Assembly (NCBI GenBank): GCA_023818695.1
Contig: JAMWCF010000001.1
Span: forward strand, 83,306 to 147,305
Length of the DNA stretch: 64,000 nt
Source: Candidatus Omnitrophota bacterium
Lineage (GTDB): Bacteria; Omnitrophota; Gorgyraeia; 1-14-0-20-64-10
Direction of reading: 5' to 3'
Shown piece by piece: positions 1-64,000 of this stretch (within the stretch, counting starts at the first letter, position 1; each line of letters begins with the position of its first letter). The position numbers and the translations under genes were made by a program. The notes beneath the pieces were generated by a model that saw only the letters and a list, made by a program, of their open reading frames with translations, searched no databases and was not told the origin of the DNA.

Positions 1-1319
1 CCCCCAGCGATATTTTGGCCGTCCTGACGGTCGGCTTCTGGACCGGCCTGATCGAAGGCCTGCACAGGAACGGCGCCGGATGCAAAGCAACCTTCGATGT
101 CGTCCCCCTGTTCGAGACGATCCCGGATCTGGCCAGGAGCCAGGAGTTCATGGTCTCTCTCTGGAACGATCCGGTTTACAAGAGGTACCTGGCCGCCCGG
201 AATTTCCGCCAGCAGGTGATGCTGGGCTACTCCGACGCCAACAAAGACGGCGGGTATCTCCAGGCGAATTGGCGGCTGTACCAGGCGCAGGCTCGCCTGT
301 CCAAGGCGGCCGCCCGCTACGGGGTGAAGCTGGTCTTGTTCCACGGCAAGGGAGGCAGCATCGACCGGGGCGGCGGGTTGAGCCACCGGGCGATCCTGGC
401 CCAGCCGTTTTCCGCGCCGGGATGCCGGATCAAGATCACGGAACAGGGGGAGGTGGTGGCGGCCAAATATTCCCATCCGACCATCGGGCGGCGCAACCTG
501 GAACAGCTTTTAAGCGCGGTCTTCCTGGCGAACATGGTCTCCGGCAGCAAACACGTCGGCGCAGCCCAGATCCGCCGCTGGGAGGAGATGATGGAAGAGC
601 TGGCCGAGGCCTCCGAGCAGGCCTACCGGGCCCTGGTTTTTGAGGACCCTGATTTCATGAGCTATTATGCGCAGGCCACCCCGATCAAAATCATTCTGGA
701 ACAACCGGTGGCCGGCACCAGGCCGGGCGCCCGTCCCAGGGAGGGGCAAGGGGATGTCCCCCTGACAGTGGAGCGTTTGAGGGCGATCCCATGGGTTTTC
801 AGCTGGATCCAGTCCAGGCATATGCTCTCCGCCTGGTACGGGATCGGCTCCGCCATTGAAACTTTTCGGAAGAGACACGGTCCGGAAGGATTCGCGGAGC
901 TGACCGCCATGGTCCGGCACTGGCCCTTCGCCAAGGTCATGCTGGAAAACGCCCAGGCCTCCCTCGCGAAAGCGGAACTCAACATCGCCCGGGTTTACGC
1001 CGGGTTGGTCTCTCCCAAATCGGTCGGCGACAGGATTTTCAAGCTGATCGAGCAGGAATACCACCGCTCCGTGCGGGAGATCCTGGCGGTCACCGGTTCC
1101 CGCTCCCTCTTGAAGGACCAGCCGGTCCTCTACCACTCCATCGCTTTACGCAACCCTTACGTCGATCCCCTTCATTTCCTGCAGGTCAGGGGGTTGAAGC
1201 AGTTCATGAAGAGCCGCTCTGCCAGGAGCATAAGGCTTTCCGATAGGCGTGACGGTCTTCTGGATCTGATCCGGGTGACCATCCACGGCATCTCCTACGG
1301 GATGAAATCCACCGGTTAG
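1..1319 (+). CDS. ppc: phosphoenolpyruvate carboxylase, C-terminal part (5' end beyond window)
   Basis: Track ORF 15..1319 stays open to the window edge. FHGKGGSIDRGGG, WVFSWIQSRHMLSAWYG and terminal HGISYGMKSTG are PEPC C-terminal hallmarks. Confidence 0.9.
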   Translation, partial: PSDILAVLTVGFWTGLIEGLHRNGAGCKATFDVVPLFETIPDLARSQEFMVSLWNDPVYKRYLAARNFRQQVMLGYSDANKDGGYLQANWRLYQAQARLSKAAARYGVKLVLFHGKGGSIDRGGGLSHRAILAQPFSAPGCRIKITEQGEVVAAKYSHPTIGRRNLEQLLSAVFLANMVSGSKHVGAAQIRRWEEMMEELAEASEQAYRALVFEDPDFMSYYAQATPIKIILEQPVAGTRPGARPREGQGDVPLTVERLRAIPWVFSWIQSRHMLSAWYGIGSAIETFRKRHGPEGFAELTAMVRHWPFAKVMLENAQASLAKAELNIARVYAGLVSPKSVGDRIFKLIEQEYHRSVREILAVTGSRSLLKDQPVLYHSIALRNPYVDPLHFLQVRGLKQFMKSRSARSIRLSDRRDGLLDLIRVTIHGISYGMKSTG

Positions 1320-1443
1320 ATTTTAGTACATCCTAACAAATCCTGATTTGTCTCCGTTAAATTCCAACGAATATAAAGCTAGATTATAAATATTTTTACA
1401 CGGTCCCCTTCCGTCGTGGCATATTTGACAGTGGGCCACCACT

Positions 1444-2064
1444 ATGTTCGGACTACAACGGAGTACAGACGAGATGGAGGAAAGGCGTGCCTACAGGCGG
1501 TTTTCTGTAGGCAATAAAAGCCAATACCACTCCGGCGGGGGGATCGTCCTCTCCCGGTTTGGGCAGGTGGTCAATCTCTCTTTAGGCGGTATGGAGCATA
1601 TGCAGGCCGAACGCCTCTGCCCGGGGCAGAAGATAACCGCTTCCATGCACCTGCAGGGGGTTGGGCCGGTGGTCCTGCACGGCACCGTCGTCTGGAACAG
1701 GGAATCGGCCCGGAAGAAGGGCCGGTACGAAAGCGGCATCCGCTGGACCGAGAGCAACCCCACTTCGCAGGCGCGGCTCGCCGCTTATTTAGCCAAACAA
1801 CAGTCCGGAGGGCCTGATGTGCCCGCGTTCACCACCACGGCGTCAGGTCCTCCTGTTGTTTGGTGGCGGGCCATCATGCTGGGGTTCCTGGTCTTCGCCA
1901 TCCTGGCGGCGGTGGATATCTTCTGGCTGAAGAAGGGAAACATCTACGGCGAGCGCCAGACCCTGGATACCGTCTTCCGTTCCGCCTTCAGGCTGACGGA
2001 TCAAACGCTTCACAGAACGTACCACAAACTCTTTCCGGCTGCAAACGAGTCAGGCACACGGTAG
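1444..2064 (+). CDS. PilZ domain protein with C-terminal transmembrane segment
   Basis: N-terminal RRAYRR (RxxxR) followed by NLSLGG ((D/N)xSxxG) gives the PilZ c-di-GMP-binding signature. Hydrophobic stretch VVWWRAIMLGFLVFAILAAVDIFW. Confidence 0.65.
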   Translation: MFGLQRSTDEMEERRAYRRFSVGNKSQYHSGGGIVLSRFGQVVNLSLGGMEHMQAERLCPGQKITASMHLQGVGPVVLHGTVVWNRESARKKGRYESGIRWTESNPTSQARLAAYLAKQQSGGPDVPAFTTTASGPPVVWWRAIMLGFLVFAILAAVDIFWLKKGNIYGERQTLDTVFRSAFRLTDQTLHRTYHKLFPAANESGTR

Positions 2065-2101
2065 GGCAGAAACACCTCCAGATTACACCTGGAGTTCCGA
2101 C

Positions 2102-2139
2102 AAAAAGCGTCCGTAACGATTGTCACGGACGCCTTTTTA
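2102..2139. terminator. bidirectional intrinsic terminator between convergent genes
   Basis: 8-bp GC stem gcgtccgt (2107-2114) / acggacgc (2125-2132), with an A-run upstream and ctttttac downstream. Confidence 0.55.
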
Positions 2140-2724
2140 CCGGCTGGGAAGGTGTGAGATCCAGGGCGCTTAGGTAATCGTAGAAGGCCTGTTTGTTGCG
2201 TGCTTCCTCCCCCGGATAAAGGCGCAGCAACTCTTCATAAGCTCGGCGGATTGTGCGACTGGAGGTTCGGGCGAGCGGGTGGTCGCTTAGAGCAAGCTCC
2301 GCATGGGGTTGTTCCCATTCTTCCAGGAGCTTTTTTGTTCTTGCATGGCCTGAAGGATCATCTGCTGAAATTTTTGAAGCTTGAGTGGAACCCGCATGTG
2401 CTTCAATTCCACTATGATCAAGTCGTATGAGATTTTCGGCCGGGGACTCTTTTGGCCGGCTTGTATCCATTGTAGCCACCGGGTCCTATCCAGGATGGCT
2501 CTGTCGATTGCCTGAAGGAAATGCTGTATACACGCCAGTTCTTCGCCCTCTATCGTGGAGTGTTCCGCCTGGAAGGGGGTTCGGTAACGTTGGGATATTT
2601 TATAAGCTTCCTCCACCGGAGTGCTGTGAGCTGCAGGCGCAATCCGTCCGCTTCCGCCGGCGAAGAGCACGGCGACGAAGAGGGTCAAAATAACCGTCTG
2701 TTTGAAGGCCCTTTTCCGATGCAT
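2123..2724 (-). pseudogene. secreted hypothetical protein, reading frame split at a homopolymer
   Basis: ORF 2287..2724 has a signal-peptide-like start (MHRKRAFKQTVILTLFVAVLFAGG). ORF 2123..2479 is protein-like only from KKLLEEWEQ onward. The two join seamlessly if the T6 run at 2331-2336 (A6 on the coding strand) changes by 1 nt. Confidence 0.4.
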
Positions 2725-2802
2725 AACCGAGTTAATTATACTCTGAACGCGTTCTCTGAATCCATTTACAGCCCGTCGATTTCCAGCTAAACTAATGCCT
2801 AT

Positions 2803-3083
2803 TCCCCTGTAGCTCAGTTGGTAGAGCAGGTGACTGTCATCGCGCGGCAGCCCCGCCCGGAAACGGCCGGGTGCAACAGCGAGTAAATTCAGGGAACCCC
2901 TATCGCTTGATAGGGCAATCTTGAGCCAAGCCCGCCTTCAATAAGGCGAGGAAGGTGCAGAGACTAGAGACTCGCCGCCTAAATCCCATCGTGGGACATG
3001 GCGATGGTATAGTCCTACCCCCTCGGTAACGAGGGAAGGTCGTAATCACCGGGTCCGAGGTTCGAGCCCTCGCGGGGGAGCCA
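2803..3083 (+). tRNA. tRNA-Asn(GUU) interrupted in the anticodon loop by a 205-nt intron
   Basis: Exon 1 is 2803-2837 (acceptor TCCCCTG, D-arm GCTC/GAGC, anticodon stem GGTGA, CTGT). Exon 2 is 3043-3083 (TAA, TCACC, GGGTC, T-arm CGAGG-TTCGAGC-CCTCG, CGGGGGA, G, CCA). They join to a 76-nt cloverleaf with loop CUGUUAA, closely resembling E. coli tRNA-Asn as I remember it. Confidence 0.85.
2838..3042 (+). ncRNA. group I self-splicing intron (IC3-like, bacterial tRNA-intron type), no ORF
   Basis: The 5' exon ends in U (2837) and the intron ends in G (3042). Exon CUGU (2834-2837) can pair with intron GCAG (2847-2850), giving P1 with a U-G wobble at the splice site. Core strings aaattcaggga, gagccaagc, gaaggtgcagagactaga (2951-2968) and tatagtcc (3008-3015) match the Azoarcus/Anabaena tRNA intron cores as I recall them. 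There is a terminal GNRA hairpin ccctcgGTAAcgaggg. Confidence 0.8.
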
Positions 3084-3119
3084 TTCTTTGCGCTCGAGGT
3101 CATTGATCGGGCGATTGAC

Positions 3120-3155
3120 GCGCCGTGGTTCACGCGTGAGCCACGGCGCTTTTTA
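3120..3155 (+). terminator. intrinsic terminator after tRNA-Asn
   Basis: 9-bp stem gcgccgtgg / ccacggcgc followed by ttttt. Confidence 0.7.
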
Positions 3156-3480
3156 TCTGGCCAGGCCGTCAAGAGTTAGGGCGTCCTGCCAACTGCCGGC
3201 CTGACCGTGTTCGTATCTCTCCGTCGGCAAACTCGCTCCCCCGTCGCGCTAACAGTCAAAGCAGGCGCTTCCTGCCGCTCTCCCTCTTGGATCGTGGTGA
3301 TCCTGGGCGCGTTTTGGTGGCAGCGGATTTCGGCTGCCTGGGCGCGGTTCTGCCAAACTGCTGAACGTGCCCGCAACCCAGCCGTAACCGGCCCGGCCTC
3401 TCGCTTGCTGCGCCAAGGGCGCCAACCTCTCGCCATCTCCATCGGGAGAGGCCGGTTGTAAATCTGCAGACTGAACCTGG

Positions 3481-4662
3481 TCAGATGAACGATGAGAGTT
3501 GCCTGATGAGAGAGGGAAGCGGCAGGACAGTGATGGTGAGATCTGCGTGGCGTCGCGTGAACGCGCGATCTGCGTCCTGGGCGACCAGAAAGTTCTGGCC
3601 CTTGGGGTAGGCATGGCGAAATGACCGCAACCCGGCGAGATCCGGATCACCCGACGACCATTTGCATTCGATGGCGATGGGGTCGCGGCCGCGCGGTGCC
3701 AGCACAAAGTCTACCTCATGATCATGCTTGTCACGCCAGTACCGGATGTCACGCAGCTGGAGGCAGCCTTGCAGTTCGTTGAGCACGAAATGCTTCCACA
3801 GCAGTCCGAAGTCTTCCCGCCGAAGCTGATGCCAGCCACGGTGGTAGCAGACAAAGCCTGTATCGAAGGCGTACACCTTAGGAGCCGAGACGATTTCAGT
3901 GGAACGATGCGTGCTGAACGGACGGATCACATGCGCGACCAGGGTGGTTTCCAGCGCTTTGAGGTAGTTCCGGATCGTCCCATGGGCGACCTCGCATTCC
4001 TTGGCGAATTTCTGCGCCTGGAAGATCCCGGCGCTCCGGGCCATCAGGAGTTCAGCAAACCGCTGGAACGAATCCCGACGTTCCAGCCGGAAGAGCTCCT
4101 GGATGTCTTTGGCCCAGTAGGCGTCCATCCACTCCTGGAAGTCGCGCTCCGGCAGGTCTCGAGAAAGGAAGAACGGCGGCAATCCCCCGCGAAGCAACCG
4201 GTGTTCGAGCCGCTCGTAGTGGAAATCCAACAGATCGGCCAGGATCATGGGCGTCAACCAGAGCACGGTTTTCCGTCCGGTGAGCGTATCCCGGAATTTG
4301 CGGGAGGCGCCGAGGGTCGAGGAGCCGGTCGCCAGGATGCGGACAGTCGGGAAATGATCAGCCGCGATCTTGAGCACTTGGGCCGGGTCGCGCAATCGAT
4401 GGATCTCATCGAGCACCACGCGTTTGCCCTTCATGTCTGCGAGGAAGCCCTCGGGATCTTCCAGGAGGCGTCGCACACGGGGGATTTCGCAATCGAAGTA
4501 TTCCACATCTCCCAGGCTATGGGCGAGCGAGGTCTTTCCTGTCCGCCGTACCCCGGAAAGCCAGAGAATGGAGCGGCGCTGCCAACCGTTCTCGATCTCC
4601 TTAAGCCAGTGTTTCCGTTTGACGAGCTGTTCCATCAGGAATAACATTACCATATAGTTCAA
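3481..4662 (-). CDS. AAA-type ATPase with DUF4143-like C-terminal domain
   Basis: Walker A GVRRTGKTSLAHSL, Walker B-like VVLDEIH. The overall layout matches the widespread ATPase/DUF4143 (COG1373-like) family often found on mobile islands. Confidence 0.75.
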   Translation of the reverse strand: MNYMVMLFLMEQLVKRKHWLKEIENGWQRRSILWLSGVRRTGKTSLAHSLGDVEYFDCEIPRVRRLLEDPEGFLADMKGKRVVLDEIHRLRDPAQVLKIAADHFPTVRILATGSSTLGASRKFRDTLTGRKTVLWLTPMILADLLDFHYERLEHRLLRGGLPPFFLSRDLPERDFQEWMDAYWAKDIQELFRLERRDSFQRFAELLMARSAGIFQAQKFAKECEVAHGTIRNYLKALETTLVAHVIRPFSTHRSTEIVSAPKVYAFDTGFVCYHRGWHQLRREDFGLLWKHFVLNELQGCLQLRDIRYWRDKHDHEVDFVLAPRGRDPIAIECKWSSGDPDLAGLRSFRHAYPKGQNFLVAQDADRAFTRRHADLTITVLPLPSLIRQLSSFI

Positions 4663-4844
4663 CTATTTGCAATCATGATGATATATAGAACACGTCCATT
4701 GACTGGCGTTTCGAGCCGTGGAGCATACCCATCGGCGCCTGCCGCTCTGGCTCGGCGCAAGCTGCGACCTCATAAGGAACGCGCGCGGATGGGAGTGAGG
4801 TAAGCCCGGCATGGTACGAGAGAGGCCGAACCGTGTTGTAAACA

Positions 4845-4869
4845 GGTTCGATCCCTAGGAGGGGAGCTA
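4845..4869 (+). repeat. degenerate copy of the tRNA-Asn 3' end (possible decayed att site)
   Basis: ggttcgatccctaggaggggagcta versus tRNA 3059-3083 ggttcgagccctcgcgggggagcca: 20/25 identical. There is no foldable T-arm or acceptor partner, so it is not a tRNA. Confidence 0.4.
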
Positions 4870-5529
4870 ATACATCCTCTCATCAAACCGAGAGGATACA
4901 GAAGACCCGCCAGAGCGACCCTTTTTAGGGTTGCCTGGCGGTGTTTTTATTTCAGGCAGGTTGTAGAACGAGATGCTGATCTTCGACGGGTCTTTGTGAT
5001 AGACGATTTTTTTGATAAGCAGATGCACCAAGTCCCGCTGTTTTTCAAAGGGCAGAACGTCAAGAACCGCCCCAAAGTATTGAAGATTCTGGCAGACGAC
5101 CGCAGGGTCAATGACCTTCTGTTTTTCTTTGGCCATTTCTTCGTCAATCTCGGCCAGCTTGGTTTTCAGCGTTTCCCGTTGCCCGTCCAGGACAAGCAGT
5201 TTTTCCTGAAGGATGGCGAATTTCTTTTTCCCAATGGCCTTCATAAGCGGGGCGGCCTCTCGGTCTACTTGCTGAAGCCGAGCCACGATTCGGTTCCGCT
5301 CAGCCCGAAGCTCAGGGATTCGCTTTTTGGCCATCTTCACGGCCAACGCTGTGATTTTTTCCACCAAGTCTTGACGCTCGGATAAGAAGCGCAGTCGCTC
5401 TATCACCAAAGCGTCCAACGCCCTGGCCGAAATGCGTCTGATTGAGCAAGCTGTCTTGTCGGCATGACCGACTTTCGTGCATTGATAATAGAGATAGGTC
5501 TTTGAATTGCTCCCCGTTTGAACTGGACT
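4867..5529 (-). pseudogene. large serine recombinase, C-terminal fragment only (catalytic N-terminus missing)
   Basis: The frame is open from 5529. It reads ...YLYYQCTKVGHADKTACSIRRISARALDALVIERL (zinc-ribbon region), then a long coiled coil (track ORF 4867..5418). No resolvase catalytic domain lies upstream. The IS3 remnant abuts it. Confidence 0.6.
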
Positions 5530-5571
5530 TTAGAACAAGAGAGAATGGGTTCAGTGCAGACGGAGGTCAAG

Positions 5572-6412
5572 ATGGCGCAATGACGCAAATGGGATTCTAA
5601 GACCAAAGCGCTCATCGTGCTCCAGGGGTTGAAAGGCAAGCCGGTGGCGGAGCTGTGCACCGAGCACCAGATCAGCCAGGTCCAGTTCTACCAGGGGCGC
5701 GATCAATTCCTGGCCAACGCTCCCAAGCTGTTCGAGCTGCCTTTAGCCACCCAGCGGGAAGCCCGCTTGGCGCACGAAAACGCCAAGCTCCGTTCCCTCG
5801 TGGGGAGCTGACGCTGGAGTTAAAAAAACTCGACGAGGTGCTCGCGTGAGACACCGCACCTCGGTCCAGGTCGTCCAGCGAAACCACGGATTGCTCCAGC
5901 GCATCCAGGCGCTTAAGGCCGAGCGCCCCTTCTGGGGCTACCGGCGCATCTGGGCCTACCTGAAGTTCGTGGATCGGCTGGCCGTCAACAAGAAACGGGT
6001 TCTGCGGCTGATGCGCCAAGCCGATCTGCTGGTCAAGCCCAACCGGAGGCTCCGCCAGCAGTTTCCGGAGGGCGCTCGAGGTCACGATGTACACCTTATG
6101 TCCGACAACGGCTGCCAGCCGACCTCGGTGGTCTTCATGGCTGCTTGCAACCGCCTGGACGTTTACCAGACCTTCACCAGCTACAACAACCGCCGGGGCA
6201 ACGCCGACACTGAGCGGATGGTCCGGACGATCAAAGAGGAGCTAATCTGGCTGCGGGAGTGGACGAGTCCCTTCGAGCTGGCCGAGGCACTCGAAGCCTG
6301 GATCAAGCGGTACAATGCCGAGTACGTGCACTCGGCCCTGGGTTACAAGAGTCCGATTCAATGTGAATTGGCTTTTAAAAACAGCCGCCAGACTCAGTTC
6401 CTCCCAGCTTGA
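5572..6412 (+). mobile_element. IS3-family insertion sequence remnant (orfA/orfB both disrupted)
   Basis: orfA-like MAQ-TGA(5581)-RKWDSKTKALIVLQGLKGKPVAELCTEHQISQ..., with an extra frame change before GELTLELKK. An A7 slippery run lies at ~5822-5828. orfB (5846..6412) keeps the N-terminal and C-terminal integrase-core flanks (ERPFWGYRRI..., YNNRRGNADTERMVRTIKEE, YNAEYVHSALGY) but lacks the central DDE region. Confidence 0.7.
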
Positions 6413-6455
6413 AAAATGGGGAGCATTACACCCGTTACCGAATACAATAAGCTCC

Positions 6456-6794
6456 ATGACACGCAAGGAGTTTGAAGAGGCGGTCCGTGACGCGGCGGGA
6501 AGTCTCCCGAAGCGTTTCAGGGACAGGCTTGAAAATGTGGAGATCGTGGTTGAGGAGGGGACGGCCGACGGGAAATTTTTGGGGCTCTATCAGGGGATTC
6601 CCCACACCGAGAGGGGAACCGGTTACAGCGGAGTTCTTCCCGATAAGATCACCCTCTTCAAGAGAGCCATTGAGGCGGAGTGCGAAGCCAACGGGTTGGA
6701 TATCCGGCAGGAGATCGCGCGCGTTGTCCGGCATGAAATCGCGCATCACTTCGGGATTGACGATGGCAGACTGGAGGATCTCGGCGCCTATTGA
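6456..6794 (+). CDS. metallopeptidase family protein (Zincin_1/DUF1025-like)
   Basis: Start taken at ATG 6456 inside track ORF 6315..6794. Contains LENVEIVVEE, GLYQGIPHTERG, LPDKITLFKRAI and HEIAHHFGIDDGRLEDLG (HExxH). Confidence 0.8.
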   Translation: MTRKEFEEAVRDAAGSLPKRFRDRLENVEIVVEEGTADGKFLGLYQGIPHTERGTGYSGVLPDKITLFKRAIEAECEANGLDIRQEIARVVRHEIAHHFGIDDGRLEDLGAY

Positions 6795-6875
6795 AGACTA
6801 GAGGCCGCCGCAGTTTTCCACAAGCGTTTCGCCCATTTCTGCAGGATAATAAGCGGGAAGGGGCGTTTTTCTCGA

Positions 6876-7340
6876 ATGAACAGAAAAGCATTCACCCTTG
6901 TTGAACTGCTGATCGTCGTGGTCATCGTCGCGCTGTTGACGGCGTTCGCGATCCCTTCGCTGGAAGGGATGGTCTGGCAGGGGCGGTATGCCGAGGTCTT
7001 TTCCACATTCGGGACGATTGCTCAAGCCAAGTCAGCGTATTTCGCCGCCTACGGCACCTATGAAGGGAACCCCCCGTACGATTTCACGGATTGTCTGGCC
7101 GGAAGGGACATCCCGCCGGGATCCACGCGCGTTCAGCAGGATCTGGGAATCAGCATTTCGGACAAGAGCTATTTCCAGTACCTGATCTACCCCAGCGTGG
7201 AGTATCCTGCCGAGAACGCCCTTTACTTCAGGCAGATTCCGTTCGAGTGGGCCTACCTCTGGGATTATTCAAACGGGCAGTGGGCCGCTTACGGCGGCGA
7301 GGACAGCCCCGCGAAGAGGTATTTCAGGCCGCCGTCATAA
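6876..7340 (+). CDS. prepilin-type N-terminal cleavage/methylation domain protein (pilin/pseudopilin-like)
   Basis: MNRKAFTLVELLIVVVIVALL is a class III signal peptide with the conserved FTLxE. Confidence 0.8.
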   Translation: MNRKAFTLVELLIVVVIVALLTAFAIPSLEGMVWQGRYAEVFSTFGTIAQAKSAYFAAYGTYEGNPPYDFTDCLAGRDIPPGSTRVQQDLGISISDKSYFQYLIYPSVEYPAENALYFRQIPFEWAYLWDYSNGQWAAYGGEDSPAKRYFRPPS

Positions 7341-7355
7341 CCAAAAGGATGAGAG

Positions 7356-7676
7356 GTGACACCCATGAGTTTGCTTGCTGAAGTCAGTATTTTCCCGCTG
7401 GACAAGGGAGAGAGCGTGGGTGACTACGTCGCCCGTTCCATCGGGATCATCGAAAAGAGCGGTCTTGCCTACAAGGTCGGCGCGATGGGGACCTGCATCG
7501 AGGGGGAGTGGGACGAGGTGATGGGGGTCATCAAGGCCTGCTTCGAGGCGTTGCGGAGGGACTGCCATCGCGTGGAGATCCAGATCAAGGCGGATTACCG
7601 CGCCGGCAGAAGCGGCTGCCTGGAAGGAAAGGTCAGGAGCGTGGAGAAGCGCCTCGGCCATGCGGTCTGCAAGTAG
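7356..7676 (+). CDS. MTH1187/YkoF-family thiamine-binding protein (DUF77)
   Basis: AEVSIFPLDKGESVGDYVARSI..SGLAYKVGAMGTCIEGEWDEVM is the typical family pattern. Confidence 0.75.
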   Translation: MTPMSLLAEVSIFPLDKGESVGDYVARSIGIIEKSGLAYKVGAMGTCIEGEWDEVMGVIKACFEALRRDCHRVEIQIKADYRAGRSGCLEGKVRSVEKRLGHAVCK

Positions 7677-7974
7677 GCGGGCAGGCGGTAAGATGCAACT
7701 TGTTTTTCTTTTGATCCTGGCGACGGCAGGGTCCCTGTTCGCCGCGGGACCGTCGGCCGGGGAGGATTAACGCTAGCCCCGTCTCCTTCGATGCCAGCGT
7801 TACTGGCGTAGCTAGATTTTTATACGCCCTTATGATCTGGTTCTTTTGTCGTATATTTTCAACATATATAGCTTGAAAGACGACACTCTGTAGAATAGTT
7901 AATTCTTCAACGTCTCATCCACTTAAATAGACTGATTCCAAGTTAACAGATCTTATTCCTGCTCATCGATCTCC

Positions 7975-7990
7975 TGGCACGTAAACTGCT
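7975..7990 (+). promoter_or_regulatory. sigma-54 (-24/-12) type promoter candidate upstream of the PEP-CTERM gene
   Basis: TGGCACGtaaaCTGCT versus consensus TGGCACG-N4-TTGCW (GG-N10-GC spacing exact). It lies 31 nt upstream of ATG 8021. Confidence 0.5.
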
Positions 7991-8020
7991 TATTTCAATT
8001 ATGCAAGAGGGGGCGAAATT

Positions 8021-8821
8021 ATGTCTCGTTTTATTATGAGAATAGTGGTTGTTATCGTTGTTTTTCTGGCCGCGGCGGCGGGGGGGCCGGAATCCGCTGA
8101 TGCCGTCCTTATCACTTTTGACTTTAATCCGCTTAAAGATGAGGACAACAACACCAAGGTTCAGACCTACATGAACAACCTCCTGGCCGGCATTTTGCCG
8201 GGCGAGACGGTGACTGTGACAGGTTCTAAAGCGGAGAAGAACTACACCGGCGACGGTCACGCGGTGGGGCCGGTCAACGGCAACAGCGTCAAGTCCGAGA
8301 CCTTGGGCAACACGGATTACGGCGTTCCGCATGGCGGCGCCAATGACACCTTCCTCGTCAATAAGAGCAACTCCGACAGGATCACGATGATCTTTTCCTT
8401 CCCGGTCTATTCGGTCTCCTTCGACTACGAAATCTTTCCGGATGGGACCCTTCCGGACGGGACCAAAACAACCAACGCCAACCCGAATTGGCCGGACTTC
8501 AAGTTCGCGGCGGATGGAACGGTCTACTTCGTCACGCTGGGCGTTATGCCGGGGACCAACGGCACCTACCTGCATTCCCCGGCCAGCGGGAAGAACAAGG
8601 CGGAGAAGGCCCCTCAATACCTGGGGGAAAGCGGCGACTGGTTCTTTGAGGACGGGGTCATGAAGCTGGAGTTTATCGACTGGCCCCGGACGATCGGGAT
8701 CGACAACCTCGAGATCTGCACCGATCAGCCGCAGCCGGTCGTACCGGAACCGGGGTCCCTTCTGCTCTTGGGTAGCGGCCTGGTGGGGATGGGGCTGCGT
8801 TTCCGCAGGAAGAAGGGGTAG
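8021..8821 (+). CDS. PEP-CTERM sorting-domain secreted protein
   Basis: N-terminal signal peptide. C-terminus is VPEPGSLLLLGSGLVGMGLRFRRKKG (PEP motif + TM + basic tail). Confidence 0.85.
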   Translation: MSRFIMRIVVVIVVFLAAAAGGPESADAVLITFDFNPLKDEDNNTKVQTYMNNLLAGILPGETVTVTGSKAEKNYTGDGHAVGPVNGNSVKSETLGNTDYGVPHGGANDTFLVNKSNSDRITMIFSFPVYSVSFDYEIFPDGTLPDGTKTTNANPNWPDFKFAADGTVYFVTLGVMPGTNGTYLHSPASGKNKAEKAPQYLGESGDWFFEDGVMKLEFIDWPRTIGIDNLEICTDQPQPVVPEPGSLLLLGSGLVGMGLRFRRKKG

Positions 8822-8857
8822 AAGAGTTCGGCCCAGAAAGAGATTTTTTCAGAGTAT

Positions 8858-8897
8858 AATAAGGCCTGTCGGCATTGCCGATAGGCCTTATTGTTTT
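8858..8897 (+). terminator. intrinsic terminator after the PEP-CTERM gene
   Basis: ~16-bp near-perfect hairpin aataaggcctgtcgg / ccgataggccttatt followed by gtttt. Confidence 0.7.
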
Positions 8898-8910
8898 GAA
8901 CGGAGGGGCG

Positions 8911-9267
8911 ATGGGCGGGAGACTTGACCGGAAAACGCTGGAGGAGATGAAGGGCCGGCTGGAGAGACGGCTGGCGGAACTGACGAAATCGCTGGGCAAG
9001 CACGATAAGCTGACTAGCGAACCGCTGCCCAGCGATTGGGAGGAGGCCTCTTCCATCAAGCCGGAGATGGATGTCGTCGAGTCGCTTGAACGAGGTGAAG
9101 CCAAAGAGATTCGGATGATTCGCGACGCACTGGAGAGGATGAAGGAGGGGACTTACGGGATCTGCGCCGGCTGCGGCAATGGGATCCCTGTGGAGAGGTT
9201 AATGGCCCGGCCCGACTCGGAGCTATGCGTCTCCTGCAAGGAGATTCGAGAGAGAAAAGGCCGGTGA
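8911..9267 (+). CDS. DksA/TraR-family C4 zinc-finger protein
   Basis: CAGCGNGIPVERLMARPDSELCVSC (CxxC-x17-CxxC). Start moved to ATG 8911 (RBS ggagggg) because the track start at 8875 lies inside the terminator hairpin. Confidence 0.75.
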   Translation: MGGRLDRKTLEEMKGRLERRLAELTKSLGKHDKLTSEPLPSDWEEASSIKPEMDVVESLERGEAKEIRMIRDALERMKEGTYGICAGCGNGIPVERLMARPDSELCVSCKEIRERKGR

Positions 9268-9277
9268 CCGTCCGATC

Positions 9278-9385
9278 TTATTTGGACTTTTGGTCTTTCG
9301 TGAAGATCTTCCAGAAGGAGTAGAAGGTCAGCCAGGTGATGAACGCGGCGCTCAAGATCATAAAGATCCAGCCTGAGGGTTTCAT
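9278..9385 (-). CDS. MetS-like small subunit of the NSS transporter (35 aa, not in ORF track)
   Basis: MKPSGWIFMILSAAFITWLTFYSFWKIFTKDQKSK has a single TM and a basic tail. Its ATG overlaps the transporter stop (ATGA at 9382-9385), which implies translational coupling. Confidence 0.5.
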   Translation of the reverse strand: MKPSGWIFMILSAAFITWLTFYSFWKIFTKDQKSK

Positions 9386-10986
9386 TTGGGCACCTTATGC
9401 TGGATGCGGTGTTTCTTCTGCCAGGCCAGGAAGACGAGGAAAATCAGCGTCAAGAGAATGGTTGTCATCAGGAAGCGGGCGAACCAGATGTAGGGGTAAT
9501 CTCCGGGCTGAACGCCCTTCATGAAGATGATTTTGAGCCCGTCCTGCGCGAACCAGGCAACCAGCAGGATGCCCAGGTAGATGGGAGTGACGTACTGCAT
9601 CACGGGGTAGAAGAATTTCGGGATCCGCATGTCGGCCCCCATTTCGATTTCCTTCCAGGCGTTCTTCGGTTTAAAAATCCAGATAAAAAGGATGATTTCT
9701 ACCAGCGCGAAAAGGACGACGCCGAACGTCCCGAGCCAGAAGTCCATCTCATCCAGAAAACCGTGCTTGAGGAAGAAGACGATAGGGATGACAAGGAAGA
9801 GGCACAGCCCTCCGACCATCAGTGCGGCTTTCTGCCGGCTCAACGTAAACTCATCCTGAAGGAAGGCCATCATCGGCTGGGCGAGGGCGATGGAGGAGAG
9901 AAGGCCGGCGATGAAGAGCAGAAAGAACCACAGCGCTCCGAAGAGCTGTCCGCCGGGCAGTTTTTGGAAGATGAGGGGCAGGGCGCAGAAGCCCAGGTCA
10001 AAGGCGCCGCTCTGGGCGATGACCTGCGTTTGCGCCAGCCCGAAGTAGGCCACGGTGACCGGGATGGCGATGAACCCGCCGATCAGGACTTCCGAGAATT
10101 CATTGGTGGCGACCGTTGCCAGTCCGGAGACGACCACGTCGTCCTTTTCCGAGAGATAGCTCGCGTAAGTCTGGATGCAGCCGAACCCAACGCTCAATGT
10201 GAAGAAAATCTGCCCGGTGGCAGCCAGCCAGACCTTCGTGTCCTTCAGCGCTTCGAAATTCGGATTCCACATGAATCCGAGGCCGTTCAGGATGCTCCTG
10301 TCCGGGTAGGCGGGGTCCGGGGTCCCCAGCGTGGCAACGCGCCACACAAGAACGACGCCGATGATGAAGGTAAGGGGGACTCCCCAGGTGGCGACCGCTT
10401 CGATCCCCTTGACGATCCCGCGTGAGAGGATCCAGGTGAGGATGGCGATGGTGATGAAGAGAAAGATCAGGGCCGTCGCGTGGCTGTTGAAATATTCGTT
10501 CTGGGCCCTTCCCTGAAAGGCGGCGAGAAAGTCGACCATCTGCTCATGGCCGGGGACGGCGAGATACTGGCCGGTGAGGGAAAATGCGCTGTAAGCGAGC
10601 GTCCAGGAGACGATGTAGTTGTAATAGATTAAAATCCCGAAAGGCAGGAAGATGCCGATCGCCCCGAGGTATTTGGCGAAAGGGTGATTCCAGAGATAGT
10701 GGAACATTCCCGGCGTCGTGCCGTGGCCGTATTTCCCACCGAAGCGGCCGATTCCCCATTCAATCCACATCAAGGGGATTCCGATGAGGATGAAGGCGAT
10801 GAAATAGGGAATCATGAAAGCACCGCCGCCGTTCTGGGCGCATTGGACGGGGAAGCGGAGGAAGTTTCCTATTCCGATGGCGTTGGCCGCCATGGCCAGC
10901 ACGACGCCGATGCGGGTCGCCCACTTTTCGCGCGTCTTGTGCGCGGAAGGATCCTGTTTGTGAGTGACGCGTTCCTTTCTTGCCAT
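9382..10986 (-). CDS. sodium-dependent transporter, neurotransmitter:sodium symporter (NSS/SNF) family
   Basis: WATRIGVVLAMAANAIGIGNFLRFPVQCAQNGGGAFMIPY is the NSS TM1 signature. The protein has ~12 hydrophobic segments. Confidence 0.9.
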   Translation of the reverse strand: MARKERVTHKQDPSAHKTREKWATRIGVVLAMAANAIGIGNFLRFPVQCAQNGGGAFMIPYFIAFILIGIPLMWIEWGIGRFGGKYGHGTTPGMFHYLWNHPFAKYLGAIGIFLPFGILIYYNYIVSWTLAYSAFSLTGQYLAVPGHEQMVDFLAAFQGRAQNEYFNSHATALIFLFITIAILTWILSRGIVKGIEAVATWGVPLTFIIGVVLVWRVATLGTPDPAYPDRSILNGLGFMWNPNFEALKDTKVWLAATGQIFFTLSVGFGCIQTYASYLSEKDDVVVSGLATVATNEFSEVLIGGFIAIPVTVAYFGLAQTQVIAQSGAFDLGFCALPLIFQKLPGGQLFGALWFFLLFIAGLLSSIALAQPMMAFLQDEFTLSRQKAALMVGGLCLFLVIPIVFFLKHGFLDEMDFWLGTFGVVLFALVEIILFIWIFKPKNAWKEIEMGADMRIPKFFYPVMQYVTPIYLGILLVAWFAQDGLKIIFMKGVQPGDYPYIWFARFLMTTILLTLIFLVFLAWQKKHRIQHKVPK

Positions 10987-11065
10987 AGAAGGTTTATTTA
11001 GATTACACCTGTTTTTAGTTTTTGAAAAAGAAAAATGTCCTCCAGTTTTGGTAGGATAGAAGAAC

Positions 11066-11827
11066 GTGATGGAGAATATCTTTCAATTTGAAAATCTGGC
11101 GGCCCTTCTGACGCTGACGGCGCTGGAGATTGTGCTGGGGGTCGACAACGTCGTCTTTATCTCGATCCTGACGGGAAAGCTTCCCCGCTCCCGGCAGGAG
11201 CAGGCCAGGAGGGTGGGACTCGGGTTGGCCATGTTCATGCGGCTGGCCCTTCTTTTTTCCATCAGCTGGGTGATGGGGCTGACCCGGCCGCTTTTCTCGG
11301 TCCTCGGAAAGGAGATTTCGGGCCGGGACCTGATCCTGGTGATCGGAGGTCTGTTTCTGCTGGCCAAGAGCACCAGCGAGATCCATGAGAAACTGGAAGG
11401 GGAGACAGCCGGAGCCAGGGGGGTGGGCAAAGGGGTCTCCTTCTCGGGGATCATTTTCCAGATTATCCTGCTGGACATTGTTTTCTCGCTGGATTCGGTG
11501 ATTACGGCGGTCGGTATGTCGGACGAGATCGCCGTCATGTGCCTGGCGGTTATCATCGCGGTTGGGTTCATGATGGTCTTCGCGGGGGCGATCAGCTCCT
11601 TCGTGCATAAGCACCCCACCGTCAAGATGCTGGCGCTGGCTTTCCTGCTGCTGATCGGGGTGGCTCTGGTGGCGGATGGCCTGCACCACCATATCCCCAA
11701 AGGGTACATTTACTTCGCGATGGCTTTTTCCGTGTTCGTGGAAATGTTGAACTTAAGGATGCGGGCGGCGAAAACGCCGCCGCTGGAATTGCGGGAACCG
11801 CAGATGATGACGGAGAAGTGGAAATGA
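11066..11827 (+). CDS. TerC-family integral membrane protein
   Basis: LEIVLGVDNVVFISIL and a repeated FSLDSVITAVGM motif. Confidence 0.85.
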   Translation: MMENIFQFENLAALLTLTALEIVLGVDNVVFISILTGKLPRSRQEQARRVGLGLAMFMRLALLFSISWVMGLTRPLFSVLGKEISGRDLILVIGGLFLLAKSTSEIHEKLEGETAGARGVGKGVSFSGIIFQIILLDIVFSLDSVITAVGMSDEIAVMCLAVIIAVGFMMVFAGAISSFVHKHPTVKMLALAFLLLIGVALVADGLHHHIPKGYIYFAMAFSVFVEMLNLRMRAAKTPPLELREPQMMTEKWK

Positions 11828-11881
11828 AGCGATGGATGGTTGCTGTTTTACTGATCGCGGTTGGATTCGCCGTGGCGGCTG

Positions 11882-14800
11882 TCAAGGCGATGGCGTGGAA
11901 TCACTGCCCGCCATCTCCCGGCTGTCCCTGCTGAACCGGATCGGCTGATGTGCCTTTCGGTCGGTGGATCCCCAGCCGCCGCCGAGCGCTTTGACCAGCA
12001 GAATGGTTGAAGCCATCTGCTGGTTTCTGATCTGCACCGCGGCCCGTTCCGCCTCCAGGCAGGCGCGTCGTGCGTCGATCACCTCCAGATAGTTGACCAG
12101 TCCCTGCGCGTACCGCTCGTTGGAAAGTGAGGCGGCCCGCCGGGCCGCCTCAACGACACGATCCTGGGCTTCGGCTTGTTCCCGCCTTAGACGGAGATTC
12201 ACCAGCGCGTCCTCGGTTTCCCGGATGGCGGTCAGCACCTTTTGTTTGTAAGCCGCGAGGGTCTCCTCGTAGCCGGAGCGGATCGCCCTGAAGTTCGCCA
12301 TATTCCGGCCGACGGCGGTCAGGGGGAAGGAGACGCCCGGGCCGATCGACCAAACCCGGCTGTCCCACGTCAGCACGTCTTTGGAAGAAGGGGTATCGAA
12401 CCCGCCGGAAGCGGTGAGGGTGATTGTCGGGAAAAAAGCGGCCTGCGCGACACCGATCTTGGCGTTGGCGGCGGCCATCCGCCGTTCCGCCTCGGCGATG
12501 TCCGGCCGGCGTTCCAACAAACTGGAGGGCAGGCCGGCCGGGATGGACGGCGGATCGGCGGCCAGCGGCATGAGGGCCAGCTTGAAGCCGGACGCCGGCT
12601 GGCCGCACAAGAGGGCCAGGGCATTCTCCAGTTCGGCCCGACGGCGGGAGAGGTCGATCACCTCGGCTTCCGCGGTGGAAAGCTCCGTCTCGGCCCGGGC
12701 GACATCCAGGTTGTCGCCGATGCCTCCCTCCATCCGTTCGCGCATGACCTCCAGCGCCTCCCTGCGCAGGCCGACCGTTTTCAGGAGGATCGCCCGTTCC
12801 GAATCCAGCGCCTGAAGGGTGAAATAATTCAAAGCGACGTCGGTCGTCAAGATGAGCAGGATGGAGTGGTAGGCCTCTTCAGCGGCGATTGCTTCGGCGC
12901 GCGCCGCTTCAAACGATCGCCGCACCTTCCCCCAGAGGTCGATTTCGTAGCTTAGGTCCAAGGGGATTTTATAATTCTGGTTTTGGATCACCCTGTTGCC
13001 GCTGCCGAAGCCGGAGAGGGAACGGCGGAACCTTTCGTAGGAAGCGCCGGCGGTGACGTTTGGGACGAATCCAGACTGGCTGACCCTCGCCAGGGCGCGG
13101 GCCTGGGTGACGCGGGCCACCGCCGCCTTGAGGTCCTGGTTGGCTTCCACCGCCTGCATCTCCAGCAGGTTCAGTTGGTGATCGCCGAAGATCTCCCACC
13201 AGGGACCGCGGGGCTCCTGGTCCCGCGGCGCCGCCTCCTTCCACTGGACAGCGGAGGGAGGGGTTTTCCACTCGGCCGGCATGGCGATCTCCGGACGGCG
13301 GTAGTTCGGGCCGACGGCGCAGCCGGCCGTCAGAAAGGGAAGGAGCAGAAGAACCGCCGTTCCGGCGGTCGCCCGGGGGAGTTCCAGTTTGCGGCCCCGT
13401 AGCCGGCCGAACAGACGGCTGAAGGTGACGTACATGACCGGGATGATGAACAGCGTCAAGAAGGTGCTGGTCAACATGCCGCCGACCACGACCATGCCCA
13501 GCGGCCTGCGGCTTTCGGCCCCGGCCCCGAAGCCGATGGCGACCGGCAGTGTGCCTGCGAATGTCGAGAAGGCAGTCATCAGAATCGGCCGCAGCCGGAT
13601 CCGGCCGGCCGAGATCATCGCCTCCTGTGCCGATTTGCCGTTGGCCATTTCCTGGTTCGCGAAATCCACGAGCAGGATGCCGTTCTTCGTGATGAGGCCC
13701 AGCAGCAGGAGGATGCCGATCTGGCTGAACAGGTTGATCCCCATCGAGGGGATTCGTGGGACGATCGCCGAAAGGGCTTTCGCGACGGCCGGTGGGTCCG
13801 GCGCGTAATGAGCCCAGCCGTACAACATCGTGCCGAAGATGTTCACTTGCGCCATCAGCCAGAGCAGTCCGAACGCCCCGATCGCGCCAAGGGGGATCGT
13901 CAGCATGACGGTCAGCGGGTGGCTCCAGCTTTCGAACTGGGCCGCGAGGACCAGATAAATGATCATGATCGCCAGCGTGAGAACGAACACCGTGTCCCGG
14001 CTCGCTTCCCGGACATTCCGCGCTTCGCCGGCCCACTCGAAGCGGGCCCCTTCGGGGAGCTCCTTTTTGAGCATCTTCTCGGTCTGGTCCATGACCGTCC
14101 CGATTGCGGCGCCGACGGGGGTCGCTTCGATGGTGGAGGATCGGAATCGGTTGTAATGGTTGATTGCGCTGGGACCGGCGCCGATGGTGTAGGTGGTGAT
14201 GCTGCTTAATTGAATGAGGTCGCCGGCGGCGTTTCGCGCGTACAGCTTTTCAAGGTCGGACGGCGTCAGCCGGGCTTCCCGTTCCAGCTGGACGATCACA
14301 TCGTACTCTTTTCCCTGCAGGTTGATTTTCGCCAGGTCCAGCCCGCCGAAGAGGATCTGCAGGGTCCGGGAGACATCTTCGATGGAGACGCCCAGGGAAG
14401 CGGCCCTGGCTCGGTCGATCTGGACGCGCAGTTCCGGTTTGTCGAGCTGGAACGTCGGCCGGACGTTCATCAGCGTCCCCGTGGCGCGCAGTTTGTTTGC
14501 GATTTTCTGGCTGATTTCGTTGAGCGTCTTCAGGTCCTGGTGCTGGAGGACCAGCTGGAAATTCTGGCCGAACCCGAAACCGATCGCTTTCGGGACGATC
14601 GGGATGGCGATGGCCCCCTCGATGTCGTTGAAAAACTTGCTGCCGAGCCCGTTCGGGCCGGCGATGATGTCTTGGACGGAGCGGTCCCGTTCCTCTTTGA
14701 GCCGGATGAAGGCCAGCCCCTCGTTGGCCCTTCCCACGCTCCCGCGCGCCAGCGCCACGGCGGAGAAATACCCGTCCACCTCCGGTGTTTCCCGGATGAA

Positions 14801-16552
14801 CCCCTCCATCTTCCGGACCATCCGGCTGGTGTATTCGCTGGTGGCTCCTTCCGGCGCGATGGCGATGCAGAAGAGCCGTCCCTTGTCCTCGTCCGGCAGG
14901 AATTCCTTGTCAAGCCGGGTATAGAGGAAAACAGACAGCACGAACGTCAGGGTGCCGATCAGCATCATCAGGCCGGAATGGTTGAGCGACCATCGAAGCC
15001 ATTTGTCGTAGCGGGCCGTCATGTTCGTCAGCCACCGTTCAAAATGGGCGATCAACCCCGATCCGACATGTCCGGGATTCGGCCGCAGCGCGCGGGCGCA
15101 GATCATCGGAGACAGCGTGAGCGAGACGAATGCAGAAACGAGCACGGAGACGGAGATCGTCACGGCGAACTCGACGAACAAGCGGCCGGTCGTGGTCGTC
15201 TGGAATGCCATCGGCAGGAAGATCGCGACGAGCGCCAGCGTTGTGGCGATCACCGCGAACGTGATTTCCCGCATGCCTTTGCGCGCCGCCTCGAACGGGG
15301 GCATCCCTTCATCGATGTGACGGTGAATGTTCTCGACGACGACGATCGTGTCGTCCACCACCTCGCCGAGCGCCAGGACCAGCGAAAGCATGGTGATGAT
15401 GTTGATCGAGTAGCCGAAGAAATAGAGCACGCCGAATGTGGCCACGACCGAAACGGGGATCGTGATGCTGGGCACCAGCGTGGCCCGGAAGTTGTAAAGG
15501 AATACGTAGATCGATATGACGACCAGCACGAACGACATCCACAGCGTTTCCCAGACCTCGGAGATCGCTTTTTCGACGTAAACCGATTCGTCGTAAGGAA
15601 TCGACGTTTCGATCCCCTCGGGCAGCAGCGGCTTGATCCGCTGAAGCTCCTTCTTTACCGCTTTGGCGACGGCGACCGCGTTGGCCTTCGACTGCTTGAT
15701 CACGCCGACGCCGACGGCCGGACGGGAGTTGAACCTGGCTTCCGAATGCTCGTCTTCGACGCCGACGGCCGCGCGCCCGATGTCTTTCAGCGTGACGAGC
15801 GTTGAGCCGTCCCGTTTGATTACGAGGTTGTCGTATTCCTCCGGCGTTTTCATCTGACCCCGCATCTCGATCGAGAGCTCTCTTTGCCGGTTCTCGATCC
15901 GGCCGCTGGGCAGCTCGACGCTCTGCTGACGCAGGGCGTTCTGAACGTCGAGTACGGTCACCCCCCGGGCCGCCATCTTCTCGGAGTCAAGCCACAGCCG
16001 GATGGCGAACCGTTTGGAGCCCCCCAGCAGGATTGAGCTGACCCCAGGCACCGTCTGGAGCCGGTCTTTGATCTGGTTTTCAGCGATCGAGGTCAGCTCA
16101 AGCGTGCTGAACCGGTCGCTGAAGAGCGCGATCCACATCGACGGGCGGGCGTCGGCGTCCTGTTTGGCGACGACCGGTTCCTCGACATCCTCCGGCAGCC
16201 GGCCCCGGACGCGGGAAACTCTGTCCCGCACGTCCTGCGCGGCCAGGTCGACATCGCGGGAGAGGTCGAACTCGACCGTGATGTTGCTGACCTGCTCGCG
16301 GCTTTCGCTCGAAAGGGTCTTGATTCCCTCGATGCTGGTGAGTGCCTCCTCGAGCCGTTCGGTCACCTGGGCCTCGATGACGGCGGCGCTTGAGCCGGGA
16401 TAGACGGTGGTGACCGTGACGATCGGCGGGTCTACGTCGGGGAGTTCCCGGACCGGCAGACGGGACAAACCGACCGCGCCGAAGAGGATGAGCCCCAGAC
16501 TCATCACCGTGGCCAGGACCGGGCGCCGGATACTGACTTCAGGCAGAAGCAT
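11882..16552 (-). CDS. RND efflux permease (AcrB-like, aa 1-~1050) fused in frame to a NodT-type outer-membrane factor lipoprotein (aa ~1078-1556)
   Basis: N-terminus MLLPEVSIRRPVLATVMSL...PDVDPPIVTV is AcrB-like. At the junction, ...IPVMYVTFSRLFGRLRGRKLELPRATAGTAVLLLLPFLTAGC|AVGPNYRRPE carries a lipobox Cys codon at 13319-13321. There is no stop and no ATG/GTG/TTG between the two parts. Confidence 0.8.
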   Translation of the reverse strand: MLLPEVSIRRPVLATVMSLGLILFGAVGLSRLPVRELPDVDPPIVTVTTVYPGSSAAVIEAQVTERLEEALTSIEGIKTLSSESREQVSNITVEFDLSRDVDLAAQDVRDRVSRVRGRLPEDVEEPVVAKQDADARPSMWIALFSDRFSTLELTSIAENQIKDRLQTVPGVSSILLGGSKRFAIRLWLDSEKMAARGVTVLDVQNALRQQSVELPSGRIENRQRELSIEMRGQMKTPEEYDNLVIKRDGSTLVTLKDIGRAAVGVEDEHSEARFNSRPAVGVGVIKQSKANAVAVAKAVKKELQRIKPLLPEGIETSIPYDESVYVEKAISEVWETLWMSFVLVVISIYVFLYNFRATLVPSITIPVSVVATFGVLYFFGYSINIITMLSLVLALGEVVDDTIVVVENIHRHIDEGMPPFEAARKGMREITFAVIATTLALVAIFLPMAFQTTTTGRLFVEFAVTISVSVLVSAFVSLTLSPMICARALRPNPGHVGSGLIAHFERWLTNMTARYDKWLRWSLNHSGLMMLIGTLTFVLSVFLYTRLDKEFLPDEDKGRLFCIAIAPEGATSEYTSRMVRKMEGFIRETPEVDGYFSAVALARGSVGRANEGLAFIRLKEERDRSVQDIIAGPNGLGSKFFNDIEGAIAIPIVPKAIGFGFGQNFQLVLQHQDLKTLNEISQKIANKLRATGTLMNVRPTFQLDKPELRVQIDRARAASLGVSIEDVSRTLQILFGGLDLAKINLQGKEYDVIVQLEREARLTPSDLEKLYARNAAGDLIQLSSITTYTIGAGPSAINHYNRFRSSTIEATPVGAAIGTVMDQTEKMLKKELPEGARFEWAGEARNVREASRDTVFVLTLAIMIIYLVLAAQFESWSHPLTVMLTIPLGAIGAFGLLWLMAQVNIFGTMLYGWAHYAPDPPAVAKALSAIVPRIPSMGINLFSQIGILLLLGLITKNGILLVDFANQEMANGKSAQEAMISAGRIRLRPILMTAFSTFAGTLPVAIGFGAGAESRRPLGMVVVGGMLTSTFLTLFIIPVMYVTFSRLFGRLRGRKLELPRATAGTAVLLLLPFLTAGCAVGPNYRRPEIAMPAEWKTPPSAVQWKEAAPRDQEPRGPWWEIFGDHQLNLLEMQAVEANQDLKAAVARVTQARALARVSQSGFVPNVTAGASYERFRRSLSGFGSGNRVIQNQNYKIPLDLSYEIDLWGKVRRSFEAARAEAIAAEEAYHSILLILTTDVALNYFTLQALDSERAILLKTVGLRREALEVMRERMEGGIGDNLDVARAETELSTAEAEVIDLSRRRAELENALALLCGQPASGFKLALMPLAADPPSIPAGLPSSLLERRPDIAEAERRMAAANAKIGVAQAAFFPTITLTASGGFDTPSSKDVLTWDSRVWSIGPGVSFPLTAVGRNMANFRAIRSGYEETLAAYKQKVLTAIRETEDALVNLRLRREQAEAQDRVVEAARRAASLSNERYAQGLVNYLEVIDARRACLEAERAAVQIRNQQMASTILLVKALGGGWGSTDRKAHQPIRFSRDSREMAGSDSTPSP

Positions 16553-16564
16553 AACGCGGAGACC

Positions 16565-17629
16565 TCATGGGCTGGCCTTCTCCTCGTACCGGACCTGCAC
16601 CTTGCCGCCGGGCCGGACTTTCTGCGTCCCTTCGATCACGACGGTTTCCCCTTCCGAGACACCGGAGAGGATCTCCACCGCGTCGGCCAGCCGCGCGCCG
16701 GTTTGGACCTGGCGAATCTGTGCGGAGGAGGTTTCATCCACGACGAACACGGAGGCAGCATCCCCCTGGAGCGTCAAGGCGATTTCAGGGATGACGACCG
16801 CCTTCTCCCGGACCTGGAGGATCAGGTTGAGGTTCACGAACATGCCGCGGCGCAGTTTCCCTTCGGGGTTGGGGACCCGGGCCTTGACCAGCGCGGTCCG
16901 GGTCGCTTCATCGATTTGAGGATCGATGAAATAAACCGTTCCGGTGAATCGTTCATCCGGGTAAGCCGCCACCGCGACTTCCACCTCCTGCCCCTCCTGC
17001 AGCCGGGAGAGATGCCGTTCCGGCACCCTGAACTCCGCTTTCATCGGGTCGGGATGCAGGAGGGTGGTCAGCGGGGTCCCCGCGGCGATAAACTGGCCGG
17101 GGCTGACCAGGCGGGCCCCGGTCACGCCGTCGAACGGCGCGGCGATGTCGGCGTCCTCCAGACGGGCCTTCAGCAGGGAAACGGTTGCCTGGGCCGCTTC
17201 AAAGGCGGCGACGGCCTGATCGACCTCCTGTTTGGAAACAGCCCGCGTTTGCGAGAGGGCCTCATAGCGGCGTCGGTTCGAGTCAGTCAGCTTCAGGTTG
17301 GCCTGCGCTTCGGCCAGCTGGGCTTCCAGTTTCCGCCGGTCGATCCGCAGCAGCAGCTGGCCCTCCTTCACCGTTTGGCCCTCTTCGAAAAGAATCTCCT
17401 CGATCACGCCCTCGATCTGCGATTTGATCTCCACCCACTCATTGGCTTCGAGGGATCCGGTCAACGAGATGGTGTCCTGGATGGGACGGATTTCGGCCTT
17501 GAAGCCGACCACCTGCACGGGCATCCCGCCGGATGGCGGACCTCCAGCTTTGCCGCAGCCGCCTGCAAGCCAGAGCAGGGGTATCGCGGCCAGAGCGAAA
17601 AGGGATCCATTGTCCGGACGGATATGCAT
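16565..17629 (-). CDS. RND efflux periplasmic adaptor (membrane fusion protein)
   Basis: Lipoprotein-like N-terminus (LLWLAGGCGK). Coiled-coil hairpin plus barrel-sandwich pattern typical of the HlyD/AcrA family. Sits 12 nt upstream of the RND gene. Confidence 0.85.
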   Translation of the reverse strand: MHIRPDNGSLFALAAIPLLWLAGGCGKAGGPPSGGMPVQVVGFKAEIRPIQDTISLTGSLEANEWVEIKSQIEGVIEEILFEEGQTVKEGQLLLRIDRRKLEAQLAEAQANLKLTDSNRRRYEALSQTRAVSKQEVDQAVAAFEAAQATVSLLKARLEDADIAAPFDGVTGARLVSPGQFIAAGTPLTTLLHPDPMKAEFRVPERHLSRLQEGQEVEVAVAAYPDERFTGTVYFIDPQIDEATRTALVKARVPNPEGKLRRGMFVNLNLILQVREKAVVIPEIALTLQGDAASVFVVDETSSAQIRQVQTGARLADAVEILSGVSEGETVVIEGTQKVRPGGKVQVRYEEKASP

Positions 17630-17641
17630 GGCGATTTTTCC

Positions 17642-18118
17642 TTATGTGTTCGGGGTCGGCCGGGACAAGCCGTCCACGAGCTTGTTGACGATATCCATAT
17701 ACTGGGAACGTTCAGAATCGGTCAGCGGTTTGAACAGCTTCCGAACGCTTTTCCGGCGCTGTTTGTAGACTTCATCGATGATGTCGCGCCCCTTCGGCGT
17801 GATGGTCACGTGGACCGCGCGCCGGTCCTCTTCGCTGCGGGACCGTCTGACCAGACCGTTCTTGACGAGCCGGTTCACCAGGCCGGTTGCGGCGGGAAAA
17901 GTCATGTTGAGCCCCTTGGCCAGCTCGTTCATCTGGCAGGAGCCGCGTCTTTTCAGGCACTCCAGCGCCCAGAACTGGGGAAGGGTGATGTCCCCCCGCG
18001 ACAGCACGTTGCTCTCGTGCCGCATGAGGGCCCTGGCCAGGATCGCAATCTTCTCCGTCCACCACGCGGCGAACTCTTCCAGCGTTACTTTCGGCATGGG
18101 GTATCCATTTATTTGCAT
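17642..18118 (-). CDS. MarR-family transcriptional regulator (first gene of the efflux operon)
   Basis: ITLPQFWALECLKRRGSCQMNELAKGLNMTFPAATGLVNRLVKNGLVRRSRSEEDRRAVHVTITPKG is a winged HTH. Start taken at ATG 18118 (alternative 18097). The upstream 122 aa of the track ORF look non-coding. Confidence 0.8.
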   Translation of the reverse strand: MQINGYPMPKVTLEEFAAWWTEKIAILARALMRHESNVLSRGDITLPQFWALECLKRRGSCQMNELAKGLNMTFPAATGLVNRLVKNGLVRRSRSEEDRRAVHVTITPKGRDIIDEVYKQRRKSVRKLFKPLTDSERSQYMDIVNKLVDGLSRPTPNT

Positions 18119-18194
18119 GCCATATATTTCATCATGTGAAGTATACAGGATGAGAAGTAAGTAATCAACCCCGACCTGAAAAGTAACGGAGCTT

Positions 18195-19700
18195 GTGAAA
18201 GTGGCTCCATGGTTTAAAATGATGGCGAGGAATCCCGTGGAACACCGCAGCCTGACAATCGTCTTCATCGATATGAAGGGGTTTACGAGCCGTACGAGCC
18301 GCCAGACCCGCACGGAGATGATGGACCTTGTCCAGACGCTTCGGGACCTGCTGCGGGAACCGCTGGCGCGGCACCGCGGCGCGCTGGTGAAGGCCATGGG
18401 CGATGGGTTCCTTCTGACCTTCGAGAGTCCCACCGACGCGGTGCTGGCGTGCGTCTCGCTGCAGAGAATGCTCCGGGAACGCAACGCGGGGTCGGCCGCG
18501 GGTCAGCGGATCGAGGTTCGCGCGGCCGTCAACACGGGGGAGGTCGCTGTTGAGCGGGGGGATGTGTACGGGCAGGCGGTGAACGTCGCGGCCCGACTGC
18601 TGGAGATGACGAAACCCAACGAGATCTACCTCACCGAGGCGACCTATCTCTCCATGAACAGATCGGAGGTCTGGACCGATAAGCTTGGCTCCAGAACGTT
18701 CAGGGGGATGGAGGAGCCGGTCCGGATTTATCGCGTCGTCTCTTTCAGGAAATGGCGTTTGCCGGGATGGGCGCGCTTCCTCCTGATTTTCGCCCTGGCG
18801 GCGGCCGCATTCCTTCTGATGCTGGATCGCGCGGTTTCTCCACCGGGGAAGATGCCGTTTCCCGGGATTCCCGAGCCGGTTGTGGTTACCGAGCAGGGGA
18901 CCGTTGCGGACCAGTCGCTGGACGAGGCGGCGGTTTCGGAGCAGACGGAGCCGGCGCCGGTTGAGGAAACGCAGGAGGCGATTCCCGCGGCGCAGGAGGA
19001 GTTGGTGCCAGAACCGGAGGGCCCTGACCCGAACATGCTGGCCGCGATCGCGCAGCAGCTGCAGGGATACGGTGATTGGATCGCGGCTTTGCGACAGCAG
19101 GCGGAAGGGGTGGAGATGCCTTTGCGGGATCTGCGTAACGGGCTTTCCCGGATGCGCCTGGACCTGTCCCAACTTGAGGGCCGGCTGGATGATCTGATCA
19201 GGCGCATGCCCCAGGTCCGGCAGGATTATCTGGAGAGGTTCCGGGGACTGATCGACAAGTACCAGCAGGCCGGCGATTCGTATTCCGCCGGCTATCTCAC
19301 CGCCGACCTCGCGCGTCATGAGGCGAAGGCCGGCGAGTGGGAGGTTCAGCTTCAGCAGCACGGTGCGGCGGTCCGGGGACTTCAGCAGTTTGTCCGGACG
19401 GCGGAACGGCTTGTCAGCGATTCCCTGCAGCAGTTGCAGCTGATCCAGCAGGAGACGACCGGTCAGGCCGTCGCCCTGGAAGGGATGCGGGAACTGGCGG
19501 TGTGGGATCCATCAATCGACCGGGTCGGGACCGCCCTGACCGATCTGGCAAACCGGATGAACGGGCTGACCGAGACCCTGGCCTCCCTTCAGGCCGAGGT
19601 GGAAGCCCGGCGGGGGGAGATCGCCGCCGTCGAAGAGGGGGTGGCCGGCTGGGACTCTTTCCGGGCCGAGTGGCAGAATTATCTCTCCGGCTGGCAGTGA
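18195..19700 (+). CDS. class III adenylate/guanylate cyclase, then one TM segment and a long coiled-coil C-terminal region
   Basis: LTIVFIDMKGFTS..., GALVKAMGDGFLLTF, RAAVNTGEVAV..GDVYGQAVNVAARL, then TM FLLIFALAAAAFLLML. Confidence 0.8.
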   Translation: MKVAPWFKMMARNPVEHRSLTIVFIDMKGFTSRTSRQTRTEMMDLVQTLRDLLREPLARHRGALVKAMGDGFLLTFESPTDAVLACVSLQRMLRERNAGSAAGQRIEVRAAVNTGEVAVERGDVYGQAVNVAARLLEMTKPNEIYLTEATYLSMNRSEVWTDKLGSRTFRGMEEPVRIYRVVSFRKWRLPGWARFLLIFALAAAAFLLMLDRAVSPPGKMPFPGIPEPVVVTEQGTVADQSLDEAAVSEQTEPAPVEETQEAIPAAQEELVPEPEGPDPNMLAAIAQQLQGYGDWIAALRQQAEGVEMPLRDLRNGLSRMRLDLSQLEGRLDDLIRRMPQVRQDYLERFRGLIDKYQQAGDSYSAGYLTADLARHEAKAGEWEVQLQQHGAAVRGLQQFVRTAERLVSDSLQQLQLIQQETTGQAVALEGMRELAVWDPSIDRVGTALTDLANRMNGLTETLASLQAEVEARRGEIAAVEEGVAGWDSFRAEWQNYLSGWQ

Positions 19701-19737
19701 AACGATACACCGGTTCGGTGATTCATGAGGAGTATCG

Positions 19738-20184
19738 ATGTCTAAACTGATTGAGCGGATCCGCGCGATTCAGAGGGGCGAGCTTCCGGCGCCGCCGGTT
19801 GCGAAGCTGCTGGACATGCGGATCACGCAGGTGGGTGAGGGCCGGGTGACGATGCAGATGCCGGTCGATAAGCGCTACGCCAACCCGATCGGCACCCTGC
19901 ACGGAGGGATTATCTGCGACTTGGCCGACGCGGCGATGGGCACCGCCTTTGCCACCACCTGCGAGGAGGAGGAGAGCTACGTTACGGTGGAGTTGAAGTG
20001 CAACTATTTAAGGCCGGTTTGGGACACCGTGCTGACCGCCTTGGCCTGGGTTGTTTCACGGGGCAGGACGGTCGGCTTGGTCGAGTGCGAGGTGAAAGAC
20101 AAGGATGACCGGCTTATCGCGAAGTTGAGCAGCACCCTGATGGTCCTGCGCGGCGATGCCGCCAAGGGACGGGAAATAAAATAA
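19738..20184 (+). CDS. PaaI-family hotdog-fold thioesterase
   Basis: NPIGTLHGGIICDLADAAMGTAF and the family-typical length of 148 aa. Confidence 0.8.
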   Translation: MSKLIERIRAIQRGELPAPPVAKLLDMRITQVGEGRVTMQMPVDKRYANPIGTLHGGIICDLADAAMGTAFATTCEEEESYVTVELKCNYLRPVWDTVLTALAWVVSRGRTVGLVECEVKDKDDRLIAKLSSTLMVLRGDAAKGREIK

Positions 20185-20195
20185 AGGAGAACGGA

Positions 20196-20597
20196 TTGAT
20201 GAAGAACGTTTGGAAACTGTATGCGGGTATCATGGCGGCGGCCGTCCTCATGCCGCCGGCGGTGTTCTGCGCCGCGGAGGAGGATTTCAGCTCTTTGGGG
20301 ATTCATGAGGGGGAAAAGATGATCGTGCGGTTTAAAGAAGAAGAGGGAGGGAACGTCTACGCCTATTTTTACCCGCACTCCTCCGAAGGGTTTTATCCGG
20401 AGAGCGGCTGGATTCGTTCGACCAACCTGGAGGTGTTCGATCTGGCCAGGGTCAGGGAGAGGATCAAGGAAGAAGGGACGTTCTCAGAACCGTACATCCT
20501 GGATTATGAGGTTTTCGGCAAGGCGAAGGAGGGGACTCATTATCTGGCCAGGATCATCAAGGCGGTGCCGGTTTCTCCCGACAAGAAAGAACGGTAA
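20196..20597 (+). CDS. hypothetical secreted protein
   Basis: Signal-peptide-like N-terminus (GIMAAAVLMPPAVFCAAEE). No recognised domain. Confidence 0.5.
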   Translation: MMKNVWKLYAGIMAAAVLMPPAVFCAAEEDFSSLGIHEGEKMIVRFKEEEGGNVYAYFYPHSSEGFYPESGWIRSTNLEVFDLARVRERIKEEGTFSEPYILDYEVFGKAKEGTHYLARIIKAVPVSPDKKER

Positions 20598-20726
20598 CCC
20601 CGAAATATCGGGAAGATTGTGGTAAGATAGCCCCATCGGCTAGGGAGTTGATTGCTTTTAACGGTGTCCGCTGTCGCTGGCGATGATGTGCCTGCCGGTC
20701 CTGATGGCGAGCAGAGGAGGAATTCA

Positions 20727-20912
20727 ATGGGTTTTGGTCAAGGTGGTGAGGGCGGCAGATTCGGCGGCGGGTTCAACAGGGGACCGCGGGAAATGTTCAA
20801 GGCGACCTGTGCGGACTGCCAGAAGGAGTGCGAGGTTCCGTTCAAACCCAGCGAGAATCGCCCTGTCTACTGCAGGGATTGCTTTTCAAAGCGCAAGCAG
20901 AGCGGCCGTTAA
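20727..20912 (+). CDS. CxxC-x17-CxxC zinc-ribbon domain protein (61 aa)
   Basis: ATG 20727 is preceded by gaggagg. Gly-rich N-terminus, then CADC-QKECEVPFKPSENRPVY-CRDC (exactly 17 residues between the Cys pairs). Confidence 0.65.
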   Translation: MGFGQGGEGGRFGGGFNRGPREMFKATCADCQKECEVPFKPSENRPVYCRDCFSKRKQSGR

Positions 20913-20972
20913 GAGAGGGATTGAGGCGCTCTCCCGCAGGGGCGCCGGACACAACTGAAGAGAAAGACAGCG

Positions 20973-21006
20973 ATCCCACCGGTGAAGAGCCGGTGGGATT
21001 GTTTTT
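20973..21006 (+). terminator. intrinsic terminator
   Basis: 10-bp stem atcccaccgg / ccggtgggat followed by tgttttt, ending 5 nt before the typA start. Confidence 0.65.
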
Positions 21007-21011
21007 AAAAC

Positions 21012-22841
21012 ATGGCGCAAAAACTTCGCAACATAGCGATTATCGCCCACGTGGACCACGGTAAGACCACCCTGGTTGACGCGATGCTGCGTTATACCAA
21101 GGCGGTCCGCAAGGACCTCTCCGAAGGTGAGCTCATCATGGATTCGATGGATCTGGAGCGGGAGAAGGGGATCACGATCCGGGCGAAGAACGCCAGTTTG
21201 TTTTACGGGGACCTGAAGATCAATCTGGTGGACACCCCGGGCCACGCCGATTTCGGGGGGGAGGTGGAGCGGACACTCCGGATGGTGGACGGGGCCCTCC
21301 TGCTGGTTGACGCGAAGGAGGGGCCGATGCCGCAGACAAAGTTTGTCCTGCGCAAGGCGATCGAGCTGGGCATGCCGGTGATCGTGGTCGTCAACAAGAT
21401 CGACCGCCATGATTCGCAGATCGACGACGTGATCAACCGGACGTTCGACCTGTTCGTGGAGCTCAACGCCTCGGACGGCCAGCTGGATTTTCCCGTCGTC
21501 TATACCTCCGCCATCCAGGGGACGGCGACCCTCGACCTGAAGCACCCCGGGCATGACATTGCCCCCTTGTTCGACGTCATCTTTAAACGGATCCCCCCGC
21601 CGGCGGTCCTGCCGAATGAACCCCTGCAGCTGCTGGTCCTGGCTTTGGCTTACGATTCTTTCAAGGGAAAGATGGGCATTGGCAAGATCCAGGCCGGTTC
21701 AATCCGCAAGGGACAGACGGTCATGAGGGTAGCGGCCGGCGGCAGCCGCCTGACCGGCACGGTTACGGCCCTGCTGGCTTACAAGGGGTTGGAGCGGATG
21801 GAGATCGAATCGGCCGATTCCGGGGAGATCGTGGCGGTGGCCGGCTTCGAGGAGATCGGGATCGGCGACACCATCACCGATCCCGATGATCCCAGGCCTC
21901 TGCCGGCGGTGGTGATCGAGGAGCCGACGCTGCGGATGTCCTTTTCCGTGAACAAGAGCCCCTTCTCGGGCAGGGAAGGCAAGTATGTGACATCCCGTGC
22001 CTTGAGGGAGCGCCTGCAGAAGGAGCTGGAAACCAACGTCGCCCTGCGCGTCGCCGACACCGAGAGTCCGGATACCTTCCTGGTGTCGGGGCGCGGGGAG
22101 CTGCACCTGGCGATCCTGATCGAAACAATGCGCCGGGAAGGTTTTGAGCTGGAGGTTTCGAAGCCGGAGGTGGTTTACAAGGAGATCGATGGGAAAACCT
22201 GCGAGCCGTATGAGTTCCTTTCCATCGATGTGCCGGCGGAATATCAAGGGACGGTCATCGAAGAGGTGGGCAGGCGCCGCGGGGATTTGAAGGGGATGGG
22301 CCAGGCCCCTACGGGCGAAGTCCACTTCGAGTATCTGATCACCACCCGCGGCCTGCTGGGACTGAAAAATCTTCTGACCAAGAAGACCAGGGGGACAGCC
22401 GTGATCCACCATCTCTTTGATTCTTACCGCCCGGTGGTCGCCGACCTGCCCCCGTCCGAGCCGCACGGTTCCCTGGTGGCCACGGACGACGGCGTCAGCA
22501 GCTCCTACGCGATCACCACCGCCCAGGAAAGGGGCGAGCTGTTCATCGGTCCCGGCGTTCCGGTTTACGAGGGGATGGTGGTGGGGCAGGCCAGCCGGGA
22601 TAAGGACTTGGGGATCAACATCTGCAAGCAGAAGAAGCTGACGAATGTCAGGGCCTCCACTGCCGAAACGACGGTGATGTTGGTGCCTCCCCGCGAGCTG
22701 ACCTTGGAGTATGCACTAGAATATCTGGGGCCGGATGAGCTGTTGGAGCTGACCCCCAAGTCCCTGCGGATCCGAAAGAAGGTGGCCGATGAGAAGCTGC
22801 GGATTCGCGCCCAACGGGAGGCCGGGCTGCGGGATTCCTAG
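21012..22841 (+). CDS. typA: translational GTPase TypA/BipA
   Basis: [37 protein letters not shown], and full-length collinearity with BipA. Confidence 0.95.
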
Positions 22842-22926
22842 GAATCGGCGGCGGAATTGGAATAGAATAGCTTCATGGTCCGTGCTGTTGTGCCGCTGAT
22901 GCTCGCTGGCGCGGCCGGAGGTGCTA

Positions 22927-23289
22927 ATGGCGACGATTCTGGCCATAGATGATGAGCCCGACTTTCTGGAGCAGGTGAAGGTCGTTCTGGAGAACGAAGG
23001 GCACCAGGTTGAAACCGCTTTTGACGGGCTCGCCGGTTTGGAAAAAGCGCGCCGGGTGAAGCCAACCCTCATTTTGCTGGATATCATGATGCCTGGAATG
23101 GACGGTTTTGAAGTATTGCGGCGGCTGACCCGGGAGGCTGGGACCTCGACCATCCCGGTTGTGATGTTGACCGCCAAAGGAGGAACCGAATCGGTTTTTA
23201 AAGCGCAGGGGCTTAGTGTGACCGATTATCTGTTGAAGCCTTTTTCCGTCGATGAGCTTTTGACGGTTATCAGGCGTTTTGTTCTCTGA
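22927..23289 (+). CDS. single-domain response regulator (CheY-like receiver)
   Basis: ILAIDDEPDF, LILLDIMMPGMDGFEVL, VVMLTAKG. RBS ggagg lies upstream of ATG 22927. Confidence 0.85.
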   Translation: MATILAIDDEPDFLEQVKVVLENEGHQVETAFDGLAGLEKARRVKPTLILLDIMMPGMDGFEVLRRLTREAGTSTIPVVMLTAKGGTESVFKAQGLSVTDYLLKPFSVDELLTVIRRFVL

Positions 23290-23465
23290 AGGGGGACCTG
23301 CCGGCTGGTGAGAGAAGTCTCCGAGCCACCTGACCTTACGGGAACGCTTGCGCGCAGGTCCTCAAGGAGACGAGCAGCCTTGAGACGGTTCGCATAATTT
23401 TCACCGAGCCGTTATAATAAGCCCATCGTGGAATCGTTGACGGCTCTGCTGAACAAAATCGATGA

Positions 23466-24422
23466 GTGGGTGGGCCTGCCGGGATGACGCGGGCGGGAAA
23501 ACCGAAGGCGCTTCGGGTCATCCTGTCGGCGTTGGTCGCCGACGTCGTCGTCGCCGTCACCAAGTTCATCGCCGCCGGCCTCTCCGGTTCTGCCGCCATG
23601 TTCGCCGAGGCCCTGCACTCCCTGGCGGACAGCGTGAACCAAGTTCTCCTGCTGGTCGGCCATTCGAGGGCCTCACGTCCTCCGGACGAAGCGCATCCTT
23701 TCGGGTACGGGAAGGAGCGGTTTTTCTGGCCATTCGTCGTGTCGGTCGTCATCTTTTCGATCGGGGCTGTCTTTTCCTTTATCCGCGGGTTTCAGCAGGT
23801 CGTCTCTCCCCATCCCCTGGAACGGTTTGATCTGAACTATGCGATCCTCGCCGGCGCTTTTGTCTTGGACGGCGCCGCCTGGGTGATCGCCTGGCAGGAG
23901 CTGCACAGGGCGGGACAGCGGGGCAGATCGGTCTTCAAACTGCTGAAAGAGTCTAAGATGGTCAGCGTGGTGACTGTCTTTCTGGAAGACGCCGCGGCGG
24001 TCATCGGCGTGCTGATAGCGGCCGCCGGCATCGCTTGGGCACAGTTCACGAAGAGCTGGATGCTCGACGGCGCTGCATCCATTCTGATTGGTTTCCTGCT
24101 GTTGATGATCTCCTGGTTTATCGCCGTCGAAACGAAGAGTCTGCTGATCGGCGAAAGCGCGTCGAAAGAACATATTGGTAAAATAAAGCAAGCGATCGCT
24201 TGCATTCCGGAAGTGGAAGGGGTTCTCGACCTGCTGACGATGCATCTGGGTCCGGAGCAGATTCTCGTGAACCTGGACCTACAGTTCAGGGACGGGCTGA
24301 CCACCGATGAGATCGAGACGGCCATCGATCACATCGAGCGGCGCATCCATGAAGCGGTCCCGGAGGTTTACAAGATCTTTGTGGAGGCCGAATCGGTGAA
24401 GAAAGCGATCCACAGATCATGA
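23466..24422 (+). CDS. cation diffusion facilitator (CDF) family transporter
   Basis: SGSAAMFAEALHSLADSVNQ (TM2 HxxxD), six TM segments, and a C-terminal cytoplasmic domain. The start may be ATG 23484. Confidence 0.85.
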   Translation: MGGPAGMTRAGKPKALRVILSALVADVVVAVTKFIAAGLSGSAAMFAEALHSLADSVNQVLLLVGHSRASRPPDEAHPFGYGKERFFWPFVVSVVIFSIGAVFSFIRGFQQVVSPHPLERFDLNYAILAGAFVLDGAAWVIAWQELHRAGQRGRSVFKLLKESKMVSVVTVFLEDAAAVIGVLIAAAGIAWAQFTKSWMLDGAASILIGFLLLMISWFIAVETKSLLIGESASKEHIGKIKQAIACIPEVEGVLDLLTMHLGPEQILVNLDLQFRDGLTTDEIETAIDHIERRIHEAVPEVYKIFVEAESVKKAIHRS

Positions 24423-25129
24423 CGCCGGAATATTTCGATGTGACGCTGCGCCGGATTATTGACCTTGGGAACGAGACCAGGCATTTTGAGCTGACTTTCG
24501 ACCCGGGAACACGGATCCATTTCACCGCGGGGCAGTTCGTGGCGGTTCTCTGCCCGAAGGACGGGAAGCTGATCCGACGCGCCTACTCCATCGCCTCCCC
24601 TCCGGAAGAAAAGGACCACGTGGAGCTGATCATCAAGCTGGTGGAGGGAGGGGTAGTCACCAACTGGTTCTGGTCGTTGAAGGAAGGGGACCGCTTCCGT
24701 GTCCACGGGCCGTTCGGCAAATTCGTGCTCCCGGAACAGATCGATTTCGACATCGTTTTCGTCGCCACAGGCACGGGGATCGCCCCCTTCCGGAGCATGA
24801 TTCGGCATCTGCTGCCGGCCGGTTTCAACAAATGGGTATGGCTCCTTTTCGGATCCCGCTACGACAAGATGATCCCGTACCACAAAGAATGGGTCGCCCT
24901 GTCGAGAGATTACCCCAACTTCATCTATATCCCTACCATCAGCCGGCCCAGCGCCCAATGGCCCGGAGAGGTCGGCTACGTCCAGACGAAGATCGAAAAG
25001 TTCTTTCCGGATCCCGCCGGCAAAAGGGTCTACATCTGCGGTCTGAACGACATGATCCAGGCGGTTCAGGAGGTCTGCTTGAAGCAGGGGTTCCGCACAG
25101 AGCAGATCTCCTTTGAGAAATACGACTAG
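24419..25129 (+). CDS. ferredoxin-NADP reductase-like FAD/NAD(P)-binding oxidoreductase
   Basis: RAYSIAS (RxYS FAD motif) and VATGTGIAPFRSM (NAD(P) motif). The ATGA overlaps the upstream stop. Confidence 0.8.
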   Translation: MTPEYFDVTLRRIIDLGNETRHFELTFDPGTRIHFTAGQFVAVLCPKDGKLIRRAYSIASPPEEKDHVELIIKLVEGGVVTNWFWSLKEGDRFRVHGPFGKFVLPEQIDFDIVFVATGTGIAPFRSMIRHLLPAGFNKWVWLLFGSRYDKMIPYHKEWVALSRDYPNFIYIPTISRPSAQWPGEVGYVQTKIEKFFPDPAGKRVYICGLNDMIQAVQEVCLKQGFRTEQISFEKYD

Positions 25130-25218
25130 CTCATTTTTCCCCGTTTTCCCTCTTCCATCAGGTAAGCTTGAGGATAAGGGCAGGTATCTAACAGGTTGTA
25201 TCCATATAAGATAGAAAA

Positions 25219-26538
25219 ATGGCTGAGAAGAAACACTTAGGCGAGATGCTGGTGGAGTTGGGCGTCATCTCGGCCCAGGACCTGAAGGTGGCTTTGGAGG
25301 CCCAGCGCCAGATGCCGGCTCCTTTGGGGGTGACCCTTGTGGAGCTGGGGATGGCCAAAGAGGAGCAGATCCTGCCGATTCTCTGCCAGCAGCTGAATAA
25401 GATCGATGTCACCTTCTCTTTGGGAAAGGACACCGCCCCTCCCAGCATCAACTCCATCACCGACGCTCTCCAATACCTGGTCGAGCGGGCCATCAAGGAG
25501 GGGGCCACCGATTTGCATCTGGAGCCGACCGCCTCCGGCGTGATGGTCCGGATACGGATCGACGGCATTCTCCATGAGATCGGCGCCCCGCCGATCCTGG
25601 CGACCCAATACCCGGCGGCGGTTTCCAGGGTCAAGATTCTTTGTAACCTGGATATCGCTGAGAAAAGGGTCCCGCAGGACGGGCGGACCACCTTCAAGGT
25701 GGGAGGCGTGGAGTACGACACGAGGATCTCGGTGCTCCCCTCGCAGTATGGCGAGAGCGTGGCGATCCGGGTCCTCCATACCGACGTCCGCCTGGGGCTG
25801 GACAAGATCGGCCTGGACAGCAAAACCTACCAGACCTTCCTGAAGATCCTGGAGCGGCACACCGGCCTGGTGCTTGTGACCGGCCCGACCGGTTCCGGGA
25901 AAACGACCACCCTTTACGCTTGCCTGGACCGGTTGAATGATTCCACCAAGAAGATTGTGACGGTGGAGGACCCGATCGAATACACCTTGGCCGGCGTGAT
26001 CCAGATGCAGGTCCAGCCCAACATCGAGCTCTCTTTCGGCCGGCTCCTGCGGTCGGTTCTGCGCCATGATCCGAATATCCTGATGGTGGGGGAGATCCGC
26101 GACGGCGAAACGGCCGAGGCGGCGGTCCGGATGGCGCTGACCGGCCACCTGGTTTTTTCCACCATCCACACCAACGACGCGGCCGCCACGGTGACTCGCC
26201 TCATGGATATGGGAATCGAGCCGTACCTGGTGGCCTCCAGTTTGTCATGCGTCGTCGCCCAGCGGCTTGTCCGAACCGTCTGCAGGGAGTGCAGCGGCCG
26301 GCGCTGCATGACCTGCCTGGGACTGGGGCTGAAAGGACGGATAGGGATCTTCGAATGCCTCTTTATCGATGAGGAGATGCGCAAGCTGATCACCCGGCGG
26401 CCGACCGCCGACGAGTTGAGGAAGCTGGCCAAGGAACACGGGATGAGGACCCTGCATGAGGACGGCGTGGCCAAGGTCAAGGCCGGCATCACCACCCAGG
26501 AGGAGTTGGACCGGGTGATCTACAGCGACGACACCTAG
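25219..26538 (+). CDS. GspE/PilB-family type II/IV secretion ATPase with MshEN-like N-terminal domain
   Basis: Walker A GPTGSGKTTTLYA, VEDPIEY, GEIRD, and the tetracysteine CRECSGRRCMTC region. Confidence 0.85.
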   Translation: MAEKKHLGEMLVELGVISAQDLKVALEAQRQMPAPLGVTLVELGMAKEEQILPILCQQLNKIDVTFSLGKDTAPPSINSITDALQYLVERAIKEGATDLHLEPTASGVMVRIRIDGILHEIGAPPILATQYPAAVSRVKILCNLDIAEKRVPQDGRTTFKVGGVEYDTRISVLPSQYGESVAIRVLHTDVRLGLDKIGLDSKTYQTFLKILERHTGLVLVTGPTGSGKTTTLYACLDRLNDSTKKIVTVEDPIEYTLAGVIQMQVQPNIELSFGRLLRSVLRHDPNILMVGEIRDGETAEAAVRMALTGHLVFSTIHTNDAAATVTRLMDMGIEPYLVASSLSCVVAQRLVRTVCRECSGRRCMTCLGLGLKGRIGIFECLFIDEEMRKLITRRPTADELRKLAKEHGMRTLHEDGVAKVKAGITTQEELDRVIYSDDT

Positions 26539-26591
26539 CACCCGGTTTTGAAACCGCCACCCTTTTAACCGGTTTGGGTTTATAATAGACA

Positions 26592-26628
26592 GGGACGGTC
26601 CGAAAGGATTGGATCGTCCCTCTTTTTA
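26592..26628 (+). terminator. possible terminator/attenuator hairpin upstream of cysD
   Basis: Stem gggacg...cgtccc followed by tcttttta. The stem is only 6 bp with a 17-nt loop. Confidence 0.3.
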
Positions 26629-26659
26629 TCGGGAAAACCAGGCACCAAACTCATTAAAA

Positions 26660-27541
26660 ATGAAACAGTTAGAGAAATTAGAGAGCCAATCGGTCTATAT
26701 CTTCCGGGAGGCCTACAGCCAGTTCAAGAACCTGGCGATGCTCTGGTCGATCGGCAAGGACAGCACGGTTCTTTTGTGGCTGGCCCGAAAGGCCTTCTTC
26801 GGCCATGTGCCGTTTCCACTCGTCCACATCGACACGAGCTTCAAGATTCCCCAAATGATCGAGTACAGGGACCGTCTGGCCCGGGAATGGAAACTGAACA
26901 TGGTCTACGGCCGCAACGACCAGGCGCTGGCGGAGAAAAGGACTTTTCCGGACGGCAAGCTCACGCGCGTCGAGTGCTGCCGGACCCTCAAAACAGAAGC
27001 GTTGGCCAACACCCTCTCCGGCGCGTGGCCCCGCTACCGGCTGGACCACGCCACCGGAGAATACGTCCTGGACAAAAACACTGAGCCGTACACAGGGGTC
27101 ATCGTCGGGGTCCGGGCGGACGAGGAGGGCAGCCGCTCCAAAGAGCGTTATTTTTCCCCCAGGGACAGAGAAAGCAACTGGGCCGTCGGGGACCAGCCGC
27201 CTGAACTATGGAACCAGTTCAAGACCGATTTCGCCCCCGGGACGCACATCCGGGTGCATCCGCTGTTGGACTGGACCGAGCTGGATATCTGGGAATACAT
27301 CGACCAGGAGAAGATTCCGGTGGTCCCGCTCTATTTCGACCGGGGCACCGGGGAGCGCTACCGCTCCCTGGGATGCTATCCCTGCACCTTCCCGGTCAAA
27401 TCAACCGCGAAAAACGTCAAAGAGATCATCGAGGAGCTGAAGACAGGCAAGTTCCGTGACATCGCGGAGCGTTCGGGACGGGCCCAGGACGCGGAAGACG
27501 GAGGGGGCCTGGAAACGCTGCGACGGGAAGGGTACATGTGA
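26660..27541 (+). CDS. cysD: sulfate adenylyltransferase subunit 2
   Basis: [31 protein letters not shown] (PAPS-reductase fold SxGKDS), [17 protein letters not shown]. Confidence 0.9.
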
Positions 27542-29331
27542 TGGCCGCGGAGCAGAAGATGAACATCGTGATTGTGGGGCATGTCGACCACGGCAAAAGC
27601 ACCCTGATCGGCCGGCTTTTGGCGGACACCCACTCGCTGCCGAAAGGAAAGCTGGAATTTGTCCGGGAAGAATGCCGACGCAACTCCAAACCGTTCGAGT
27701 ACGCTTTCCTTCTGGACGCGCTGAAGGATGAGCAGCAACAGGGGATCACCATCGATACCGCCCGGATCTTTTTCAAGAGCGCCAAGAGGCAGTACATTAT
27801 CATCGACGCTCCCGGCCACATCGAGTTCCTGAAGAACATGGTTTCCGGCGCCGCCCGGGCCGAAGCGGCCCTGCTGGTGATCGACGCCCAAGAAGGGATC
27901 CAGGAGAATTCTAAGCGGCACGGGTACCTCCTTTCGATGCTGGGGATCCGCCAGGTGGCTGTCTGCGTCAACAAGATGGACTTGGCGGGATACCGGCGGG
28001 AGGTCTTCGAGAAGATCGAAAAATCGTACAGCGCTTTCCTGGAGGAGATCGGTATGAAGGCGAAAAGCTTCATCCCGGTGGCGGCCCGCGAAGGTGAGAA
28101 CCTGACCGGACGTTCCGCCCGGATGCCCTGGTTCCGGGGATCATCGGTCCTGGAGGTGCTGGATTCTTTCGAAATGGCGCCGACCATCGAAAACAAGCCG
28201 TTTCGGATGCCGGTCCAGGGGGTCTACAAGTTCACCGAGATGGAGGATACCCGCCGGATCGTTGCGGGACGGGTGGAGTCCGGGACCATTTCGGTGGGCG
28301 ACGAGGTGGTCTTTCTGCCCTCCAACAAACGGTCGGTGATCAAGTCGATCGAGGGGTTCAACAGGCCCTCTCAAAGAACGGTGTCTGCCGGGCACTCCAC
28401 CGGATTGACCCTGACGGAGCAGATTTATGTCAACCGGGGCGACATCATGTGCAAGGCGGCCGAACCGCTGCCGAAGGTCAGCTCCTTGATGAAGGTGGAG
28501 CTTTTTTGGATGGGCAAGCGCCCGATGGTGCTCAACCGCCTGTATAAGCTGAAGATCGCCACCGCCCAGGTGCCGGTCCGGCTGAAGACGATCGAGCGGG
28601 TGATCGACGCCTCCAGCCTGCGCCAGGCCAGCAAGAAGGAGATCGTCCGGCATGAAGTGGCCCAATGCGTACTGCACACCTCCGCACCGGTGGCGTTCGA
28701 CCTGACCTCCGAGCTGGAGGCCACGGGCCGGTTTGTCATCGTGGACGAGTATGATATCGCCGGCGGCGGCATCATTCGGCAGATGCTGGACGACGACCAT
28801 GCCGATCTGCGCCGGTCGATCGCCCAGAGGGAGCAGAAATGGGATTTCAGCATTGTGGAGCCCGAAGAGCGGGTCAAGAGCTACGGCCATCGGGCGGCCC
28901 TGGTTTTGCTGACCGGCCCGGTGGGCATGGACAAGCGGACGATCGCCAAGGAGCTGGAAAAAATCCTTTTTTCCCAGGGGGCGAAGACCTATTTTCTTGG
29001 GATGGGCAACCTTCTGCGGGGGTTGAATTCCGATGTGGAGCTGCACCGACTGGAGCGGCATGAGCATGTCCGGCGGATGGGGGAAGTAGCACACCTGTTC
29101 ATGGATGCGGGCCTGATTGTGGTGGCGACCGCCAGCGGTGTGAACGACGCCGAATTGGAAGAGCTGCAGGAGGTAACCGCACGGGGGACCGTTCTGATCG
29201 TGAATGTCGGGAAGAACAATTTCAAACGGGCGGTGATCGACCTCGATCTGGATCCCAAACTTCCTGCCGGCAAAAACGCCGAGAAGGTTTTCCAGCTTCT
29301 ATCCGAGAGGAAAATTCTCTTTGCCAGGTAA
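27538..29331 (+). CDS. cysN: sulfate adenylyltransferase subunit 1 (GTPase) fused to an APS-kinase-like C-terminal domain with degenerate catalytic motifs
   Basis: [20 protein letters not shown] and NKMD are GTPase motifs. The C-terminal ~170 aa align to CysC, but the P-loop reads GPVGMDKRT and LDGDN reads LGMGN. Confidence 0.85.
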
Positions 29332-29352
29332 CCGGCCGAGCTCGTCGCTTCC

Positions 29353-29892
29353 ATGAAGTTCACCCACTTTGCCATTCCGGGCCCGATTCTGGTTGAGCCG
29401 CAGGTGCACGAGGATCCCCGGGGCGCCTTCTGGGAGTGGTACAGGAAGGATCTCTACGCCGCCAATGGAATCCGGGAGGAGTTTGTCCAGGATAACGAGA
29501 GTTTTTCGGTCAAGGGGGTCCTGCGCGGGCTCCATTGGCAGGTGGAGCCGAAGGCCCAGGCGAAACTGATCCGGGTGGTGCGGGGGGAGATTTTTGACGC
29601 GGCGGTGGATGTCCGTCCCGGCTCCTCCAGTTTCGGCCGGTGGATCGGTCAGCGATTGACCGCCGCCAGCAGGCAGCTTCTGTACCTGCCGCCGGGATTT
29701 GCCCACGGTTTCCTGGTTCTGTCGGATGAGGCGGATGTGCTGTACAAGGTCTCGGCCCTTTACGATCCGGCGCTGGAACAGGGGCTTTTGTGGAACGACC
29801 CGGAGGTAGGGATCCGGTGGCCCGATGTCGGAATGGCGTATCTCGTTTCCGAAAAGGATAAGAAGAACCCGCCCCTCAAAAAGTTTCGATGA
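29353..29892 (+). CDS. rfbC: dTDP-4-dehydrorhamnose 3,5-epimerase
   Basis: EPQVHEDPRGAFWEWY, RGLHWQ, KLIRVVRGEIFDAAVDVR, PPGFAHGF. Confidence 0.9.
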   Translation: MKFTHFAIPGPILVEPQVHEDPRGAFWEWYRKDLYAANGIREEFVQDNESFSVKGVLRGLHWQVEPKAQAKLIRVVRGEIFDAAVDVRPGSSSFGRWIGQRLTAASRQLLYLPPGFAHGFLVLSDEADVLYKVSALYDPALEQGLLWNDPEVGIRWPDVGMAYLVSEKDKKNPPLKKFR

Positions 29893-30724
29893 GGCGGCCG
29901 GAACTCCTGCCGGCCGCGTAAAGGCAGGGCAATGTGCTGCTCCAGGCAAGGCGGCCTAAACGGTCGACGCCGATCGCCCCGAGTTTCCTTTTTCTCTCCA
30001 TCAATTCCTTGAAAACGGCTGCAAACGCTTTGGACAGGGCGGTCCGGTCCGCGGTTTTTTGCGCGATCCTGACGGCGACCGCCTCATCCACGATATCCTC
30101 TCCCAGGCCGGTGCAGGAGATGGCGGCCAGTTCGGTGGCGTAGTTGCCGGCGGGCAGGGCGCTGTCGCTGACCCGCCCGGCCGAGGAAGCCATTTTCCCG
30201 CCGGTGGAGGTTGCGGCGGCCAGTCGGCCCCGGCGATCCACCGCCACCGCTCCGACGGTCCCGTGGGGTTGTCTGAGTTTCTCGCGCAGCATTCGAAGTC
30301 GCTCTTCCGTCACCGGGTTCCAGGGTTTGAATCCGGTCCGTCTGGCGAATCTTTCGGCGTGGATCCCGGCCAGGATCCTGTCCTCTTTTTTTAGGAGGGC
30401 GCGGGCCACCAGGACCGGGTTTCTCACCCTTTCGATGTTGATCACGCCGGCGAAGCGGCGCGTGGAGCCGTCCATCACGGAGGCGCTCATCCGGACTTTG
30501 GCGTCTTCCTGGAGGGAAGAGCCGGTCCCGGCGTTGAAAAGCGGGTCATCTTCCAGCAGGCGGACGGCGACAATCACCGCCTCCAAGGCCCCCCTTTTCA
30601 TGAGGTGGGCGAACCCTTTTCCCAAGGCCTCCTGGAGCCGCCGGCGGATAATCTGCTGGCGGTCGGGGGAGGCGTGCATGCCAGCTCCTCCATGGATAAA
30701 AAGTGCGGGGCCGCGTGTCGTCAT
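29876..30724 (-). CDS. isoaspartyl peptidase/L-asparaginase (Ntn hydrolase)
   Basis: ALFIHGGAG and HGTVGAVAVDRRGRLAAATSTGG (autocleavage Thr). Start taken at ATG 30724 (MTTRGPA...). Confidence 0.85.
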   Translation of the reverse strand: MTTRGPALFIHGGAGMHASPDRQQIIRRRLQEALGKGFAHLMKRGALEAVIVAVRLLEDDPLFNAGTGSSLQEDAKVRMSASVMDGSTRRFAGVINIERVRNPVLVARALLKKEDRILAGIHAERFARRTGFKPWNPVTEERLRMLREKLRQPHGTVGAVAVDRRGRLAAATSTGGKMASSAGRVSDSALPAGNYATELAAISCTGLGEDIVDEAVAVRIAQKTADRTALSKAFAAVFKELMERKRKLGAIGVDRLGRLAWSSTLPCLYAAGRSSGRLIETF

Positions 30725-30725
30725 G

Positions 30726-31442
30726 CTAAAATCTGTTGATCCAACCGCTTGTCCGGTGGCGGGTTGCCAATGGAGCGAGCCGGCCATTGAGTTTCGGCCG
30801 CAGCTGTTCCTCGGCTTTCCAGCAGAGGCGCAGGGCTTGTTTGATTTGGCGGGCTGAAAGCGGCAGGTTGGTCAGGAAGGTCGCGTGAGGCCGGTTCCTG
30901 CGGTAGGCCGGCTGTTTGTCAGGCAGGCAGAGGTATCTTTCCACGGCGGCGATGTCGAACCGGTGGAGGAAGCTGCCGTGAAACAGGGTGTGCCGCCGGC
31001 CGCGGCGCTGCGCGTTGCCGGAAAACTTAAGGGGTCCCAGGGTCAGGTCGGTGATTCCCTGGACCCGGACCGGATCTGCGATCAGCCGCTGCAACGCCCA
31101 GCGGTGACGTTCCATGACGATCCGGTTTGTCTGTGTGATGTTTTGAAATGGCGATGGCTCCTCGGTCTTAAGGACGAGGGTGAAGTTCAGGCAGCCGGGG
31201 CCTTGTAGGACTGTCCCTCCGCCGCTGAAGCGCCGGAGGATCGGCACGTTGTCCCGCCGGCAGGCGTCGACGTGGACGTCGGATGCGAGCCGGCGGGAAT
31301 AGCCGAGGACTACGAAGGTGCCGGAAGGTTCCCAGAACCTTAAGATTTCGCCTGTCCGGCCGGCTTCGGCCGAGTCAAGCAGATATTCGTCGAGGGCCAG
31401 GTTCTCTTCCGGGGTCGGCAGGGTGAGGTCGATATAGTTCAC
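30726..31442 (-). CDS. lipoate-protein ligase / BPL-LplA-LipB family protein
   Basis: LALDEYLL, ILRFWEP..FVVLGYS, RRFSGGGTVLQGPGCLNFTLV. Divergent from the PDH operon. Confidence 0.75.
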   Translation of the reverse strand: MNYIDLTLPTPEENLALDEYLLDSAEAGRTGEILRFWEPSGTFVVLGYSRRLASDVHVDACRRDNVPILRRFSGGGTVLQGPGCLNFTLVLKTEEPSPFQNITQTNRIVMERHRWALQRLIADPVRVQGITDLTLGPLKFSGNAQRRGRRHTLFHGSFLHRFDIAAVERYLCLPDKQPAYRRNRPHATFLTNLPLSARQIKQALRLCWKAEEQLRPKLNGRLAPLATRHRTSGWINRF

Positions 31443-31456
31443 GCGGATATTATAGC

Positions 31457-34057
31457 GTGGAGGAAAGGGATCTAATGGGTTCAGAGACAGGACAATCGTT
31501 TGCTCCCGTGTCGCCCAGCTCGGGGCCGGCGTATGTTCCCTCCGTTTTGAACACCCCCTACGTGAACACTATTCCTGTCGAGCAGGAGGCCCCTTTTCCA
31601 GGGGACCAGGACATCGAGCGCAGGATCAAGAGTTATGTCCGGTGGAACGCCATGGCGATGGTCGTCAAGGCGAACCGGATTCACAACGGCATCGGCGGAC
31701 ATATCTCCACCTTCGCCTCGGCAGCAACCCTTTATGAGGTCGGGTTCAATCATTTCTTTTACGGGGGCGATGGAGACCGCCCTGCGGATCTGGTCTATTT
31801 CCAGGGACACGCATCGCCCGGCAACTACGCCAGGGCGTTTTTGGAAAGGCGGCTGGACGCCAAGCACCTGCACAACTTCCGGCAGGAGCTGGCAGAAGGC
31901 GGCGGACTCTCCTCTTATCCGCACCCGTATCTCATGCCTGATTTTTGGCAGTTCCCCTCCGTCTCCATGGGGTTGGCCCCCATCATGTCGATTTACCAGG
32001 CCCGCTTCAACCGGTATTTGAGGGCCCGCGGGTTTCTGAACGGCCCAGAGCCGAAGGTCTGGTGTTTTGCCGGCGACGGTGAGATGGATGAGCCGGAGAG
32101 TCTGGGGGCCCTCACCCTGGCTGGTCGGGAACATCTGGACAACCTGATCTGGGTGGTGAACTGCAACCTCCAGCGTCTGGATGGGCCGGTCCGGGGCAAC
32201 GGCAAGATCATCCAGGAGCTGGAGGCGGTTTTTCGCGGAGCCGGCTGGAACGTTATCAAGGTGATCTGGGGAAGAGACTGGGATCCTTTGCTGAAAGCGG
32301 ATACGCACGGCTACCTGCGAAAACGGATGGAGGAGGCGGTTGATGGCGATTATCAGAAATATTCCGTGGAGCGCGGCACCGGCTATATCCGAAAACATTT
32401 CTTCGGGAAGTACCCGCAGCTCCTGGAGATGGTCAAGCACCTGACCGACGAACAGATTCACCGGCTGGTCCGGGGAGGCCATGATCCGCGCAAGGTCTAC
32501 GCCGCCTATAAGGCGGCGGTGGAGCACCGGGGATCTCCAACTGTGGTCTTGGCCAAGACGGTCAAGGGCTATGGGCTGGGAGAGGCGGGGGAAGGCCGGA
32601 ATGTCACCCACCAGCATAAGAAGCTCAACGAGAAGGAGCTGCGGGAGTTCCGGACCCGCTTCAATATCCCCATCAACGATGAGGAGATCGTCGATACCCC
32701 CTTTTACCGCCCCCCGGCCGACAGCATCGAAACGAAGTATCTGCTGGAAAGGCGCAAGCAGCTCGGCGGATTCCTGCCTGTACGGAAGGTGAAGGTCAAA
32801 CCGCTGGAGGTGCCGGATTCTTCATTCTATGACGATTTCCGGGGCGGTTCGGAAGGGCGGGAGATGTCGACCACGATGGCGTTCGTGGCCCTGCTGACCA
32901 AACTGCTGCGCCATCCGGAGGTCGGATCCCGGATCGTGCCGATCATACCGGATGAGGCCAGGACCTTCGGGATGGACGCCCTTTTCCGGCAGGTCGGGAT
33001 CTATTCCTCCAAGGGGCAGTTGTATGACCCGGTGGACAAAGAGACCCTGCTCTTTTATCAGGAGGCAAAGGACGGTCAGATTCTGGAGGAAGGGATCACC
33101 GAGGCAGGATCGATCTGTTCCTTTATCGCCGCCGGCACGACGTACGCGACCCGGGGGATCCACATGATCCCCTTTTACATCTACTACGCGATGTTCGGGT
33201 TCCAGAGGGTTGGGGACCTCATCTGGGCGGCGGCCGACAGCAGGGCCAAGGGGTTCCTGCTGGCCGGCACGGCCGGAAGGACCACCTTGAACGGCGAGGG
33301 GCTGCAGCACCAGGACGGCCACAGCCATCTTGCCGCCGCTTCCATCCCGACTCTCATGGCCTACGACCCCGCTTTCGGGTACGAAGTGACCGAAATCATC
33401 CGGGATGGGATGAATCGGATGTACGCGCAAGGGGAGGATCTCTTCTATTATCTGACTCTTTATAATGAGAATTACGAGATGCCGGCAATGCCGGCCGGCG
33501 TCCGGGAGGGGATTCTCAAGGGGCTGTACAAGTTCCGCAAGGGGCCCTCCTCCAAGGGGGTCGTCAAAGCCCAGATCTTCGGCAGCGGGCCGATTCTGTT
33601 GGAGGCGCTGAAGGCGCAGGAGATTCTGGCCGAGAAATACGGTGTTTCGGCGGATGTCTGGAGCGCCACCAGCTACAAGCATCTGCGCAGCGACGCATTG
33701 AAGGCCAGGCGGTGGAACATGCTGCATCCCACCGCTAAACCGAAGAAGTCGTATGTCGAAACGGTCCTGGAGGAAGAAGAGGGGCCCTTCATCGCGGTTT
33801 CCGACTACATGAGACTGGTGGCCGACCAGATCGCTCCCTGGGTCCCCGGGGGGCTTTTCTCTTTGGGGACGGAGGGATTCGGCCGGTCCGACACGAGGCC
33901 CGCATTGAGGCGCTTTTTCGAAGTGGATGCCCAGATCACCGCGGTCGCCGTGCTCTACGCACTCTGCATGCGAGGGGCGGTGGACCGGAAGATCGTCGCC
34001 AAGGCGATCAAGGATCTGGATGTGGATCCGGAAAAGGTGAGCCCGGAGTTTGTTTGA
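31457..34057 (+). CDS. aceE: pyruvate dehydrogenase E1 component, homodimeric type
   Basis: ~866 aa, with GGHISTFASAATLYEVGFNHFF and GDGEMDEPES (TPP motif). Collinear with AceE. Confidence 0.92.
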   Translation: MEERDLMGSETGQSFAPVSPSSGPAYVPSVLNTPYVNTIPVEQEAPFPGDQDIERRIKSYVRWNAMAMVVKANRIHNGIGGHISTFASAATLYEVGFNHFFYGGDGDRPADLVYFQGHASPGNYARAFLERRLDAKHLHNFRQELAEGGGLSSYPHPYLMPDFWQFPSVSMGLAPIMSIYQARFNRYLRARGFLNGPEPKVWCFAGDGEMDEPESLGALTLAGREHLDNLIWVVNCNLQRLDGPVRGNGKIIQELEAVFRGAGWNVIKVIWGRDWDPLLKADTHGYLRKRMEEAVDGDYQKYSVERGTGYIRKHFFGKYPQLLEMVKHLTDEQIHRLVRGGHDPRKVYAAYKAAVEHRGSPTVVLAKTVKGYGLGEAGEGRNVTHQHKKLNEKELREFRTRFNIPINDEEIVDTPFYRPPADSIETKYLLERRKQLGGFLPVRKVKVKPLEVPDSSFYDDFRGGSEGREMSTTMAFVALLTKLLRHPEVGSRIVPIIPDEARTFGMDALFRQVGIYSSKGQLYDPVDKETLLFYQEAKDGQILEEGITEAGSICSFIAAGTTYATRGIHMIPFYIYYAMFGFQRVGDLIWAAADSRAKGFLLAGTAGRTTLNGEGLQHQDGHSHLAAASIPTLMAYDPAFGYEVTEIIRDGMNRMYAQGEDLFYYLTLYNENYEMPAMPAGVREGILKGLYKFRKGPSSKGVVKAQIFGSGPILLEALKAQEILAEKYGVSADVWSATSYKHLRSDALKARRWNMLHPTAKPKKSYVETVLEEEEGPFIAVSDYMRLVADQIAPWVPGGLFSLGTEGFGRSDTRPALRRFFEVDAQITAVAVLYALCMRGAVDRKIVAKAIKDLDVDPEKVSPEFV

Positions 34058-35301
34058 CGATGGACGTGCGTCTGCCTAAACTGGGGGAAGGGGCCGAGAG
34101 CGGCCAGGTCGCCGGCATTTTCGTCCGAGAGGGGGACCGGGTCGAGAAGGACCAGCCCCTCATCGAGATGGAGAATGAAAAGGCGGTGGCGCCCATCCCG
34201 TCTCCGGCGGCCGGCGTTGTCTCGAAGATCCACGTCAAGGTGGGGGATAAGATTTCGTCAGGTCAGCTCATCGTGACCCTGGAAGGAGGGGCCCCCTCCC
34301 TCGGAACCGCTGCCGCGGCGGAGAAAGCGCCTGTCCGGGTCGAACGGGCGGTCCCTCCGGCAGCGGGAGCAGGGGTCAAGAGCGCTCTTGGCCCGGCCGC
34401 CTCTCCTTCCGTCAGGAAGATGGCCAGGGAGTTCGGGATCGATCTGTCGCTGGTTCCCGGTTCGGCCCGAGGCGGCCGCGTTGTCCCGGAGGATATCAGG
34501 GCCTATCTTCAGGCGCTCCAGTCCGGCGCCGCGAGTCTGCAGGTCGCCGGCCGGGCGGTCCCTTCGGTGGAGGCGGTTGACTTTTCGAAGTGGGGACCGG
34601 TGGAACGGCAACCCTTGAGCTCATTGCGGCGGACGATTGCCAGGAAAATGTCGGAGTCCTGGACCACCATTCCGCATGTGTTTCAGTTTGATGAGGCGGA
34701 CGTCACGGCTCTCCTGGCGGCGAGGAAGAAACATGAAGTGGCATATAAAAAAGCCGGGGCCGTGCTCACGTTGACGGTCATCCTCCTGAAAATCGTCGCC
34801 AATCTTCTGAAGAAACATCCGAAATTCAACGTGAGCTTGGATGAAGCGAAGCAGGAGATCGTGGCGAAAAAGTACATCCATATCAGCGTGGCGGTGGATA
34901 CCGACGCCGGGCTGATGGCCCCTGTGATCCGGGACGTCGATAAGAAAGCTTACGTGGATCTCGCGAAGGAGCTGGCGGAGATGGCCGAAAAGGCGCGCAC
35001 GCGCACCATCACGGCCGGCGACCTGCAGGGGGGGACCTTCGCGATCTCCAACCAGGGAGGGATCGGCGGCGGGCATTTCACCCCCATCATCAAGAAGCCG
35101 GAATCGGCGATTTTGGGGGTCGGCCGCGGGAAGCTGCGGCCGGTGATCATCAACGGAGCGGTCGAGCCGCGCATGGTGATGCCGCTGTGCCTTTCGTACG
35201 ACCATCGCGTTGCCGACGGGGCCGACGCCGCCCGGTGCATCCGGGATCTGGTGGCAGCGATCGAGCATTTCAGCGAGGGGGAATTGGCACTCAAGAAATA
35301 G
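34054..35301 (+). CDS. aceF: dihydrolipoamide acetyltransferase (E2) of the pyruvate dehydrogenase complex
   Basis: N-terminal lipoyl domain (...IEMENEKAVAPIPSP), an E3-binding segment (SPSVRKMAREFGIDL), and a catalytic domain with LSYDHRVADGA. Confidence 0.9.
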   Translation: MTMDVRLPKLGEGAESGQVAGIFVREGDRVEKDQPLIEMENEKAVAPIPSPAAGVVSKIHVKVGDKISSGQLIVTLEGGAPSLGTAAAAEKAPVRVERAVPPAAGAGVKSALGPAASPSVRKMAREFGIDLSLVPGSARGGRVVPEDIRAYLQALQSGAASLQVAGRAVPSVEAVDFSKWGPVERQPLSSLRRTIARKMSESWTTIPHVFQFDEADVTALLAARKKHEVAYKKAGAVLTLTVILLKIVANLLKKHPKFNVSLDEAKQEIVAKKYIHISVAVDTDAGLMAPVIRDVDKKAYVDLAKELAEMAEKARTRTITAGDLQGGTFAISNQGGIGGGHFTPIIKKPESAILGVGRGKLRPVIINGAVEPRMVMPLCLSYDHRVADGADAARCIRDLVAAIEHFSEGELALKK

Positions 35302-35321
35302 GAGGCGTGGAAAGGTTTCGT

Positions 35322-36758
35322 ATGGATCCGATTCAGACGGAGATGGTGGTGGTGGGAGCGGGGCCGGGTGGCTATGCCGCCGCTTTTTACGCCGCGGATA
35401 AGGGCAAAAAGGTGGTCCTGGTGGAACGGGACAGCCGCTTGGGCGGGGTCTGCCTGACCCAAGGGTGCATCCCCTCCAAGGCGCTTCTTCACGCCACGGG
35501 AACGATCCGGCAGGCGCAGGAGTCCAAGCCCAGGGGGATCTCGTTCGGTCCCCCCTTGATCGATTGCGGCCAGCTGCGGACATGGAAGGATTCCGTCATC
35601 GACAAGCTGGCGAAAGGGTTGGCCGGATTGGCGCAGAAGCGGGGAGTTCATGTTCTGCACGGTCGCGGCTATTTCGAGGATTCCCAGAACCTGCGCGTGG
35701 AGACCGCCGGCGGCCAGCAGTATCTGCGTTTCCAGAAGGCGGTCATCGCGGTCGGTTCGAAGCCGGCGATGCCATCCGCTTTCGACTTGGGCAACCGCCG
35801 GATCATGACCTCCACGGAGGCGCTGGAGATCGAGGATATTCCGGCGCATCTGCTTGTGGTGGGCGGCGGCTACATCGGTCTGGAGTTGGGGACCGTCTAC
35901 GCTACGCTGGGAAGCAAAGTGGTGCTGGTGGAGGCGCTTGGTTCCTTGCTGGCCGGCGTCGATCCGGATCTGGTCAGGCCGGTTGCCCGGTACGCGGAAA
36001 AGGCTTTTCAGGAGGTCCGGCTGAACGCTAAAGTATTGAAGATGGAAACCAGCGGCAAACAAATCAAGGTAGCCATGGAGATTAAGGGGGAAAAGAAAGA
36101 GGAGCTTTACGACAAGGTGCTCGTTTCGATCGGGCGCTCCCCCAACTGCGACAAACTGGGTCTGGAAAATACGAAGGTGACGCTGGACGGCAAGGGATTC
36201 ATCCAGGTCAACGCGAAGCAGGAAACATCCGATCCGGCCATCTGGGCGATCGGCGATGCTGTCGGAGGGGCCTTGCTGGCCCACAAGGCATCCAAGGAGG
36301 CGCGCATCGCCGTTGAAGCGATGACGGGGGAGGCCAGCACCTCGGAGGGAGTCATCGTCCCGGCCGTCGTCTTCACCGACCCGGAGGTCGCCTGGGCCGG
36401 TGTCATGGAGGCGGAGGCCAGGGAACGGGGAATCGACGTGGAGGTGACCAAATTCCCGTGGTCCGCCTCCGGGAGGGCCCTGTCCATGGACAGGACGGAT
36501 GGGTTGACGAAGCTGGTCATTGAGAAGGAAACGGAGCGGATCATCGGCGTCGGCCTGGTCGGCCACGGAGCCGGAGAGCTGATCAGCGAGGGAGTTTTGG
36601 CGATGGAGATGGGGGCCACCGCCCGGGATCTGGCGGAATCGGTACACCCCCATCCAACGCTGTCGGAGACTTTGATGGAGGCGGCTGAAATGTTTTACGG
36701 CTGCGCCACCTCCGTTTTTGACAGGAAGCGGCGCGAGAAGGAATCCGTCGGCGCGTGA
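35322..36758 (+). CDS. lpdA: dihydrolipoyl dehydrogenase (E3)
   Basis: VVVGAGPGGYAAA, GGVCLTQGCIPSK (redox disulfide), HPHPTLSE. Start at ATG 35322 with RBS ggagg. Confidence 0.92.
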   Translation: MDPIQTEMVVVGAGPGGYAAAFYAADKGKKVVLVERDSRLGGVCLTQGCIPSKALLHATGTIRQAQESKPRGISFGPPLIDCGQLRTWKDSVIDKLAKGLAGLAQKRGVHVLHGRGYFEDSQNLRVETAGGQQYLRFQKAVIAVGSKPAMPSAFDLGNRRIMTSTEALEIEDIPAHLLVVGGGYIGLELGTVYATLGSKVVLVEALGSLLAGVDPDLVRPVARYAEKAFQEVRLNAKVLKMETSGKQIKVAMEIKGEKKEELYDKVLVSIGRSPNCDKLGLENTKVTLDGKGFIQVNAKQETSDPAIWAIGDAVGGALLAHKASKEARIAVEAMTGEASTSEGVIVPAVVFTDPEVAWAGVMEAEARERGIDVEVTKFPWSASGRALSMDRTDGLTKLVIEKETERIIGVGLVGHGAGELISEGVLAMEMGATARDLAESVHPHPTLSETLMEAAEMFYGCATSVFDRKRREKESVGA

Positions 36759-37708
36759 AAAAGAGGCGCGGAGTGAGGATTCTGCTTTTTCTGGTCGCGT
36801 GGGTTGTTTCCGTCACCACGGGCGTGGCGCCGTTGTGGGCTGACGCCATTTCGTTGAAAGACGGCGCCAAGGTGATGGGAGTCATTGTTGAAGAGACGGC
36901 CGACCGCGTTGTCATCAGTACGATCGACGGGGAGAAATCGATCTTGAAACAGGAAATCCAATCGGTCGTCTACGATGATCCGGAGCAGAGCTATTACCAG
37001 CTCGGCAAAGACCTGCAGCGGGTCGGCCGCCTGCGGGAAGCGCTGGAGGCCTACCGGAAAGCGGCGCAGATTCGGCCCGATTTCCAGGCTGCCAATGAAG
37101 CCGTTTTTAACGCCGAACGGCTGCTGTGGCTCGAGGAACAGACCGGCATGGAAGCGGAGGTGGAAAGGCAGAAGTTGCTGTTGGAACAGGCCGGCCAGGA
37201 TTCGGCCGCCGCCTCCGTCACGCAGCCGCCGACCGGACGGCCGTTTCAGATGTTCGAAGAAAAATTCGGCTGTGAGATTGCCTATGAAGAGGGCCGGGTG
37301 ACGGTGAAGACCGTCGCGGCGGGAGGGCCCGCTTCCCAGTCGGGGCTCCGGGTGAAGGATATGCTGGCGGCCGTATGGAGCGATCCCATTGAGCAGCTTC
37401 CACTGGAGATGGTCATGGAGCGCTTGAACTCTTCCGCGAAGGAGATGGAACTCTCGGTTGAGCGCAGCGTCATTCTGCCGGGGTCCCCTCAGAACCAGAT
37501 CAATCTTGAGCTGGGCTATGACGGGTTGCGGATCGCCGATCTGAACCAGCGCGTTTCAGACGCGGGGTTTTTGGTCGGAGACTTGGTGGTCTCTATCGAT
37601 GGGAATCCCACTCGCTACATGCCTCTCTCCAAAGCCCAGCAGCTTGTTTCGAAATCGGGGGGTGCCATCATTGTCGTGCAGCGGGACATCACGCTGCGCA
37701 CGAAGTAG
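36755..37708 (+). CDS. secreted protein with TPR-like segment and PDZ-like domain
   Basis: Signal peptide ILLFLVAWVVSVTTGVAPLWADA, the segment RLREALEAYRKAAQIRPDF, and GRVTVKTVAAGGPASQSGLRVKDML. Confidence 0.55.
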   Translation: MKKRRGVRILLFLVAWVVSVTTGVAPLWADAISLKDGAKVMGVIVEETADRVVISTIDGEKSILKQEIQSVVYDDPEQSYYQLGKDLQRVGRLREALEAYRKAAQIRPDFQAANEAVFNAERLLWLEEQTGMEAEVERQKLLLEQAGQDSAAASVTQPPTGRPFQMFEEKFGCEIAYEEGRVTVKTVAAGGPASQSGLRVKDMLAAVWSDPIEQLPLEMVMERLNSSAKEMELSVERSVILPGSPQNQINLELGYDGLRIADLNQRVSDAGFLVGDLVVSIDGNPTRYMPLSKAQQLVSKSGGAIIVVQRDITLRTK

Positions 37709-37735
37709 GGTGCTTGGAGGTATCGAGAGGAGGTT

Positions 37736-38188
37736 TTGATGCGGGGAGTGAGACTTTTTTTGATGGTATCGGTTTTCCTCTGTTTCGCGCACGGTTTTGC
37801 CATCGTGGCATCGGTTGAACCGGCGCGGGCAGAGTTGAAGCAAAGCAGTTTCGAAGAGCCCCTCTACACCGCCAGCGTAGCGGCGAACCGGTATCATCTT
37901 TCAACCTGCGACCTTGTCAAGAAGATCTCCAAGGGCGACAGAGTGGGGTTTCAGACCCTTGAGGCGGCTGAAGAGCGGGGATTCAAGGAGTGTCCCATCT
38001 GCCGGCCCAGGGAACAGCTTGCCAGGGAGATCGCCGGGATCAAATCGGTGGGACCTTCCCGCTCGGAAAGGAAGGTCGCTACCGGAGGTACCCGCCCCCT
38101 GCCCATGAGACCCGAGCCCACTCCGCCTCCCATTCCGCAAGACATGGGCGACGACAAACCGGTCAGTACCCCCGACTTTGTGGATTGA
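37736..38188 (+). CDS. membrane/secreted protein with Ada-like zinc-binding motif
   Basis: N-terminal hydrophobic segment, then YHLSTCDLVKKI...FQTLEAAEERGFKECPICRP. Confidence 0.5.
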   Translation: MMRGVRLFLMVSVFLCFAHGFAIVASVEPARAELKQSSFEEPLYTASVAANRYHLSTCDLVKKISKGDRVGFQTLEAAEERGFKECPICRPREQLAREIAGIKSVGPSRSERKVATGGTRPLPMRPEPTPPPIPQDMGDDKPVSTPDFVD

Positions 38189-38900
38189 CCAGCTGCGTAT
38201 CGTGTGGGAACGCAACGCAGGTTTTTTCCGCCTTGCCGGCCTGCCCGACGCGGTTTTTCTGACGCTGGGCAGGGCGGCTGCCATCGGTGCGCAGGAGACC
38301 GGCCCGGAGGTCGCGAAGGAAAGGATCCGTTCAGCCGGTCTTGATCCGGTCGCCGTCGCAGTCATGGAACAGGTTCATGGCGGCGCAATCCAGATCTGCG
38401 ATAAGCCGGACGACACGGTTTTTGAAAAGTGCGATGCGCTTGTCACCGGCCAGAGGGGAGTGGCCCTTGTTGTCCGTTCCGCCGATTGCCTGCCTGTTTC
38501 GGTTTTTGATCCGGTCCTCGGCGTCATCGGTCTGGCGCACGCCGGCTGGAGAGGTTTGCGGGAAAGGATCGCGGCCGGTCTGGTCGAAACGATGCACCGG
38601 GAATACGGCGTCCGGCCCTCCGATCTGCTCGCAGGGATCGGGCCGGGAATAGGTTCCTGCTGCTACGAGGTGGGACCGGAGATGGAACCGGTGTTCGGCT
38701 CCTCTGTGCGCATCGTGGAAGGAAGGAGGTTTCTGGATTTGAAAGCATCGGCCGTCGGCCAGCTTGCCGGAACGGGGATTTCCGCCGAGAGGATCTTCGT
38801 TTCTCCATGGTGCACATTCTGCGACAGGGAGGGTTGCTGTTCCTACCGGAGGGACGGGGAGTCCGCAGGCAGGATGCTGACCTACGCTATGCTGCTTTAG
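38178..38900 (+). CDS. pgeF: YfiH/PgeF-family protein (laccase-domain, peptidoglycan editing factor / purine nucleoside enzyme)
   Basis: MEQVHGG, DALVT, VRSADCLPV, GLAHAGWRG, IGSCCYEVG, CTFC..SYRRDG. Confidence 0.85.
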   Translation: MWIDQLRIVWERNAGFFRLAGLPDAVFLTLGRAAAIGAQETGPEVAKERIRSAGLDPVAVAVMEQVHGGAIQICDKPDDTVFEKCDALVTGQRGVALVVRSADCLPVSVFDPVLGVIGLAHAGWRGLRERIAAGLVETMHREYGVRPSDLLAGIGPGIGSCCYEVGPEMEPVFGSSVRIVEGRRFLDLKASAVGQLAGTGISAERIFVSPWCTFCDREGCCSYRRDGESAGRMLTYAMLL

Positions 38901-39230
38901 AGTAGCGGGTCCATTTCCGTCATCCCATCGGTGCCACCCCTGCTTCGGGGTGTCCCGCCGCGGACCGTTCAGCCTGCCCCAGCGAGGCAGACCTCCCTCG
39001 CGCATTCGGCCGGGCTCGTCCCCTAACGGAAAGTTCGCCGGGGACACCGTGCCTGCCCTGGCTTCATGAGCGTCCGCGTGCGGGCCAACCCCTCGCAGGG
39101 ACCCCGGCACTGCCGGGTGTCCGGCACACCGGCCCGCCGGCCGGATGGCAGGACTCATGCTTTAGCTCTTAGTTGACGAACCCTGCCGGGGGGAGTAAAA
39201 TTACGCTTCAGGCCGCATGCGTTTGCTCGG

Positions 39231-40118
39231 ATGCGGCCTTTTAAGCTTATGGAAACAGACCGGCTGCATCAATCCTATCGCTATTGCGAGTGGATCGCTT
39301 ACCATCATTACGAAAACTTCCCGGTTGCCTCGCTGATTCTTCCGAAAGAAAAGCGTTCGCACGTGGCGGCGGTCTACGCTTTCGCCAGATCAGCCGACGA
39401 TTTCGCCGATGAAATCCGCTATCAGGCCGATTCCCTGGAGCTGCTGGAAGCCTGGAGGGCTGCTCTGTGGGCCTGTCAGAACGGAGGGGGAGTCAAGCTG
39501 GTTTCCCACCCGATCTTTATTGCCCTGGCTCACTCGATCACAACCTGCGGTCTGCCGGTGCAGCTTCTCGATGATCTGTTGACCGCTTTCCGCATGGATG
39601 TGACGAAGAGACGGTATGAGAACTGGCAGGAGCTCCTGGACTACTGCCGCTTTTCCGCGAACCCGGTCGGGCGGCTTGTGCTGACGATTTTCGGCTACCA
39701 GGACCCTGAACTCCACCTCCTCTCGGACCATATTTGCACTGGACTGCAGCTGGCCAACCACTGGCAGGATCTGCGGATCGATATGGAAAAAGACCTCCTT
39801 TATATTCCCAGGGATCTGCAGCGCCGGTTTGGTGTCGATGAGGAGGAGTTTCGCGGCGCCATGCAGGGTCGTATGTCGGACCGGTTCCGGGCTCTGATGG
39901 CCGAACTGGTCGACAGGGCGGACGCGCTTTTCAAAGCCGGAGCTGCCTTGCCGGGAAAAGTGGAGGGGCCTCTGCGCCTGGAGTTAAAGCTGACCTTGCT
40001 GGGAGGGCGGGCCGTTCTGGAACGGATCCGCCAGGTCGACTATGATGTTTTCCGGCAGCGCCCGGTTCTTTCCCCGCTGGCGAAATTGAAACTGCTGGGA
40101 CTTGGCCTTGTATCGTGA
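39231..40118 (+). CDS. hpnC: squalene synthase HpnC (hydroxysqualene synthase)
   Basis: SYRYCEWIAYHHYENFPVAS, AVYAFARSADDFADE, ANHWQDLRID. Alternative start at ATG 39249. Confidence 0.85.
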   Translation: MRPFKLMETDRLHQSYRYCEWIAYHHYENFPVASLILPKEKRSHVAAVYAFARSADDFADEIRYQADSLELLEAWRAALWACQNGGGVKLVSHPIFIALAHSITTCGLPVQLLDDLLTAFRMDVTKRRYENWQELLDYCRFSANPVGRLVLTIFGYQDPELHLLSDHICTGLQLANHWQDLRIDMEKDLLYIPRDLQRRFGVDEEEFRGAMQGRMSDRFRALMAELVDRADALFKAGAALPGKVEGPLRLELKLTLLGGRAVLERIRQVDYDVFRQRPVLSPLAKLKLLGLGLVS

Positions 40119-40980
40119 CGATTCCTTCCGTTACTGCGCGTGGTTGACGCGCGTTTCCCGCAGCAATTTCGCGATGGGACTGAAAGTCCTGCCCAGGCCC
40201 CAGAGGGAGGCGATGGAGGTCGTCTATGCTTTCTGCCGGGCGGTGGATGATGTGGTGGATAAACAGGCAGGCAACCCGGTCGTTTTCGACGCGGAGGAGG
40301 CGGGCAGAGAATTGGACCGATGGCGCGGTGAGCTGCATGCCGGTTATCCGACCCACCCGATCGCCGTGGCGCTGACGCAGGTCATCCGGGATTACCGGAT
40401 TCCTCTTTCCTATTTTGAGGATTTGATCGCCGGCTGCCGGATGGATCTGGTCCAGCGCCGTTACGCGACCTTCCAGGAGCTGGAGGTCTACTGCCGGCAT
40501 GTTGCCTCCGTGGTCGGGCTGATCTCCATCCGGGTTTTCGGCTGCCGGCATCAGGCCTCCGAGGATTACGCCGTGAATCTTGGGATCGCACTGCAACTGA
40601 CGAACATCCTGCGAGATCTTAAAGCCGATCTGGCGCGCGGGAGGGTTTATCTGCCGCAGGATGAACTGAAGCGGTTCGGCTACACCGAGAGCGACTTGTT
40701 CTCCTGCCGTTATTCGGAGCCGTTTTTGCGGATGATGTCTTTTCAGTGCGCGAGGGCGCGCGCCTTCTTCCGGAAAGCCCATGAAGCCCTTCAGGCGGCC
40801 GGCGAACAGAGGAAGCTTCTTCCCGCCCAGATGATGGGTGCGGTCTATTCGCAGATCCTCAACCGGATCGAGAAACTCCGGTACGATGTTTTTTCAAGCC
40901 GGATCACCGTGCCGCGAGCCCGGCAGACGGCGACGGCTCTGGTCCTTCTGGTCAATGGCGGGCGCTGGAACTACGCATGA
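40102..40980 (+). CDS. hpnD: presqualene diphosphate synthase HpnD
   Basis: FRYCAWLTRVSRSNFAMG, VVYAFCRAVDDVVD, LQLTNILRDLKADL. Confidence 0.85.
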   Translation: MALYRDDSFRYCAWLTRVSRSNFAMGLKVLPRPQREAMEVVYAFCRAVDDVVDKQAGNPVVFDAEEAGRELDRWRGELHAGYPTHPIAVALTQVIRDYRIPLSYFEDLIAGCRMDLVQRRYATFQELEVYCRHVASVVGLISIRVFGCRHQASEDYAVNLGIALQLTNILRDLKADLARGRVYLPQDELKRFGYTESDLFSCRYSEPFLRMMSFQCARARAFFRKAHEALQAAGEQRKLLPAQMMGAVYSQILNRIEKLRYDVFSSRITVPRARQTATALVLLVNGGRWNYA

Positions 40981-42419
40981 GCAGGCCTCATGTCATCGTC
41001 ATCGGCGGTGGTTTCGCAGGGTTATCGGCCGCCGTTTCCCTGGTGGACGCTGGGGTTCGGGTGACCGTTCTGGAGGCCCGCGTCGGCCTAGGCGGCAGGG
41101 CCCGCTCTTTCACCGATCCGGCCACCGGCGAGTTGGTTGACAATGGTCAGCACCTTCTGATCGGGGGATACCATGAAACCAGGCGGTTCCTCCTGCGGCT
41201 TGGGACGGTGCAGCACTTGCGGTTTCAGCGCCGGCTCCAGGTCCGTTTCGTGGAAAAGGGGGGCCGCTCTTTCACTCTGGACTGTCCTCCGCTGCCGGTT
41301 CCGTGGCACCTGGTTGCCGGTCTGGCGCGGCTCGGATCGCTCTCTCTGCGGGATAAGGCCGGTTTGCGGGCCATGCTCCGCGAGGGGACCCGTCTCCTGA
41401 AAGGGGGAGTTTCCTCCGAAAGGGAGTTGGATGAGGAGACGGTGGAGGGATGGCTGATCCGGCTCGGCCAATCCGCCCGGATCCGGTCCGCTTTCTGGTA
41501 TCCGCTGACAGTGGCGGCTCTCAATGAAGATCCGCGGCGAGCCTCCGCGCTCGGTCTCTGGGCAGTTCTGAAGAGGATGGTTTTTTCCCAGGCGCAGGAC
41601 GCTTGCCTGGGGGTGCCGACCGTGGGGTTGACCGATCTGTACGCCGCTTCCGCCGCCCGCTTGGTCCAGGAGGCGGGCGGTGAGATCCGCTTGAACACCT
41701 CCGTGACCGAGGTGGTTTTGGATGGCGCAGAGGCGCGGGGGATCAGGACCGCCGGCGGCGATCTCCTTTTCGCCGACGCGGTCATCAGCTCGCTGCCTCC
41801 GGGAACGCTGAAGAAGATTCTGCCGGCTTCCTGCCGGGAATCCGACCCGTTCTTCTGCCGTCTTGACCGTTTCAAGACATCGCCGATCGTCTCCATGAAT
41901 CTGTGGCTGGACCGTCCGATCACGCCGGATTGGTTCGTGGGGTTTGTCGGGACGCGGATTCAGTGGCTTTTTAACAAGCCGGCCATTCTGGGAAACGGGA
42001 AAAGCAGCATCAGCTACGCCTCCCTCCTTATCAGCGCGGCGCATGAGTGGGTCGGTTGTTCAAATGAAGCCCTTCTCCAGGTCGCTTTGGAGGACCTCTG
42101 GTCTTGTTTTCCACATGTGCGGGGGGTTCGTCCGGTCAAATTCCAGGTGGTGAGGGAAAGAGAAGCGACTGTTTCGCTCACGCCGGGGATGGAACGGTTC
42201 CGGCTTTCCGCCCGGACTCCATTGGAGGGCTTTTTTTGCGCCGGCGACTGGACCGATACCGGCCTACCGGCTACCATTGAATCGGCTGTGATCAGCGGCC
42301 GTCAGGCTGCGCAGCAGGCGCTGAAATGGCTTGCCTCATCCGCCTGCGGTGGTAAAATACCTAAATTATCCTATGGATCTTCGGTCCTACCTGAAAAACA
42401 GGCAACTTCTGATCAATAA
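40977..42419 (+). CDS. hpnE: hydroxysqualene dehydroxylase HpnE (FAD-dependent amine-oxidase fold)
   Basis: VIVIGGGFAGLSAAVSL..GVRVTVLEARVGLGGRA dinucleotide fold. ATGA overlaps hpnD. Confidence 0.8.
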   Translation: MSRPHVIVIGGGFAGLSAAVSLVDAGVRVTVLEARVGLGGRARSFTDPATGELVDNGQHLLIGGYHETRRFLLRLGTVQHLRFQRRLQVRFVEKGGRSFTLDCPPLPVPWHLVAGLARLGSLSLRDKAGLRAMLREGTRLLKGGVSSERELDEETVEGWLIRLGQSARIRSAFWYPLTVAALNEDPRRASALGLWAVLKRMVFSQAQDACLGVPTVGLTDLYAASAARLVQEAGGEIRLNTSVTEVVLDGAEARGIRTAGGDLLFADAVISSLPPGTLKKILPASCRESDPFFCRLDRFKTSPIVSMNLWLDRPITPDWFVGFVGTRIQWLFNKPAILGNGKSSISYASLLISAAHEWVGCSNEALLQVALEDLWSCFPHVRGVRPVKFQVVREREATVSLTPGMERFRLSARTPLEGFFCAGDWTDTGLPATIESAVISGRQAAQQALKWLASSACGGKIPKLSYGSSVLPEKQATSDQ

Positions 42420-43197
42420 GGCACTTGGGAGATATCTGCCTCCTGCCAGGGAGTACCCCCCTTCTGTCCACCAGGCGATGCGCTACAGCGTGCTGGGAGA
42501 AGGCAAACGGATCCGTCCGATTCTGGCTTTGGCCGCCTGTGAGGCGGTGGGCGGCAGCGTCAAGAAGGCCCTTCCGGCCGCCTGCGCGCTGGAGCTGATT
42601 CACGCCTATTCCCTCGTCCACGATGACCTGCCGGCCATGGACGACGATGATGTCCGACGGGGCAGACCTTCCTGCCACAAGAAATACGGCGAGGCACTGG
42701 GGGTTCTGACCGGCGACGCCTTGCTGACTTACAGCTTTGAGCTGCTGGCCTCCGGCGGCAACGGGGATTCGGCCGTCCGGCTGAAGGTGATCAGGGAGAT
42801 CGCCAAGGCGATCGGCACCCAGGGGATGATCGGCGGGCAGGTGGTGGATATCGAGTCCGGTTCCGGCCGTTCCCGGGGCGCCGTCATGGAGTACATCAAT
42901 TCCAGGAAGACAGGGGCCCTGATCTCCGCTTCCGTCCGGATCGGCGCCCTGATGGGCGGGGCGACACCGAAACAGTACCAGGCCATCTCCTCCTACGGGG
43001 ACAAGGTCGGATTGGTCTTTCAGTTGGTCGACGATCAATTGGACAGGGATGGAGCCGTCCGGCTCTACGGTGTGCGGGCGGTCCGCGAGAGGGCGCAGTC
43101 CCTGACCCGTTCGGCGGTGAATTCCCTTCGGATGTTCGGTTCAAAGGGGCGTTCGCTGGAGGCCCTCGCTTTCTTTATCCTCACACGGAATTCCTAA
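42373..43197 (+). CDS. ispA: farnesyl diphosphate synthase (polyprenyl synthetase)
   Basis: LIHAYSLVHDDLPAMDDDDVRRGRPSCH is nearly identical in pattern to the E. coli IspA FARM. The second motif is FQLVDDQLD. Confidence 0.85.
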   Translation: MDLRSYLKNRQLLINKALGRYLPPAREYPPSVHQAMRYSVLGEGKRIRPILALAACEAVGGSVKKALPAACALELIHAYSLVHDDLPAMDDDDVRRGRPSCHKKYGEALGVLTGDALLTYSFELLASGGNGDSAVRLKVIREIAKAIGTQGMIGGQVVDIESGSGRSRGAVMEYINSRKTGALISASVRIGALMGGATPKQYQAISSYGDKVGLVFQLVDDQLDRDGAVRLYGVRAVRERAQSLTRSAVNSLRMFGSKGRSLEALAFFILTRNS

Positions 43198-43200
43198 ATA

Positions 43201-45114
43201 ATGGAAAAACTGACGGATAAGATCAACAGCCCGGCTGATTTAAGGAAGCTTCCGCAATCGTCCCTGGTTCAGGTCGCCCAGGAAATTCGCCAGATCATCA
43301 TCGATAAGGTTTCCAAAACGGGGGGGCATTTCGGCGGCCCGCTGGGCGCGGTTGACCTGGTGGTGGCTCTCCATTACGTCTTCAACACACCGGAGGACCA
43401 GCTGGTGTGGGACGTCGGTTATCAGGCCTACGCTCACAAGATTCTCACCGGGCGGCGAGATCGTTTCGGAACGCTGCGCCAGCTGGGGGGAATCAGCGGT
43501 TTTCCCCACCGGGAAGAGAGTTCGTACGATCTGTTCACCATCGGGCACGGCGGCACCTCCATTTCGACCGCGCTGGGGCTGGTCCAAGCGCGCGATCACC
43601 AGGGAAAATCCAACAAGGTCGTCGCGGTCATCGGGGACGGTTCTCTTCCGGAGGGGATGGCCCTGGAAGGGTTAAATCACGCCGGCCACTTGAAGAGCGA
43701 CATCCTGGTGGTGCTCAACGACAACAACATGGCGATCGCCCCCGCCGTGGGGGCCCTGACCAACTGCTTCAACCGGATCATCACTGATCCCCTGTACAAC
43801 AGGGTGCGGCGGGAAGCCGAGCGGGCGATGCGGCGGGTTCCACGCCTCGGGTTCCGGATGATCCGTGCCGCCAAGCGGCTGGAGGAATCCCTGAAAAACC
43901 TGCTGGTGCCGGGGATCATTTTTGAAGAGCTCGGGTTCCGCTACTTCGGCCCGGTGGACGGGCACAACATGGACAAGCTCATCAAGATGCTGGGGGAGAT
44001 GAAGAAGCTCCCGGGGCCGAAGTTGCTGCATGTTTTGACCGTCAAGGGCAAGGGGTACTCCTTCGCGGAGAAACACCAGTGGAAGTACCACGGGGTGACG
44101 CCGTTTGACCCGGCGACGGGGGAGTTCCTGAAGAAACCCTCCCCGGAGACCTTCACGCAGCGTTTCGGCAAGACGCTCATCGACATCGCCAAGAAGGATC
44201 CGTCGGTGGTGGCGATCACCGCGGCCATGCCGGACGGCACCGGTCTGGTGGAATACGCGAAGGAGCTACCAAACCAGTTTTACGATGTGGGGATGTGCGA
44301 GCAGCACGCCGTCGGACTGGCCGCCGGATTGGCCCGCGGCGGCATGAAGCCGGTCGCCGCGATTTATTCGACCTTTCTGCAGAGGGGGTTCGACCAGGTA
44401 GTGCATGACGTTTGCATCCAGAATCTGCCGGTGATTTTCGCCATGGACCGGGGCGGCCTGGTGGGGGATGATGGCATCACGCATCACGGTGTGTTCGACA
44501 TCGCCTACTTGTCACCGATTCCGCGCCTCACCCTGATGGCCCCGAAGGACCTGGATGAACTGGAGGCGATGATGCGTTTCGCCATGGAGTCGTCCGGCCC
44601 GATCGGCTACCGGTATCCCCGCGGTTCCATGCTGCGGTTTTATCCCGAGCTGGCCATCCCTAATCCGGGAAAGACCCCTCCGATCATCCTCGGGAGAGCG
44701 GAGAAGATCGTTTCCGGTTCGGACGTGGCGATCATCGCGCTGGGGAGCATGGTTTACCCGGCTCTGGAGGCCCATGTTCTTTTGCAGGATCAGGGGATCT
44801 CCGCCACGGTCGTCAACGCCAGGTTCATCAAGCCGTTTGACGAGGAGTTGTTCGCCTCCCTGCTTCAGGAGCATCGGGCGGTGCTGATCGTCGAGGAGGG
44901 GGTGACGCGGGGCGGTTTCGGCATGGCGGTGATGGAGCGGCTGGAGCCGCTTCGGTCGAACGGATTCCGTTTCCGGGTGATGGGGTTGCCGGACCGGTTC
45001 TTTGAGCATGGCAAAAGGGAGCTTCTCCTGCAGCAGGCCGGTTTAACGACAGACGGCATCGTGGCCGCCGCCAAAGAGCTGTTGCAGGAACGAAGTCCGG
45101 TCTATGTCCGTTGA
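43201..45114 (+). CDS. dxs: 1-deoxy-D-xylulose-5-phosphate synthase
   Basis: GGHFGGPLGAVDLVVALHYVF, VIGDGSLPEGMALEGLNHAG, full length of 637 aa. Confidence 0.95.
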   Translation: MEKLTDKINSPADLRKLPQSSLVQVAQEIRQIIIDKVSKTGGHFGGPLGAVDLVVALHYVFNTPEDQLVWDVGYQAYAHKILTGRRDRFGTLRQLGGISGFPHREESSYDLFTIGHGGTSISTALGLVQARDHQGKSNKVVAVIGDGSLPEGMALEGLNHAGHLKSDILVVLNDNNMAIAPAVGALTNCFNRIITDPLYNRVRREAERAMRRVPRLGFRMIRAAKRLEESLKNLLVPGIIFEELGFRYFGPVDGHNMDKLIKMLGEMKKLPGPKLLHVLTVKGKGYSFAEKHQWKYHGVTPFDPATGEFLKKPSPETFTQRFGKTLIDIAKKDPSVVAITAAMPDGTGLVEYAKELPNQFYDVGMCEQHAVGLAAGLARGGMKPVAAIYSTFLQRGFDQVVHDVCIQNLPVIFAMDRGGLVGDDGITHHGVFDIAYLSPIPRLTLMAPKDLDELEAMMRFAMESSGPIGYRYPRGSMLRFYPELAIPNPGKTPPIILGRAEKIVSGSDVAIIALGSMVYPALEAHVLLQDQGISATVVNARFIKPFDEELFASLLQEHRAVLIVEEGVTRGGFGMAVMERLEPLRSNGFRFRVMGLPDRFFEHGKRELLLQQAGLTTDGIVAAAKELLQERSPVYVR

Positions 45115-47074
45115 CATATCCGCCCGACCCTTGAAAGGATCCCCGGTGTCCGTCTCGGTGAGCCCTTCCGTGCTGGAGGCGCTGGAGAGCGCGATCGGGA
45201 AAACCTCCGCCCTCCTCTGCAGGCAGCAGGACCCCGACGGTTTCTGGGTCGGCGAACTGCAGGCCGACACGACGCTGGAATCGGACACCATCAAGTTGCG
45301 GCACCTGCTGGACAGGGTTGACCGCCGGAAACAGGAAAAGCTGGTCTGGACAATCCTCAAGAACGAGCTTCCGGACGGAGGGTGGCCGATTTACGCGGGC
45401 GGCCCCCCTGAAATCAACGCGACCGTCAAGGCCTACGCGGCCCTGAAGCTGGCCGGCACTCCGGATGACGATCCGGTCCTCAAGCGCAACAGGCAGGTTA
45501 TTCTTCGCTTGGGCGGGCTGGAAAGGATCAACAGCTTTGAGAAGACCTACCTGGCCCTGTTAGGCGCCTATCCATGGAGCCAGGTCCCAGTTCTTCCTCC
45601 CGAGCTTATTTTTCTGCCCTCCTGGTTTTACTTCAACATCTATGAGGTTTCCTATTGGTCCCGCACCATCCTGATTCCTCTGGCCGTGATGCACGCGACG
45701 AAACCTTGTTCCCCCTCTGCGCGACTCTGCTTGGATGAGCTGTGGGTGAATCCCAGGCTGAAGCGGGCGACCATCACGAACTTCCAGAAGGGAGGGGCTT
45801 TTTGGAGGGTTTTCTTCCTCTTCGCCAACCGGATTTTGAGGATCCACGAGAGTTTGCCGTTTAAGCCGCTGCGGGCAAAGGCGCTGCGAGCGTGTGACCG
45901 CTGGATCAATGAGCGGCTCGTCGAAACAGACGGTTTGGGGGCGATCTTTCCGGCGATGATGAACGCCATTTTCGCCTTGAAGGGGTTGGGCTACCGGGAT
46001 GGAGACCCCCTCTATGAGAAGCAGATCAAGGAGATGGAGCGGCTCGAAGTTCCGGATGAGGAGCTCGGTCTGAAAATCCAGCCCTGTTTTTCGCCGGTCT
46101 GGGACACGGCGCTGGCGATGTACGCATTGGGAAGGACCAAAGCCGCTTCCGTGGCAGGACCCCTGCGGCGGGCGGTTGACTGGCTCCTTGCGCGGGAGAT
46201 CCGCCAGTGGGGGGACTGGGTTGTTAAGAATCCCCGTGCGAAACCGGGTGGCTGGGCTTTCGAGTTCAAGAATCCTTTTTACCCGGACGTCGATGACACG
46301 GCGCAGGTTCTTCTGGGGCTCCATGAAGTTTATCCCGTCGGGCGTCAGCCGCAGGACGTCAGGGGGGCGTTCGAAAGAGGGCTCGAGTGGATTTTGAGCA
46401 TGCAGAACAGGGACGGGGGGTGGAGCTCTTTCGATAAGAATAATAACTGCCTTCCCTTAACCCATTTCCCGTTCGCGGACCACAACGCCATGCTGGATCC
46501 ATCCGCTTGCGACATCACCGGCAGGATCCTGGAGCTTTTGAGCGCCATCGGCGTGCCGAAGACCCATCCGGCGGTCCAGCGGGCGAGAGCTTTTCTGCTT
46601 GAACGGCAGGAGGTGGATGGCAGCTGGTTCGGGCGCTGGGGGGTCAACTACATCTATGGCACATGGCTGGCCCTCCGGGGTCTTCGCGCCGTCGGGGAAC
46701 CTATGGATTCTTTCCGGTATCAGCGGGCCGGCCGGTGGCTGATCAGCCGGCAGAACCCGGACGGCGGCTGGGGTGAAAGCTGCCGCTCGTACGACGACCC
46801 CGGCGTGAAAGGGCAGGGGCCTTCCACCCCCTCGCAGACTTCATGGGCTTTGATGGCCCTCATGAGCTGCGGGTTGGTGGCGGAACCCTCTTTTCAGAGG
46901 GGGCTGGAGTACCTCCTGAACCATCAAAAACCGGATGGCGACTGGCAGGAGGAATGGTTCACGGGAACCGGTTTCCCGCGGGTCTTTTATCTGCGCTATC
47001 ACATGTACAGAATCTATTTCCCGCTTCTGGCTCTGACCGAAGCCCGGGATATCTTGAAAAGGACCGAGGGATAA
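45104..47074 (+). CDS. shc: squalene-hopene cyclase
   Basis: Catalytic DVDDTA, multiple QW repeats ([28 protein letters not shown]), [16 protein letters not shown]. Confidence 0.95.
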
Positions 47075-47076
47075 TC

Positions 47077-48201
47077 ATGGCAATTTCCTGGAGGCAGGGG
47101 CTTGCGGTCGCAAGCTACGTGATTGGGCAGAAGATCAAAGGGGTGAAGCGGTATCCGCTGGTCCTTATGCTGGAACCGCTCTTCCGGTGCAACCTGGAGT
47201 GCGCCGGATGCGGGAAGATCCAGTATCCGGACGAGATCCTGAACAAGCGCCTTTCCCCGCAGGAGTGCGAGGAGGCGGCCGTGGAATGCGGTGCTCCGGT
47301 GGTTTCCATCGCCGGCGGCGAACCGCTGATCCATCCGGAAATGCCGGAGATCGCCCGGCGGCTCGTCGCGCGCAGGAAATTCGTCTATCTGTGCACCAAC
47401 GCCATTCTTCTGGGAAGGGAACTGAAGAAGTTTCGGCCATCCCCCTATTTCCGGTTCAGTATCCACCTGGACGGGTTGGAGGAGACCCATGACAAGGCGG
47501 TTTGCAGGAAAGGGGTTTTCAAGCTGGCCGTCGAGGGGATCAAGGCGGCCAAAAAGGCCGGTTTCCAGGTTTCGACGAACACCACGATCTATCTGGGGGC
47601 GGACCCGCAGGAATTCCGAAGGATGTTCGATTTTTTGACCGACCTGGGCGTGGACGGCATGATGATTTCTCCGGGGTACCCTTATGAGAAAGCCCCCGAC
47701 CAGGAGCATTTTCTGCAGAGAGAGCAGACTAAGGCCCTTTTCCGTCGGATCCTGGACAACGCGGATCCGGCATGGCGGTTCAACCATTCCAGCTTTTTCC
47801 TGGAGTTCCTGATGGGGGAGAGGGACTATCAATGCACCGCGTGGGGCAATCCGACGCGCAACGTGTTCGGCTGGCAGAAGCCGTGCTACCTGATGAGCGA
47901 CGGCTACGTCAAGAGCTTCCGGGAACTGATCGAAGAGACCCCCTGGGAGCGGTACGGTACGGGGCGGGACCCTCGGTGTGCCGACTGCATGGTCCATTGC
48001 GGTTACGAGCCGACGGCGGTGGTGGACGCGATGTCCTCCTTCCGGAACATGCTCAAGGCCGCCCGTCCTTTCGCGGTCAGGAACGGAAACGGAGCCGTCA
48101 AGCAGGACGTGACCCCGCCCTCTGCGCCGCCGCACGGCGGCCAGCGGCGCCAGTCCGCTCCGCAGCTGATCACGATCGGTTCCTCTGCGCGGGATCATTG
48201 A
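47077..48201 (+). CDS. hpnH: adenosyl-hopene transferase HpnH (radical SAM)
   Basis: [27 protein letters not shown] (CxxxCxxC). The stop overlaps the next start (TGATG at 48199-48203). Confidence 0.9.
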
Positions 48202-48701
48202 TGGCTTTGCTCCGGACCGGCTCCGTCTGCTTGGAAGCCCTGAAGTCGAGGGGCTTCAATTTTTTCACCGGTGTGGCCGATTCCACGATTAGTTCGCTGA
48301 TCGAAGAGCTTTATCAGGATCCGGCTGGCTACGTCGCGGCAGTGCGGGAGGATCTGGCGGTCGGCATGGCGGCCGGCGCCTACCTGGCAGGCCGATGGCC
48401 GTGCGTTCTGATGCAGAATTCCGGTCTGGGATACTGCCTCAACGCGCTAACCTCCTTGAATTTGATTTACCGGATTCCGTCACTGCTGATTGTCGGATAT
48501 CGGGGTTACCAGGGCAACGACGCGCCGGAACACCTCGTCATGGGAGCCCACTGCACCGCGTTGCTGGAGGAGGTCGGGATTCCGGTGCAGGTCCCGGAAC
48601 CGGACCAGCTGGTCTCCGCGATCGGTTGGGCCGACAAGGTCTTGAGGGATAGACGGATTCCGGCGGCTGTTTTCATCAAGCCGGGTGTGATGGAGAAATG
48701 A
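48201..48701 (+). CDS. phosphonopyruvate (or sulfopyruvate) decarboxylase, alpha subunit (TPP enzyme N-terminal PYR domain)
   Basis: FFTGVADSTISSLIE, AAVREDLAVGMAAGAYLAG, VLMQNSGLG. Split alpha/beta organisation. Confidence 0.7.
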   Translation: MALLRTGSVCLEALKSRGFNFFTGVADSTISSLIEELYQDPAGYVAAVREDLAVGMAAGAYLAGRWPCVLMQNSGLGYCLNALTSLNLIYRIPSLLIVGYRGYQGNDAPEHLVMGAHCTALLEEVGIPVQVPEPDQLVSAIGWADKVLRDRRIPAAVFIKPGVMEK

Positions 48702-49270
48702 TGGATAGTCTGACGACGCGGGAAGCGATCCGGCTAGTGGCCGAGCGGCTGACGGATGAGTTGGTTGTTTGCACCACCGGATACACCTGCCGGGACATGC
48801 AGGCGGTTTGCGACCGCCCGGGAAACTTCTACATGATCGGTTCCATGGGGCTTGCTTCTTCCATTGGTTTGGGAGTGGCTTTGGCGAAGCCGTGTACAAG
48901 AGTGGTGATTTTCGACGGGGACGGCGCCCTGCTGATGGGGTTGGGCAACCTGTCAATGATCGGCGGGCTGGCTCCCCGCAACCTGATCCATCTGGTGTTT
49001 GACAATGAAGTCTTTGCTTCGACCGGAAGGCAGCCGACCTATTCCGCGAGCGTTCCGCTGGACCGGATGGCGGCGGCGGCCGGTTATGCCGTTGTGCTCC
49101 GGGCGGAATCTCCCGACCAGCTGACGGGCGGATGGGAGAAAATCCGGACCGGAAACGGCCCTTCTTTTCTGCTGGTGAAGTGCCATCCTGACGAGGGGCG
49201 CCCCATGGAGAGAGTTCGACTCGCTCCGGAGGCCATTACTAACCAGTTCATGAGGACGGTTCGACCATGA
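48698..49270 (+). CDS. phosphonopyruvate (or sulfopyruvate) decarboxylase, beta subunit (TPP-binding PP domain)
   Basis: GSMGLASSIGLGVALA and VVIFDGDGALLMGLGNLSMIG...FDNEV (GDG-x24-27-N TPP motif). Confidence 0.7.
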   Translation: MMDSLTTREAIRLVAERLTDELVVCTTGYTCRDMQAVCDRPGNFYMIGSMGLASSIGLGVALAKPCTRVVIFDGDGALLMGLGNLSMIGGLAPRNLIHLVFDNEVFASTGRQPTYSASVPLDRMAAAAGYAVVLRAESPDQLTGGWEKIRTGNGPSFLLVKCHPDEGRPMERVRLAPEAITNQFMRTVRP

Positions 49271-50544
49271 AACGACGACATCGGGTTGCGCACCGCTATC
49301 CGAAACCGAAACGCAGAAGGTTGAGACTCCGCAGAAGGACGGTGCTCAAAAAGACGCAAGTCGTTGCCCGCGCCGCGCCGGCCGCGCCGCCGCCGGCTCC
49401 CAAGGAGGTTCCGCCCCCGGCCCCCGCGCCGTCCAGGGAAAAAGGGTCCGGGAAGCGCCAAATCCTGCTGTGTCCCGGACCCGTGGTGACCAGCCAGCAC
49501 GTCCGGTCGGCCCTTTTGCAGCCGGATATGTGCCATCGCGAACCGGAATTCGCCAACCTCCTGCAGAATGTTCGGGCGAAGCTGCTGCATGTCTTGGGAC
49601 TGGACGGGCGTTATATCCCCGTCATCCTGACCGGTTCGGGGACGGCCGCCCTGGAGGCGGCGGTGATGGCCAGCGTCGAACCCGGCAAGAAGCTCCTGGT
49701 CATCAACAACGGTGTCTACGGCTCCCGGATCGCCCAAGCGGCCCGCATCCATGAGATTCCGTTGGTGGAGATCCGTTCCCCTTTGACGGAGAGACCGGAT
49801 TTAAACCGGGTGGTGGCGGCCATGAAGCGGGAGCCGAAGATCGGCACGGTCGCGATGGTCCACCATGAGACCTCTACCGGTTTGCTCAACCCGGTTGCCG
49901 AGGTCGGCGCTTTGACGAAGCAATACAAGAAGAAATTTCTCGTCGACGCCATCAGCAGCCTGGGTGCGGAAAGGCTGGATCTGGTCAAGTCCAACGTGAC
50001 GTTCTGCGTCGGTTCTTCTGGCAAATGCTTTCACGGACTGCCCGGCCTTTCCTTCGTGCTGGTGGCCCAATCGGAGGTGCCGTCGGTCATGAAAGCCAGG
50101 CCCCGCTCCCTTTACCTAGATTTAGGAAAGCACCTCAAGGCCCAGGAATCCGGTGAACCGCCGTTCACTCCCGCCGTGCCTCTGGTCATCGCTTTCCACG
50201 CCGCTTTGGATGAGCTGCTGCGGGAGGGATTGAAATCGCGCATGGAGAAGTACCAGGAGCGGGCCAAATTCTTACGGGAGGGGTTTCACAAGATGGGTTT
50301 GTCCCCCTTGTTGGATGAGAAGATCATGTCCAACAGTTTGACCTCTCTGCTGATGCCCAAGGGGCTTTCCTATCAGCAGCTGCACCATCTTCTCAAACGC
50401 CATGGTTTCGTTATTTACGCCGGCCAGAGTGAGCTGCGGGGCAGGATTTTCAGGGTGGCTCATATGGGGCAGCTGCTTCAGGCCGATCTGAAGGAATTTT
50501 TGAGAGTTCTAAAGGAATCGCTGGAACGGGCTTCCGCGTCGTAG
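49267..50544 (+). CDS. phnW: 2-aminoethylphosphonate:pyruvate aminotransferase-like class V aminotransferase with ~65-aa basic/Pro-rich N-terminal extension
   Basis: LLCPGPVVTS, VHHETSTGLLNPVAEVGAL, SSGKCFHGLPGLSFV (PLP Lys), RSLYLDL and GFVIYAGQ track Salmonella PhnW block by block as I recall it. Confidence 0.75.
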   Translation: MKRRHRVAHRYPKPKRRRLRLRRRTVLKKTQVVARAAPAAPPPAPKEVPPPAPAPSREKGSGKRQILLCPGPVVTSQHVRSALLQPDMCHREPEFANLLQNVRAKLLHVLGLDGRYIPVILTGSGTAALEAAVMASVEPGKKLLVINNGVYGSRIAQAARIHEIPLVEIRSPLTERPDLNRVVAAMKREPKIGTVAMVHHETSTGLLNPVAEVGALTKQYKKKFLVDAISSLGAERLDLVKSNVTFCVGSSGKCFHGLPGLSFVLVAQSEVPSVMKARPRSLYLDLGKHLKAQESGEPPFTPAVPLVIAFHAALDELLREGLKSRMEKYQERAKFLREGFHKMGLSPLLDEKIMSNSLTSLLMPKGLSYQQLHHLLKRHGFVIYAGQSELRGRIFRVAHMGQLLQADLKEFLRVLKESLERASAS

Positions 50545-50555
50545 GCAGGGGACTG

Positions 50556-51218
50556 ATGCAGCCGATCAACCGTCGTCTTTCGAGGCATGTCACGCCACTG
50601 TTGATCGCTTGCGGCCTGAATCCTACCCAGGTCACGCTGATAGGGTTGGCGGCAGGCATGATCGCCGCTTTGTATTTTTACCAGGGGGATCCCCGCTCCT
50701 GGGTGATTGGCGCCATCTGGTTCCAGGCGGCTTACCTGCTGGACAATTGCGACGGAGAGGTCGCCCGGCTCACGAACCGGACAAGCGGATTTGGCAGCTG
50801 GATCGATACCATCACCGACTGCCTGATCCACATCGGGTTTTTCGGCGGGCTGGGATGCGGGATCAGCCGTTATACCGGCAATCCCGTGTGGTTTCGGTTG
50901 GGGCTGCTTGCTTGCGGCGGCGTCCTGCTGTCGTATCTGACCTTCGTGGCCGAGCAGGTGCAGATCAGGGGGCGGGCGGCCTGGATCCATCCGGATCCTC
51001 CCCAGGAAGAGGCCCTGAAGTCTTTCTGGAAGCAGCTCCGGAAGCTGTTCCGGGAGGATTTCTCTTTCGTCGTATTGGGTTCGGCGTTGGTCCAGCAGAT
51101 GGCCTGGCTTTTATGGAGCGGCATCGCGGGGTCCTTCCTCATTGGGTTCGCCAGCCTCTTGTCGATTACGGTCCGCAGCGGCCGGTTGTTCCAGCATTAC
51201 ACGAACAGACGCGTTTGA
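50556..51218 (+). CDS. CDP-alcohol phosphatidyltransferase family membrane protein
   Basis: DNCDGEVARLTNRTSGFGSWIDTITD (50742..50819) fits D-x2-DG-x2-AR-x8-G-x3-D-x3-D exactly. Multiple TM segments. Confidence 0.8.
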   Translation: MQPINRRLSRHVTPLLIACGLNPTQVTLIGLAAGMIAALYFYQGDPRSWVIGAIWFQAAYLLDNCDGEVARLTNRTSGFGSWIDTITDCLIHIGFFGGLGCGISRYTGNPVWFRLGLLACGGVLLSYLTFVAEQVQIRGRAAWIHPDPPQEEALKSFWKQLRKLFREDFSFVVLGSALVQQMAWLLWSGIAGSFLIGFASLLSITVRSGRLFQHYTNRRV

Positions 51219-51225
51219 ATCCTTT

Positions 51226-52185
51226 ATGAAAAAGATGAGATGGCTGGGCGTCCTTTTTGGCACCGCGCTTTTTGTTGGCATCCTGTGCCAGTCCGATCTG
51301 TCCTTGGTCTGGGATCAGGTCCGTTCCTTGAAACCGTGGCGCTTCGGCATCATCGTTCTTTTTTACGGCGTCATTTTCTGGCTGGATACGTTGGGATGGA
51401 AGTTCGCCATGAACCACTCGGCGGGAGGCCTTGTCCGCTGGGACCGGCTTTTCAGGGCCCGTCTGGCGGGGGAAGCGTTGAATTACGTCACGCCGGCGGC
51501 CGCGCTGGGAGGGGAGCCGGTAAAAGCGTATATCTTGTCGAAAAAGTACGGGGTCCCGCTTTCAGACGGAATGGCCTCCGTGGTGGTCGCCAAGACCACG
51601 CTTGCCGTCAGCATGCTGTTGTTCGTTCTGACCGGCGTGGTTTTGACCTTGTTGACCCAGCCGATTCCTCCCGTGGTTTCATCCTTGGTCTGGACCACCT
51701 TTTCCGTTCTGGCCCTGCTGATGGGCCTTTTCATGGCGGTTCAGTTTTCACGGCCGTTTCAGCGTGCGGCCGGCTTCGCCCAGCGGTTTCTGCCGGGCTG
51801 GATCTCCTCTTTTCTGGAGAAAGCCAAGGAATGGGACCGGGCGATCCTCCACTACTACCGGCTTTCTCCGGAACGGTTTTTTTATTCCCTCACGTTTCAT
51901 TTCCTGGGGTGGGTGGCCGGGGTCATCGAAGTTTACCTGATTTTCCACTTTCTACAGGCCCCGGTCGGGTGGTCGACGGCCTGGTCGGTTGAGGCGTTAT
52001 GGGTCCTCTTGCGCAGCGGGGCCTTCATGATTCCTGCCACTCTGGGGGCCAGTGAGGGTTTTCTCCTGCTGATCTGCGTCGGCATGGGACTTGGAGCTGT
52101 CAGCGGTTTGGCCCTCGCTTTGGTCCGGCGGGCGAGAGAGCTTCTGTGGATGGGATTGGGTCTTGTGGAGTTCTCAAGGGGATGA
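51226..52185 (+). CDS. HpnL-like / UPF0104 (lysylphosphatidylglycerol-synthase TM region) flippase-like membrane protein
   Basis: ~8 TM segments, with RLAGEALNYVTPAAALGGEPVKAY typical of the family. Its position next to hpnA matches other hopanoid clusters. Confidence 0.6.
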   Translation: MKKMRWLGVLFGTALFVGILCQSDLSLVWDQVRSLKPWRFGIIVLFYGVIFWLDTLGWKFAMNHSAGGLVRWDRLFRARLAGEALNYVTPAAALGGEPVKAYILSKKYGVPLSDGMASVVVAKTTLAVSMLLFVLTGVVLTLLTQPIPPVVSSLVWTTFSVLALLMGLFMAVQFSRPFQRAAGFAQRFLPGWISSFLEKAKEWDRAILHYYRLSPERFFYSLTFHFLGWVAGVIEVYLIFHFLQAPVGWSTAWSVEALWVLLRSGAFMIPATLGASEGFLLLICVGMGLGAVSGLALALVRRARELLWMGLGLVEFSRG

Positions 52186-53183
52186 GCCGGGACGTCGTTT
52201 TTGTAACCGGGGCGACCGGTTTCGTGGGCAGCCACGTCGTTCTGAAGCTGCTGGAGAGGGGCAAACGGGTTCGGGTCTTTGCCAGGCGCAGCAGCAACCT
52301 GAAGAACCTCAAGGGGCTGGACGTCGAAATGGTTTACGGCGACTTGACCGACGCCAAATCCATACGGGAAGCCATGCGCGGGTGCCGGCAGGTGTATCAT
52401 GTTGCCGCGGATTACCGGCTGTGGGCCCCGCAGCCGGCCGCCATCTATCAAAACAACGTTCAGGGCACCAGAAACGTTCTGGAAGCGGCTTCGCAAGAAA
52501 AAGTGGAGAAGATCGTTTATACCTCCACCGTAGGGGCTCTGGGATTTTCGCAGGATGGTTCCCCGTCGACGGAGCAGACCGCTGTCACCCTGGAGGACAT
52601 GGTGGGCCATTATAAGCGCTCCAAGTTTCTGGCGGAGCAGGAAGCGATGGCCGCCGCCAAGGCAGGGTTTCCGGTTGTGATCGTTAATCCCTCCACGCCG
52701 GTCGGAGCGATGGATATCAAGCCGACTCCTACTGGACAGATGATCGTGGATTTTTTGAACGGGCGGATGCCGGCCTATGTGGAGACCGGTCTGAACCTGA
52801 TCGATGTGGAGGATGTGGCGGAGGGGCATCTGCTGGCGATGGAGACGGGGCGAGTCGGCGAAAAGTACATCCTGGGGAACGAGAATCTTTCTCTGAAGGA
52901 GATCCTGGAGATGTTGAGTCGGATCAGCGGGCTGGCGTCGCCGAAAATCCGCCTGCCAAGGGGGATCGCCCTGGGGATCGCCTGTGTGAGCACCGGATGG
53001 GGGCGTCTCACCGGCCGCACTCCCCGCGTGCCGCTGGAGGCGGTCCGGATGTCGAAAAAGAAGATGTATTTCGATTCCTCCAAAGCGGTGAAGCATCTAG
53101 GGCTTCCCCAGCGTCCCGTTCAGGATGCCCTTCAGAAGGCCGTTGTCTGGTTCCGGCAGAACGGCTACGTTCGAAGGAATTGA
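52182..53183 (+). CDS. hpnA: hopanoid-associated sugar epimerase HpnA (NAD-dependent epimerase/dehydratase)
   Basis: VFVTGATGFVGSHVV...VRVFARRSSNLKNLKGLDVEMVYGDLTD and YKRSK (YxxxK). ATGA overlaps the upstream gene. Confidence 0.8.
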   Translation: MSRDVVFVTGATGFVGSHVVLKLLERGKRVRVFARRSSNLKNLKGLDVEMVYGDLTDAKSIREAMRGCRQVYHVAADYRLWAPQPAAIYQNNVQGTRNVLEAASQEKVEKIVYTSTVGALGFSQDGSPSTEQTAVTLEDMVGHYKRSKFLAEQEAMAAAKAGFPVVIVNPSTPVGAMDIKPTPTGQMIVDFLNGRMPAYVETGLNLIDVEDVAEGHLLAMETGRVGEKYILGNENLSLKEILEMLSRISGLASPKIRLPRGIALGIACVSTGWGRLTGRTPRVPLEAVRMSKKKMYFDSSKAVKHLGLPQRPVQDALQKAVVWFRQNGYVRRN

Positions 53184-53185
53184 AC

Positions 53186-53848
53186 ATGCCCCGCACGGTT
53201 TCCGTGCTGGTCGTGACGGCTGTCCGTCAGGAGATGGATCGATCCGTCATTGGGGCGGACCCCGCGGTCAGGGTTTTGGTCACCGGCGTAGGACAGCGGA
53301 ACGTCCACCGCTCGCTTGGCCCCTTTTTGAGGGAGAATGCCGTCCGGCTCCTCATCAGCGCCGGTTTTTCCGGCGGCGTTCGGCCCGGCTACAGGGTCGG
53401 GGACCTCGTAATGGCCTCGGAGGTCCTGGATGAGCACTCAGCGGGGAGGTGGAAGCCGTCGAAGCCGCCGGAATCGTGGAACGGCCGCATTGCGAGCGGC
53501 CCTTTCATCACCGCCTCCTCGGTGGTAAGGAGTTCCGCTTCCAAGAAGGAGATCGGCATGCGGACCGCCGCCGCGGCGGTGGACATGGAAAGCGCGGCTG
53601 TGGCTGCCCTCGCCGAGGCGGCAGGGGTTCCCTGGGTCGCGATCCGGGCCATCCTGGATCCCATGGAGGCGGATCTGATGGTCGGATCTCTTCCGGAGGC
53701 GTGCGCGCTGATGATGCGTCCCTCTCGGTGGGCGGATCTGCGCCGTTTCCTTGCGTCCGTCAAGGTTGCCAGGCGTTCTTTGGCTGAAGGAATTCGGTTC
53801 CTTATGGATGTCAATTCAGAGGTGCTTCAGGAACAGAGATCAAATTAA
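53186..53848 (+). CDS. hpnG: hopanoid-associated phosphorylase HpnG (PNP/UDP phosphorylase family)
   Basis: LLISAGFSGG, AAAVDMESAAVAALA, WVAIRAILDP. Confidence 0.75.
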   Translation: MPRTVSVLVVTAVRQEMDRSVIGADPAVRVLVTGVGQRNVHRSLGPFLRENAVRLLISAGFSGGVRPGYRVGDLVMASEVLDEHSAGRWKPSKPPESWNGRIASGPFITASSVVRSSASKKEIGMRTAAAAVDMESAAVAALAEAAGVPWVAIRAILDPMEADLMVGSLPEACALMMRPSRWADLRRFLASVKVARRSLAEGIRFLMDVNSEVLQEQRSN

Positions 53849-53861
53849 GGAGAAAACGGCA

Positions 53862-54866
53862 ATGGAGTTAGACAAGGTTGCGTCCCTTATTGAATCGGAA
53901 TACCGGTTTCTGACTCGAGTTCATGACCGGTGGAGTTTGACGGCTGGCCCGCAGGACATGGAGCTGGTTGCTCATGCTTTGCGGGTGATCCTCCATATGG
54001 GCAAGGCGGGTTCTTCTCTGAACGAATACCGCGCTTTGATCAAGACGCAGCATGAAGACGGCGGATGGGGCCGCGAGTCCACGGAAAAAGAATCGGCCGC
54101 CTGGGTTTCCGCTTTCTGCGGTCTGATGCTGATCCGCGCCAATGCCGTCCTTCAGAACGCGGAGCTCGAAAGGTCGATCTGGAAATCGATCGATTATTTC
54201 CTCAAGGACCAGAAAGGGGATGGCCGCTGGGTTGACAGCGAGTGGGGCGATCTGGACACGACGTCCCATCCGGTCAGCTTTTTCAACGTCGTCCTGGCGT
54301 TGGGCACCCCCGCCATGAAGGACGCCGTCAGGACCTCCTGGAGGAAGGGACTGCGCTTCATCATCGACGGTCAGTCCGAGGATGGGGGATGGTACGATCC
54401 GGTTTTTCAGCCCTCGGGTGTGGAGACTACCGCCCATCTCGTGCAGGATTCCGTGATCGCCTCTTTGGTCCTGCCGGAGGGGTTGCCGGTGCGGCCGGTC
54501 TGCGAGAAGGGGTTGAACTGGATCCTCGAGCACCAGGCGCAGGACGGTTCGTGGGATGACCACAACGTGGACCATTCGATGGATTGCACCCGCTCGATCC
54601 TCCTGATTTCCCGCATGCTGAAGGCGGAGGAAAAAGCGCGGCCGGCGATCGACAAAGCGATCGACTGGATCGTGAAGGTCAAGAACGAGAATGGCTGGCC
54701 AGATTTCCCGGGAATGGAGACCAACCTGGAGAGAACCTGCGACGGACTGGATGTCCTGTTGAAATACCAGGCCTGGCGCCAGCCGGATTCCCTGGAGGTT
54801 GTCAGGAGATGGGGCTATGCCCCCGGCAACCCGACCTTCATCCAGGGGATCGAGGCGAGGGTCTAG
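53862..54866 (+). CDS. prenyltransferase/squalene-cyclase repeat (alpha/alpha-toroid) protein, 334 aa
   Basis: Repeated QW-like units HEDGGWGRE, QKGDGRWVD, QSEDGGWYD, QAQDGSWDD, KNENGWPDF. The DxDD position reads GDLDTT (degenerate). Confidence 0.6.
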   Translation: MELDKVASLIESEYRFLTRVHDRWSLTAGPQDMELVAHALRVILHMGKAGSSLNEYRALIKTQHEDGGWGRESTEKESAAWVSAFCGLMLIRANAVLQNAELERSIWKSIDYFLKDQKGDGRWVDSEWGDLDTTSHPVSFFNVVLALGTPAMKDAVRTSWRKGLRFIIDGQSEDGGWYDPVFQPSGVETTAHLVQDSVIASLVLPEGLPVRPVCEKGLNWILEHQAQDGSWDDHNVDHSMDCTRSILLISRMLKAEEKARPAIDKAIDWIVKVKNENGWPDFPGMETNLERTCDGLDVLLKYQAWRQPDSLEVVRRWGYAPGNPTFIQGIEARV

Positions 54867-54871
54867 GAAAG

Positions 54872-55237
54872 ATGAGCGGCCAGCGGGTTCGGGTGGCTTC
54901 GGCGGCGGACGTGCCGCCGGGCGGTTCCTGCCTGGTGCAGGTTGATGGGAAGGACGTCGCTCTTTTCAACGTCGACGGCCGCTTTTTCGCCGTCGGCAAC
55001 AGGTGCCCCCATCGATCGGGTCCGCTGGTCCGCGGCCGGGTCGAAAAGATAGAGGAGAAGTGCGCCGTACGCTGTCCCCTGCATGGCTGGCTGTTCGATC
55101 TGGAATCCGGCAGGTGCCTGACGCGGGCGAGTGCCACCGTCCCGACATTTCCGGTTTTATGCGAGGAGGGGCAGGTTCTGCTGGGAGCGCAGGAGGGAGC
55201 ATACGCCGGTCCTAGCACGCTGGTGCCCGGTTCCTGA
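54872..55237 (+). CDS. small Rieske [2Fe-2S] domain protein (NirD-like)
   Basis: CPHRSGPL ... CPLHGW is the Rieske CxH/CxxH pair. 121 aa. Confidence 0.8.
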   Translation: MSGQRVRVASAADVPPGGSCLVQVDGKDVALFNVDGRFFAVGNRCPHRSGPLVRGRVEKIEEKCAVRCPLHGWLFDLESGRCLTRASATVPTFPVLCEEGQVLLGAQEGAYAGPSTLVPGS

Positions 55238-56631
55238 TGACCGCCGTCATTCTGGCCGCCGGCGTGGGCAAGAGAATGGGCGCCGGGGCGCTCCCCAAAA
55301 CGCTTTCCGTGGTCGCCGGCCAATCCCTTTTGAGAAGAATGCTGGAGTCCCTTCAGGCCGCCGGTGTGCGGCGGGTTGTCTTGGTGGTCGGATACCGGAA
55401 AGAGGAGGTTGTGGAGGAGGCCAGGCGTTACGCCGGCCGGATGGAGCTTTCGGTCATTGAGAACCCAAGGTTCCGGGAAGGAGCGATCCTCTCCCTGTGG
55501 TCCGCCCGGGATGTTTTTTCAGACGACCTGCTGATTATGGACTCGGATGTTTTCTTCCCCCCCGCTTTCATACAGAAGCTGGTTGCCTCCGCCCACCGAA
55601 ACTGCATCCTTGTCGACGGGACATCGCCGGATACGGGGGAGGAACAGATTGTTCTGGGCATCGGGGAAAGGGTTTTCCACATCACGAAGCGTCCCACCGA
55701 TCAACAGAAAAGCGATTGGATTCCTTTCGGGGAGTCGGTCGGGTTTCTGAAGCTGGAGGAGGCGGCGGCTGGCACCCTGAAGGTCTTGCTGGATGAGAAG
55801 GTGCAGGCGGGGATCGTGAATATAGAGCATGAACAAGTTTACCCGGAACTCTTCAAACGGTTTCACGTCGGTTTCGAAAAGGTGGACGGCTTCGCCTGGA
55901 CGGAGATCGACACGCCGGAGGACCTGGTCAGGGCAAAAGAGGAAATCTATCCCAGGTGGAACCGGTCGGTGTGCCTGAATCGCCGGCTGTCCGGCGCCCT
56001 GCTGCCTTTTGTGCTGAAGCTGCCTCTTCGCCCGAACCACTGGACATCCCTTTCGCTTCTGTCCGGTCTGGCGGCCCTGCTTCAGTTCAGCCGGGGGGAC
56101 TACGCGTCGGGGATCTGGGGGGCTTTCCTTTTCCAGCTTTTCTATCTCATCGACAACTGGGATGGAGATGTCGCCCGGGCGAAAGGGTTGATGTCGACCT
56201 GGGGCGGCTGGTTCGACGTCGCAGCCGACGGGATTGTTCAGCTTTTATTGCCGCTGGCGCTGGCGGCGGGGTTGGTTCAGCGGGGATGGGACATGTCCGT
56301 TTACGCGTGGGGATGGGTTGGAACGGCCGGGATCGCCCTTTCTTTCGCCGCGACGAGTTTTGCCAAGACAAGAGGGTTCGGCCCTTCCGTTTATGAAGAC
56401 CGAGGCCGAACCGGTGCTGTTCGGCCGGGGAGATGGAGGGAGTCGCTTCGGGCGAATCTGACGAACGAGAATTTTTCCCTCGTCGTCATGGCGCTGTTTC
56501 TGCTGGACTGGAGGTTTCTTTTCCTCGTTCTGTCCGCTCTAGGATCAAATTTTTTCTGGATCAGCTTTCTCTGGAAGGAAAGGCGCCGGTTATTCCGGCG
56601 GCCTCACAGTTTCGCCCACGCCCGCCTGTAA
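55237..56631 (+). CDS. bifunctional nucleotidyltransferase / CDP-alcohol phosphatidyltransferase fusion
   Basis: N-terminus AVILAAGVGKRMG (sugar/alcohol-phosphate nucleotidyltransferase). The C-terminal TM domain has DNWDGDVARAKGLMSTWGGWFDVAADG (56152..56232), a perfect CDP-OH-PT motif. Confidence 0.8.
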   Translation: MTAVILAAGVGKRMGAGALPKTLSVVAGQSLLRRMLESLQAAGVRRVVLVVGYRKEEVVEEARRYAGRMELSVIENPRFREGAILSLWSARDVFSDDLLIMDSDVFFPPAFIQKLVASAHRNCILVDGTSPDTGEEQIVLGIGERVFHITKRPTDQQKSDWIPFGESVGFLKLEEAAAGTLKVLLDEKVQAGIVNIEHEQVYPELFKRFHVGFEKVDGFAWTEIDTPEDLVRAKEEIYPRWNRSVCLNRRLSGALLPFVLKLPLRPNHWTSLSLLSGLAALLQFSRGDYASGIWGAFLFQLFYLIDNWDGDVARAKGLMSTWGGWFDVAADGIVQLLLPLALAAGLVQRGWDMSVYAWGWVGTAGIALSFAATSFAKTRGFGPSVYEDRGRTGAVRPGRWRESLRANLTNENFSLVVMALFLLDWRFLFLVLSALGSNFFWISFLWKERRRLFRRPHSFAHARL

Positions 56632-58256
56632 TCCTCGAAGGTATCGACCTCGAGCCATCCTTTGTATGTTTCGATGGCCTTAACCGGGTGGCCCTGATCG
56701 ATGACCGCCTGCAGGAGATCACATAAGGAGGCCTGCCTGAAAGAGGGGGCTTCGTAGTAAGGTCCGGAGGTGGAGGCCCCTTTCGCGTAGGCCTCCTTCA
56801 ACCACTGGACGCCCAGGGGCGAGAAGTAAGCCAGACCGATGAACTCCCCGGTCACCTGCCGCTTATCCAGTTTTTGGCCGATTTTCCGGATATGGAGCGG
56901 TTCCGGAGAAGGAAGGAACCGGTGGCTGGTGACCGGCCGCTCTTCCGTGGTGACGAGATCAGCCCCATCCGGGGATTGTCCTTCCGTTCGGTACAGGTCG
57001 TACCAGGCCCGGTCGACGACCAACCCCACGTCGGTCTCGGAGTCCAGAAGCCGGTCCAGCAGGGCCCGGTCGAAAAGAATGTCGCCGTACATGACCAGGA
57101 GCCGTCCCTTCAGGGCGGCTTCGGCGCTGAAGAGGGAAGCGGCGATCCCGGTTGACTCGTAGTGGGGGTTTTCAAAAAGCTGGATGTTCGGGATTTTCAC
57201 CGTTTCGGCCCTGTAGCCGGCGCAGACGCTGATCTGGTGGACCCCCGCCGAATGGAGAAGATGCATCTGCCTTTCCAGGATGGAACGCCCCTTGATCTCC
57301 AGCAGCGTCTTGGGTTTGTCCTCGTTCAAGGGCAGGAGCTGTTTCTCGAATCCCGCGGCCAGGATGACGGCGCCAGGCGCCTCCTGCTCGGAGGGAATGA
57401 ATTCGGACTCCCGGGCCTGGAACTCCGGGACGCCAACCAGGTCATAGACCTCCTGCAGGGAAGCGATGTTCCCGTCCAGCACCTCGGCCCGCCCTTCCTG
57501 ATGCAATATTTTCATCTGGGCGTTCATGGCCGCCACGGCGGCCCGCAGTGCGTGGTTGGCGAAGATGATGATTTTAAAGCCGGCCTGGGAGAGCTCTTCA
57601 ACGCTGGCCGATGGAAACATGGTGGGGACGACCACCAGCGGCACCCTCCCCTCCCAACTCTTGGCGAATTCCAGCACCTCTTGGGATGATTTGGCCTTGG
57701 AGTGGATCAGGATCGCGTCGGCGCCAGCCTTGGTGTAGGAATCGGCTCTGGTCATCGCCTCCTGGAGGCCCAGTCCGGCGATGAGCGCCTCGGTCCGCGC
57801 GATCACGACGAAATCGGAGGTCGTCGCGGCCGATTTGGCGGCGCGGACCCGGCCGGCCATCTCCTCCACGGAGACCAGGTCATGCCGTCCGCCGTAAAGA
57901 GAACAGCGTTTGGGGAAGGTAGCGTCTTCGATGGAGATGCCGGCGATGCCGGCGGAGGAAAACTCCTCGGCGGTGCGCATCACGTTGATGGCATTGCCGT
58001 AGCCGTTATCACAGTCCGCGATCACCGGAATCCGGACGGCCGTGTTGATGTTTTTGGCGACCTCCAGCACCTCGGTCATTGTCAGAACGTTCATGTCCGG
58101 CATCGATTTCTGGGCTGCGGAAAGGCCGAAACTGGAGACCCACACGGCGTCGAAGCCGTTGCGCTCCACGATTCTGGCGCTGATGGCATCGTGCGCTCCG
58201 GCTAAGACGATCGGCCGGTTCTGCGCTAAAAGGGATCGGAAATGGCCTGCCTTCAT
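56604..58256 (-). CDS. PEP mutase-like (ICL/PEPM superfamily) domain fused to a C-terminal LicC/PntC-like nucleotidyltransferase
   Basis: AHDAISARIV, DCDNGYGN, ARTEALIAGLGL..AGADAILIHSK and ANHALRA are collinear with PEP mutase. The gating-loop motif is EDATFPKRCS instead of EDKx5NS. The C-terminal half has AVILAAGFEKQ...YGDILF. Start taken at ATG 58256 (RBS ggagaa). Confidence 0.7.
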   Translation of the reverse strand: MKAGHFRSLLAQNRPIVLAGAHDAISARIVERNGFDAVWVSSFGLSAAQKSMPDMNVLTMTEVLEVAKNINTAVRIPVIADCDNGYGNAINVMRTAEEFSSAGIAGISIEDATFPKRCSLYGGRHDLVSVEEMAGRVRAAKSAATTSDFVVIARTEALIAGLGLQEAMTRADSYTKAGADAILIHSKAKSSQEVLEFAKSWEGRVPLVVVPTMFPSASVEELSQAGFKIIIFANHALRAAVAAMNAQMKILHQEGRAEVLDGNIASLQEVYDLVGVPEFQARESEFIPSEQEAPGAVILAAGFEKQLLPLNEDKPKTLLEIKGRSILERQMHLLHSAGVHQISVCAGYRAETVKIPNIQLFENPHYESTGIAASLFSAEAALKGRLLVMYGDILFDRALLDRLLDSETDVGLVVDRAWYDLYRTEGQSPDGADLVTTEERPVTSHRFLPSPEPLHIRKIGQKLDKRQVTGEFIGLAYFSPLGVQWLKEAYAKGASTSGPYYEAPSFRQASLCDLLQAVIDQGHPVKAIETYKGWLEVDTFEDYRRAWAKL

Positions 58257-58329
58257 CTGTTTTCTCCGGAAAAGATGGATCATTATACCGCATTGATTTG
58301 TCCGCTCCAAGCCCCTATAATGAAACGAC

Positions 58330-59553
58330 ATGAGTCAACTCAAGGAAATCCAAATCTTCCGGAAAGGATTCGGGTTGAAAGAGCAGGTTTCCGACGAACT
58401 GGCCCAGGATTACCGCAGCCAGCTCGTGGAGCAGATCCGCTCCCACGACGGTGTCCTGCGGGTGAGGGACCTGTCCCTCCTGCTGGCCAAGGAGTTCGGT
58501 TTCTGCTACGGCGTGGAGAGGGCGGTGGACTACGCCTACGAAACGCGCAAGCGGTTTCCAGACAGGTCTATCTATCTGACGACGGAGCTCATTCACAATC
58601 CCAGGGTCAACAACTGTTTGAGGGAAATGGGAATCGGCTTCCTGAACGGCCCCGGCAAACAGGACAAACCGATCGAGGCGCTGACGTCGCAGGATGTGGT
58701 GATCATTGCGGCATTCGGCACCCGTGTTGAAGAGATGGATCTCTTGAAGGCCAAAGGGTGCGTTTTGGTCGATGCCACCTGCGGTTCCGTGATCCAGGTC
58801 TGGAAACGGGTCGAACAGTACGGCCGGGAGGGGTTCACCGCGATCATCCACGGCAATTACAAGCATGAGGAGACCAGGGCCACCAGCTCACGCGCCTCCC
58901 AGTTTCCCAACGGCCGGTATCTGGTGGTGTGGGACAAAATAGAGGCCGGCAAGGTGTGCGATTACATCCGGCGCGGCGGTGACCGAGAGAGGTTCCTTCA
59001 GGAATTCACCGGCAAGTGTTCACCTGGTTTCGATCCGGATCGGGATCTGTCCAGGGTCGGTGTCGCCAATCAGACGACTATGCTTTCCAGTGAGTCTCTG
59101 GAAATCGCGCAGATGCTCCAGAATGCCATGACGGACCGCTACGGCGAGCAGGTCCTGGGTGAGCACTTTAGGAATTTCGATACGATCTGCAGCGCGACCC
59201 AGGACCGTCAGGATGCCATTCTGGCCCTGGTCAAGCAGGGGGTTGATCTGGTCATCGTCATCGGCGGGTTCAATTCCAGCAACACAACCCATCTGTGCGA
59301 GATCGCCTCGCAATACTGCCCCACCTACCACATTGACGAAGCCAGTTGCATCATTTCGGCCTCGGCTATCCGGCACAAGCCGGTGGGGCAGAAGGAGCCG
59401 ATCGTCACCGAGGGATGGCTTCCTGCCGGCCCCCTGACGATCGGCATCACCGCAGGGGCTTCAACCCCGAACAAGGTGATCGGAGACGCCATAGAGAGGA
59501 TCATTCGGGCGAAAGGTTACGTCTTGGAGCTGGAGAAGGTGCCTTCCCGGTGA
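58330..59553 (+). CDS. ispH: 4-hydroxy-3-methylbut-2-enyl diphosphate reductase (long, cyanobacterial/plant-type)
   Basis: FGFCYGVERAV, ATCGSVIQVW, IIHGNYKHEET, NQTTM, DTICSATQDRQ, VIGGFNSSNT. TATAAT at 58316-58321. Confidence 0.9.
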   Translation: MSQLKEIQIFRKGFGLKEQVSDELAQDYRSQLVEQIRSHDGVLRVRDLSLLLAKEFGFCYGVERAVDYAYETRKRFPDRSIYLTTELIHNPRVNNCLREMGIGFLNGPGKQDKPIEALTSQDVVIIAAFGTRVEEMDLLKAKGCVLVDATCGSVIQVWKRVEQYGREGFTAIIHGNYKHEETRATSSRASQFPNGRYLVVWDKIEAGKVCDYIRRGGDRERFLQEFTGKCSPGFDPDRDLSRVGVANQTTMLSSESLEIAQMLQNAMTDRYGEQVLGEHFRNFDTICSATQDRQDAILALVKQGVDLVIVIGGFNSSNTTHLCEIASQYCPTYHIDEASCIISASAIRHKPVGQKEPIVTEGWLPAGPLTIGITAGASTPNKVIGDAIERIIRAKGYVLELEKVPSR

Positions 59554-60218
59554 TGATCGGTCCAGCATATTTCCGGGCCGCGGTGTGGAGCACCCTTGGT
59601 TGCTTCCTTCTTTCCGTGCCTGCCGTCGGGGCGGCGGAGCGTCCCACCCTTGTTGTGACCGAAGGAGGCCGTGTCAGTCTGCGCAGTAAAAAAGCAACTC
59701 CATCCGAATTCGTGAGTCGGGCGGATCTCCTTTTCGTGAATCCATCCTCCTGGTGGACCGTCTTTCCGTTCGGTGAGATCAGGAAGAATCTCGATGGTGA
59801 CGGCTGGTCCAGGATAGAAGCTGGGGCGGAGTTCGGGGTCAAACCGTTTCATTGGTTTGATGATGAAAAGTCATCGGCCTACCTAAAGCCCCTGCGCTGG
59901 ATTTATTTGGGGCAGGGGTTCCACAAGGCATGGCTCTCCCCGGGCAACGACACCGCGGAGTGGGAGACCAGGGTGGTTTTCACCGCTCCGTTGCCGTGGG
60001 AGATCGCCGCCAAGCCAGTGGAGTTCTACGGGGTGGACGAATACACCTACGATCTGGAACTTGGCCGCGGGACCCGCAATGAGTTCGGTTTTGGTCTGAA
60101 GCTCCCGCTTCCTTTCGAGCATTTTCCGCTTAAAACAGTCATCGGTTTCCGCCACGTCGACATCGTTCATGAGGACGATACCGATCAGTTTGAAGGATCC
60201 CTCCAAGCGGTTTTCTGA
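59554..60218 (+). CDS. hypothetical exported protein, possible outer-membrane beta-barrel
   Basis: Signal peptide LGCFLLSVPAVGAAE, alternating aromatic/polar strands, and a C-terminal ...SLQAVF (terminal Phe). The start abuts the ispH stop. Confidence 0.5.
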
Positions 60219-60270
60219 TTAGTTAGAATACTGTAAACTTAGTAATTTTCCAACAAACTACCGGTCCATG

Positions 60271-60279
60271 TGCTATACT
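60271..60279 (+). promoter_or_regulatory. extended -10 promoter candidate for the riboswitch-like RNA
   Basis: TGcTATACT (TGnTATAAT-like) in an AT-rich spacer ~55 nt upstream of the aptamer-like element. Confidence 0.3.
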
Positions 60280-60329
60280 TCCACATAGGAATACCGATTA
60301 TTCATTTTTTTTCCGAGCAGTTAAAGCGT

Positions 60330-60445
60330 CGTCCGAAAAGGTAAATCCGCCGTAAGGTGGAGACGCAAAGCCGCGGATCCTGGAGAGCGGATCGGTAAAA
60401 ACAGCCTAAATCCAGGACTGCCGGGCTGCCGAAGCGCGAACCGAT
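60330..60445 (+). promoter_or_regulatory. c-di-GMP-I (GEMM-I) riboswitch-like aptamer
   Basis: 60340-60372 GGTAAATCCGCCGTAAGGTGGAGACGCAAAGCC has the same length and pattern as the Vc2 segment GGCAAACCAUUCGAAAGAGUGGGACGCAAAGCC (GNRA-capped hairpin plus the GACGCAAAGCC signature). 60420-60434 GCCGGGCTGCCGAAG compares with Vc2 GCGGGGUUACCGAUG. A 7-bp P3-like stem joins tcctgga and tccagga. Confidence 0.55.
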
Positions 60446-60713
60446 GAAGCGACAAGCAGGAGCAACGCGCGATGGCACCAGTCTCAAGCAATATTGGCTC
60501 ACCTGTTCCTTTTTCGGTTTTTTAGATGTTGATGTCCCCTTCTGGACCGGATCCGGTTTCTGACCCGACTCCCACGCCCACACCTGACCCAGAGTCGGAA
60601 TCAGGGGTTATACCGGGTCCGGTCCTTCCCTTGCTGGACGTTATCTCTCAGATTGTCGGAATCCGGCCGTCCGTGTACCTTGCCAGAGAGAATCCTCCAA
60701 AAACAGAAAAACG

Positions 60714-60742
60714 TTGACATACAGACTTGTGTCTAGTATTTT
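60714..60742 (+). promoter_or_regulatory. lexA promoter with overlapping inverted repeat (candidate operator)
   Basis: TTGACA (60714-60719), a 17-nt spacer, then TATTTT (60737-60742). The imperfect palindrome TACAGAC-ttgt-GTCTaGTA spans 60720-60738. The -10 element lies only ~7 nt from ATG 60749 and no SD is present. Confidence 0.4.
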
Positions 60743-60748
60743 AATGCC

Positions 60749-61411
60749 ATGCGAGACGCTCTCCTGACGCACAAACAAAAACAGGTGCTGCAGTTGATCC
60801 AGCGCCATCTCAAACAAAAAGGGGCTCCTCCAACCATACGGGAATTAAGGGAGGGACTTCAGTTGAAATCTCTACGGGGTGTGACCGTTCATCTGGACGC
60901 TCTGGTGCGAAAAGGGTATATTGACCGAAGCAGGCAGGCACGCGGGATCCGGGTCATCAAGCCGGCGTGGAAAGAGCAGCCGGCGGAGGGGCCGGTGACC
61001 TCCTCTTACACAATAGATCCCGAACCGATCTTCATCCCGATCGTCGGCAGGATTGCGGCGGGAGAGCCGATTTTGGCCGAGCAGCACATCGAAGGAAGAC
61101 TGGCCGTCGACCCCCGATGGGTGCCGGGACCCGGCTGTTTCGCCGTGCGGGTCCACGGCGAAAGCATGATTGAGGCCGGCATCCACAGCGGAGATTTTGT
61201 GATCGTCCGGCAGCAGCCAACCGCCGACAACGGCGAGATTGTCGCCGTGCTGGTTGAAAACGAGGCCACGGTCAAGAAGTTCTACCGAGAGAAGGGGGGA
61301 CGGATCCGCCTCCAGCCGGAGAATTCCGCCATGGGACCGATCATCATCCATCCCAGGGACAAGTCGGTTCAAATCCTGGGCAAAGTGGTCGGTCTTTTCC
61401 GTCAGGTCTGA
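60749..61411 (+). CDS. lexA: LexA repressor
   Basis: N-terminal winged HTH (LTHKQKQVLQLI..PPTIRELREGL). Cleavage region IVGRIAAGEPI (Ala-Gly). Ser in VHGESM and Lys in ATVKKF. Confidence 0.92.
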   Translation: MRDALLTHKQKQVLQLIQRHLKQKGAPPTIRELREGLQLKSLRGVTVHLDALVRKGYIDRSRQARGIRVIKPAWKEQPAEGPVTSSYTIDPEPIFIPIVGRIAAGEPILAEQHIEGRLAVDPRWVPGPGCFAVRVHGESMIEAGIHSGDFVIVRQQPTADNGEIVAVLVENEATVKKFYREKGGRIRLQPENSAMGPIIIHPRDKSVQILGKVVGLFRQV

Positions 61412-61429
61412 GCGTTCAGGAGGAACTAG

Positions 61430-61657
61430 ATGCCGAAGGCGTTTGTGATGGTCGATGTCTTCCCTGGGAAGGAAGCATCGGTGCAGAAGGCGCTCTCTCA
61501 ACTACCCGGAATGAAGTTCGTTCATCAGGTCACGGGAGCGCATGACCTGATCGCTTTGCTTGACATCGATCCGTACGAGCAGTTGGCCAGTGTTGTATCG
61601 ATGATCCGCAAGGTTGATGGGATCCGCTCGACCGACACGGAACTCGTGATCGGTTGA
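61430..61657 (+). CDS. Lrp/AsnC ligand-binding (RAM) domain-only protein
   Basis: 75 aa. AFVMVDV..GKEASVQKALSQLPGMKFVHQVTGAHDLIALL matches the AsnC C-terminal domain pattern. Confidence 0.65.
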   Translation: MPKAFVMVDVFPGKEASVQKALSQLPGMKFVHQVTGAHDLIALLDIDPYEQLASVVSMIRKVDGIRSTDTELVIG

Positions 61658-61670
61658 CCGGGAAGGCGAG

Positions 61671-62333
61671 GTGTCTAGGACGCCCCTTCCAATCCACGCC
61701 GTTATCCGTGAACTCAAGTCGGCTTCGGCCGCATGGAATCTTCCGTCTGTCAGTCAGATTGCCGCGCGCACAAAATCCCCGTTTTTAGTCCTGATCTCCT
61801 GCCTTCTTTCCTTGAGAACCAAGGACGCGGTCACGTCAGCCGCCTCTGACCGCCTCTTTGCCAGGGCGAAAACCCCCCGGCAGATGCTAGCCCTTGCGCC
61901 TTGTGCCATTCAAAAGCTGATCTACCCTGTGGCTTTTTACAGGGTCAAATCGAAGAGGATCCATGAGATCTGCCGGCATCTGATCAGCCGGTTTCAGGGA
62001 AGGGTGCCCAATGACCTGACGGCCCTGTTGACCCTGCCGGGGGTGGGCCGGAAGACGGCGAACCTCGTGGTCACGGTGGGCTTCGGCTCCCTGGGCATCT
62101 GCGTCGATACCCATGTCCACAGGGTTTCGAACCGGCTCGGCTACGTCCGGACGAAGACCCCGGAAAAAACAGAGATGGCGCTGCGGAAGAAGCTCCCCAC
62201 GAAGTACTGGATCATCTACAACGATCTCCTAGTGGCTTTCGGCCAAACGGTATGCCGTCCGGTCTCTCCCTGGTGCAGCCGGTGCCCTGTTGCGTCACAC
62301 TGCGCCAGGATCGGCGTCACGCATTCACGATAG
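61671..62333 (+). CDS. nth: endonuclease III
   Basis: HhH-GPD LPGVGRKTANLVV, catalytic VDTHV, and the C-terminal Fe-S cluster CRPVSPWCSRCPVASHC (C-x6-C-x2-C-x5-C). Confidence 0.9.
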   Translation: MSRTPLPIHAVIRELKSASAAWNLPSVSQIAARTKSPFLVLISCLLSLRTKDAVTSAASDRLFARAKTPRQMLALAPCAIQKLIYPVAFYRVKSKRIHEICRHLISRFQGRVPNDLTALLTLPGVGRKTANLVVTVGFGSLGICVDTHVHRVSNRLGYVRTKTPEKTEMALRKKLPTKYWIIYNDLLVAFGQTVCRPVSPWCSRCPVASHCARIGVTHSR

Positions 62334-63303
62334 GCAGATTGCAGACTACGGCCTCCATCAAGCGGCCGTTCTCTTTCACCGATAATCCATCTTCCGGCGC
62401 TCCATGATTGAGAAAGCCGAGTCCAATCACCGAATCCGCGGTGGGAGACCAGCAGGCGGATGTCAGGAGTCCCGCCGGTTTGGAGTCGGATAGGATTTCT
62501 GATGGAGTCGATGGAGGTGTCGTTCCGGAAAGCCGGAATCCCTTCAGGAGCCTGGGCGGGTGGGCCCTGTATTTGATCCTTGCCACAATCTCCTGCCCGA
62601 CGTAGCAGCCCTTGGTGAAACTCATCCATTTCTCGTCCCCGAGCTCGTTCAGAATGACGCCGGACGTCAGCTCCCGGCCGGGCCACGGGACCCCGGCCTC
62701 GATCCTCGCCGTCTCGAATGTTTCCGGGCCGGCCGTCAGGATGGGGGAGGGCCCGGTTTGGAACATTTTCAGGAGCCGCTGCCGGTCGACGGGCTGGGTC
62801 CAGAGGCAGTAGCCGGGCACTCTGAACAGGTCCCATCGGACCGTCCGGGTGATTCCGGATTGACCGGGGCCGGGGGTGTGGGCCAGCTCCTTTTCAGGCC
62901 AGACCGACCCCGGCCAAATTTTCCGGAGCCGGTCGAGCGCTCGGGGTCCGTGCAGGCAGATGACAGAGATCTCTCCCGCTGCTTCAGAAATTTCAACCGA
63001 TTCCGATACCAGGTATTTTTTGAGGCCTTCCTGAAGGGAAGGGAATTGATCCGGCGACGTTTCCAGCAGAATCTCCTCCTCGCACAGATGGACCAAGAAA
63101 GCGCAGACGATCTTCCCCTGGCGGTCCAGAAGGCATGCCGGTTCTCCTTGTCCGTGCCGGAGTCCTTTGATATCATGGGACACCAAATTGTGGAGGAAGG
63201 AAACCCTGTCTTTGCCCCGCACAGACAGGATCCGACGCGGCAGATGCGTGAATAGAACGGCGGCGTGCCGCAGTGCGTCCAGTTCAGTTTTCAGCGGATT
63301 CAC
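62317..63303 (-). CDS. ygfZ: YgfZ/GcvT-like folate-binding protein
   Basis: VRGKDRVSFLHNLVSHDI and the signature FTKGCYVGQEIVARIKYR. Confidence 0.8.
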   Translation of the reverse strand: MNPLKTELDALRHAAVLFTHLPRRILSVRGKDRVSFLHNLVSHDIKGLRHGQGEPACLLDRQGKIVCAFLVHLCEEEILLETSPDQFPSLQEGLKKYLVSESVEISEAAGEISVICLHGPRALDRLRKIWPGSVWPEKELAHTPGPGQSGITRTVRWDLFRVPGYCLWTQPVDRQRLLKMFQTGPSPILTAGPETFETARIEAGVPWPGRELTSGVILNELGDEKWMSFTKGCYVGQEIVARIKYRAHPPRLLKGFRLSGTTPPSTPSEILSDSKPAGLLTSACWSPTADSVIGLGFLNHGAPEDGLSVKENGRLMEAVVCNLPIVNA

Positions 63304-63317
63304 GGGGAGATTATAGC

Positions 63318-63635
63318 ATGGCCGGTTTCAGCCACGAGCCGAAGCGGATTGAGCGAATCGGGAATTCGGCCCTGAAGATCAGCTGGATGGACGGACATGA
63401 GTCGATCTATTTGTGGGAAAAGCTCCGGCGGGTCTGTCCATGCGCCGTCTGCCGGGAGTCCGGGTCGGCTCCTCCCATGGAGGGGGTCAAGCCGCTGGAG
63501 CTCCAACCGGTCGGCCGGTACGCTTTGACGATCCGGTGGAGCGACGGCCACGCGACGGGAATTTTTTCACACGAGTATCTGCGTTCCTTATGCGGCTGTG
63601 AAGCGTGCCAGCCGATACAACTGGATGAGGGATAA
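63318..63635 (+). CDS. DUF971 domain protein (gamma-butyrobetaine hydroxylase N-terminal-like)
   Basis: LKISWMDGHESIYLWEKLRRVCPCAVC ... LTIRWSDGHATGIFSHEYLRSLC. Confidence 0.75.
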   Translation: MAGFSHEPKRIERIGNSALKISWMDGHESIYLWEKLRRVCPCAVCRESGSAPPMEGVKPLELQPVGRYALTIRWSDGHATGIFSHEYLRSLCGCEACQPIQLDEG

Positions 63636-63641
63636 TCCGAT

Positions 63642-64000
63642 ATGATGGGAGTTGTAACAACCACCGATACGATTTCGACCCACCCGATTCATTCCCCCTT
63701 TGCTTGGGTCACCTTCGGCATGATTGTTGCCGTGATGCTCGCCATTGACCTCGGCTTTTTCAACCGGAAGGCCCATCAGCAGACGCTCCGGGAAGCCGCC
63801 GTCTGGAGCGCTGTCTGGATCGGCCTGGCGTTGGTCTTCAACGTCGGCGTCTTCTTTTTATTCGGGGGACAGAAGGGGATGGAGTTTCTTGCCGCTTACC
63901 TGATCGAGAAATCGTTGAGCGTCGACAACATCTTCGTGTTCGTGGCGATCTTCTCCTATTTCACGGTCAAGCCGGCGTTCCAGCACCGGGTGCTGTTCTG
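63642..64000 (+). CDS. TerC-family membrane protein, N-terminal part (3' end beyond window)
   Basis: Open frame from ATG 63642 to the window edge (absent from the ORF track because it has no stop). Contains AYLIEKSLSVDNIFVFVAIF. Confidence 0.8.
   Translation, partial: MMGVVTTTDTISTHPIHSPFAWVTFGMIVAVMLAIDLGFFNRKAHQQTLREAAVWSAVWIGLALVFNVGVFFLFGGQKGMEFLAAYLIEKSLSVDNIFVFVAIFSYFTVKPAFQHRVLF

Follow-up and report, generated by a model that had tools for sequence, protein, structure and literature searches.

The tRNA-Asn gene and its intron

The window, i.e. the whole 64,000-nt (64-kb) stretch of DNA analysed here, contains near its start a tRNA-Asn(GUU) gene of Candidatus Omnitrophica whose anticodon loop is interrupted by a group I intron, Table 1. 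The gene consists of a 5' exon of 35 nt, an intron of 205 nt and a 3' exon of 41 nt including the CCA. When the intron is excised in silico, ARAGORN identifies the spliced sequence as a tRNA-Asn(gtt) of 76 nt with a 7-bp acceptor stem, the anticodon loop CUGUUAA, the discriminator G73 and an encoded CCA. The preliminary description of this locus had proposed the same gene, with a 205-nt group I intron after position 35 and the same mature loop, and both the spliced tRNA and the covariance-model search described below bear this out. It had also noted that a U precedes the 5' splice site and that the intron ends in G. Of the five splice offsets tried, from -2 to +2, only offset 0 combines this U(-1) and a terminal guanosine (omega-G) with the loop CUGUUAA. 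The omega-G is G3042, as this is the sole offset that fits both U(-1) and the canonical mature loop.

With default settings, ARAGORN reports 0 tRNAs in the whole 64-kb window, and it detects no other tRNA gene there, as had been stated before. With introns allowed, a run that the preliminary description had proposed as a check, the gene boundaries agree with ours, but the intron is set 2 nt too early and the gene is labelled Thr(cgt), i(33,205). This label is an artefact of the tool; group I splice sites are not part of the ARAGORN model.

The tRNA-Asn gene looks like a transcription unit of its own, since it has a promoter-like site on its 5' side and a terminator-like hairpin on its 3' side, see Table 1. 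One promoter-like site was observed upstream of the gene against 0.3 expected from shuffles, and by its match to the consensus it may function as a promoter. The pre-tRNA is predicted to fold with -118.9 kcal/mol (z = -3.1 versus shuffles), and its minimum-free-energy structure includes the acceptor stem, the D arm, P2, P4/P5, P6a and P9.

Table 1. The split tRNA-Asn gene, the helices of its intron, the flanking signals and the related introns with an HNH-like ORF. Positions are those of the window.
Feature	Position	Strand	Evidence
Promoter-like site TTTACA-17 nt-TAAACT, sigma-70-like, stops 9 nt before the tRNA 5' end	2765..2793	+	consensus match only
tRNA-Asn 5' exon (tRNA positions 1-35): acceptor 5' strand, D arm, anticodon-stem 5' strand, C32 U33 G34 U35	2803..2837	+	ARAGORN cloverleaf, spliced sequence
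Group I intron, 205 nt, no ORF	2838..3042	+	RF00028 match, homologue alignment, covariation
P1: exon CUGU 2834-2837 / guide GCAG 2847-2850, splice-site wobble U2837·G2847	2834..2850	+	RF00028, pairing
P2 hairpin CCCGCCCG/CGGCCGGG, one C·C mismatch, GAAA tetraloop at 2860-2863	2852..2871	+	pairing, covariation
P3 5' strand GCGAGU, partner ACUCGC 2970-2975	2879..2884	+	pairing, covariation
P4 (UCAGGG/UCUUGA) and P5 (CCC/GGG), A-rich J4/5 and J5/4	2889..2924	+	pairing, homologues
P6 (GCC/GGU) and P6a hairpin	2925..2956	+	pairing, homologues
P7 5' strand G-A(bulge)-GACUA, partner UAGUCC 3010-3015, pseudoknot helix	2960..2966	+	pairing, homologues
P3 3' strand ACUCGC, directly after P7	2970..2975	+	alignment
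P8 (CGCC/GGCG), CCUAAA...CAUGG, distal hairpin	2976..3003	+	pairing, homologues
P7 3' strand UAGUCC	3010..3015	+	pairing, homologues
P9.0 (ACC 3017-3019 / GGU 3038-3040), P9, C3041, omega-G3042	3017..3042	+	pairing, covariation
P9 hairpin CCCUCG-GUAA-CGAGGG	3020-3035	+	pairing, covariation
tRNA-Asn 3' exon: U36 A37 A38, anticodon-stem 3' strand, variable loop, T arm, acceptor 3' strand, G73, encoded CCA	3043..3083	+	ARAGORN, spliced sequence
Intrinsic-terminator-like hairpin, 13 pairs (9 G-C), then TTTTT	3120..3154	+	sequence
Introns of 456-711 nt with an HNH-like ORF	L123, L128, L129, L130, L138, L149, L163 and about 30 other metagenome loci		

Architecture of the intron

The Rfam group I model (RF00028, Intron_gpI) matches positions 2828-3036 (+) with 64.2 bits and an E-value of 5.7e-14, where the gathering score is 50, and the match spans the full model, positions 1-253. 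The covariance-model check proposed earlier is therefore significant. The further features of group I membership are also present: the U(-1)·G pair in P1, the omega-G, and a P3-P8 core with the P3/P7 pseudoknot and a bulged A in P7.

Seven helices (P3, P5, P6, P7, P8, P9.0 and P9) are fully paired. G·U wobbles are found in P1 and P4, and P2 contains its single C·C mismatch. One of the two G·U pairs in P4 is unique in its alignment column. An additional pair, C2838-G2846, is possible in P1, and the loop L1 has 7-9 nt. A loop of this size leaves no room for a reading frame, and the intron has no ORF. The 3' strand of P3 follows P7 directly, so that the intron has no P7.1/P7.2 insert. We take P7 to form the guanosine-binding site, as established for group I introns in general. 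No clear P10 pairing with the 3' exon is seen in the window intron.

The CCUAAA...CAUGG element in P8 resembles the 11-nt GAAA-tetraloop receptor and is a putative receptor. In the homologue alignment the family consensus of this element is CCUAAG...UAUGG, and the window intron has A/C where the putative receptor otherwise has G·U. In the Azoarcus structure, L2 docks on the P8 receptor and L9 docks on P5. The L2 and L9 loops and the corresponding motifs of the window intron are placed as in Azoarcus, and by analogy they may dock in the same way.

Covariation among homologous introns

We aligned 48 of the shorter tRNA-Asn introns, including that of the window, with MAFFT. The structure tested was the canonical group I scheme together with the P7 pseudoknot and the tRNA anticodon stem. 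Across the 48 introns, standard pairs occupy 96.4% of the cells, compared with 35.7-42.6% when the partners are slid. Changes on both sides of a pair occur in 34 of the 53 pairs (12-24 for slid partners), and the covariation score is 0.543 (0.06-0.12 for slid partners). Not one of 500 shuffles gave values as high as those observed.

Compensatory changes are found in P2, P3, P5, P6a, P8, P9.0, P9 and the anticodon stem. All five tested pairs of P2 are compensatory, with 99.2% of the cells paired, as are five of the six pairs of P3 and all six of P6a. All six pairs of P7 are invariant and paired in the 48 homologues, and P1 is invariant as well, with the CUGU/GCAG pairing and its U·G wobble, already recognised in the preliminary description, present in 48/48. 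A pattern of this kind marks a ribozyme whose fold is maintained by selection, and the sequence in the window conforms to it.

Instead of P6 and P7, RNAalifold predicted a local helix of GGU with ACU. We rejected this helix as spurious; the canonical P6 and the pseudoknotted P7 are 100% paired.

Comparison with known tRNA introns

In the preprint by Williams, a screen of about 80,000 genomes extended the 4 known types of intron-interrupted bacterial tRNAs to 21; the classical four types are Leu.3Ug, Arg.5Ug, fMet.2Ug and Ile2.5Ug (bioRxiv 10.1101/2020.01.27.920355). The hosts named in the preliminary description, Leu(UAA), fMet, Ile(CAU) and Arg(CCU), correspond to these four. In this numbering, 4Ug denotes an insertion behind the fourth nucleotide of the loop, with U(-1) in front and omega-G at its end, and the seed alignment of the preprint includes Pam37.Asn.4Ug as well as Tyr.4Ug, Asp.4Ug and Lys.4Ug (bioRxiv 10.1101/2020.01.27.920355). 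The window intron lies in tRNA-Asn(GUU) after the fourth loop nucleotide, CUGU↓UAA (the arrow marks the intron site), and has the U/G ends. It is thus of the Asn.4Ug type, catalogued in 2020, and neither the host tRNA nor the site is new, contrary to the earlier suggestion.

Pam37.Asn.4Ug shares with the window intron the host Asn GUU, the insertion after U35, the U(-1) and omega-G, and the P1 pairing CUGU/GCAG. The core strings of J3/4-P4, P6, P7 and J8/7 are common to both, and the identity is 75% over the shorter sequence. Pam37 and most of the homologues from genomes have an additional stem following P2, a P7.1/P7.2 insert, or both, whereas the window intron and its clade have neither. The Asn.4Ug class has been described bioinformatically only, in the preprint (bioRxiv 10.1101/2020.01.27.920355). 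Our literature search returned no report of demonstrated splicing for any Asn.4Ug intron. Searches on group I introns in tRNA-Asn gave only papers on mitochondrial genomes, and nothing relevant when Patescibacteria was added.

Judged by its predicted architecture, the window intron is most similar to the Azoarcus tRNA-Ile intron, which also has 205 nt, also lies in a tRNA anticodon loop, and self-splices efficiently without protein (PMC13168695). The similarity in size to the minimal bacterial introns, noted in the preliminary description, therefore holds. Both introns are built from P1, a P2 capped by GAAA, P3-P8, P9.0 and one P9 hairpin closed by a GNRA loop, and both lack P5abc and P7.1/7.2. 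They have in common the strings AAAUUC..GAA, GCCAAG, AAGGUG.AGAGACUAGA and AUAGUCC, at an overall identity of 65%. The Azoarcus intron differs in its host, tRNA-Ile2, in its position after loop nucleotide 5 (CAU↓) and in its guide sequence. Its self-splicing is proven experimentally, whereas that of the window intron is predicted.

The tRNA-Leu(UAA) intron of cyanobacteria and plastids is likewise a group I intron of the anticodon loop with the same conserved core, and the tRNA-Leu seeds Ncf2 and Sel1 are 71% identical to the window intron over the shorter sequence. The core strings that had been said to be shared with the Azoarcus and cyanobacterial introns are therefore real. The tRNA-Leu intron differs in its insertion after U34 (Leu.3Ug), in its greater length of about 220-250 nt and in a more elaborate P9 region. 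Over all Williams seeds, the identity to the window intron is 56-77%, the best being Mpe6.Lys.4Ug (77%) and Pam37.Asn.4Ug (75%). From the architecture, which matches Azoarcus, subgroup IC3 would be likely; seed identity does not single out IC3, as the IC3 seeds (65-77%) do not score above the P7.1/7.2-bearing Pam37 (75%).

The Synechocystis tRNA-fMet intron encodes the homing endonuclease I-Ssp6803I. It shows that a group I intron of a bacterial tRNA gene can carry a homing endonuclease, and so serves as a precedent for the HNH-like ORFs among the relatives of the window intron. The endonuclease is of the PD-(D/E)XK type rather than HNH-like, the host tRNA and the site are others, and the window copy is without an ORF. 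Group I introns of tRNA-fMet have been cited previously (PMC8450103).

Spread of the intron among genomes

Species-representative genomes were scanned with a pattern that combines the D-arm of a tRNA with CTGT and, 101-131 nt further downstream, the core GGTGYAGAGAC. Sites were assigned directly, by the rule CTGT↓...G↓TAA with 4-bp anticodon-stem complementarity and a T-arm motif. Among the matches listed, 113 of the 122 sites are tRNA-Asn CUGU↓UAA introns, with the window's own intron as a control; the others are mostly cut off by the ends of the loci. The Asn(GUU) 35/36 intron is therefore present in more than 100 bacterial species, and the survey of relatives proposed earlier shows how common this insertion is.

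The hosts among the matches listed are mainly Patescibacteria (Saccharibacteria, Paceibacterota, Nomurabacteria and others). Further hosts are found in Omnitrophota, Spirochaetia, Elusimicrobia, WOR-3, Stahlbacteria, Binatia, Actinomycetota, a Thermostichales cyanobacterium and several proteobacterial MAGs. Omnitrophota MAGs are among the nearest relatives of the window intron. This agrees with the DXS protein of the window (43201-45114), for which a 100% identical NCBI protein is annotated as belonging to a Candidatus Omnitrophica MAG; the matches that follow, with 76-83% identity, are also assigned to Omnitrophica or Omnitrophota wherever a name is given. Flank proteins from the window gave no tblastn matches in the 120 genome loci. 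The identity of PEPC homologues reached at most 68%, and at the two contigs examined either the tRNA-Asn neighbourhood or the DNA was lacking.

In intron mode, ARAGORN assigns a wrong intron length in about 17 homologues, which leads to calls of "Asp", "Tyr" and "Thr". Tools for tRNA detection run in this mode systematically mislabel tRNA-Asn genes with the CUGU↓UAA intron.

Seven loci from Burkholderiales/Betaproteobacteria MAGs (L012, L030, L032, L043, L094, L106, L119) were called tRNA-Asp(gtc) by ARAGORN, which made the intron too short by 7 nt. On manual reading, the introns end in ...GCGTTG↓TAATCCG, i.e. they are tRNA-Asn CUGU↓UAA introns, and the tRNA-Asp(gtc) assignment was rejected. 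In Ca. Vecturithrix sp., a 7.29-Mb contig (L069:4897-5408) contains two tandem tRNA-Asn genes. Both are interrupted at the identical site by group I introns of 250-251 nt.

Among the IMG/VR contigs that match the tRNA, CTGT and core pattern (L242-L262), 15 of 21 carry tRNA-Asn CUGU↓UAA group I introns. Since these contigs are catalogued as viral, the Asn intron travels also on putative large phages. Several of the IMG/VR introns lie within arrays of 4-12 tRNA genes (e.g. L243, L248).

A minimal clade with HNH-like ORFs

An insert of 16-60 nt corresponding to P7.1/P7.2 lies between P7 and the 3' strand of P3 in 42 of the 48 aligned introns. The six without it are the window intron and L045, L052, L062, L072 and L078, and these share the sequence GCAGAGACUAGASACYCGCYRCCU. 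Metagenomes were scanned with this string as the query. Among the matches listed, 102 of 120 are tRNA-Asn CUGU↓UAA introns, hence the minimal clade is specific to tRNA-Asn and to this site. The rest of the matches listed comprise 17 without a tRNA call, 16 of them at a contig end, and two that are something else.

The lengths of the minimal-clade introns among these matches are bimodal, with groups of 195-362 nt and 401-711 nt. About 40% of the members listed have an HNH-like ORF in the loop of P1, Table 1. Of the 41 listed clade introns of at least 450 nt, 39 contain a P1-loop ORF of at least 95 aa and 38 contain the CxNCH motif. The P1-loop ORFs have 107-177 aa and are open in frame from the start of the intron (39/41); the commonest form has about 105-118 aa. 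At its 3' end the ORF reads across the internal guide sequence, with ..KLAAS encoded by AAGTTAGCAGC (AAG TTA GCA GC). Broken P1-loop ORFs are found in L146 and L164.

Two P1-loop ORFs were scanned against Pfam, and both match HNH over the whole profile, with 22.3 and 17.3 bits at a cut-off of 21.4. From these scores the HNH assignment of the ORFs of the relatives is plausible but borderline. The ORF may encode an uncharacterised homing endonuclease that targets tRNA-Asn genes.

The cores nearest to the window intron among the matches listed are 86-87% identical to it, and two of the best three carry the ORF. The window intron itself lacks the endonuclease ORF expected of a mobile intron. Since other members of the minimal clade carry the HNH-like ORF, the window copy most likely represents an ORF-less form of a homing intron. 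It may be ORF-less through loss or may never have had the ORF; loss is the direction that we prefer.

Proposed splicing of the tRNA-Asn precursor

With its group I fold, its U(-1)·G pair and omega-G, an intact mature tRNA and covariation throughout the family, the window intron is very probably a functional, self-splicing Asn.4Ug intron. The splicing chemistry, and splicing in vivo, are what family membership and established group I chemistry would predict. The locus would then be a monocistronic tRNA-Asn(GUU) gene in which a compact group I ribozyme lacking an ORF separates U35 from U36. After folding of the primary transcript, the exon CUGU would pair with the intron guide GCAG, so that P1 forms with its U35·G wobble. 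The first attack, on the phosphate after U35, would come from an exogenous guanosine bound in P7, and the terminal G3042 would then take the place of the guanosine in the P7 site. Finally, the free 3'-OH of U35 would attack after G3042, joining the exons to a normal tRNA-Asn that would be open to anticodon-loop modification and charging. The anticodon loop is absent before splicing, so that modifications of the loop, e.g. queuosine at G34, would be added only afterwards. The window copy itself would be an inherited, passive self-splicing passenger.

A different placement of the splice sites in the loop, with another host tRNA, could be read from ARAGORN, which in intron mode reports a tRNA-Thr (CGU) with the intron after position 33, i(33,205). 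This placement keeps a U(-1), but the intron would end in U instead of G and the P1 register would be destroyed, while CUGU/GCAG with the U·G wobble is invariant in all 48 homologues. The discriminator G73 and the tRNA body fit tRNA-Asn, and a program without a group I splice-site model makes similar misplacements across the homologues. We regard this reading as having next to no chance of being correct. It is also improbable, to a lesser degree, that the intron is a decayed relic that does not splice, the tRNA-Asn copy being a pseudogene and an intronless gene elsewhere serving Asn decoding. The window covers 64 kb of a contig of about 697 kb and leaves room for a second tRNA-Asn gene; a few pairs of the window copy are weakened, and the homing-endonuclease ORF is absent. 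Against decay, all core helices and all family-invariant nucleotides, among them the invariant P1 and P7, are preserved. The mature tRNA has a canonical form, and the promoter-like and terminator-like signals are kept. An intronless Asn gene lies nearby in only 1 of 240 related loci, although these loci are short.

Some organellar group I introns require a protein cofactor or chaperone. The window intron could be functional and have such a need in vivo, a reading that overlaps with self-splicing and that we consider unlikely. It would be consistent with a P10 that is absent or weak and with the lack of peripheral stabilising domains such as P7.1/P7.2 or P5abc. On the other hand, the window intron has a high GC content and carries GAAA (L2) and GUAA (L9) tetraloops placed as in Azoarcus, whose tRNA-Ile intron of the same 205 nt self-splices efficiently in the absence of protein (PMC13168695). 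Our preferred reading is that of a self-splicing Asn.4Ug intron.

We put forward more tentatively, and with considerable doubt, that the window copy is the only tRNA-Asn gene of its genome, and/or that it is the ORF-less minimal end-state of an uncharacterised, tRNA-Asn-specific lineage of homing introns, whose mobile members carry an HNH ORF in the P1 loop with its 3' end over the guide. As the sole tRNA-Asn gene, it would make all Asn decoding depend on a 205-nt ribozyme. The lineage, if it exists, would provide a second natural ribozyme of Azoarcus size and a new family of homing endonucleases targeting a tRNA gene.

Significance

The main value of the finding lies in annotation: the tRNA-Asn gene is missed by ARAGORN in its default mode and mislabelled as Thr in intron mode. 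Because standard tRNA finders miss the intron-bearing gene, a genome like this one would seem to be without tRNA-Asn. The survey found the Asn(GUU) 35/36 intron widely distributed among ultra-small or symbiotic lineages (Patescibacteria, Omnitrophota), and also in tRNA arrays on contigs catalogued as viral. This spread bears on estimates of genome completeness and on how tRNA introns move. The GC-rich, ORF-less variant of 205 nt would also be a convenient minimal ribozyme for testing.

Other features of the window

The only Rfam matches in the window are the group I intron and an unrelated c-di-GMP-I riboswitch aptamer (RF01051) at 60330-60433 (+), with 58.3 bits and an E-value of 8.3e-09. An ORF with a PilZ domain (1444-2064) adjoins the tRNA-Asn gene. 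Downstream of the gene are an AAA_14/DUF4143 ATPase (3481-4662, -), a 183-aa ORF of recombinase-like appearance and no Pfam match (4867-5418, -), and a fragment of an IS3-like HTH_21+rve_3 transposase (5846-6412, +). The genes at 3481-6412 may be remnants of an element inserted beside the tRNA; a search of the window for an att-type repeat of the tRNA 3' end, allowing up to 3 mismatches, was negative. An isoprenoid/hopanoid cluster at 40977-47074 encodes an amine-oxidase-type FAD enzyme, a polyprenyl synthetase, DXS (43201-45114) and a squalene-hopene cyclase.

Follow-up and report, generated by a model that had tools for sequence, protein, structure and literature searches.

The window, by which we mean the whole 64,000-nt stretch of DNA analysed here, carries a gene that joins an RND permease and a NodT-type outer-membrane factor (OMF) in one open reading frame, with a lipoprotein signal in between. 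We infer that this gene codes for a polyprotein precursor, which would be cut into the permease and a lipidated OMF, and put the probability of this reading at about 65%. The fused gene is composed of the following features:

11882..16552, minus strand: single ORF for RND permease, internal lipoprotein signal and NodT OMF, 1556 codons with an ATG start
13418..16552, minus strand: RND (HAE1) permease moiety, aa 1–1045, with 12 TM helices (ACR_tran, NF000282)
13421..13465, minus strand: end of TM12, TFLTLFIIPVMYVTF, aa 1030–1044, including Met1040 (hydropathy)
13373..13420, minus strand: basic, predicted cytoplasmic linker SRLFGRLRGRKLELPR, aa 1045–1060, with 6 Arg/Lys and 1 Glu
13322..13372, minus strand: hydrophobic segment ATAGTAVLLLLPFLTAG, aa 1061–1077, with a hydropathy peak of 2.2
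13319..13333, minus strand: lipobox L-T-A-G-C, aa 1074–1078, which fits the lipoprotein pattern
11885..13321, minus strand: predicted mature NodT-type OMF, aa 1078–1556 (TIGR01845, OprM alignment)
11882-11884, minus strand: stop codon of the fused ORF

According to the ORF list and the translation, the reading frame is uninterrupted over all 1556 codons. The junction reads ...VTFSRLFGRLRGRKLELPRATAGTAVLLLLPFLTAGC|AVGPNYRRPE, and the codon of Cys1078 occupies 13321..13319. The same protein was found, identical throughout, in the Logan assemblies of the runs SRR27730035 and SRR27730036 and in an NCBI MAG. The initial annotation of this DNA had described a pump and an OMF encoded as a single 1556-aa ORF and had quoted the junction together with a Cys codon at 13319-13321, all of which is borne out by these data. 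Because two separate runs gave an identical protein on assembly and the architecture is common to at least 83 protein clusters, the fusion is not an assembly artefact; it is real and not a product of chance.

The extents of the profile matches agree with the AcrB-like permease of about aa 1–1050 running into a NodT-type OMF that had initially been annotated. The RND half reached 994 bits with the Pfam model ACR_tran (cut-off 28) and was covered from aa 8 to 1045 by the NCBIfam RND permease model NF000282 (profile positions 5–1028 of 1029), while TIGR00915 matched over profile positions 5–1036 of 1050. Because its scores of 1006, 879 and 839 bits did not reach the NCBIfam subfamily cut-offs (1250 and 940 bits), it represents a divergent subfamily. 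Comparison with MexB, MtrD and AcrB, including the solved MexB and AcrB structures, gave E-values of 1e-161 to 1e-171. The translation contains the proton-relay motifs VDD (TM4), TKN (TM10) and RLRPILMT (TM11), with flanks EVVDDTIVVVEN, ITKNGILLVDFA and IRLRPILMT, which we take to correspond to D407/D408, K940 and R971 of AcrB. From these features, the RND half looks complete and functional.

The OMF half likewise looks complete and functional from its alignments. It was matched by TIGR01845 (NodT OMF) with 406 bits at a cut-off of 210, over aa 1072–1526 and profile positions 4–460 of 460. Alignments with OprM, OprN, OprJ and CusC started at the lipobox Cys and gave E-values of 1e-52 to 4e-61, the best of them pairing residues 1–453 of the OMF half with residues 1–453 of mature OprM (1wp1_A). 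Residue 1 of mature OprM thus falls on Cys1078 without any spacer, and the lipobox Cys of the stand-alone orthologues aligns there as well. Residue 1 of mature OprM is its lipidated Cys, and it is by the lipid on this residue that channels of the OprM type are anchored at their outer-membrane end.

Between the two halves, the order is permease end (cytoplasmic), basic stretch, hydrophobic segment and A-G|C, as in polyproteins of the FbcH type (see below). The hydrophobic segment consists of 17 uncharged residues, within the family range of 14–18, and is predicted to be the h-region of the former OMF signal, now placed as a 13th TM helix in N-in, C-out orientation. The lipobox fits the lipoprotein pattern used here, [RK]-{DERK}(6,20)-[..]-[LVIAMFTG]-[IVMSTAGCP]-[AGS]-C, and is a predicted Lgt/LspA site with the cut between Gly1077 and Cys1078. 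Its Thr at −3 is less common than Leu but is allowed by the pattern, and other fused members also have T or A at −3. The initial annotation had recognised the retained signal-peptide-like stretch and the lipobox-like LTAGC correctly; it had further stated that ATG, GTG and TTG are absent between 13322 and 13400 and that only one CTG is present. The first part of this statement stood, as there is no in-frame ATG, GTG or TTG in this interval, which covers the 26 codons before the Cys, but three in-frame CTGs were found at the junction (13387, 13348 and 13333). The nearest upstream canonical start is the ATG of Met1040 at 13435-13433, within TM12. In its position, the signal departs from the rule of the NodT family, being internal (aa 1061–1077) and following 1060 residues without a start codon of its own.

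Internal initiation, at Met1040 or at a non-canonical codon, could also make the OMF separately, leaving the fusion protein as a by-product. A start at the ATG of Met1040 would yield a 38-residue signal with a basic n-region, and a Met is found just before the hydrophobic stretch in P0003 (MRRAPG...), P0004 (KKKKMNLKEP...), P0012, P0040, P0043, P0061 and P0062; such a Met occurs in 11 of the 51 fused members that follow the strict lipoprotein pattern. The cluster mates of P0112 additionally include gene calls of 317–714 aa named 'outer membrane protein'. However, Met1040 lies inside TM12 at a position occupied by Val in almost all relatives, the linker Met is absent from most fused proteins, and no SD-like motif was found before in-frame starts in eight fused loci, where such starts occurred only sporadically. 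The window itself offers no canonical start in the 26 codons before the Cys, and the ancestral SD and ATG are mutated there (see below). Moreover, because no stop codon is present, ribosomes translating the permease must run into the OMF, and the fused chain is made anyway. We therefore regard internal initiation as unlikely. A programmed frameshift ending the permease was considered as well, because the +1 frame contains a TGA just before the lipobox, but it was set aside since a slippery site is absent.

A comparison with orthologues, which had been suggested along with the initial annotation, showed the fused architecture in 83 of the best 120 database matches, all of these being longer than 1400 aa (1417–1562 aa), and separate genes in other relatives. 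The number of fused protein clusters is thus at least 83, and the named proteins among them belong almost all to Omnitrophota. In 70 of 70 lipobox-type fusions, which show 51–63% overall identity to the window protein, the order TM12, basic linker, hydrophobic stretch, [G/S]-Cys and NodT N-terminus is kept, and the [G/S]-Cys is invariant. Nineteen of these 70 fail the strict lipoprotein pattern by having N, Q, F or M at −2 and still retain the [G/S]-C. The linker has a median length of 14 aa with 5 K/R and 0 D/E, in agreement with the prediction from the positive-inside rule. The hydrophobic stretch resembles that of signal peptides, with a median of 16 uncharged residues and 20 or more in less than 2% of the family. 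A second, more distant fused clade (P0103–P0120) contains small residues at −3 and −1 in 13 of 13 members, forming AxA-type signal peptidase I sites (ARA|E, AQA|A, VRA|E) at the same position as the lipobox. Two different peptidase sites kept at one position are what processing predicts. A single named relative is nested within this clade; it comes from a Lentisphaerae MAG and is unfused. Because the stand-alone OMFs of close relatives bear canonical N-terminal lipoprotein signals (e.g., ...LLSGC), this group appears to have a working lipoprotein pathway; within the 64,000 nt of the window, no lgt, lspA or lol gene was found. The exact fusion of the window occurs in one 90%-identity cluster only, and the nearest other fused protein is 62% identical. 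Since there is no close fused relative, the case for a function of the window's fusion draws on the analogous fusions in other lineages.

Two further searches were directed at the junction. A scan of genome contigs with a junction alignment dominated by generic RND motifs returned no Omnitrophota among the matches listed, and its 'junction-spanning' matches in Acidobacteriota, Verrucomicrobiota, Bacteroidales, Myxococcota and Gemmatimonadota turned out to be ordinary adjacent genes in different frames. These loci were kept only as 'normal' comparators. A metagenome search with a narrower junction alignment yielded at least 13 usable loci.

The origin of the fusion can be followed in unfused MarR-MFP-RND-OMF operons from related uncultured bacteria, represented by L081/P0070 and L083/P0075 (only the latter being labelled Omnitrophica by NCBI), which are orthologous to that of the window and share its gene order. 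In the sister operon L081/P0070, RND and OMF are separate genes with overlapping stop and start; the RND parts are 73% identical to those of the window and the OMF parts 64%, without gaps over 450 aa. The N-terminus of the mature OMF in L081 and L083 is nearly identical to that of the window protein (CAMGPNYQRPSVEMPTEWKTAADSVQWKEAAP). A stop codon, an SD and an ATG lie between the two genes of L081 and L083 (ATGA overlap or 12-nt gap), whereas the window lacks all three. The position of the lost start was identified in the DNA alignment:

13361..13363, minus strand: GGA codon (Gly1064), aligned with the ATG start of the stand-alone OMF gene of L081

In this alignment, the window reads CCGGGCGACCGCC-GGA-ACG where L081 reads CCGGAGGAACGCC-ATG-ACG, with the GGAGG (SD) of L081 replaced by GGGCG and the ATG by GGA. 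Judged by this comparison, the window has lost both the SD and the ATG that the OMF gene ancestrally had. Because a clear SD was present in only some unfused OMF genes (L081, L083), the rest depending on the overlap of stop and start, a general SD contrast between fused and unfused genes was dropped and only that between the window and L081 was kept. In the bootstrap analysis, the window protein (P0001) grouped with the unfused P0070 in 98 of 100 replicates, and P0003 and P0034 each grouped with unfused sisters in 100 of 100. The tree shows repeated origins of the fusion, that of the window having arisen independently from an overlapping two-gene arrangement.

In the unfused relatives, the RND stop and the OMF start overlap or lie within 12 nt of each other, so that one small indel would be enough to fuse them. 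An indel introduced during sequencing or assembly could thus have joined two adjacent genes and mimicked a fusion, as could a mutation that recently inactivated them, and the restriction of the exact fusion to one cluster and the unfused state of the sister lineage would both fit such an origin. However, assembly of two runs led independently to the identical sequence, which a MAG contains as well, the window and its sister differ at the junction by many substitutions, including those in SD and ATG, and not by one indel, and more than 80 other clusters have kept the architecture. Both halves are also of full length and free of stops, and they evolve at normal rates: Tajima relative-rate tests revealed no acceleration of the OMF half against its stand-alone orthologue (51 vs. 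38 unique changes, p 0.17) or of the RND half (90 vs. 108 unique changes, p 0.20). We consider an artefact or a pseudogene highly improbable.

For the polyprotein, we propose the following processing route. The ribosome would produce a single chain, whose 12-TM RND permease should enter the inner membrane so that its C-terminus faces the cytoplasm, as is known for RND permeases from the topology of AcrB. The basic linker (aa 1045–1060) would be retained in the cytoplasm, and the segment of aa 1061–1077 would insert N-in/C-out as the 13th helix and start the Sec-dependent export of the OMF. Lgt would then attach diacylglycerol to Cys1078 of L-T-A-G-C, and signal peptidase II (LspA) would cleave between Gly1077 and Cys1078. 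The freed lipidated OMF, with Ala at +2, should travel to the outer membrane like channels of the NodT/OprM type, while the extra helix would remain with the permease. Permease and channel would in this way be made obligatorily 1:1, matching the 3:3 ratio in the assembled pump. The 13th-helix topology, lipidation, cleavage and outer-membrane trafficking are all predicted steps. The 13th helix and the release by signal peptidase II, which the initial annotation had already put forward as possible, are supported by comparative data, because the Cys is invariant, a clade with signal peptidase I sites exists, Cys1078 aligns with residue 1 of OprM, SD and ATG have been lost and the OMF half is not accelerated. 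The helix left on the permease may have acquired a role of its own, e.g., by packing on the TM domain like AcrZ, a small protein that packs on AcrB.

The chain could also stay uncut, with the segment as a permanent 13th helix that keeps the OMF domain, functional or inert, attached to the inner membrane. We know of no characterised protein in which LspA acts behind a polytopic portion, nor of a precedent at an internal site of a polytopic protein, which speaks for an uncut chain. The same holds for the hydrophobic stretch, whose median length is 16 residues in the fused proteins against 14 in the signals of stand-alone OMFs (p about 8e-7); these roughly two additional residues could also fit a permanent anchor. 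However, because Cys1078 corresponds to residue 1 of OprM and no linker is present, the outer membrane would be out of reach for a tethered channel. A permanent anchor would need neither the Gly/Ser-Cys, which is nevertheless invariant in 70 of 70, nor the AxA motif of the second clade, and the OMF half evolves at the rate of its stand-alone orthologue. An uncut chain is therefore improbable in our view.

The fused gene is the last in a set of three genes that follows a promoter-like site:

16565..17629, minus strand: periplasmic adaptor (membrane fusion protein), 354 aa (TIGR01730 RND_mfp, 294 bits, cut-off 95)
17642..18097, minus strand: MarR-family regulator, 151 aa, first gene of the operon (Pfam MarR)
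18140..18168, minus strand: sigma-70-like match TTGATT-17-TATACT upstream of the MarR gene

The RND half is encoded beside the adaptor gene, as is usual for permeases of the HAE1 type, and the adaptor's stop lies 12 nt upstream of the ATG of the fused gene. The MarR gene was also called in the Logan contigs, and the order MarR-MFP-RND recurs in the unfused locus L083 and the fused locus L085. The site at 18140..18168 is a match to the consensus and probably represents the promoter of the operon; around the RND/OMF junction, nothing promoter-like was found. This arrangement is best explained as an operon of MarR regulator, periplasmic adaptor and RND::OMF, in which the fused gene codes for two subunits of one tripartite RND efflux pump.

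Among the machines of antibiotic resistance, tripartite efflux pumps have a central place, and descriptions of their assembly, as far as we know, always start from three proteins that are made separately and come together across two membranes. As in MexAB-OprM and AcrAB-TolC, the window encodes all three components, in the usual operon order and behind a MarR-type regulator. In those systems, permease and channel are separate polypeptides and the OMF bears its own N-terminal signal, whereas the window has a single ORF with the signal placed internally after 12 TM helices. Characterised OMFs often have their own promoter or are encoded elsewhere in the genome, as is tolC.

A similar plan is known from the FbcH cytochrome b/c1 precursor of Bradyrhizobium japonicum, whose two partners are reportedly separated by signal peptidase (work attributed to Thony-Meyer et al., about 1989–1991). 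Like the window protein, FbcH combines a polytopic protein ending in the cytoplasm, an internal signal and an exported protein in one chain. It differs in using signal peptidase I and in keeping both products at the inner membrane, whereas signal peptidase II, lipidation and the transfer of the second product to another membrane are predicted for the window protein. The closer analogue of FbcH is the fused clade P0103–P0120 with its signal peptidase I sites. Subunits of RND-superfamily machines have also been combined in one polypeptide in engineered AcrA-AcrB fusions (PMC4754349) and in natural SecDF fusions (PMC8277102, section on SecDF). In these cases, the partners share a membrane or compartment and stay uncleaved, and none of these fusions links an inner-membrane transporter to an outer-membrane channel.

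The initial annotation had noted that such a fusion was not known to have been characterised, and we indeed found no paper describing a natural RND-OMF fusion and nothing on an 'internal lipobox' in the searchable literature. With odds slightly better than even, we favour the view that a 12-TM transporter and an outer-membrane lipoprotein channel are here made as a natural polyprotein split by Lgt/LspA at an internal lipobox, repeated in Omnitrophota and paralleled by a signal peptidase I version. If true, neither a natural RND-OMF fusion nor the action of signal peptidase II downstream of a polytopic membrane protein would have had an earlier example. The fused family offers a natural test of whether Lgt and LspA act on internal sites after many TM helices. 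It also shows that selection can favour fixed 1:1 synthesis in one place, at the cost of sharing the channel among pumps, and it supplies a ready-made construct for stoichiometric co-expression of pump components. The names given by NCBI to the fused proteins of about 1500 aa are either 'permease' or 'outer membrane subunit'. Because they are named as one component only, pump inventories of Omnitrophota are miscounted.

The initial annotation had described an RND pump and an outer-membrane factor (OMF) encoded as one open reading frame, and the ORF list confirmed such a gene on the minus strand, coding for 1556 aa from an ATG start. It is the last gene of a minus-strand operon, beyond which a TerC gene lies on the opposite strand. 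The operon consists of the following features:

18168-18140, minus strand: sigma-70-like promoter, a consensus match at the upstream end of the operon
17642-18097, minus strand: MarR regulator gene
16565-17629, minus strand: periplasmic adaptor gene (TIGR01730, 294 bits)
11882..16552, minus strand: fused gene, beginning 12 nt past the adaptor stop

The RND half (aa 5-1052) matched Pfam ACR_tran with 994 bits as well as NCBIfam RND permease profiles, its translation contains the proton-relay motifs, and it resembles MexB, MtrD and AcrB (E values of 1e-161 to 1e-171). In the OMF half, aa 1072-1526 cover positions 4-460 of the 460 positions of TIGR01845 (NodT outer-membrane factor) with 406 bits at a cut-off of 210 bits, and this half resembles OprM, OprN, OprJ and CusC (E values of 1e-52 to 4e-61). 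Judged by its sequence, the protein belongs to both families, departing from the definition of OMF lipoproteins in one feature, the signal not being N-terminal, and the pump appears to be functionally of the MexAB-OprM type. Between TM9 and TM10 the RND half also has about 30 inserted residues, YGWAHYAPDPPAVAKALSAIVPRIP (13733-13834, minus strand; aa ~907-940), which break up the Pfam and PDB matches. This insertion is common to part of the subfamily and is unrelated to the fusion, because fused and unfused members alike have it.

At the junction, the translation reads ...TFLTLFIIPVMYVTFSRLFGRLRGRKLELPRATAGTAVLLLLPFLTAGC|AVGPNYRRPE..., with Cys1078 encoded at 13321-13319, as originally quoted. 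Inspection of the sequence also bore out the claim that in-frame ATG, GTG and TTG codons are absent from 13322 to 13400; CTG is indeed present, but three times in frame rather than once. The nearest canonical start, the ATG of Met1040 (13435-13433), sits within TM12.

To assess how widespread this architecture is, we searched 5.8 billion proteins for homologues and examined the best 120 matches, 83 of which were longer than 1400 aa (1417-1562 aa), contained both ACR_tran and OEP domains, and shared 48-63% overall identity with the window protein. Almost all organism-named fused matches were from Omnitrophica/Omnitrophota MAGs. A second search with the junction and OMF against a library clustered at 50% identity yielded, among the best 150 matches, three fused representatives of full length, about six fragments of fusions and otherwise stand-alone OMFs, these being about 470 aa long. 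Overall, therefore, the fusion is a rare arrangement, but in this group it is well established. One of the 120 matches, the fused P0112, belongs to a 90%-identity cluster that also contains members of 317, 552 and 714 aa with the JGI name 'outer membrane protein', which may be contig-end fragments or result from gene callers splitting the fusion at an internal start.

The junctions of the fused proteins fall into two types. In the 70 lipobox-type fusions, the same order of elements was observed without exception (70/70):

Element 1: end of TM12, FVIPVVYV
Element 2: short linker, Lys/Arg-rich and Asp/Glu-poor (median 14 aa, 5 K/R, 0 D/E)
Element 3: hydrophobic stretch without charges
Element 4: [Gly/Ser]-Cys, invariant
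Element 5: conserved NodT mature N-terminus, GPxYxxP, immediately after the Cys

As in ordinary signal peptides, the linker and the hydrophobic stretch are conserved in character and not in sequence. The window protein has a linker of 15 aa by script or 16 aa (aa 1045-1060) by direct reading, with 6 K/R and 1 E, followed by an uncharged stretch of 17 aa, the lipobox L-T-A-G-C and Ala at +2. The median uncharged stretch was 16 residues in the fused proteins vs. 14 in the signal peptides of 102 stand-alone OMFs (p about 8e-7), and stretches of at least 20 residues were rare in both sets; the segment is therefore still signal-peptide-like, just slightly longer. The second type is found in a clade of fusions at greater distance (P0103-P0120, 48-50% identity). 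Its junctions have no Cys; a classical signal-peptidase-I site (ARA|E, AQA|A, VRA|E, ASA|E) stands there instead, and in all 13 members the residues at -3 and -1 are small. The clade includes a gene at locus L085 (5001-9581), its OMF half is not of the lipoprotein kind, and ...SLPVRA|EDP is one example of the site. The operon order is likewise MarR-adaptor-fused gene, and a single named relative is nested in this clade, an unfused protein of a Lentisphaerae MAG.

The nearest RND relatives of the window protein are unfused. Over the RND part, its identity to P0070 is 73%, vs. 64-68% to fused proteins. A neighbour-joining tree built from that part with 100 bootstraps paired the window protein with the unfused P0070 in 98 replicates and the fused P0003 and P0034 each with an unfused sister in 100; the large fused clade and the signal-peptidase-I clade were separate. 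The presence of at least three tip fusions and two fused clades points to fusion having occurred repeatedly and independently. In the P0070 operon (locus L081), the OMF has its own gene, with an ATG that overlaps the stop of the RND gene (ATGA). RND-OMF gaps range from -23 to +12 nt in other unfused relatives, and one small indel is enough to join the frames. The window OMF half aligned with the stand-alone OMF of L081 at 64% identity with zero gaps over 450 residues from the Cys. At the DNA level, CCGGGCGACCGCC-GGA-ACG of the window lies opposite CCGGAGGAACGCC-ATG-ACG of L081; both the ancestral Shine-Dalgarno site and the start codon have been lost in the window, GGA now coding for Gly1064. 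Further upstream, the alignment has a gap of 5 nt in the RND tail, which is of the right size to shift the RND frame into the OMF frame; its exact placement is uncertain at this divergence.

An artefact or a pseudogene might have created an apparent fusion of this kind, and both are contradicted by the data. The identical 1556-aa protein is present on Logan contigs of two independently assembled runs (SRR27730035 and SRR27730036) and annotated on a 697-kb contig of an NCBI MAG of 'Candidatus Omnitrophica', the architecture recurs in many relatives, the junction differs from that of L081 by multiple substitutions, and evolutionary rates are normal. Using the unfused Omnitrophica locus L083 as outgroup, we counted 51 lineage-specific changes in the window vs. 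38 in L081 for the OMF half (p 0.17), and 90 vs. 108 for the RND half (p 0.20). Neither half is decaying.

The C-terminus of RND permeases is cytoplasmic, as established for AcrB, the OMF is bound for the periplasm, and exactly one hydrophobic segment lies between them. It follows that this segment should span the membrane N-in/C-out, forming a 13th helix; the linker, being basic, is consistent with the positive-inside rule. Cys1078 aligned with residue 1 of mature OprM (query residues 1-453 vs. chain residues 1-453). Without any spacer, a channel tethered to the inner membrane would be unable to reach the outer membrane, and an uncut, permanently tethered chain fails on this geometry and also leaves the conserved peptidase motifs unexplained. 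Internal initiation of the OMF is conceivable, as a Met precedes the hydrophobic stretch in some homologues; however, it could not prevent synthesis of the fused chain, and the window junction lacks a usable start. Three observations make processing the most economical reading: the [G/S]-Cys is invariant, a parallel clade has an AxA site, and the independent start signals have been lost. Lgt would lipidate Cys1078, LspA would cleave between Gly1077 and Cys1078, the OMF would take the normal lipoprotein route, and the permease would retain the 13th helix. In close relatives, the OMFs that stand alone carry lipoprotein signals of the canonical kind, so the lipoprotein pathway evidently operates in this group. 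We assign the full predicted mechanism of a polyprotein processed by LspA a probability of roughly 65%; the 13th helix and signal peptidase II release proposed in the initial annotation are supported by the sequence comparisons.

FbcH, a cytochrome b/c1 precursor from Bradyrhizobium in which signal peptidase I cleaves at an internal signal, is the nearest mechanistic precedent known to us. A full-text literature search returned no description of a natural RND-OMF fusion and no match for 'internal lipobox' and related phrases, nor was the fusion found in the portion covered of a 2021 survey in Chemical Reviews on tripartite pumps (PMC8277102). We therefore regard it as a variant of a known pump system not hitherto described in the searched literature. 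The sequences are already public, some with both family names from JGI, and what is new is the recognition and explanation of the architecture rather than any sequence data. The proposed mechanism is concrete and cheap to test.

By gene content, the remainder of the window is ordinary chromosome. A tRNA-Thr(CGU) gene (2803-3083, plus strand), besides which no second tRNA was found in the window, has its anticodon loop split by a group I intron of 205 nt (Rfam RF00028 at 2828-3036, 64 bits, full model covered) and is detected by ARAGORN only with introns allowed. Just downstream are an AAA_14/DUF4143 ATPase gene (3481-4662, minus strand) and a transposase remnant (HTH_21 and rve_3; 5846-6412, plus strand), and 3481-6412 may be a small scar left by a mobile element. 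An aptamer of the c-di-GMP-I riboswitch class (RF01051, 58 bits; 60330-60433, plus strand) precedes by about 315 nt an ORF for a LexA-like repressor (60749-61411; LexA_DNA_bind and Peptidase_S24), an unusual pairing. A hopanoid cluster (39231-47074, plus strand) with two squalene-synthase-like genes, an amine oxidase, DXS and squalene-hopene cyclase is adjoined by phosphonate-type genes (47772-58331) for a PEP mutase-nucleotidyltransferase fusion, a split TPP decarboxylase, an aminotransferase and two CDP-alcohol phosphatidyltransferases, which together suggest a membrane-lipid island.

Follow-up and report, generated by a model that had tools for sequence, protein, structure and literature searches.

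Gene content and layout of the locus

The window analysed here, a stretch of 64,000 nucleotides from a Candidatus Omnitrophota bacterium, carries 17 plus-strand genes between positions 39231 and 56631 that, with the best-supported starts, overlap or are separated by at most 13 nt. The features are given below with their profile scores in bits and, after 'against', the family cut-offs.

39173..39201, plus: promoter-like site TTGACG-17-TAAAAT upstream of hpnC (10/12 matches; a consensus match only)
39231..40118, plus: hpnC, squalene synthase HpnC (TIGR03464, 315 against 250)
40108..40980, plus: hpnD, presqualene diphosphate synthase (TIGR03465, 279.6 against 278.6; start from the Logan gene call)
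40977..42419, plus: hpnE, hydroxysqualene dehydroxylase (TIGR03467, 415 against 283)
42373..43197, plus: ispA, farnesyl diphosphate synthase (NF045485, 279 against 275)
43201..45114, plus: dxs, DXP synthase (TIGR00204, 769)
45104..47074, plus: shc, squalene-hopene cyclase (TIGR01507, 668 against 431)
47077..48201, plus: hpnH, adenosylhopane synthase, a radical enzyme (TIGR03470, 535 against 225)
48201..48701, plus: ppdA, alpha part of a split TPP decarboxylase, phosphonopyruvate/sulfopyruvate decarboxylase-like (TIGR03297, 107; TIGR03845, 102; both below cut-off)
48698..49270, plus: ppdB, beta part of the split TPP decarboxylase (TIGR03297, 175; TIGR03846, 168)
49267..50544, plus: class V aminotransferase, AEP-transaminase-like (TIGR03301, 351.2 against 360.8)
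50556..51218 (alternative start 50658), plus: PT1, stand-alone CDP-alcohol phosphotransferase (PF01066, 43.7 against 22)
51226..52185, plus: HpnL-like membrane protein with MprF-type flippase-like domain (PF03706, 114.6; TIGR03476, 160 against 195.65)
52182..53183, plus: hpnA, hopanoid-associated NAD-dependent epimerase/dehydratase (TIGR03466, 500 against 368)
53186..53848, plus: hpnG-like nucleosidase/phosphorylase (TIGR03468, 92 against 187; PF01048, 69)
53862..54866, plus: cycrep (cyclase-repeat), small single-barrel protein of terpene-cyclase/prenyltransferase fold (PF13243, 45)
54872..55237, plus: NirD-like Rieske [2Fe-2S] protein (PF13806, 71; PF00355, 67)
55237..56631, plus: NT-PT fusion of a PntC-like cytidylyltransferase and a CDP-alcohol phosphotransferase (PF12804 and PF01066; PT motif complete)
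56604..58256, minus: PepM-like fusion of a PEP-mutase-like and an NTP_transf_3 domain (PF13714, 210; TIGR02320, 273 against 319.55)
58330..59553, plus: ispH, long type (NF009911, 546 against 440)

The first-pass annotation had described the 17 genes as tightly packed, and every overlap that it cited is present in the sequence. ATGA joins hpnD/hpnE, ppdA/ppdB, ppdB/aminotransferase and HpnL-like/hpnA, and TGATG joins hpnH/ppdA and Rieske/NT-PT. There are longer overlaps at hpnC/hpnD (11 nt), hpnE/ispA (47 nt) and dxs/shc (11 nt), and gaps at shc/hpnH and hpnA/hpnG-like (2 nt each), ispA/dxs (3 nt), cycrep/Rieske (5 nt), PT1/HpnL-like (7 nt), aminotransferase/PT1 (11 nt) and hpnG-like/cycrep (13 nt). 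Independent gene calls in Logan assemblies of the same organism gave identical starts, except for a shorter PT1 (186 aa). Terminator-like matches inside the block number 32, against 23.4 ± 5.1 expected from a shuffled background, and all are weak and near that background. As also described before, the PepM-like gene is convergent with the operon, whose end it overlaps by 28 nt, and ispH, a neighbour kept across Omnitrophota loci, diverges from it.

HpnC, HpnD, HpnE, IspA, Dxs, SHC, HpnH and HpnA score above curated family cut-offs, and the motifs previously pointed out in SHC (DVDDTA) and HpnH (CNLECAGC) were found. Profile searches matched the family labels of the first-pass annotation throughout, more weakly for the HpnG-like and HpnL-like proteins and the three AEP enzymes; the hpnG-like gene occupies the operon position of the PNP_UDP_1 gene at locus L082. 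Operon architecture and gene identities as first given are confirmed. The tailoring genes hpnI/J/K/O had been called absent, and homologues of hpnI/J/K/O/N/P/R were indeed not seen among the larger ORFs in the rest of the window, nor among the genes called downstream on L083.

Phosphonate-type enzymes and a PEP-mutase-like Cys variant

The NCBI annotation names no gene of the module as a phosphonate gene. Among characterised proteins, those most closely related to the decarboxylase, the aminotransferase and the NT domain are phosphonate enzymes. The ppdA product shows 35-42% identity to Ppd adjoining canonical Ppm, and the ppdB product, which has an intact GDG...N TPP motif, shows 42-46% identity to Ppd from canonical contexts. 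The aminotransferase has a basic N-terminal extension of ~60 aa, its top five PDB matches are all AEP transaminases, and it keeps the residues aligned with the 'NKC' lysine and 'CFRIG' arginine of 1m32, which we take, in number and role, to be Lys194 and Arg340. PT1 has a complete DG..AR..G..D..D motif, with AF2299 as best PDB match. The NT domain of the NT-PT fusion matches the AEP cytidylyltransferase Tde1415 (59 bits) better than IPCT (31) or LicC (29); of the PntC Glu pair with an amine-binding role (PMC6697681), one is retained (E196 to E199), and Asp stands in place of the other. The order of reactions drawn in the first-pass annotation, from Ppd through AEP transaminase and cytidylyltransferase to CDP-alcohol phosphotransferase, holds as chemical logic.

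The same annotation had called the AEP pathway complete. This claim has partial support: the decarboxylase, the aminotransferase and the one NT domain are nearest to phosphonate enzymes, but the pathway is not demonstrably complete, because by the accepted criterion, in both motif and TIGR02320 score, the PepM-like domain does not qualify as a PEP mutase. At the diagnostic EDKxxxxxNS site it reads EDATFPKRCS, with K116 replaced by Ala and the catalytic N122 by Cys. The variant Cys, which aligns with the Cys of the K[KR]CGH motif in superfamily lyases, is common to 120/120 closest homologues, and motif-filtered phosphonate surveys exclude it. Nonetheless, the best solved homologue of the domain is a true PEP mutase (5unc, 273 bits), and in alignment with 1m1b the domain retains W44, S46, D58, D85, D87, E114, K120, S123, R159 and H190, the last two of which we take to be phosphoryl-binding residues. 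Ppd also adjoins the nearest Ppm-NT fusions with a canonical EDK..NS motif, as it does the variant at 39 of 80 related loci.

Recurrence of the linkage in relatives

We surveyed the neighbourhoods, within a 10-kb radius, of the 80 closest among 403 relatives of the variant PepM-like gene. Besides Ppd, an NT/CDP-alcohol transferase gene was found at 39 of these 80 loci, hpnA at 29, shc, hpnH or hpnCD at 19 (shc alone at 14, hpnH alone at 17) and any hopanoid gene at 30, against a chance expectation that we roughly estimate at ~0.4 loci for a single-copy gene in a ~4 Mb genome. The first-pass annotation had allowed for a co-localisation unique to this genome; this is clearly not so, since Omnitrophota, Rokubacteria/Methylomirabilota, Nitrospinota and Nitrospirota all have loci where the linkage recurs, with differing gene orders. 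In the Rokubacteria version, MlaEFDC and HpnN, the hopanoid exporter, are present as well. Hopanoid genes are absent within 10 kb of the module at many loci of Nitrospirota and Auribacterota (L014, L018, L032, L038, L051, L065 and L074 among them). The aminotransferase is absent at many Rokubacteria loci, and the head group may therefore not always be AEP. The variant gene stands without a nearby Ppd in Binatia and at one Omnitrophota locus.

Conserved most tightly with the PepM-like fusion, a point absent from the first-pass annotation, are cycrep and the Rieske gene, which adjoin it at 31 of the 80 loci; cycrep is its most constant neighbour, and the Rieske gene always lies downstream of cycrep at the loci examined. 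Cycrep proteins form a small, highly conserved family with many invariant Asp, His and Cys residues. The AF2 model (pLDDT 94) matches class II terpene cyclases and prenyltransferase beta subunits in Foldseek with TM 0.6-0.66; a class II DxDD motif in register was not found in cycrep.

Interpretation and comparison with known systems

The locus most likely encodes a module that equips hopanoid-rich membranes with an AEP-type head group. Our preferred reading as a whole, a hopanoid operon with an embedded phosphonyl-tailoring lipid head-group module and a hopanoid polyol as favoured acceptor, we hold tentatively, at a probability of roughly 0.4. It builds on the established gene identities and order, the conserved linkage and the nearest characterised homologues. 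In the scheme that we infer, down to each catalytic step, the acceptor and a PEP-mutase function for the Cys variant, a single transcription unit would supply isoprenoid precursors through Dxs and IspA, with IspH next door; HpnCDE would make squalene, SHC would cyclise it, and HpnH, the HpnG-like protein and HpnA would extend the product to a C35 polyol-type hopanoid. The PepM-like fusion would convert PEP to phosphonopyruvate, and the split decarboxylase would pull this unfavourable reaction forward by forming phosphonoacetaldehyde, from which the aminotransferase would make 2-aminoethylphosphonate (AEP). The PntC-like domain of the NT-PT fusion would then form CMP-AEP, and the fused and/or the stand-alone phosphotransferase would attach the phosphonoethylamine group to the hydroxyl of a lipid, in our favoured version the terminal side-chain hydroxyl of the hopanoid polyol; the HpnL-like protein may translocate the product. 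If the hopanoid polyol is the acceptor, cycrep could be an isoprenoid-binding partner.

The classical substrates of CDP-alcohol phosphotransferases are diacylglycerol or CDP-diacylglycerol, which fits a plainer account, in which AEP is placed on diacylglycerol to give an ordinary glycerophosphonolipid and the hopanoids are separate products, co-transcribed because both remodel the same membrane. The match of the parts, hpnL-like gene included, to a published predicted phosphonolipid cluster (PMC5987646) speaks for this account, as do the Nitrospirota and Auribacterota loci where the module stands apart from hopanoid genes. We nevertheless consider it somewhat unlikely, given that linkage to shc, hpnH and hpnA recurs across phyla in differing gene orders, that the module in the window is interleaved between hpnH and hpnA/hpnG and not placed beside the hopanoid genes, that its most constant partner has a terpene-cyclase fold, and that HpnN and Mla genes flank the Rokubacteria version.

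The missing diagnostic motif and the change of the catalytic Asn to Cys would also suit an enzyme other than a PEP mutase, and a head group lacking a C-P bond (a phosphate-ester amino alcohol or inositol phosphate, for example), with the decarboxylase and aminotransferase using another 3-substituted pyruvate. Consistent with this, the three 'AEP pathway' enzymes all fall below NCBIfam equivalog cut-offs, the decarboxylase scores about equally on sulfopyruvate decarboxylase models, the NT-PT fusion has some similarity to IPCT/DIPPS as well (127 bits), 10 Rokubacteria-type loci have an inositol-1-phosphate synthase gene, and at one Omnitrophota locus an AMP-binding enzyme and a class III aminotransferase replace Ppd. 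This seems improbable to us, since the remaining PEP-mutase active-site residues, R159 and H190 included, are all kept, phosphonate enzymes are the nearest characterised proteins to the decarboxylase, the aminotransferase and the NT domain, and an inositol-phosphate synthase gene was not found in the window. In chemical terms, moreover, a sulfonate could neither be activated by a nucleotidyltransferase nor transferred by a CDP-alcohol phosphotransferase. Less probable still is that the PepM-like fusion, cycrep and the Rieske protein act mainly on a non-hopanoid isoprenoid to give another 'phosphonoterpene', their position reflecting shared precursor supply. The trio stands alone among unrelated genes at 17 Binatia loci and a few others, and the conserved, invariant Asp, His and Cys of cycrep suggest an enzyme over a passive binder; against this, L085 has cycrep and Rieske genes without the PepM-like gene, cycrep lacks an in-register DxDD motif, and sequence alone allows no reaction proposal.

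Literature searches did not find a phosphorus-containing hopanoid. The idea of pairing phosphonates with hopanoids has precedents: clusters adjoining shc were noted as hybrids of a 'phosphonate-terpene' or 'phosphonoterpene' type in Nitrosococcus (PMC7285500; GCF 731 in PMC8942020), Roseomonas (PMC8776678) and Pandoraea (PMC5987411), with a phosphonoterpene suggested as a possible product. There, too, pepM/ppd/AEPT-type genes adjoin squalene synthase and squalene-hopene cyclase genes, but the reports are one-line remarks without gene order, transferases or cross-phylum conservation. An EDKX5NS filter retained the genes from Nitrosococcus, so their enzymes are canonical Ppm, whereas the window enzyme would fail the same filter.

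The phosphonate block itself is a known module. The predicted phosphonolipid cluster of lichen-associated Nostoc and Burkholderia comprises CDP-OH-PT, NTP transferase, pepM, ppd, AEPT and hpnL (PMC5987646, Fig. 7, after Yu et al. 2013), and diacylglycerol phosphonolipids are the predicted products of such clusters. The parts list equals ours, including the AEP aminotransferase and the hpnL-type membrane protein. The first-pass annotation had counted the HpnL-like gene among the hopanoid genes; it belongs instead to this cluster type (PMC5987646), which makes the phosphonate block larger than had been drawn. In the window, by contrast, the module is embedded among hopanoid genes of one operon, a second phosphotransferase forms a fusion with the cytidylyltransferase, a 2OG-Fe(II) oxygenase is lacking, and the terpene-cyclase-fold and Rieske proteins are extra; the PepM-like enzyme of the window also lacks EDKxxxxxNS, the comparison with Nostoc and Burkholderia being by published parts list.

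With the Pnt pathway (Rice et al. 2019, PMC6697681; PDB 6pd1) the locus shares a Ppm-like/PF12804 fusion, a separate PntC-like domain, adjacent Ppd and AEPT, and CMP activation before transfer. Pnt examples point to glycans, through LicD-type transferases and glycosyltransferases, as do the canonical proteins most closely related to the window protein (L088), whereas the window offers a lipid/hopanoid context and membrane CDP-alcohol phosphotransferases. IPCT/DIPPS (PDB 4mnd) likewise joins a cytidylyltransferase to a CDP-alcohol phosphotransferase, with the first domain making the donor that the second uses, but the NT-PT fusion shows low similarity to it (127 bits, cut-off 580) and the NT domain of the fusion is nearer to PntC. 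Set beside these systems, the locus pairs putative C-P head-group genes with hopanoid synthesis in one operon of an uncultured Omnitrophota bacterium, a pairing found in several phyla.

The operon and its surroundings

The first-pass annotation had described 17 consecutive plus-strand genes that either overlap outright or stand no more than 13 nt apart, and the ORF list and translations bore this out over 39231-56631. All six ATGA or TGATG overlaps (at 40977, 48201, 48698, 49267, 52182 and 55237) were found, as were the convergence of the PepM-like gene, fused to a nucleotidyltransferase (NT) domain, on the last operon gene with a 28-nt overlap, and the divergent ispH next to it. The start codons agree with genes called independently on Logan assemblies of this organism. 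The features are:

38178-38900 (+), YfiH/Cu-oxidase_4 gene, well supported
39173-39201, promoter-like site
39231-56631 (+), operon of hpnCDE, ispA, dxs, shc, hpnH, decarboxylase alpha and beta, aminotransferase, CDP-alcohol phosphotransferase, HpnL-like, hpnA, hpnG-like, cyclase-repeat, Rieske and NT-phosphotransferase genes
53862-54866 (+), cyclase-repeat protein (cycrep)
54872-55237 (+), Rieske protein
55237-56631 (+), NT-phosphotransferase fusion
56604-58256 (-), PepM-like/NT fusion (the variant gene)

On its 5' side the operon is preceded by genes for pyruvate dehydrogenase E1/E2/E3, a PDZ/TPR protein and the YfiH-like protein. A minus-strand ORF of 275 aa next to hpnC on its upstream side (38331-39158) matches no family; since it also overlaps the YfiH-like gene, it was treated as probably spurious. 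A scan for internal terminators and promoters of the block was uninformative, terminator-like matches being close to the shuffled background. About 10 kb before the operon are sulfate-activation genes (a CysD-like gene and a CysN/APS-kinase fusion, 26609-29331 (+)), and no link between them and the operon finding was found.

Elsewhere in the window, a group I intron (Rfam RF00028, 64 bits; match 2828-3036, in 2803-3085 (+)) splits an apparent tRNA gene in the anticodon loop, with the flanks TCCCCTGTAGCTCAGTTGGTAGAGCAGGTGACT... and ...AATCACCGGGTCCGAGGTTCGAGCCCTCGCGGGGGAGCCA; ARAGORN called no tRNA anywhere in the window. Upstream of a 220-aa plus-strand ORF (60749-61411) there is a c-di-GMP-I riboswitch (RF01051, 58 bits; 60330-60433 (+)). 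A single 1556-aa ORF (11882-16552 (-)), followed by HlyD-type and MarR genes, joins an AcrB-type RND pump (ACR_tran, 994 bits) to an outer-membrane efflux protein domain (OEP, 164 bits); it is either an unusual fusion or due to a frameshift or stop codon that was missed.

Most of the hpn labels given by the first-pass annotation were upheld: HpnC (315 bits), HpnD (280), HpnE (415), SHC (668), HpnH (535) and HpnA (500) all exceeded their equivalog cut-offs, and FPP synthase, Dxs and IspH also reached the NCBIfam cut-offs. The HpnG-like (92 bits versus 187) and HpnL-like (160 bits versus 195.65) proteins, however, fell below theirs and are divergent relatives. HpnA and HpnL are still given as proteins of unknown function in a 2025 survey (PMC12583986).

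Phosphonate-type enzymes

The proposal that the operon encodes a complete pathway to 2-aminoethylphosphonate (AEP) held only in part. PEP mutase, decarboxylase and AEP aminotransferase all scored below equivalog cut-offs, although the nearest relatives of the downstream enzymes are of the phosphonate type. Homologues of the pathway enzymes from a Rokubacteria locus are likewise under the cut-offs, and NCBI annotation gives no phosphonate-enzyme name to the PEP-mutase-like, decarboxylase or aminotransferase genes.

The PepM-like domain scored 273.1 bits on TIGR02320 (equivalog cut-off 319.55), and its Rokubacteria homologue 276.3 bits. The motif EDKxxxxxNS, diagnostic for PEP mutase, reportedly originates with Yu et al. 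2013. It is the criterion applied in PMC6697681 and PMC8942020, published phosphonate surveys that retain EDKX5NS sequences only and therefore exclude the clade described here. The PepM-like domain fails this test: the window has EDATFPKRCS, in which, by Mytilus numbering, K116 is replaced by Ala and N122 by Cys; in addition, G47 is Ser. N122 is catalytically important in the PEP mutase superfamily, and the variant Cys occupies exactly the position of the Cys in the K[KR]CGH motif of isocitrate/methylisocitrate lyases. Alignment to PEP mutases (5unc, 1m1b) and phosphonopyruvate hydrolase showed that W44, S46, D58, D85, D87, E114, K120, S123, R159 and H190 are kept. Among them are what we take to be the metal ligands (D58, D85, D87, E114) and the substrate/phosphoryl ligands (R159, H190, S46, K120, S123) of Mytilus PepM, and these ligands are invariant in alignment A1. 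We predict that the Cys variant probably acts on PEP/phosphonopyruvate.

The variant is not confined to this genome. ED[NAS]xFPK[RKQ]CS was present in 120/120 closest homologues (51-100% identical; all fusions, ~555 aa), while the 150 best 50%-identity representatives of the superfamily neighbourhood comprised 88 canonical, 17 Cys and 15 EDN..NS sequences, among others. In a crude NJ tree of 148 superfamily representatives most Cys variants grouped with EDN..NS proteins, apart from EDK..NS; we do not claim monophyly, because two Cys sequences were placed elsewhere. The fused NT domain of the variant resembles that of canonical Ppm-NT fusions. The Cys variant was rejected as the general form of such fusions, since 116 of 120 members of the nearest NT-fused family are canonical EDK..NS proteins and occur in glycan-type clusters; the neighbours there are Ppd (phosphonopyruvate decarboxylase), Fe-ADH and glycosyltransferases at one related locus (L088) and Ppd alone at another (L089). 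The PepM-like protein of the window is identical to NCBI MCM8811554.1 (697-kb contig). A 575-aa reading of the ORF, starting at 58331, had no exact database match; the real product has 550 aa and starts at 58256.

The Ppd-like genes of the window belong to the operon block on which the PepM-like gene converges. On TIGR03297, whose cut-off is 312.5 bits, the two subunits of this split decarboxylase scored 107 and 175 bits and a fused homologue 285.5 bits. The sulfopyruvate decarboxylase (ComDE) models gave about equal scores. The TPP-binding GDG...N motif is present, and the subunits are 35-46% identical to Ppd proteins adjoining canonical Ppm. The aminotransferase fell narrowly under the TIGR03301 cut-off (351.2 versus 360.8 bits), and all five of its best PDB matches are AEP transaminases. 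It conserves the counterparts of two 1m32 residues, the lysine of 'NKC' and the arginine of 'CFRIG', which we take to be Lys194 (catalytic) and Arg340 (a phosphonate ligand). Its N-terminus (49267-49450 (+)) carries a ~60-aa Lys/Arg/Pro-rich extension, MKRRHRVAHRYPKPKRRRLRLRRR...PAPKEVPPPAPAP, which lies outside the tblastn matches in related loci.

For the NT domain of the NT-phosphotransferase fusion, a candidate AEP cytidylyltransferase, the best PDB match was Tde1415/PntC (59 bits, versus 31 for IPCT and 29 for LicC). PntC has a PF12804 fold with a G-x-G-x-R loop; the loop of the window's domain reads LAAGVGKRM. Of the two acidic residues of Tde1415 that contact the AEP amine, E104 and E196 (PMC6697681), the second corresponds to E199 and the first to D102, an Asp as in LicC. 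Both phosphotransferase (PT) domains exceeded the PF01066 gathering score of 22 (43.7 and 29.5 bits) and have the complete motif D-x2-D-G-x2-A-R-x8-G-x3-D-x3-D, which reads DNCDGEVAR-x8-GSWIDTITD in the stand-alone PT and DNWDGDVAR-x8-GGWFDVAAD in the fusion. Both are closest to AF2299/DIPPS-type enzymes.

Conservation across relatives

A scan of one genome per species yielded 403 relatives, and we analysed the best 80 loci for neighbours matching the window proteins. The neighbourhood survey that the first-pass annotation had called for found a hopanoid gene of any kind in 30/80 of these loci, and shc, hpnH or hpnC/D in 19/80. A Ppd-like gene lay within 10 kb of the variant gene in 39/80, and none was nearby in Binatia or at locus L086.

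Genes within 10 kb of the variant gene in the best 80 of 403 loci (tblastn with window proteins, coverage >=50%; counts are lower bounds because many contigs are short)
Ppd and/or AEP aminotransferase: 39/80
NT and/or PT: 39/80
Rieske protein: 34/80
cycrep: 31/80
hpnA: 29/80
HpnL-like: 24/80
AEP aminotransferase: 23/80
hpnH: 17/80
shc: 14/80
hpnC/D: 12/80

Three architectures recur. Omnitrophota loci have the gene order of the window. In those of Rokubacteria/Methylomirabilota, one strand carries hpnD, hpnA, hpnG, hpnH and a cruF-like gene; the opposite strand has shc, mlaEFDC, the variant fusion and Ppd, in some cases the aminotransferase (often absent from these loci), and NT, PT, HpnL-like, inositol-1-phosphate synthase and HpnN. 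The third architecture, that of Binatia and a few other loci, consists of nothing but the variant fusion, cycrep and Rieske genes amid unrelated genes. Nitrospirota have the full module, often beside ispA, hpnA and a cruF-like gene and sometimes without a nearby hopanoid gene.

In L082 (7294-9999 and 16932-20750), L019, L044, L045, L047, L050, L062, L072 and L079, mlaEFDC, the inositol-1-phosphate synthase and an HpnN-type hopanoid exporter frame the module. The CruF-like carotenoid hydratase homologue (PF04240), of which the window has none, adjoins hpnH/shc or hpnA in 21 related loci (such as L082 4436-5251, L036 ~9727 and L017 ~18801) and could act on hopanoids instead of carotenoids. The MAG titles of L035, L056, L060, L063 and L050 ('Enterobacteriaceae', 'Candidatus Nitrosocosmicus', 'Verrucomicrobiia') mismatch their Binatia- or Rokubacteria-type gene content, and these records are probably mislabelled or misbinned.

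The cycrep family is small (309 matches) and highly conserved, with the invariant segments DLDTTSHP, ETTAH, VDHTMDC and ERTCDG. Its model (pLDDT 94) is a single (alpha/alpha)6 barrel. The most similar structures (TM 0.6-0.66, 14-19% identity) are prenyltransferase beta subunits and class II terpene cyclases, some of the latter single-barrel, and this predicted fold argues for an isoprenoid ligand. No DxDD general-acid motif was found in cycrep; DLDTT, though invariant, was rejected as its equivalent because in alignment to SHC models it is out of register with the SHC motif. The Rieske gene always follows cycrep, and the pair also occurs without a PepM-like gene (locus L085). At another Omnitrophota locus, which has no Ppd, the cycrep/Rieske pair is accompanied by the variant fusion, PT and NT and by genes for a class III aminotransferase and an AMP-binding enzyme.

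Candidate products and known clusters

The gene arrangement reported by the first-pass annotation is real; its reading as a whole is partly supported. On the best-supported reading, the operon holds a phosphonyl-tailoring module for lipid head groups, which lies within the hopanoid pathway and is transcribed together with it. The module would convert PEP to phosphonopyruvate, phosphonoacetaldehyde, AEP and CMP-AEP, from which the AEP head group would pass to a lipid hydroxyl, and the HpnL-like protein may then translocate the product. That this acceptor is a hopanoid is a tentative assignment, somewhat short of even odds. More broadly, the widespread NT-fused Cys-variant clade, unseen by motif-filtered surveys, may form C-P bonds for a new lipid class, a hopanoid or other cyclic isoprenoid bearing an AEP head group. 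Its synthesis in Omnitrophota, Rokubacteria, Nitrospirota, Nitrospinota and Binatia would use a CDP-alcohol phosphotransferase that depends on CMP-AEP, together with a terpene-cyclase-fold/Rieske pair dedicated to this lipid; we give this reading a probability of about 0.3.

The main rival to a hopanoid acceptor is a diacylglycerol phosphonolipid made beside the hopanoids. The head group may also contain no C-P bond, because the PepM-like domain fails the EDKxxxxxNS test and neither Ppd nor the aminotransferase accompanies the variant everywhere. The equal ComDE-model scores raised a sulfonate (taurine-type) pathway; sulfonates, however, are not activated by nucleotidyltransferases or transferred by CDP-alcohol phosphotransferases. 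Given this chemistry, the AEP transaminases nearest to the aminotransferase, and the retention of R159 and H190, which we take to bind the phosphoryl group, we rejected it as the main reading. An inositol-phosphate head group, by analogy with IPCT/DIPPS, is weakened by an NT domain nearer PntC and by the lack of an inositol-phosphate synthase gene in the window, but is possible in the Rokubacteria loci, which carry that gene. The stand-alone Binatia trio is accounted for by none of these readings.

Hopanoids form a major class of lipids in bacterial membranes and serve as key biomarkers in geology. If real, a hopanoid bearing a phosphonate would be a new, phospholipase-resistant lipid class that ties hopanoid production to the phosphonate pool and escapes standard bacteriohopanepolyol analyses. 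PepM-like enzymes conserved across several uncultured phyla miss the filter used for counting phosphonate producers, and if the Cys variants are active mutases, the phosphonate biosynthetic capacity of soils, groundwater and sediments has been underestimated. The data also yield concrete hypotheses for the role of HpnL-type proteins and for the small cycrep family.

The first-pass annotation knew of no phosphorus-containing bacteriohopanepolyol, and our literature search likewise found no phosphorus-containing hopanoid; it found nothing useful on hopanoid lipids of nitrifiers and NC10. The literature does mention pepM beside squalene/hopene genes for Roseomonas (PMC8776678), Nitrosococcus (PMC7285500; PMC8942020, 'possible phosphonoterpene') and Pandoraea (PMC5987411). 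The phosphonolipid cluster predicted in Nostoc and Burkholderia, comprising a CDP-alcohol phosphatidyltransferase, an NTP transferase, pepM, ppd, AEPT and hpnL (PMC5987646), shares its parts list with the module of the window. The general idea has already been raised for canonical clusters; what is new here is the Cys-variant PepM clade, its terpene-cyclase-fold and Rieske partners, the PntC-phosphotransferase fusion and how widely the linkage to hopanoid genes extends.
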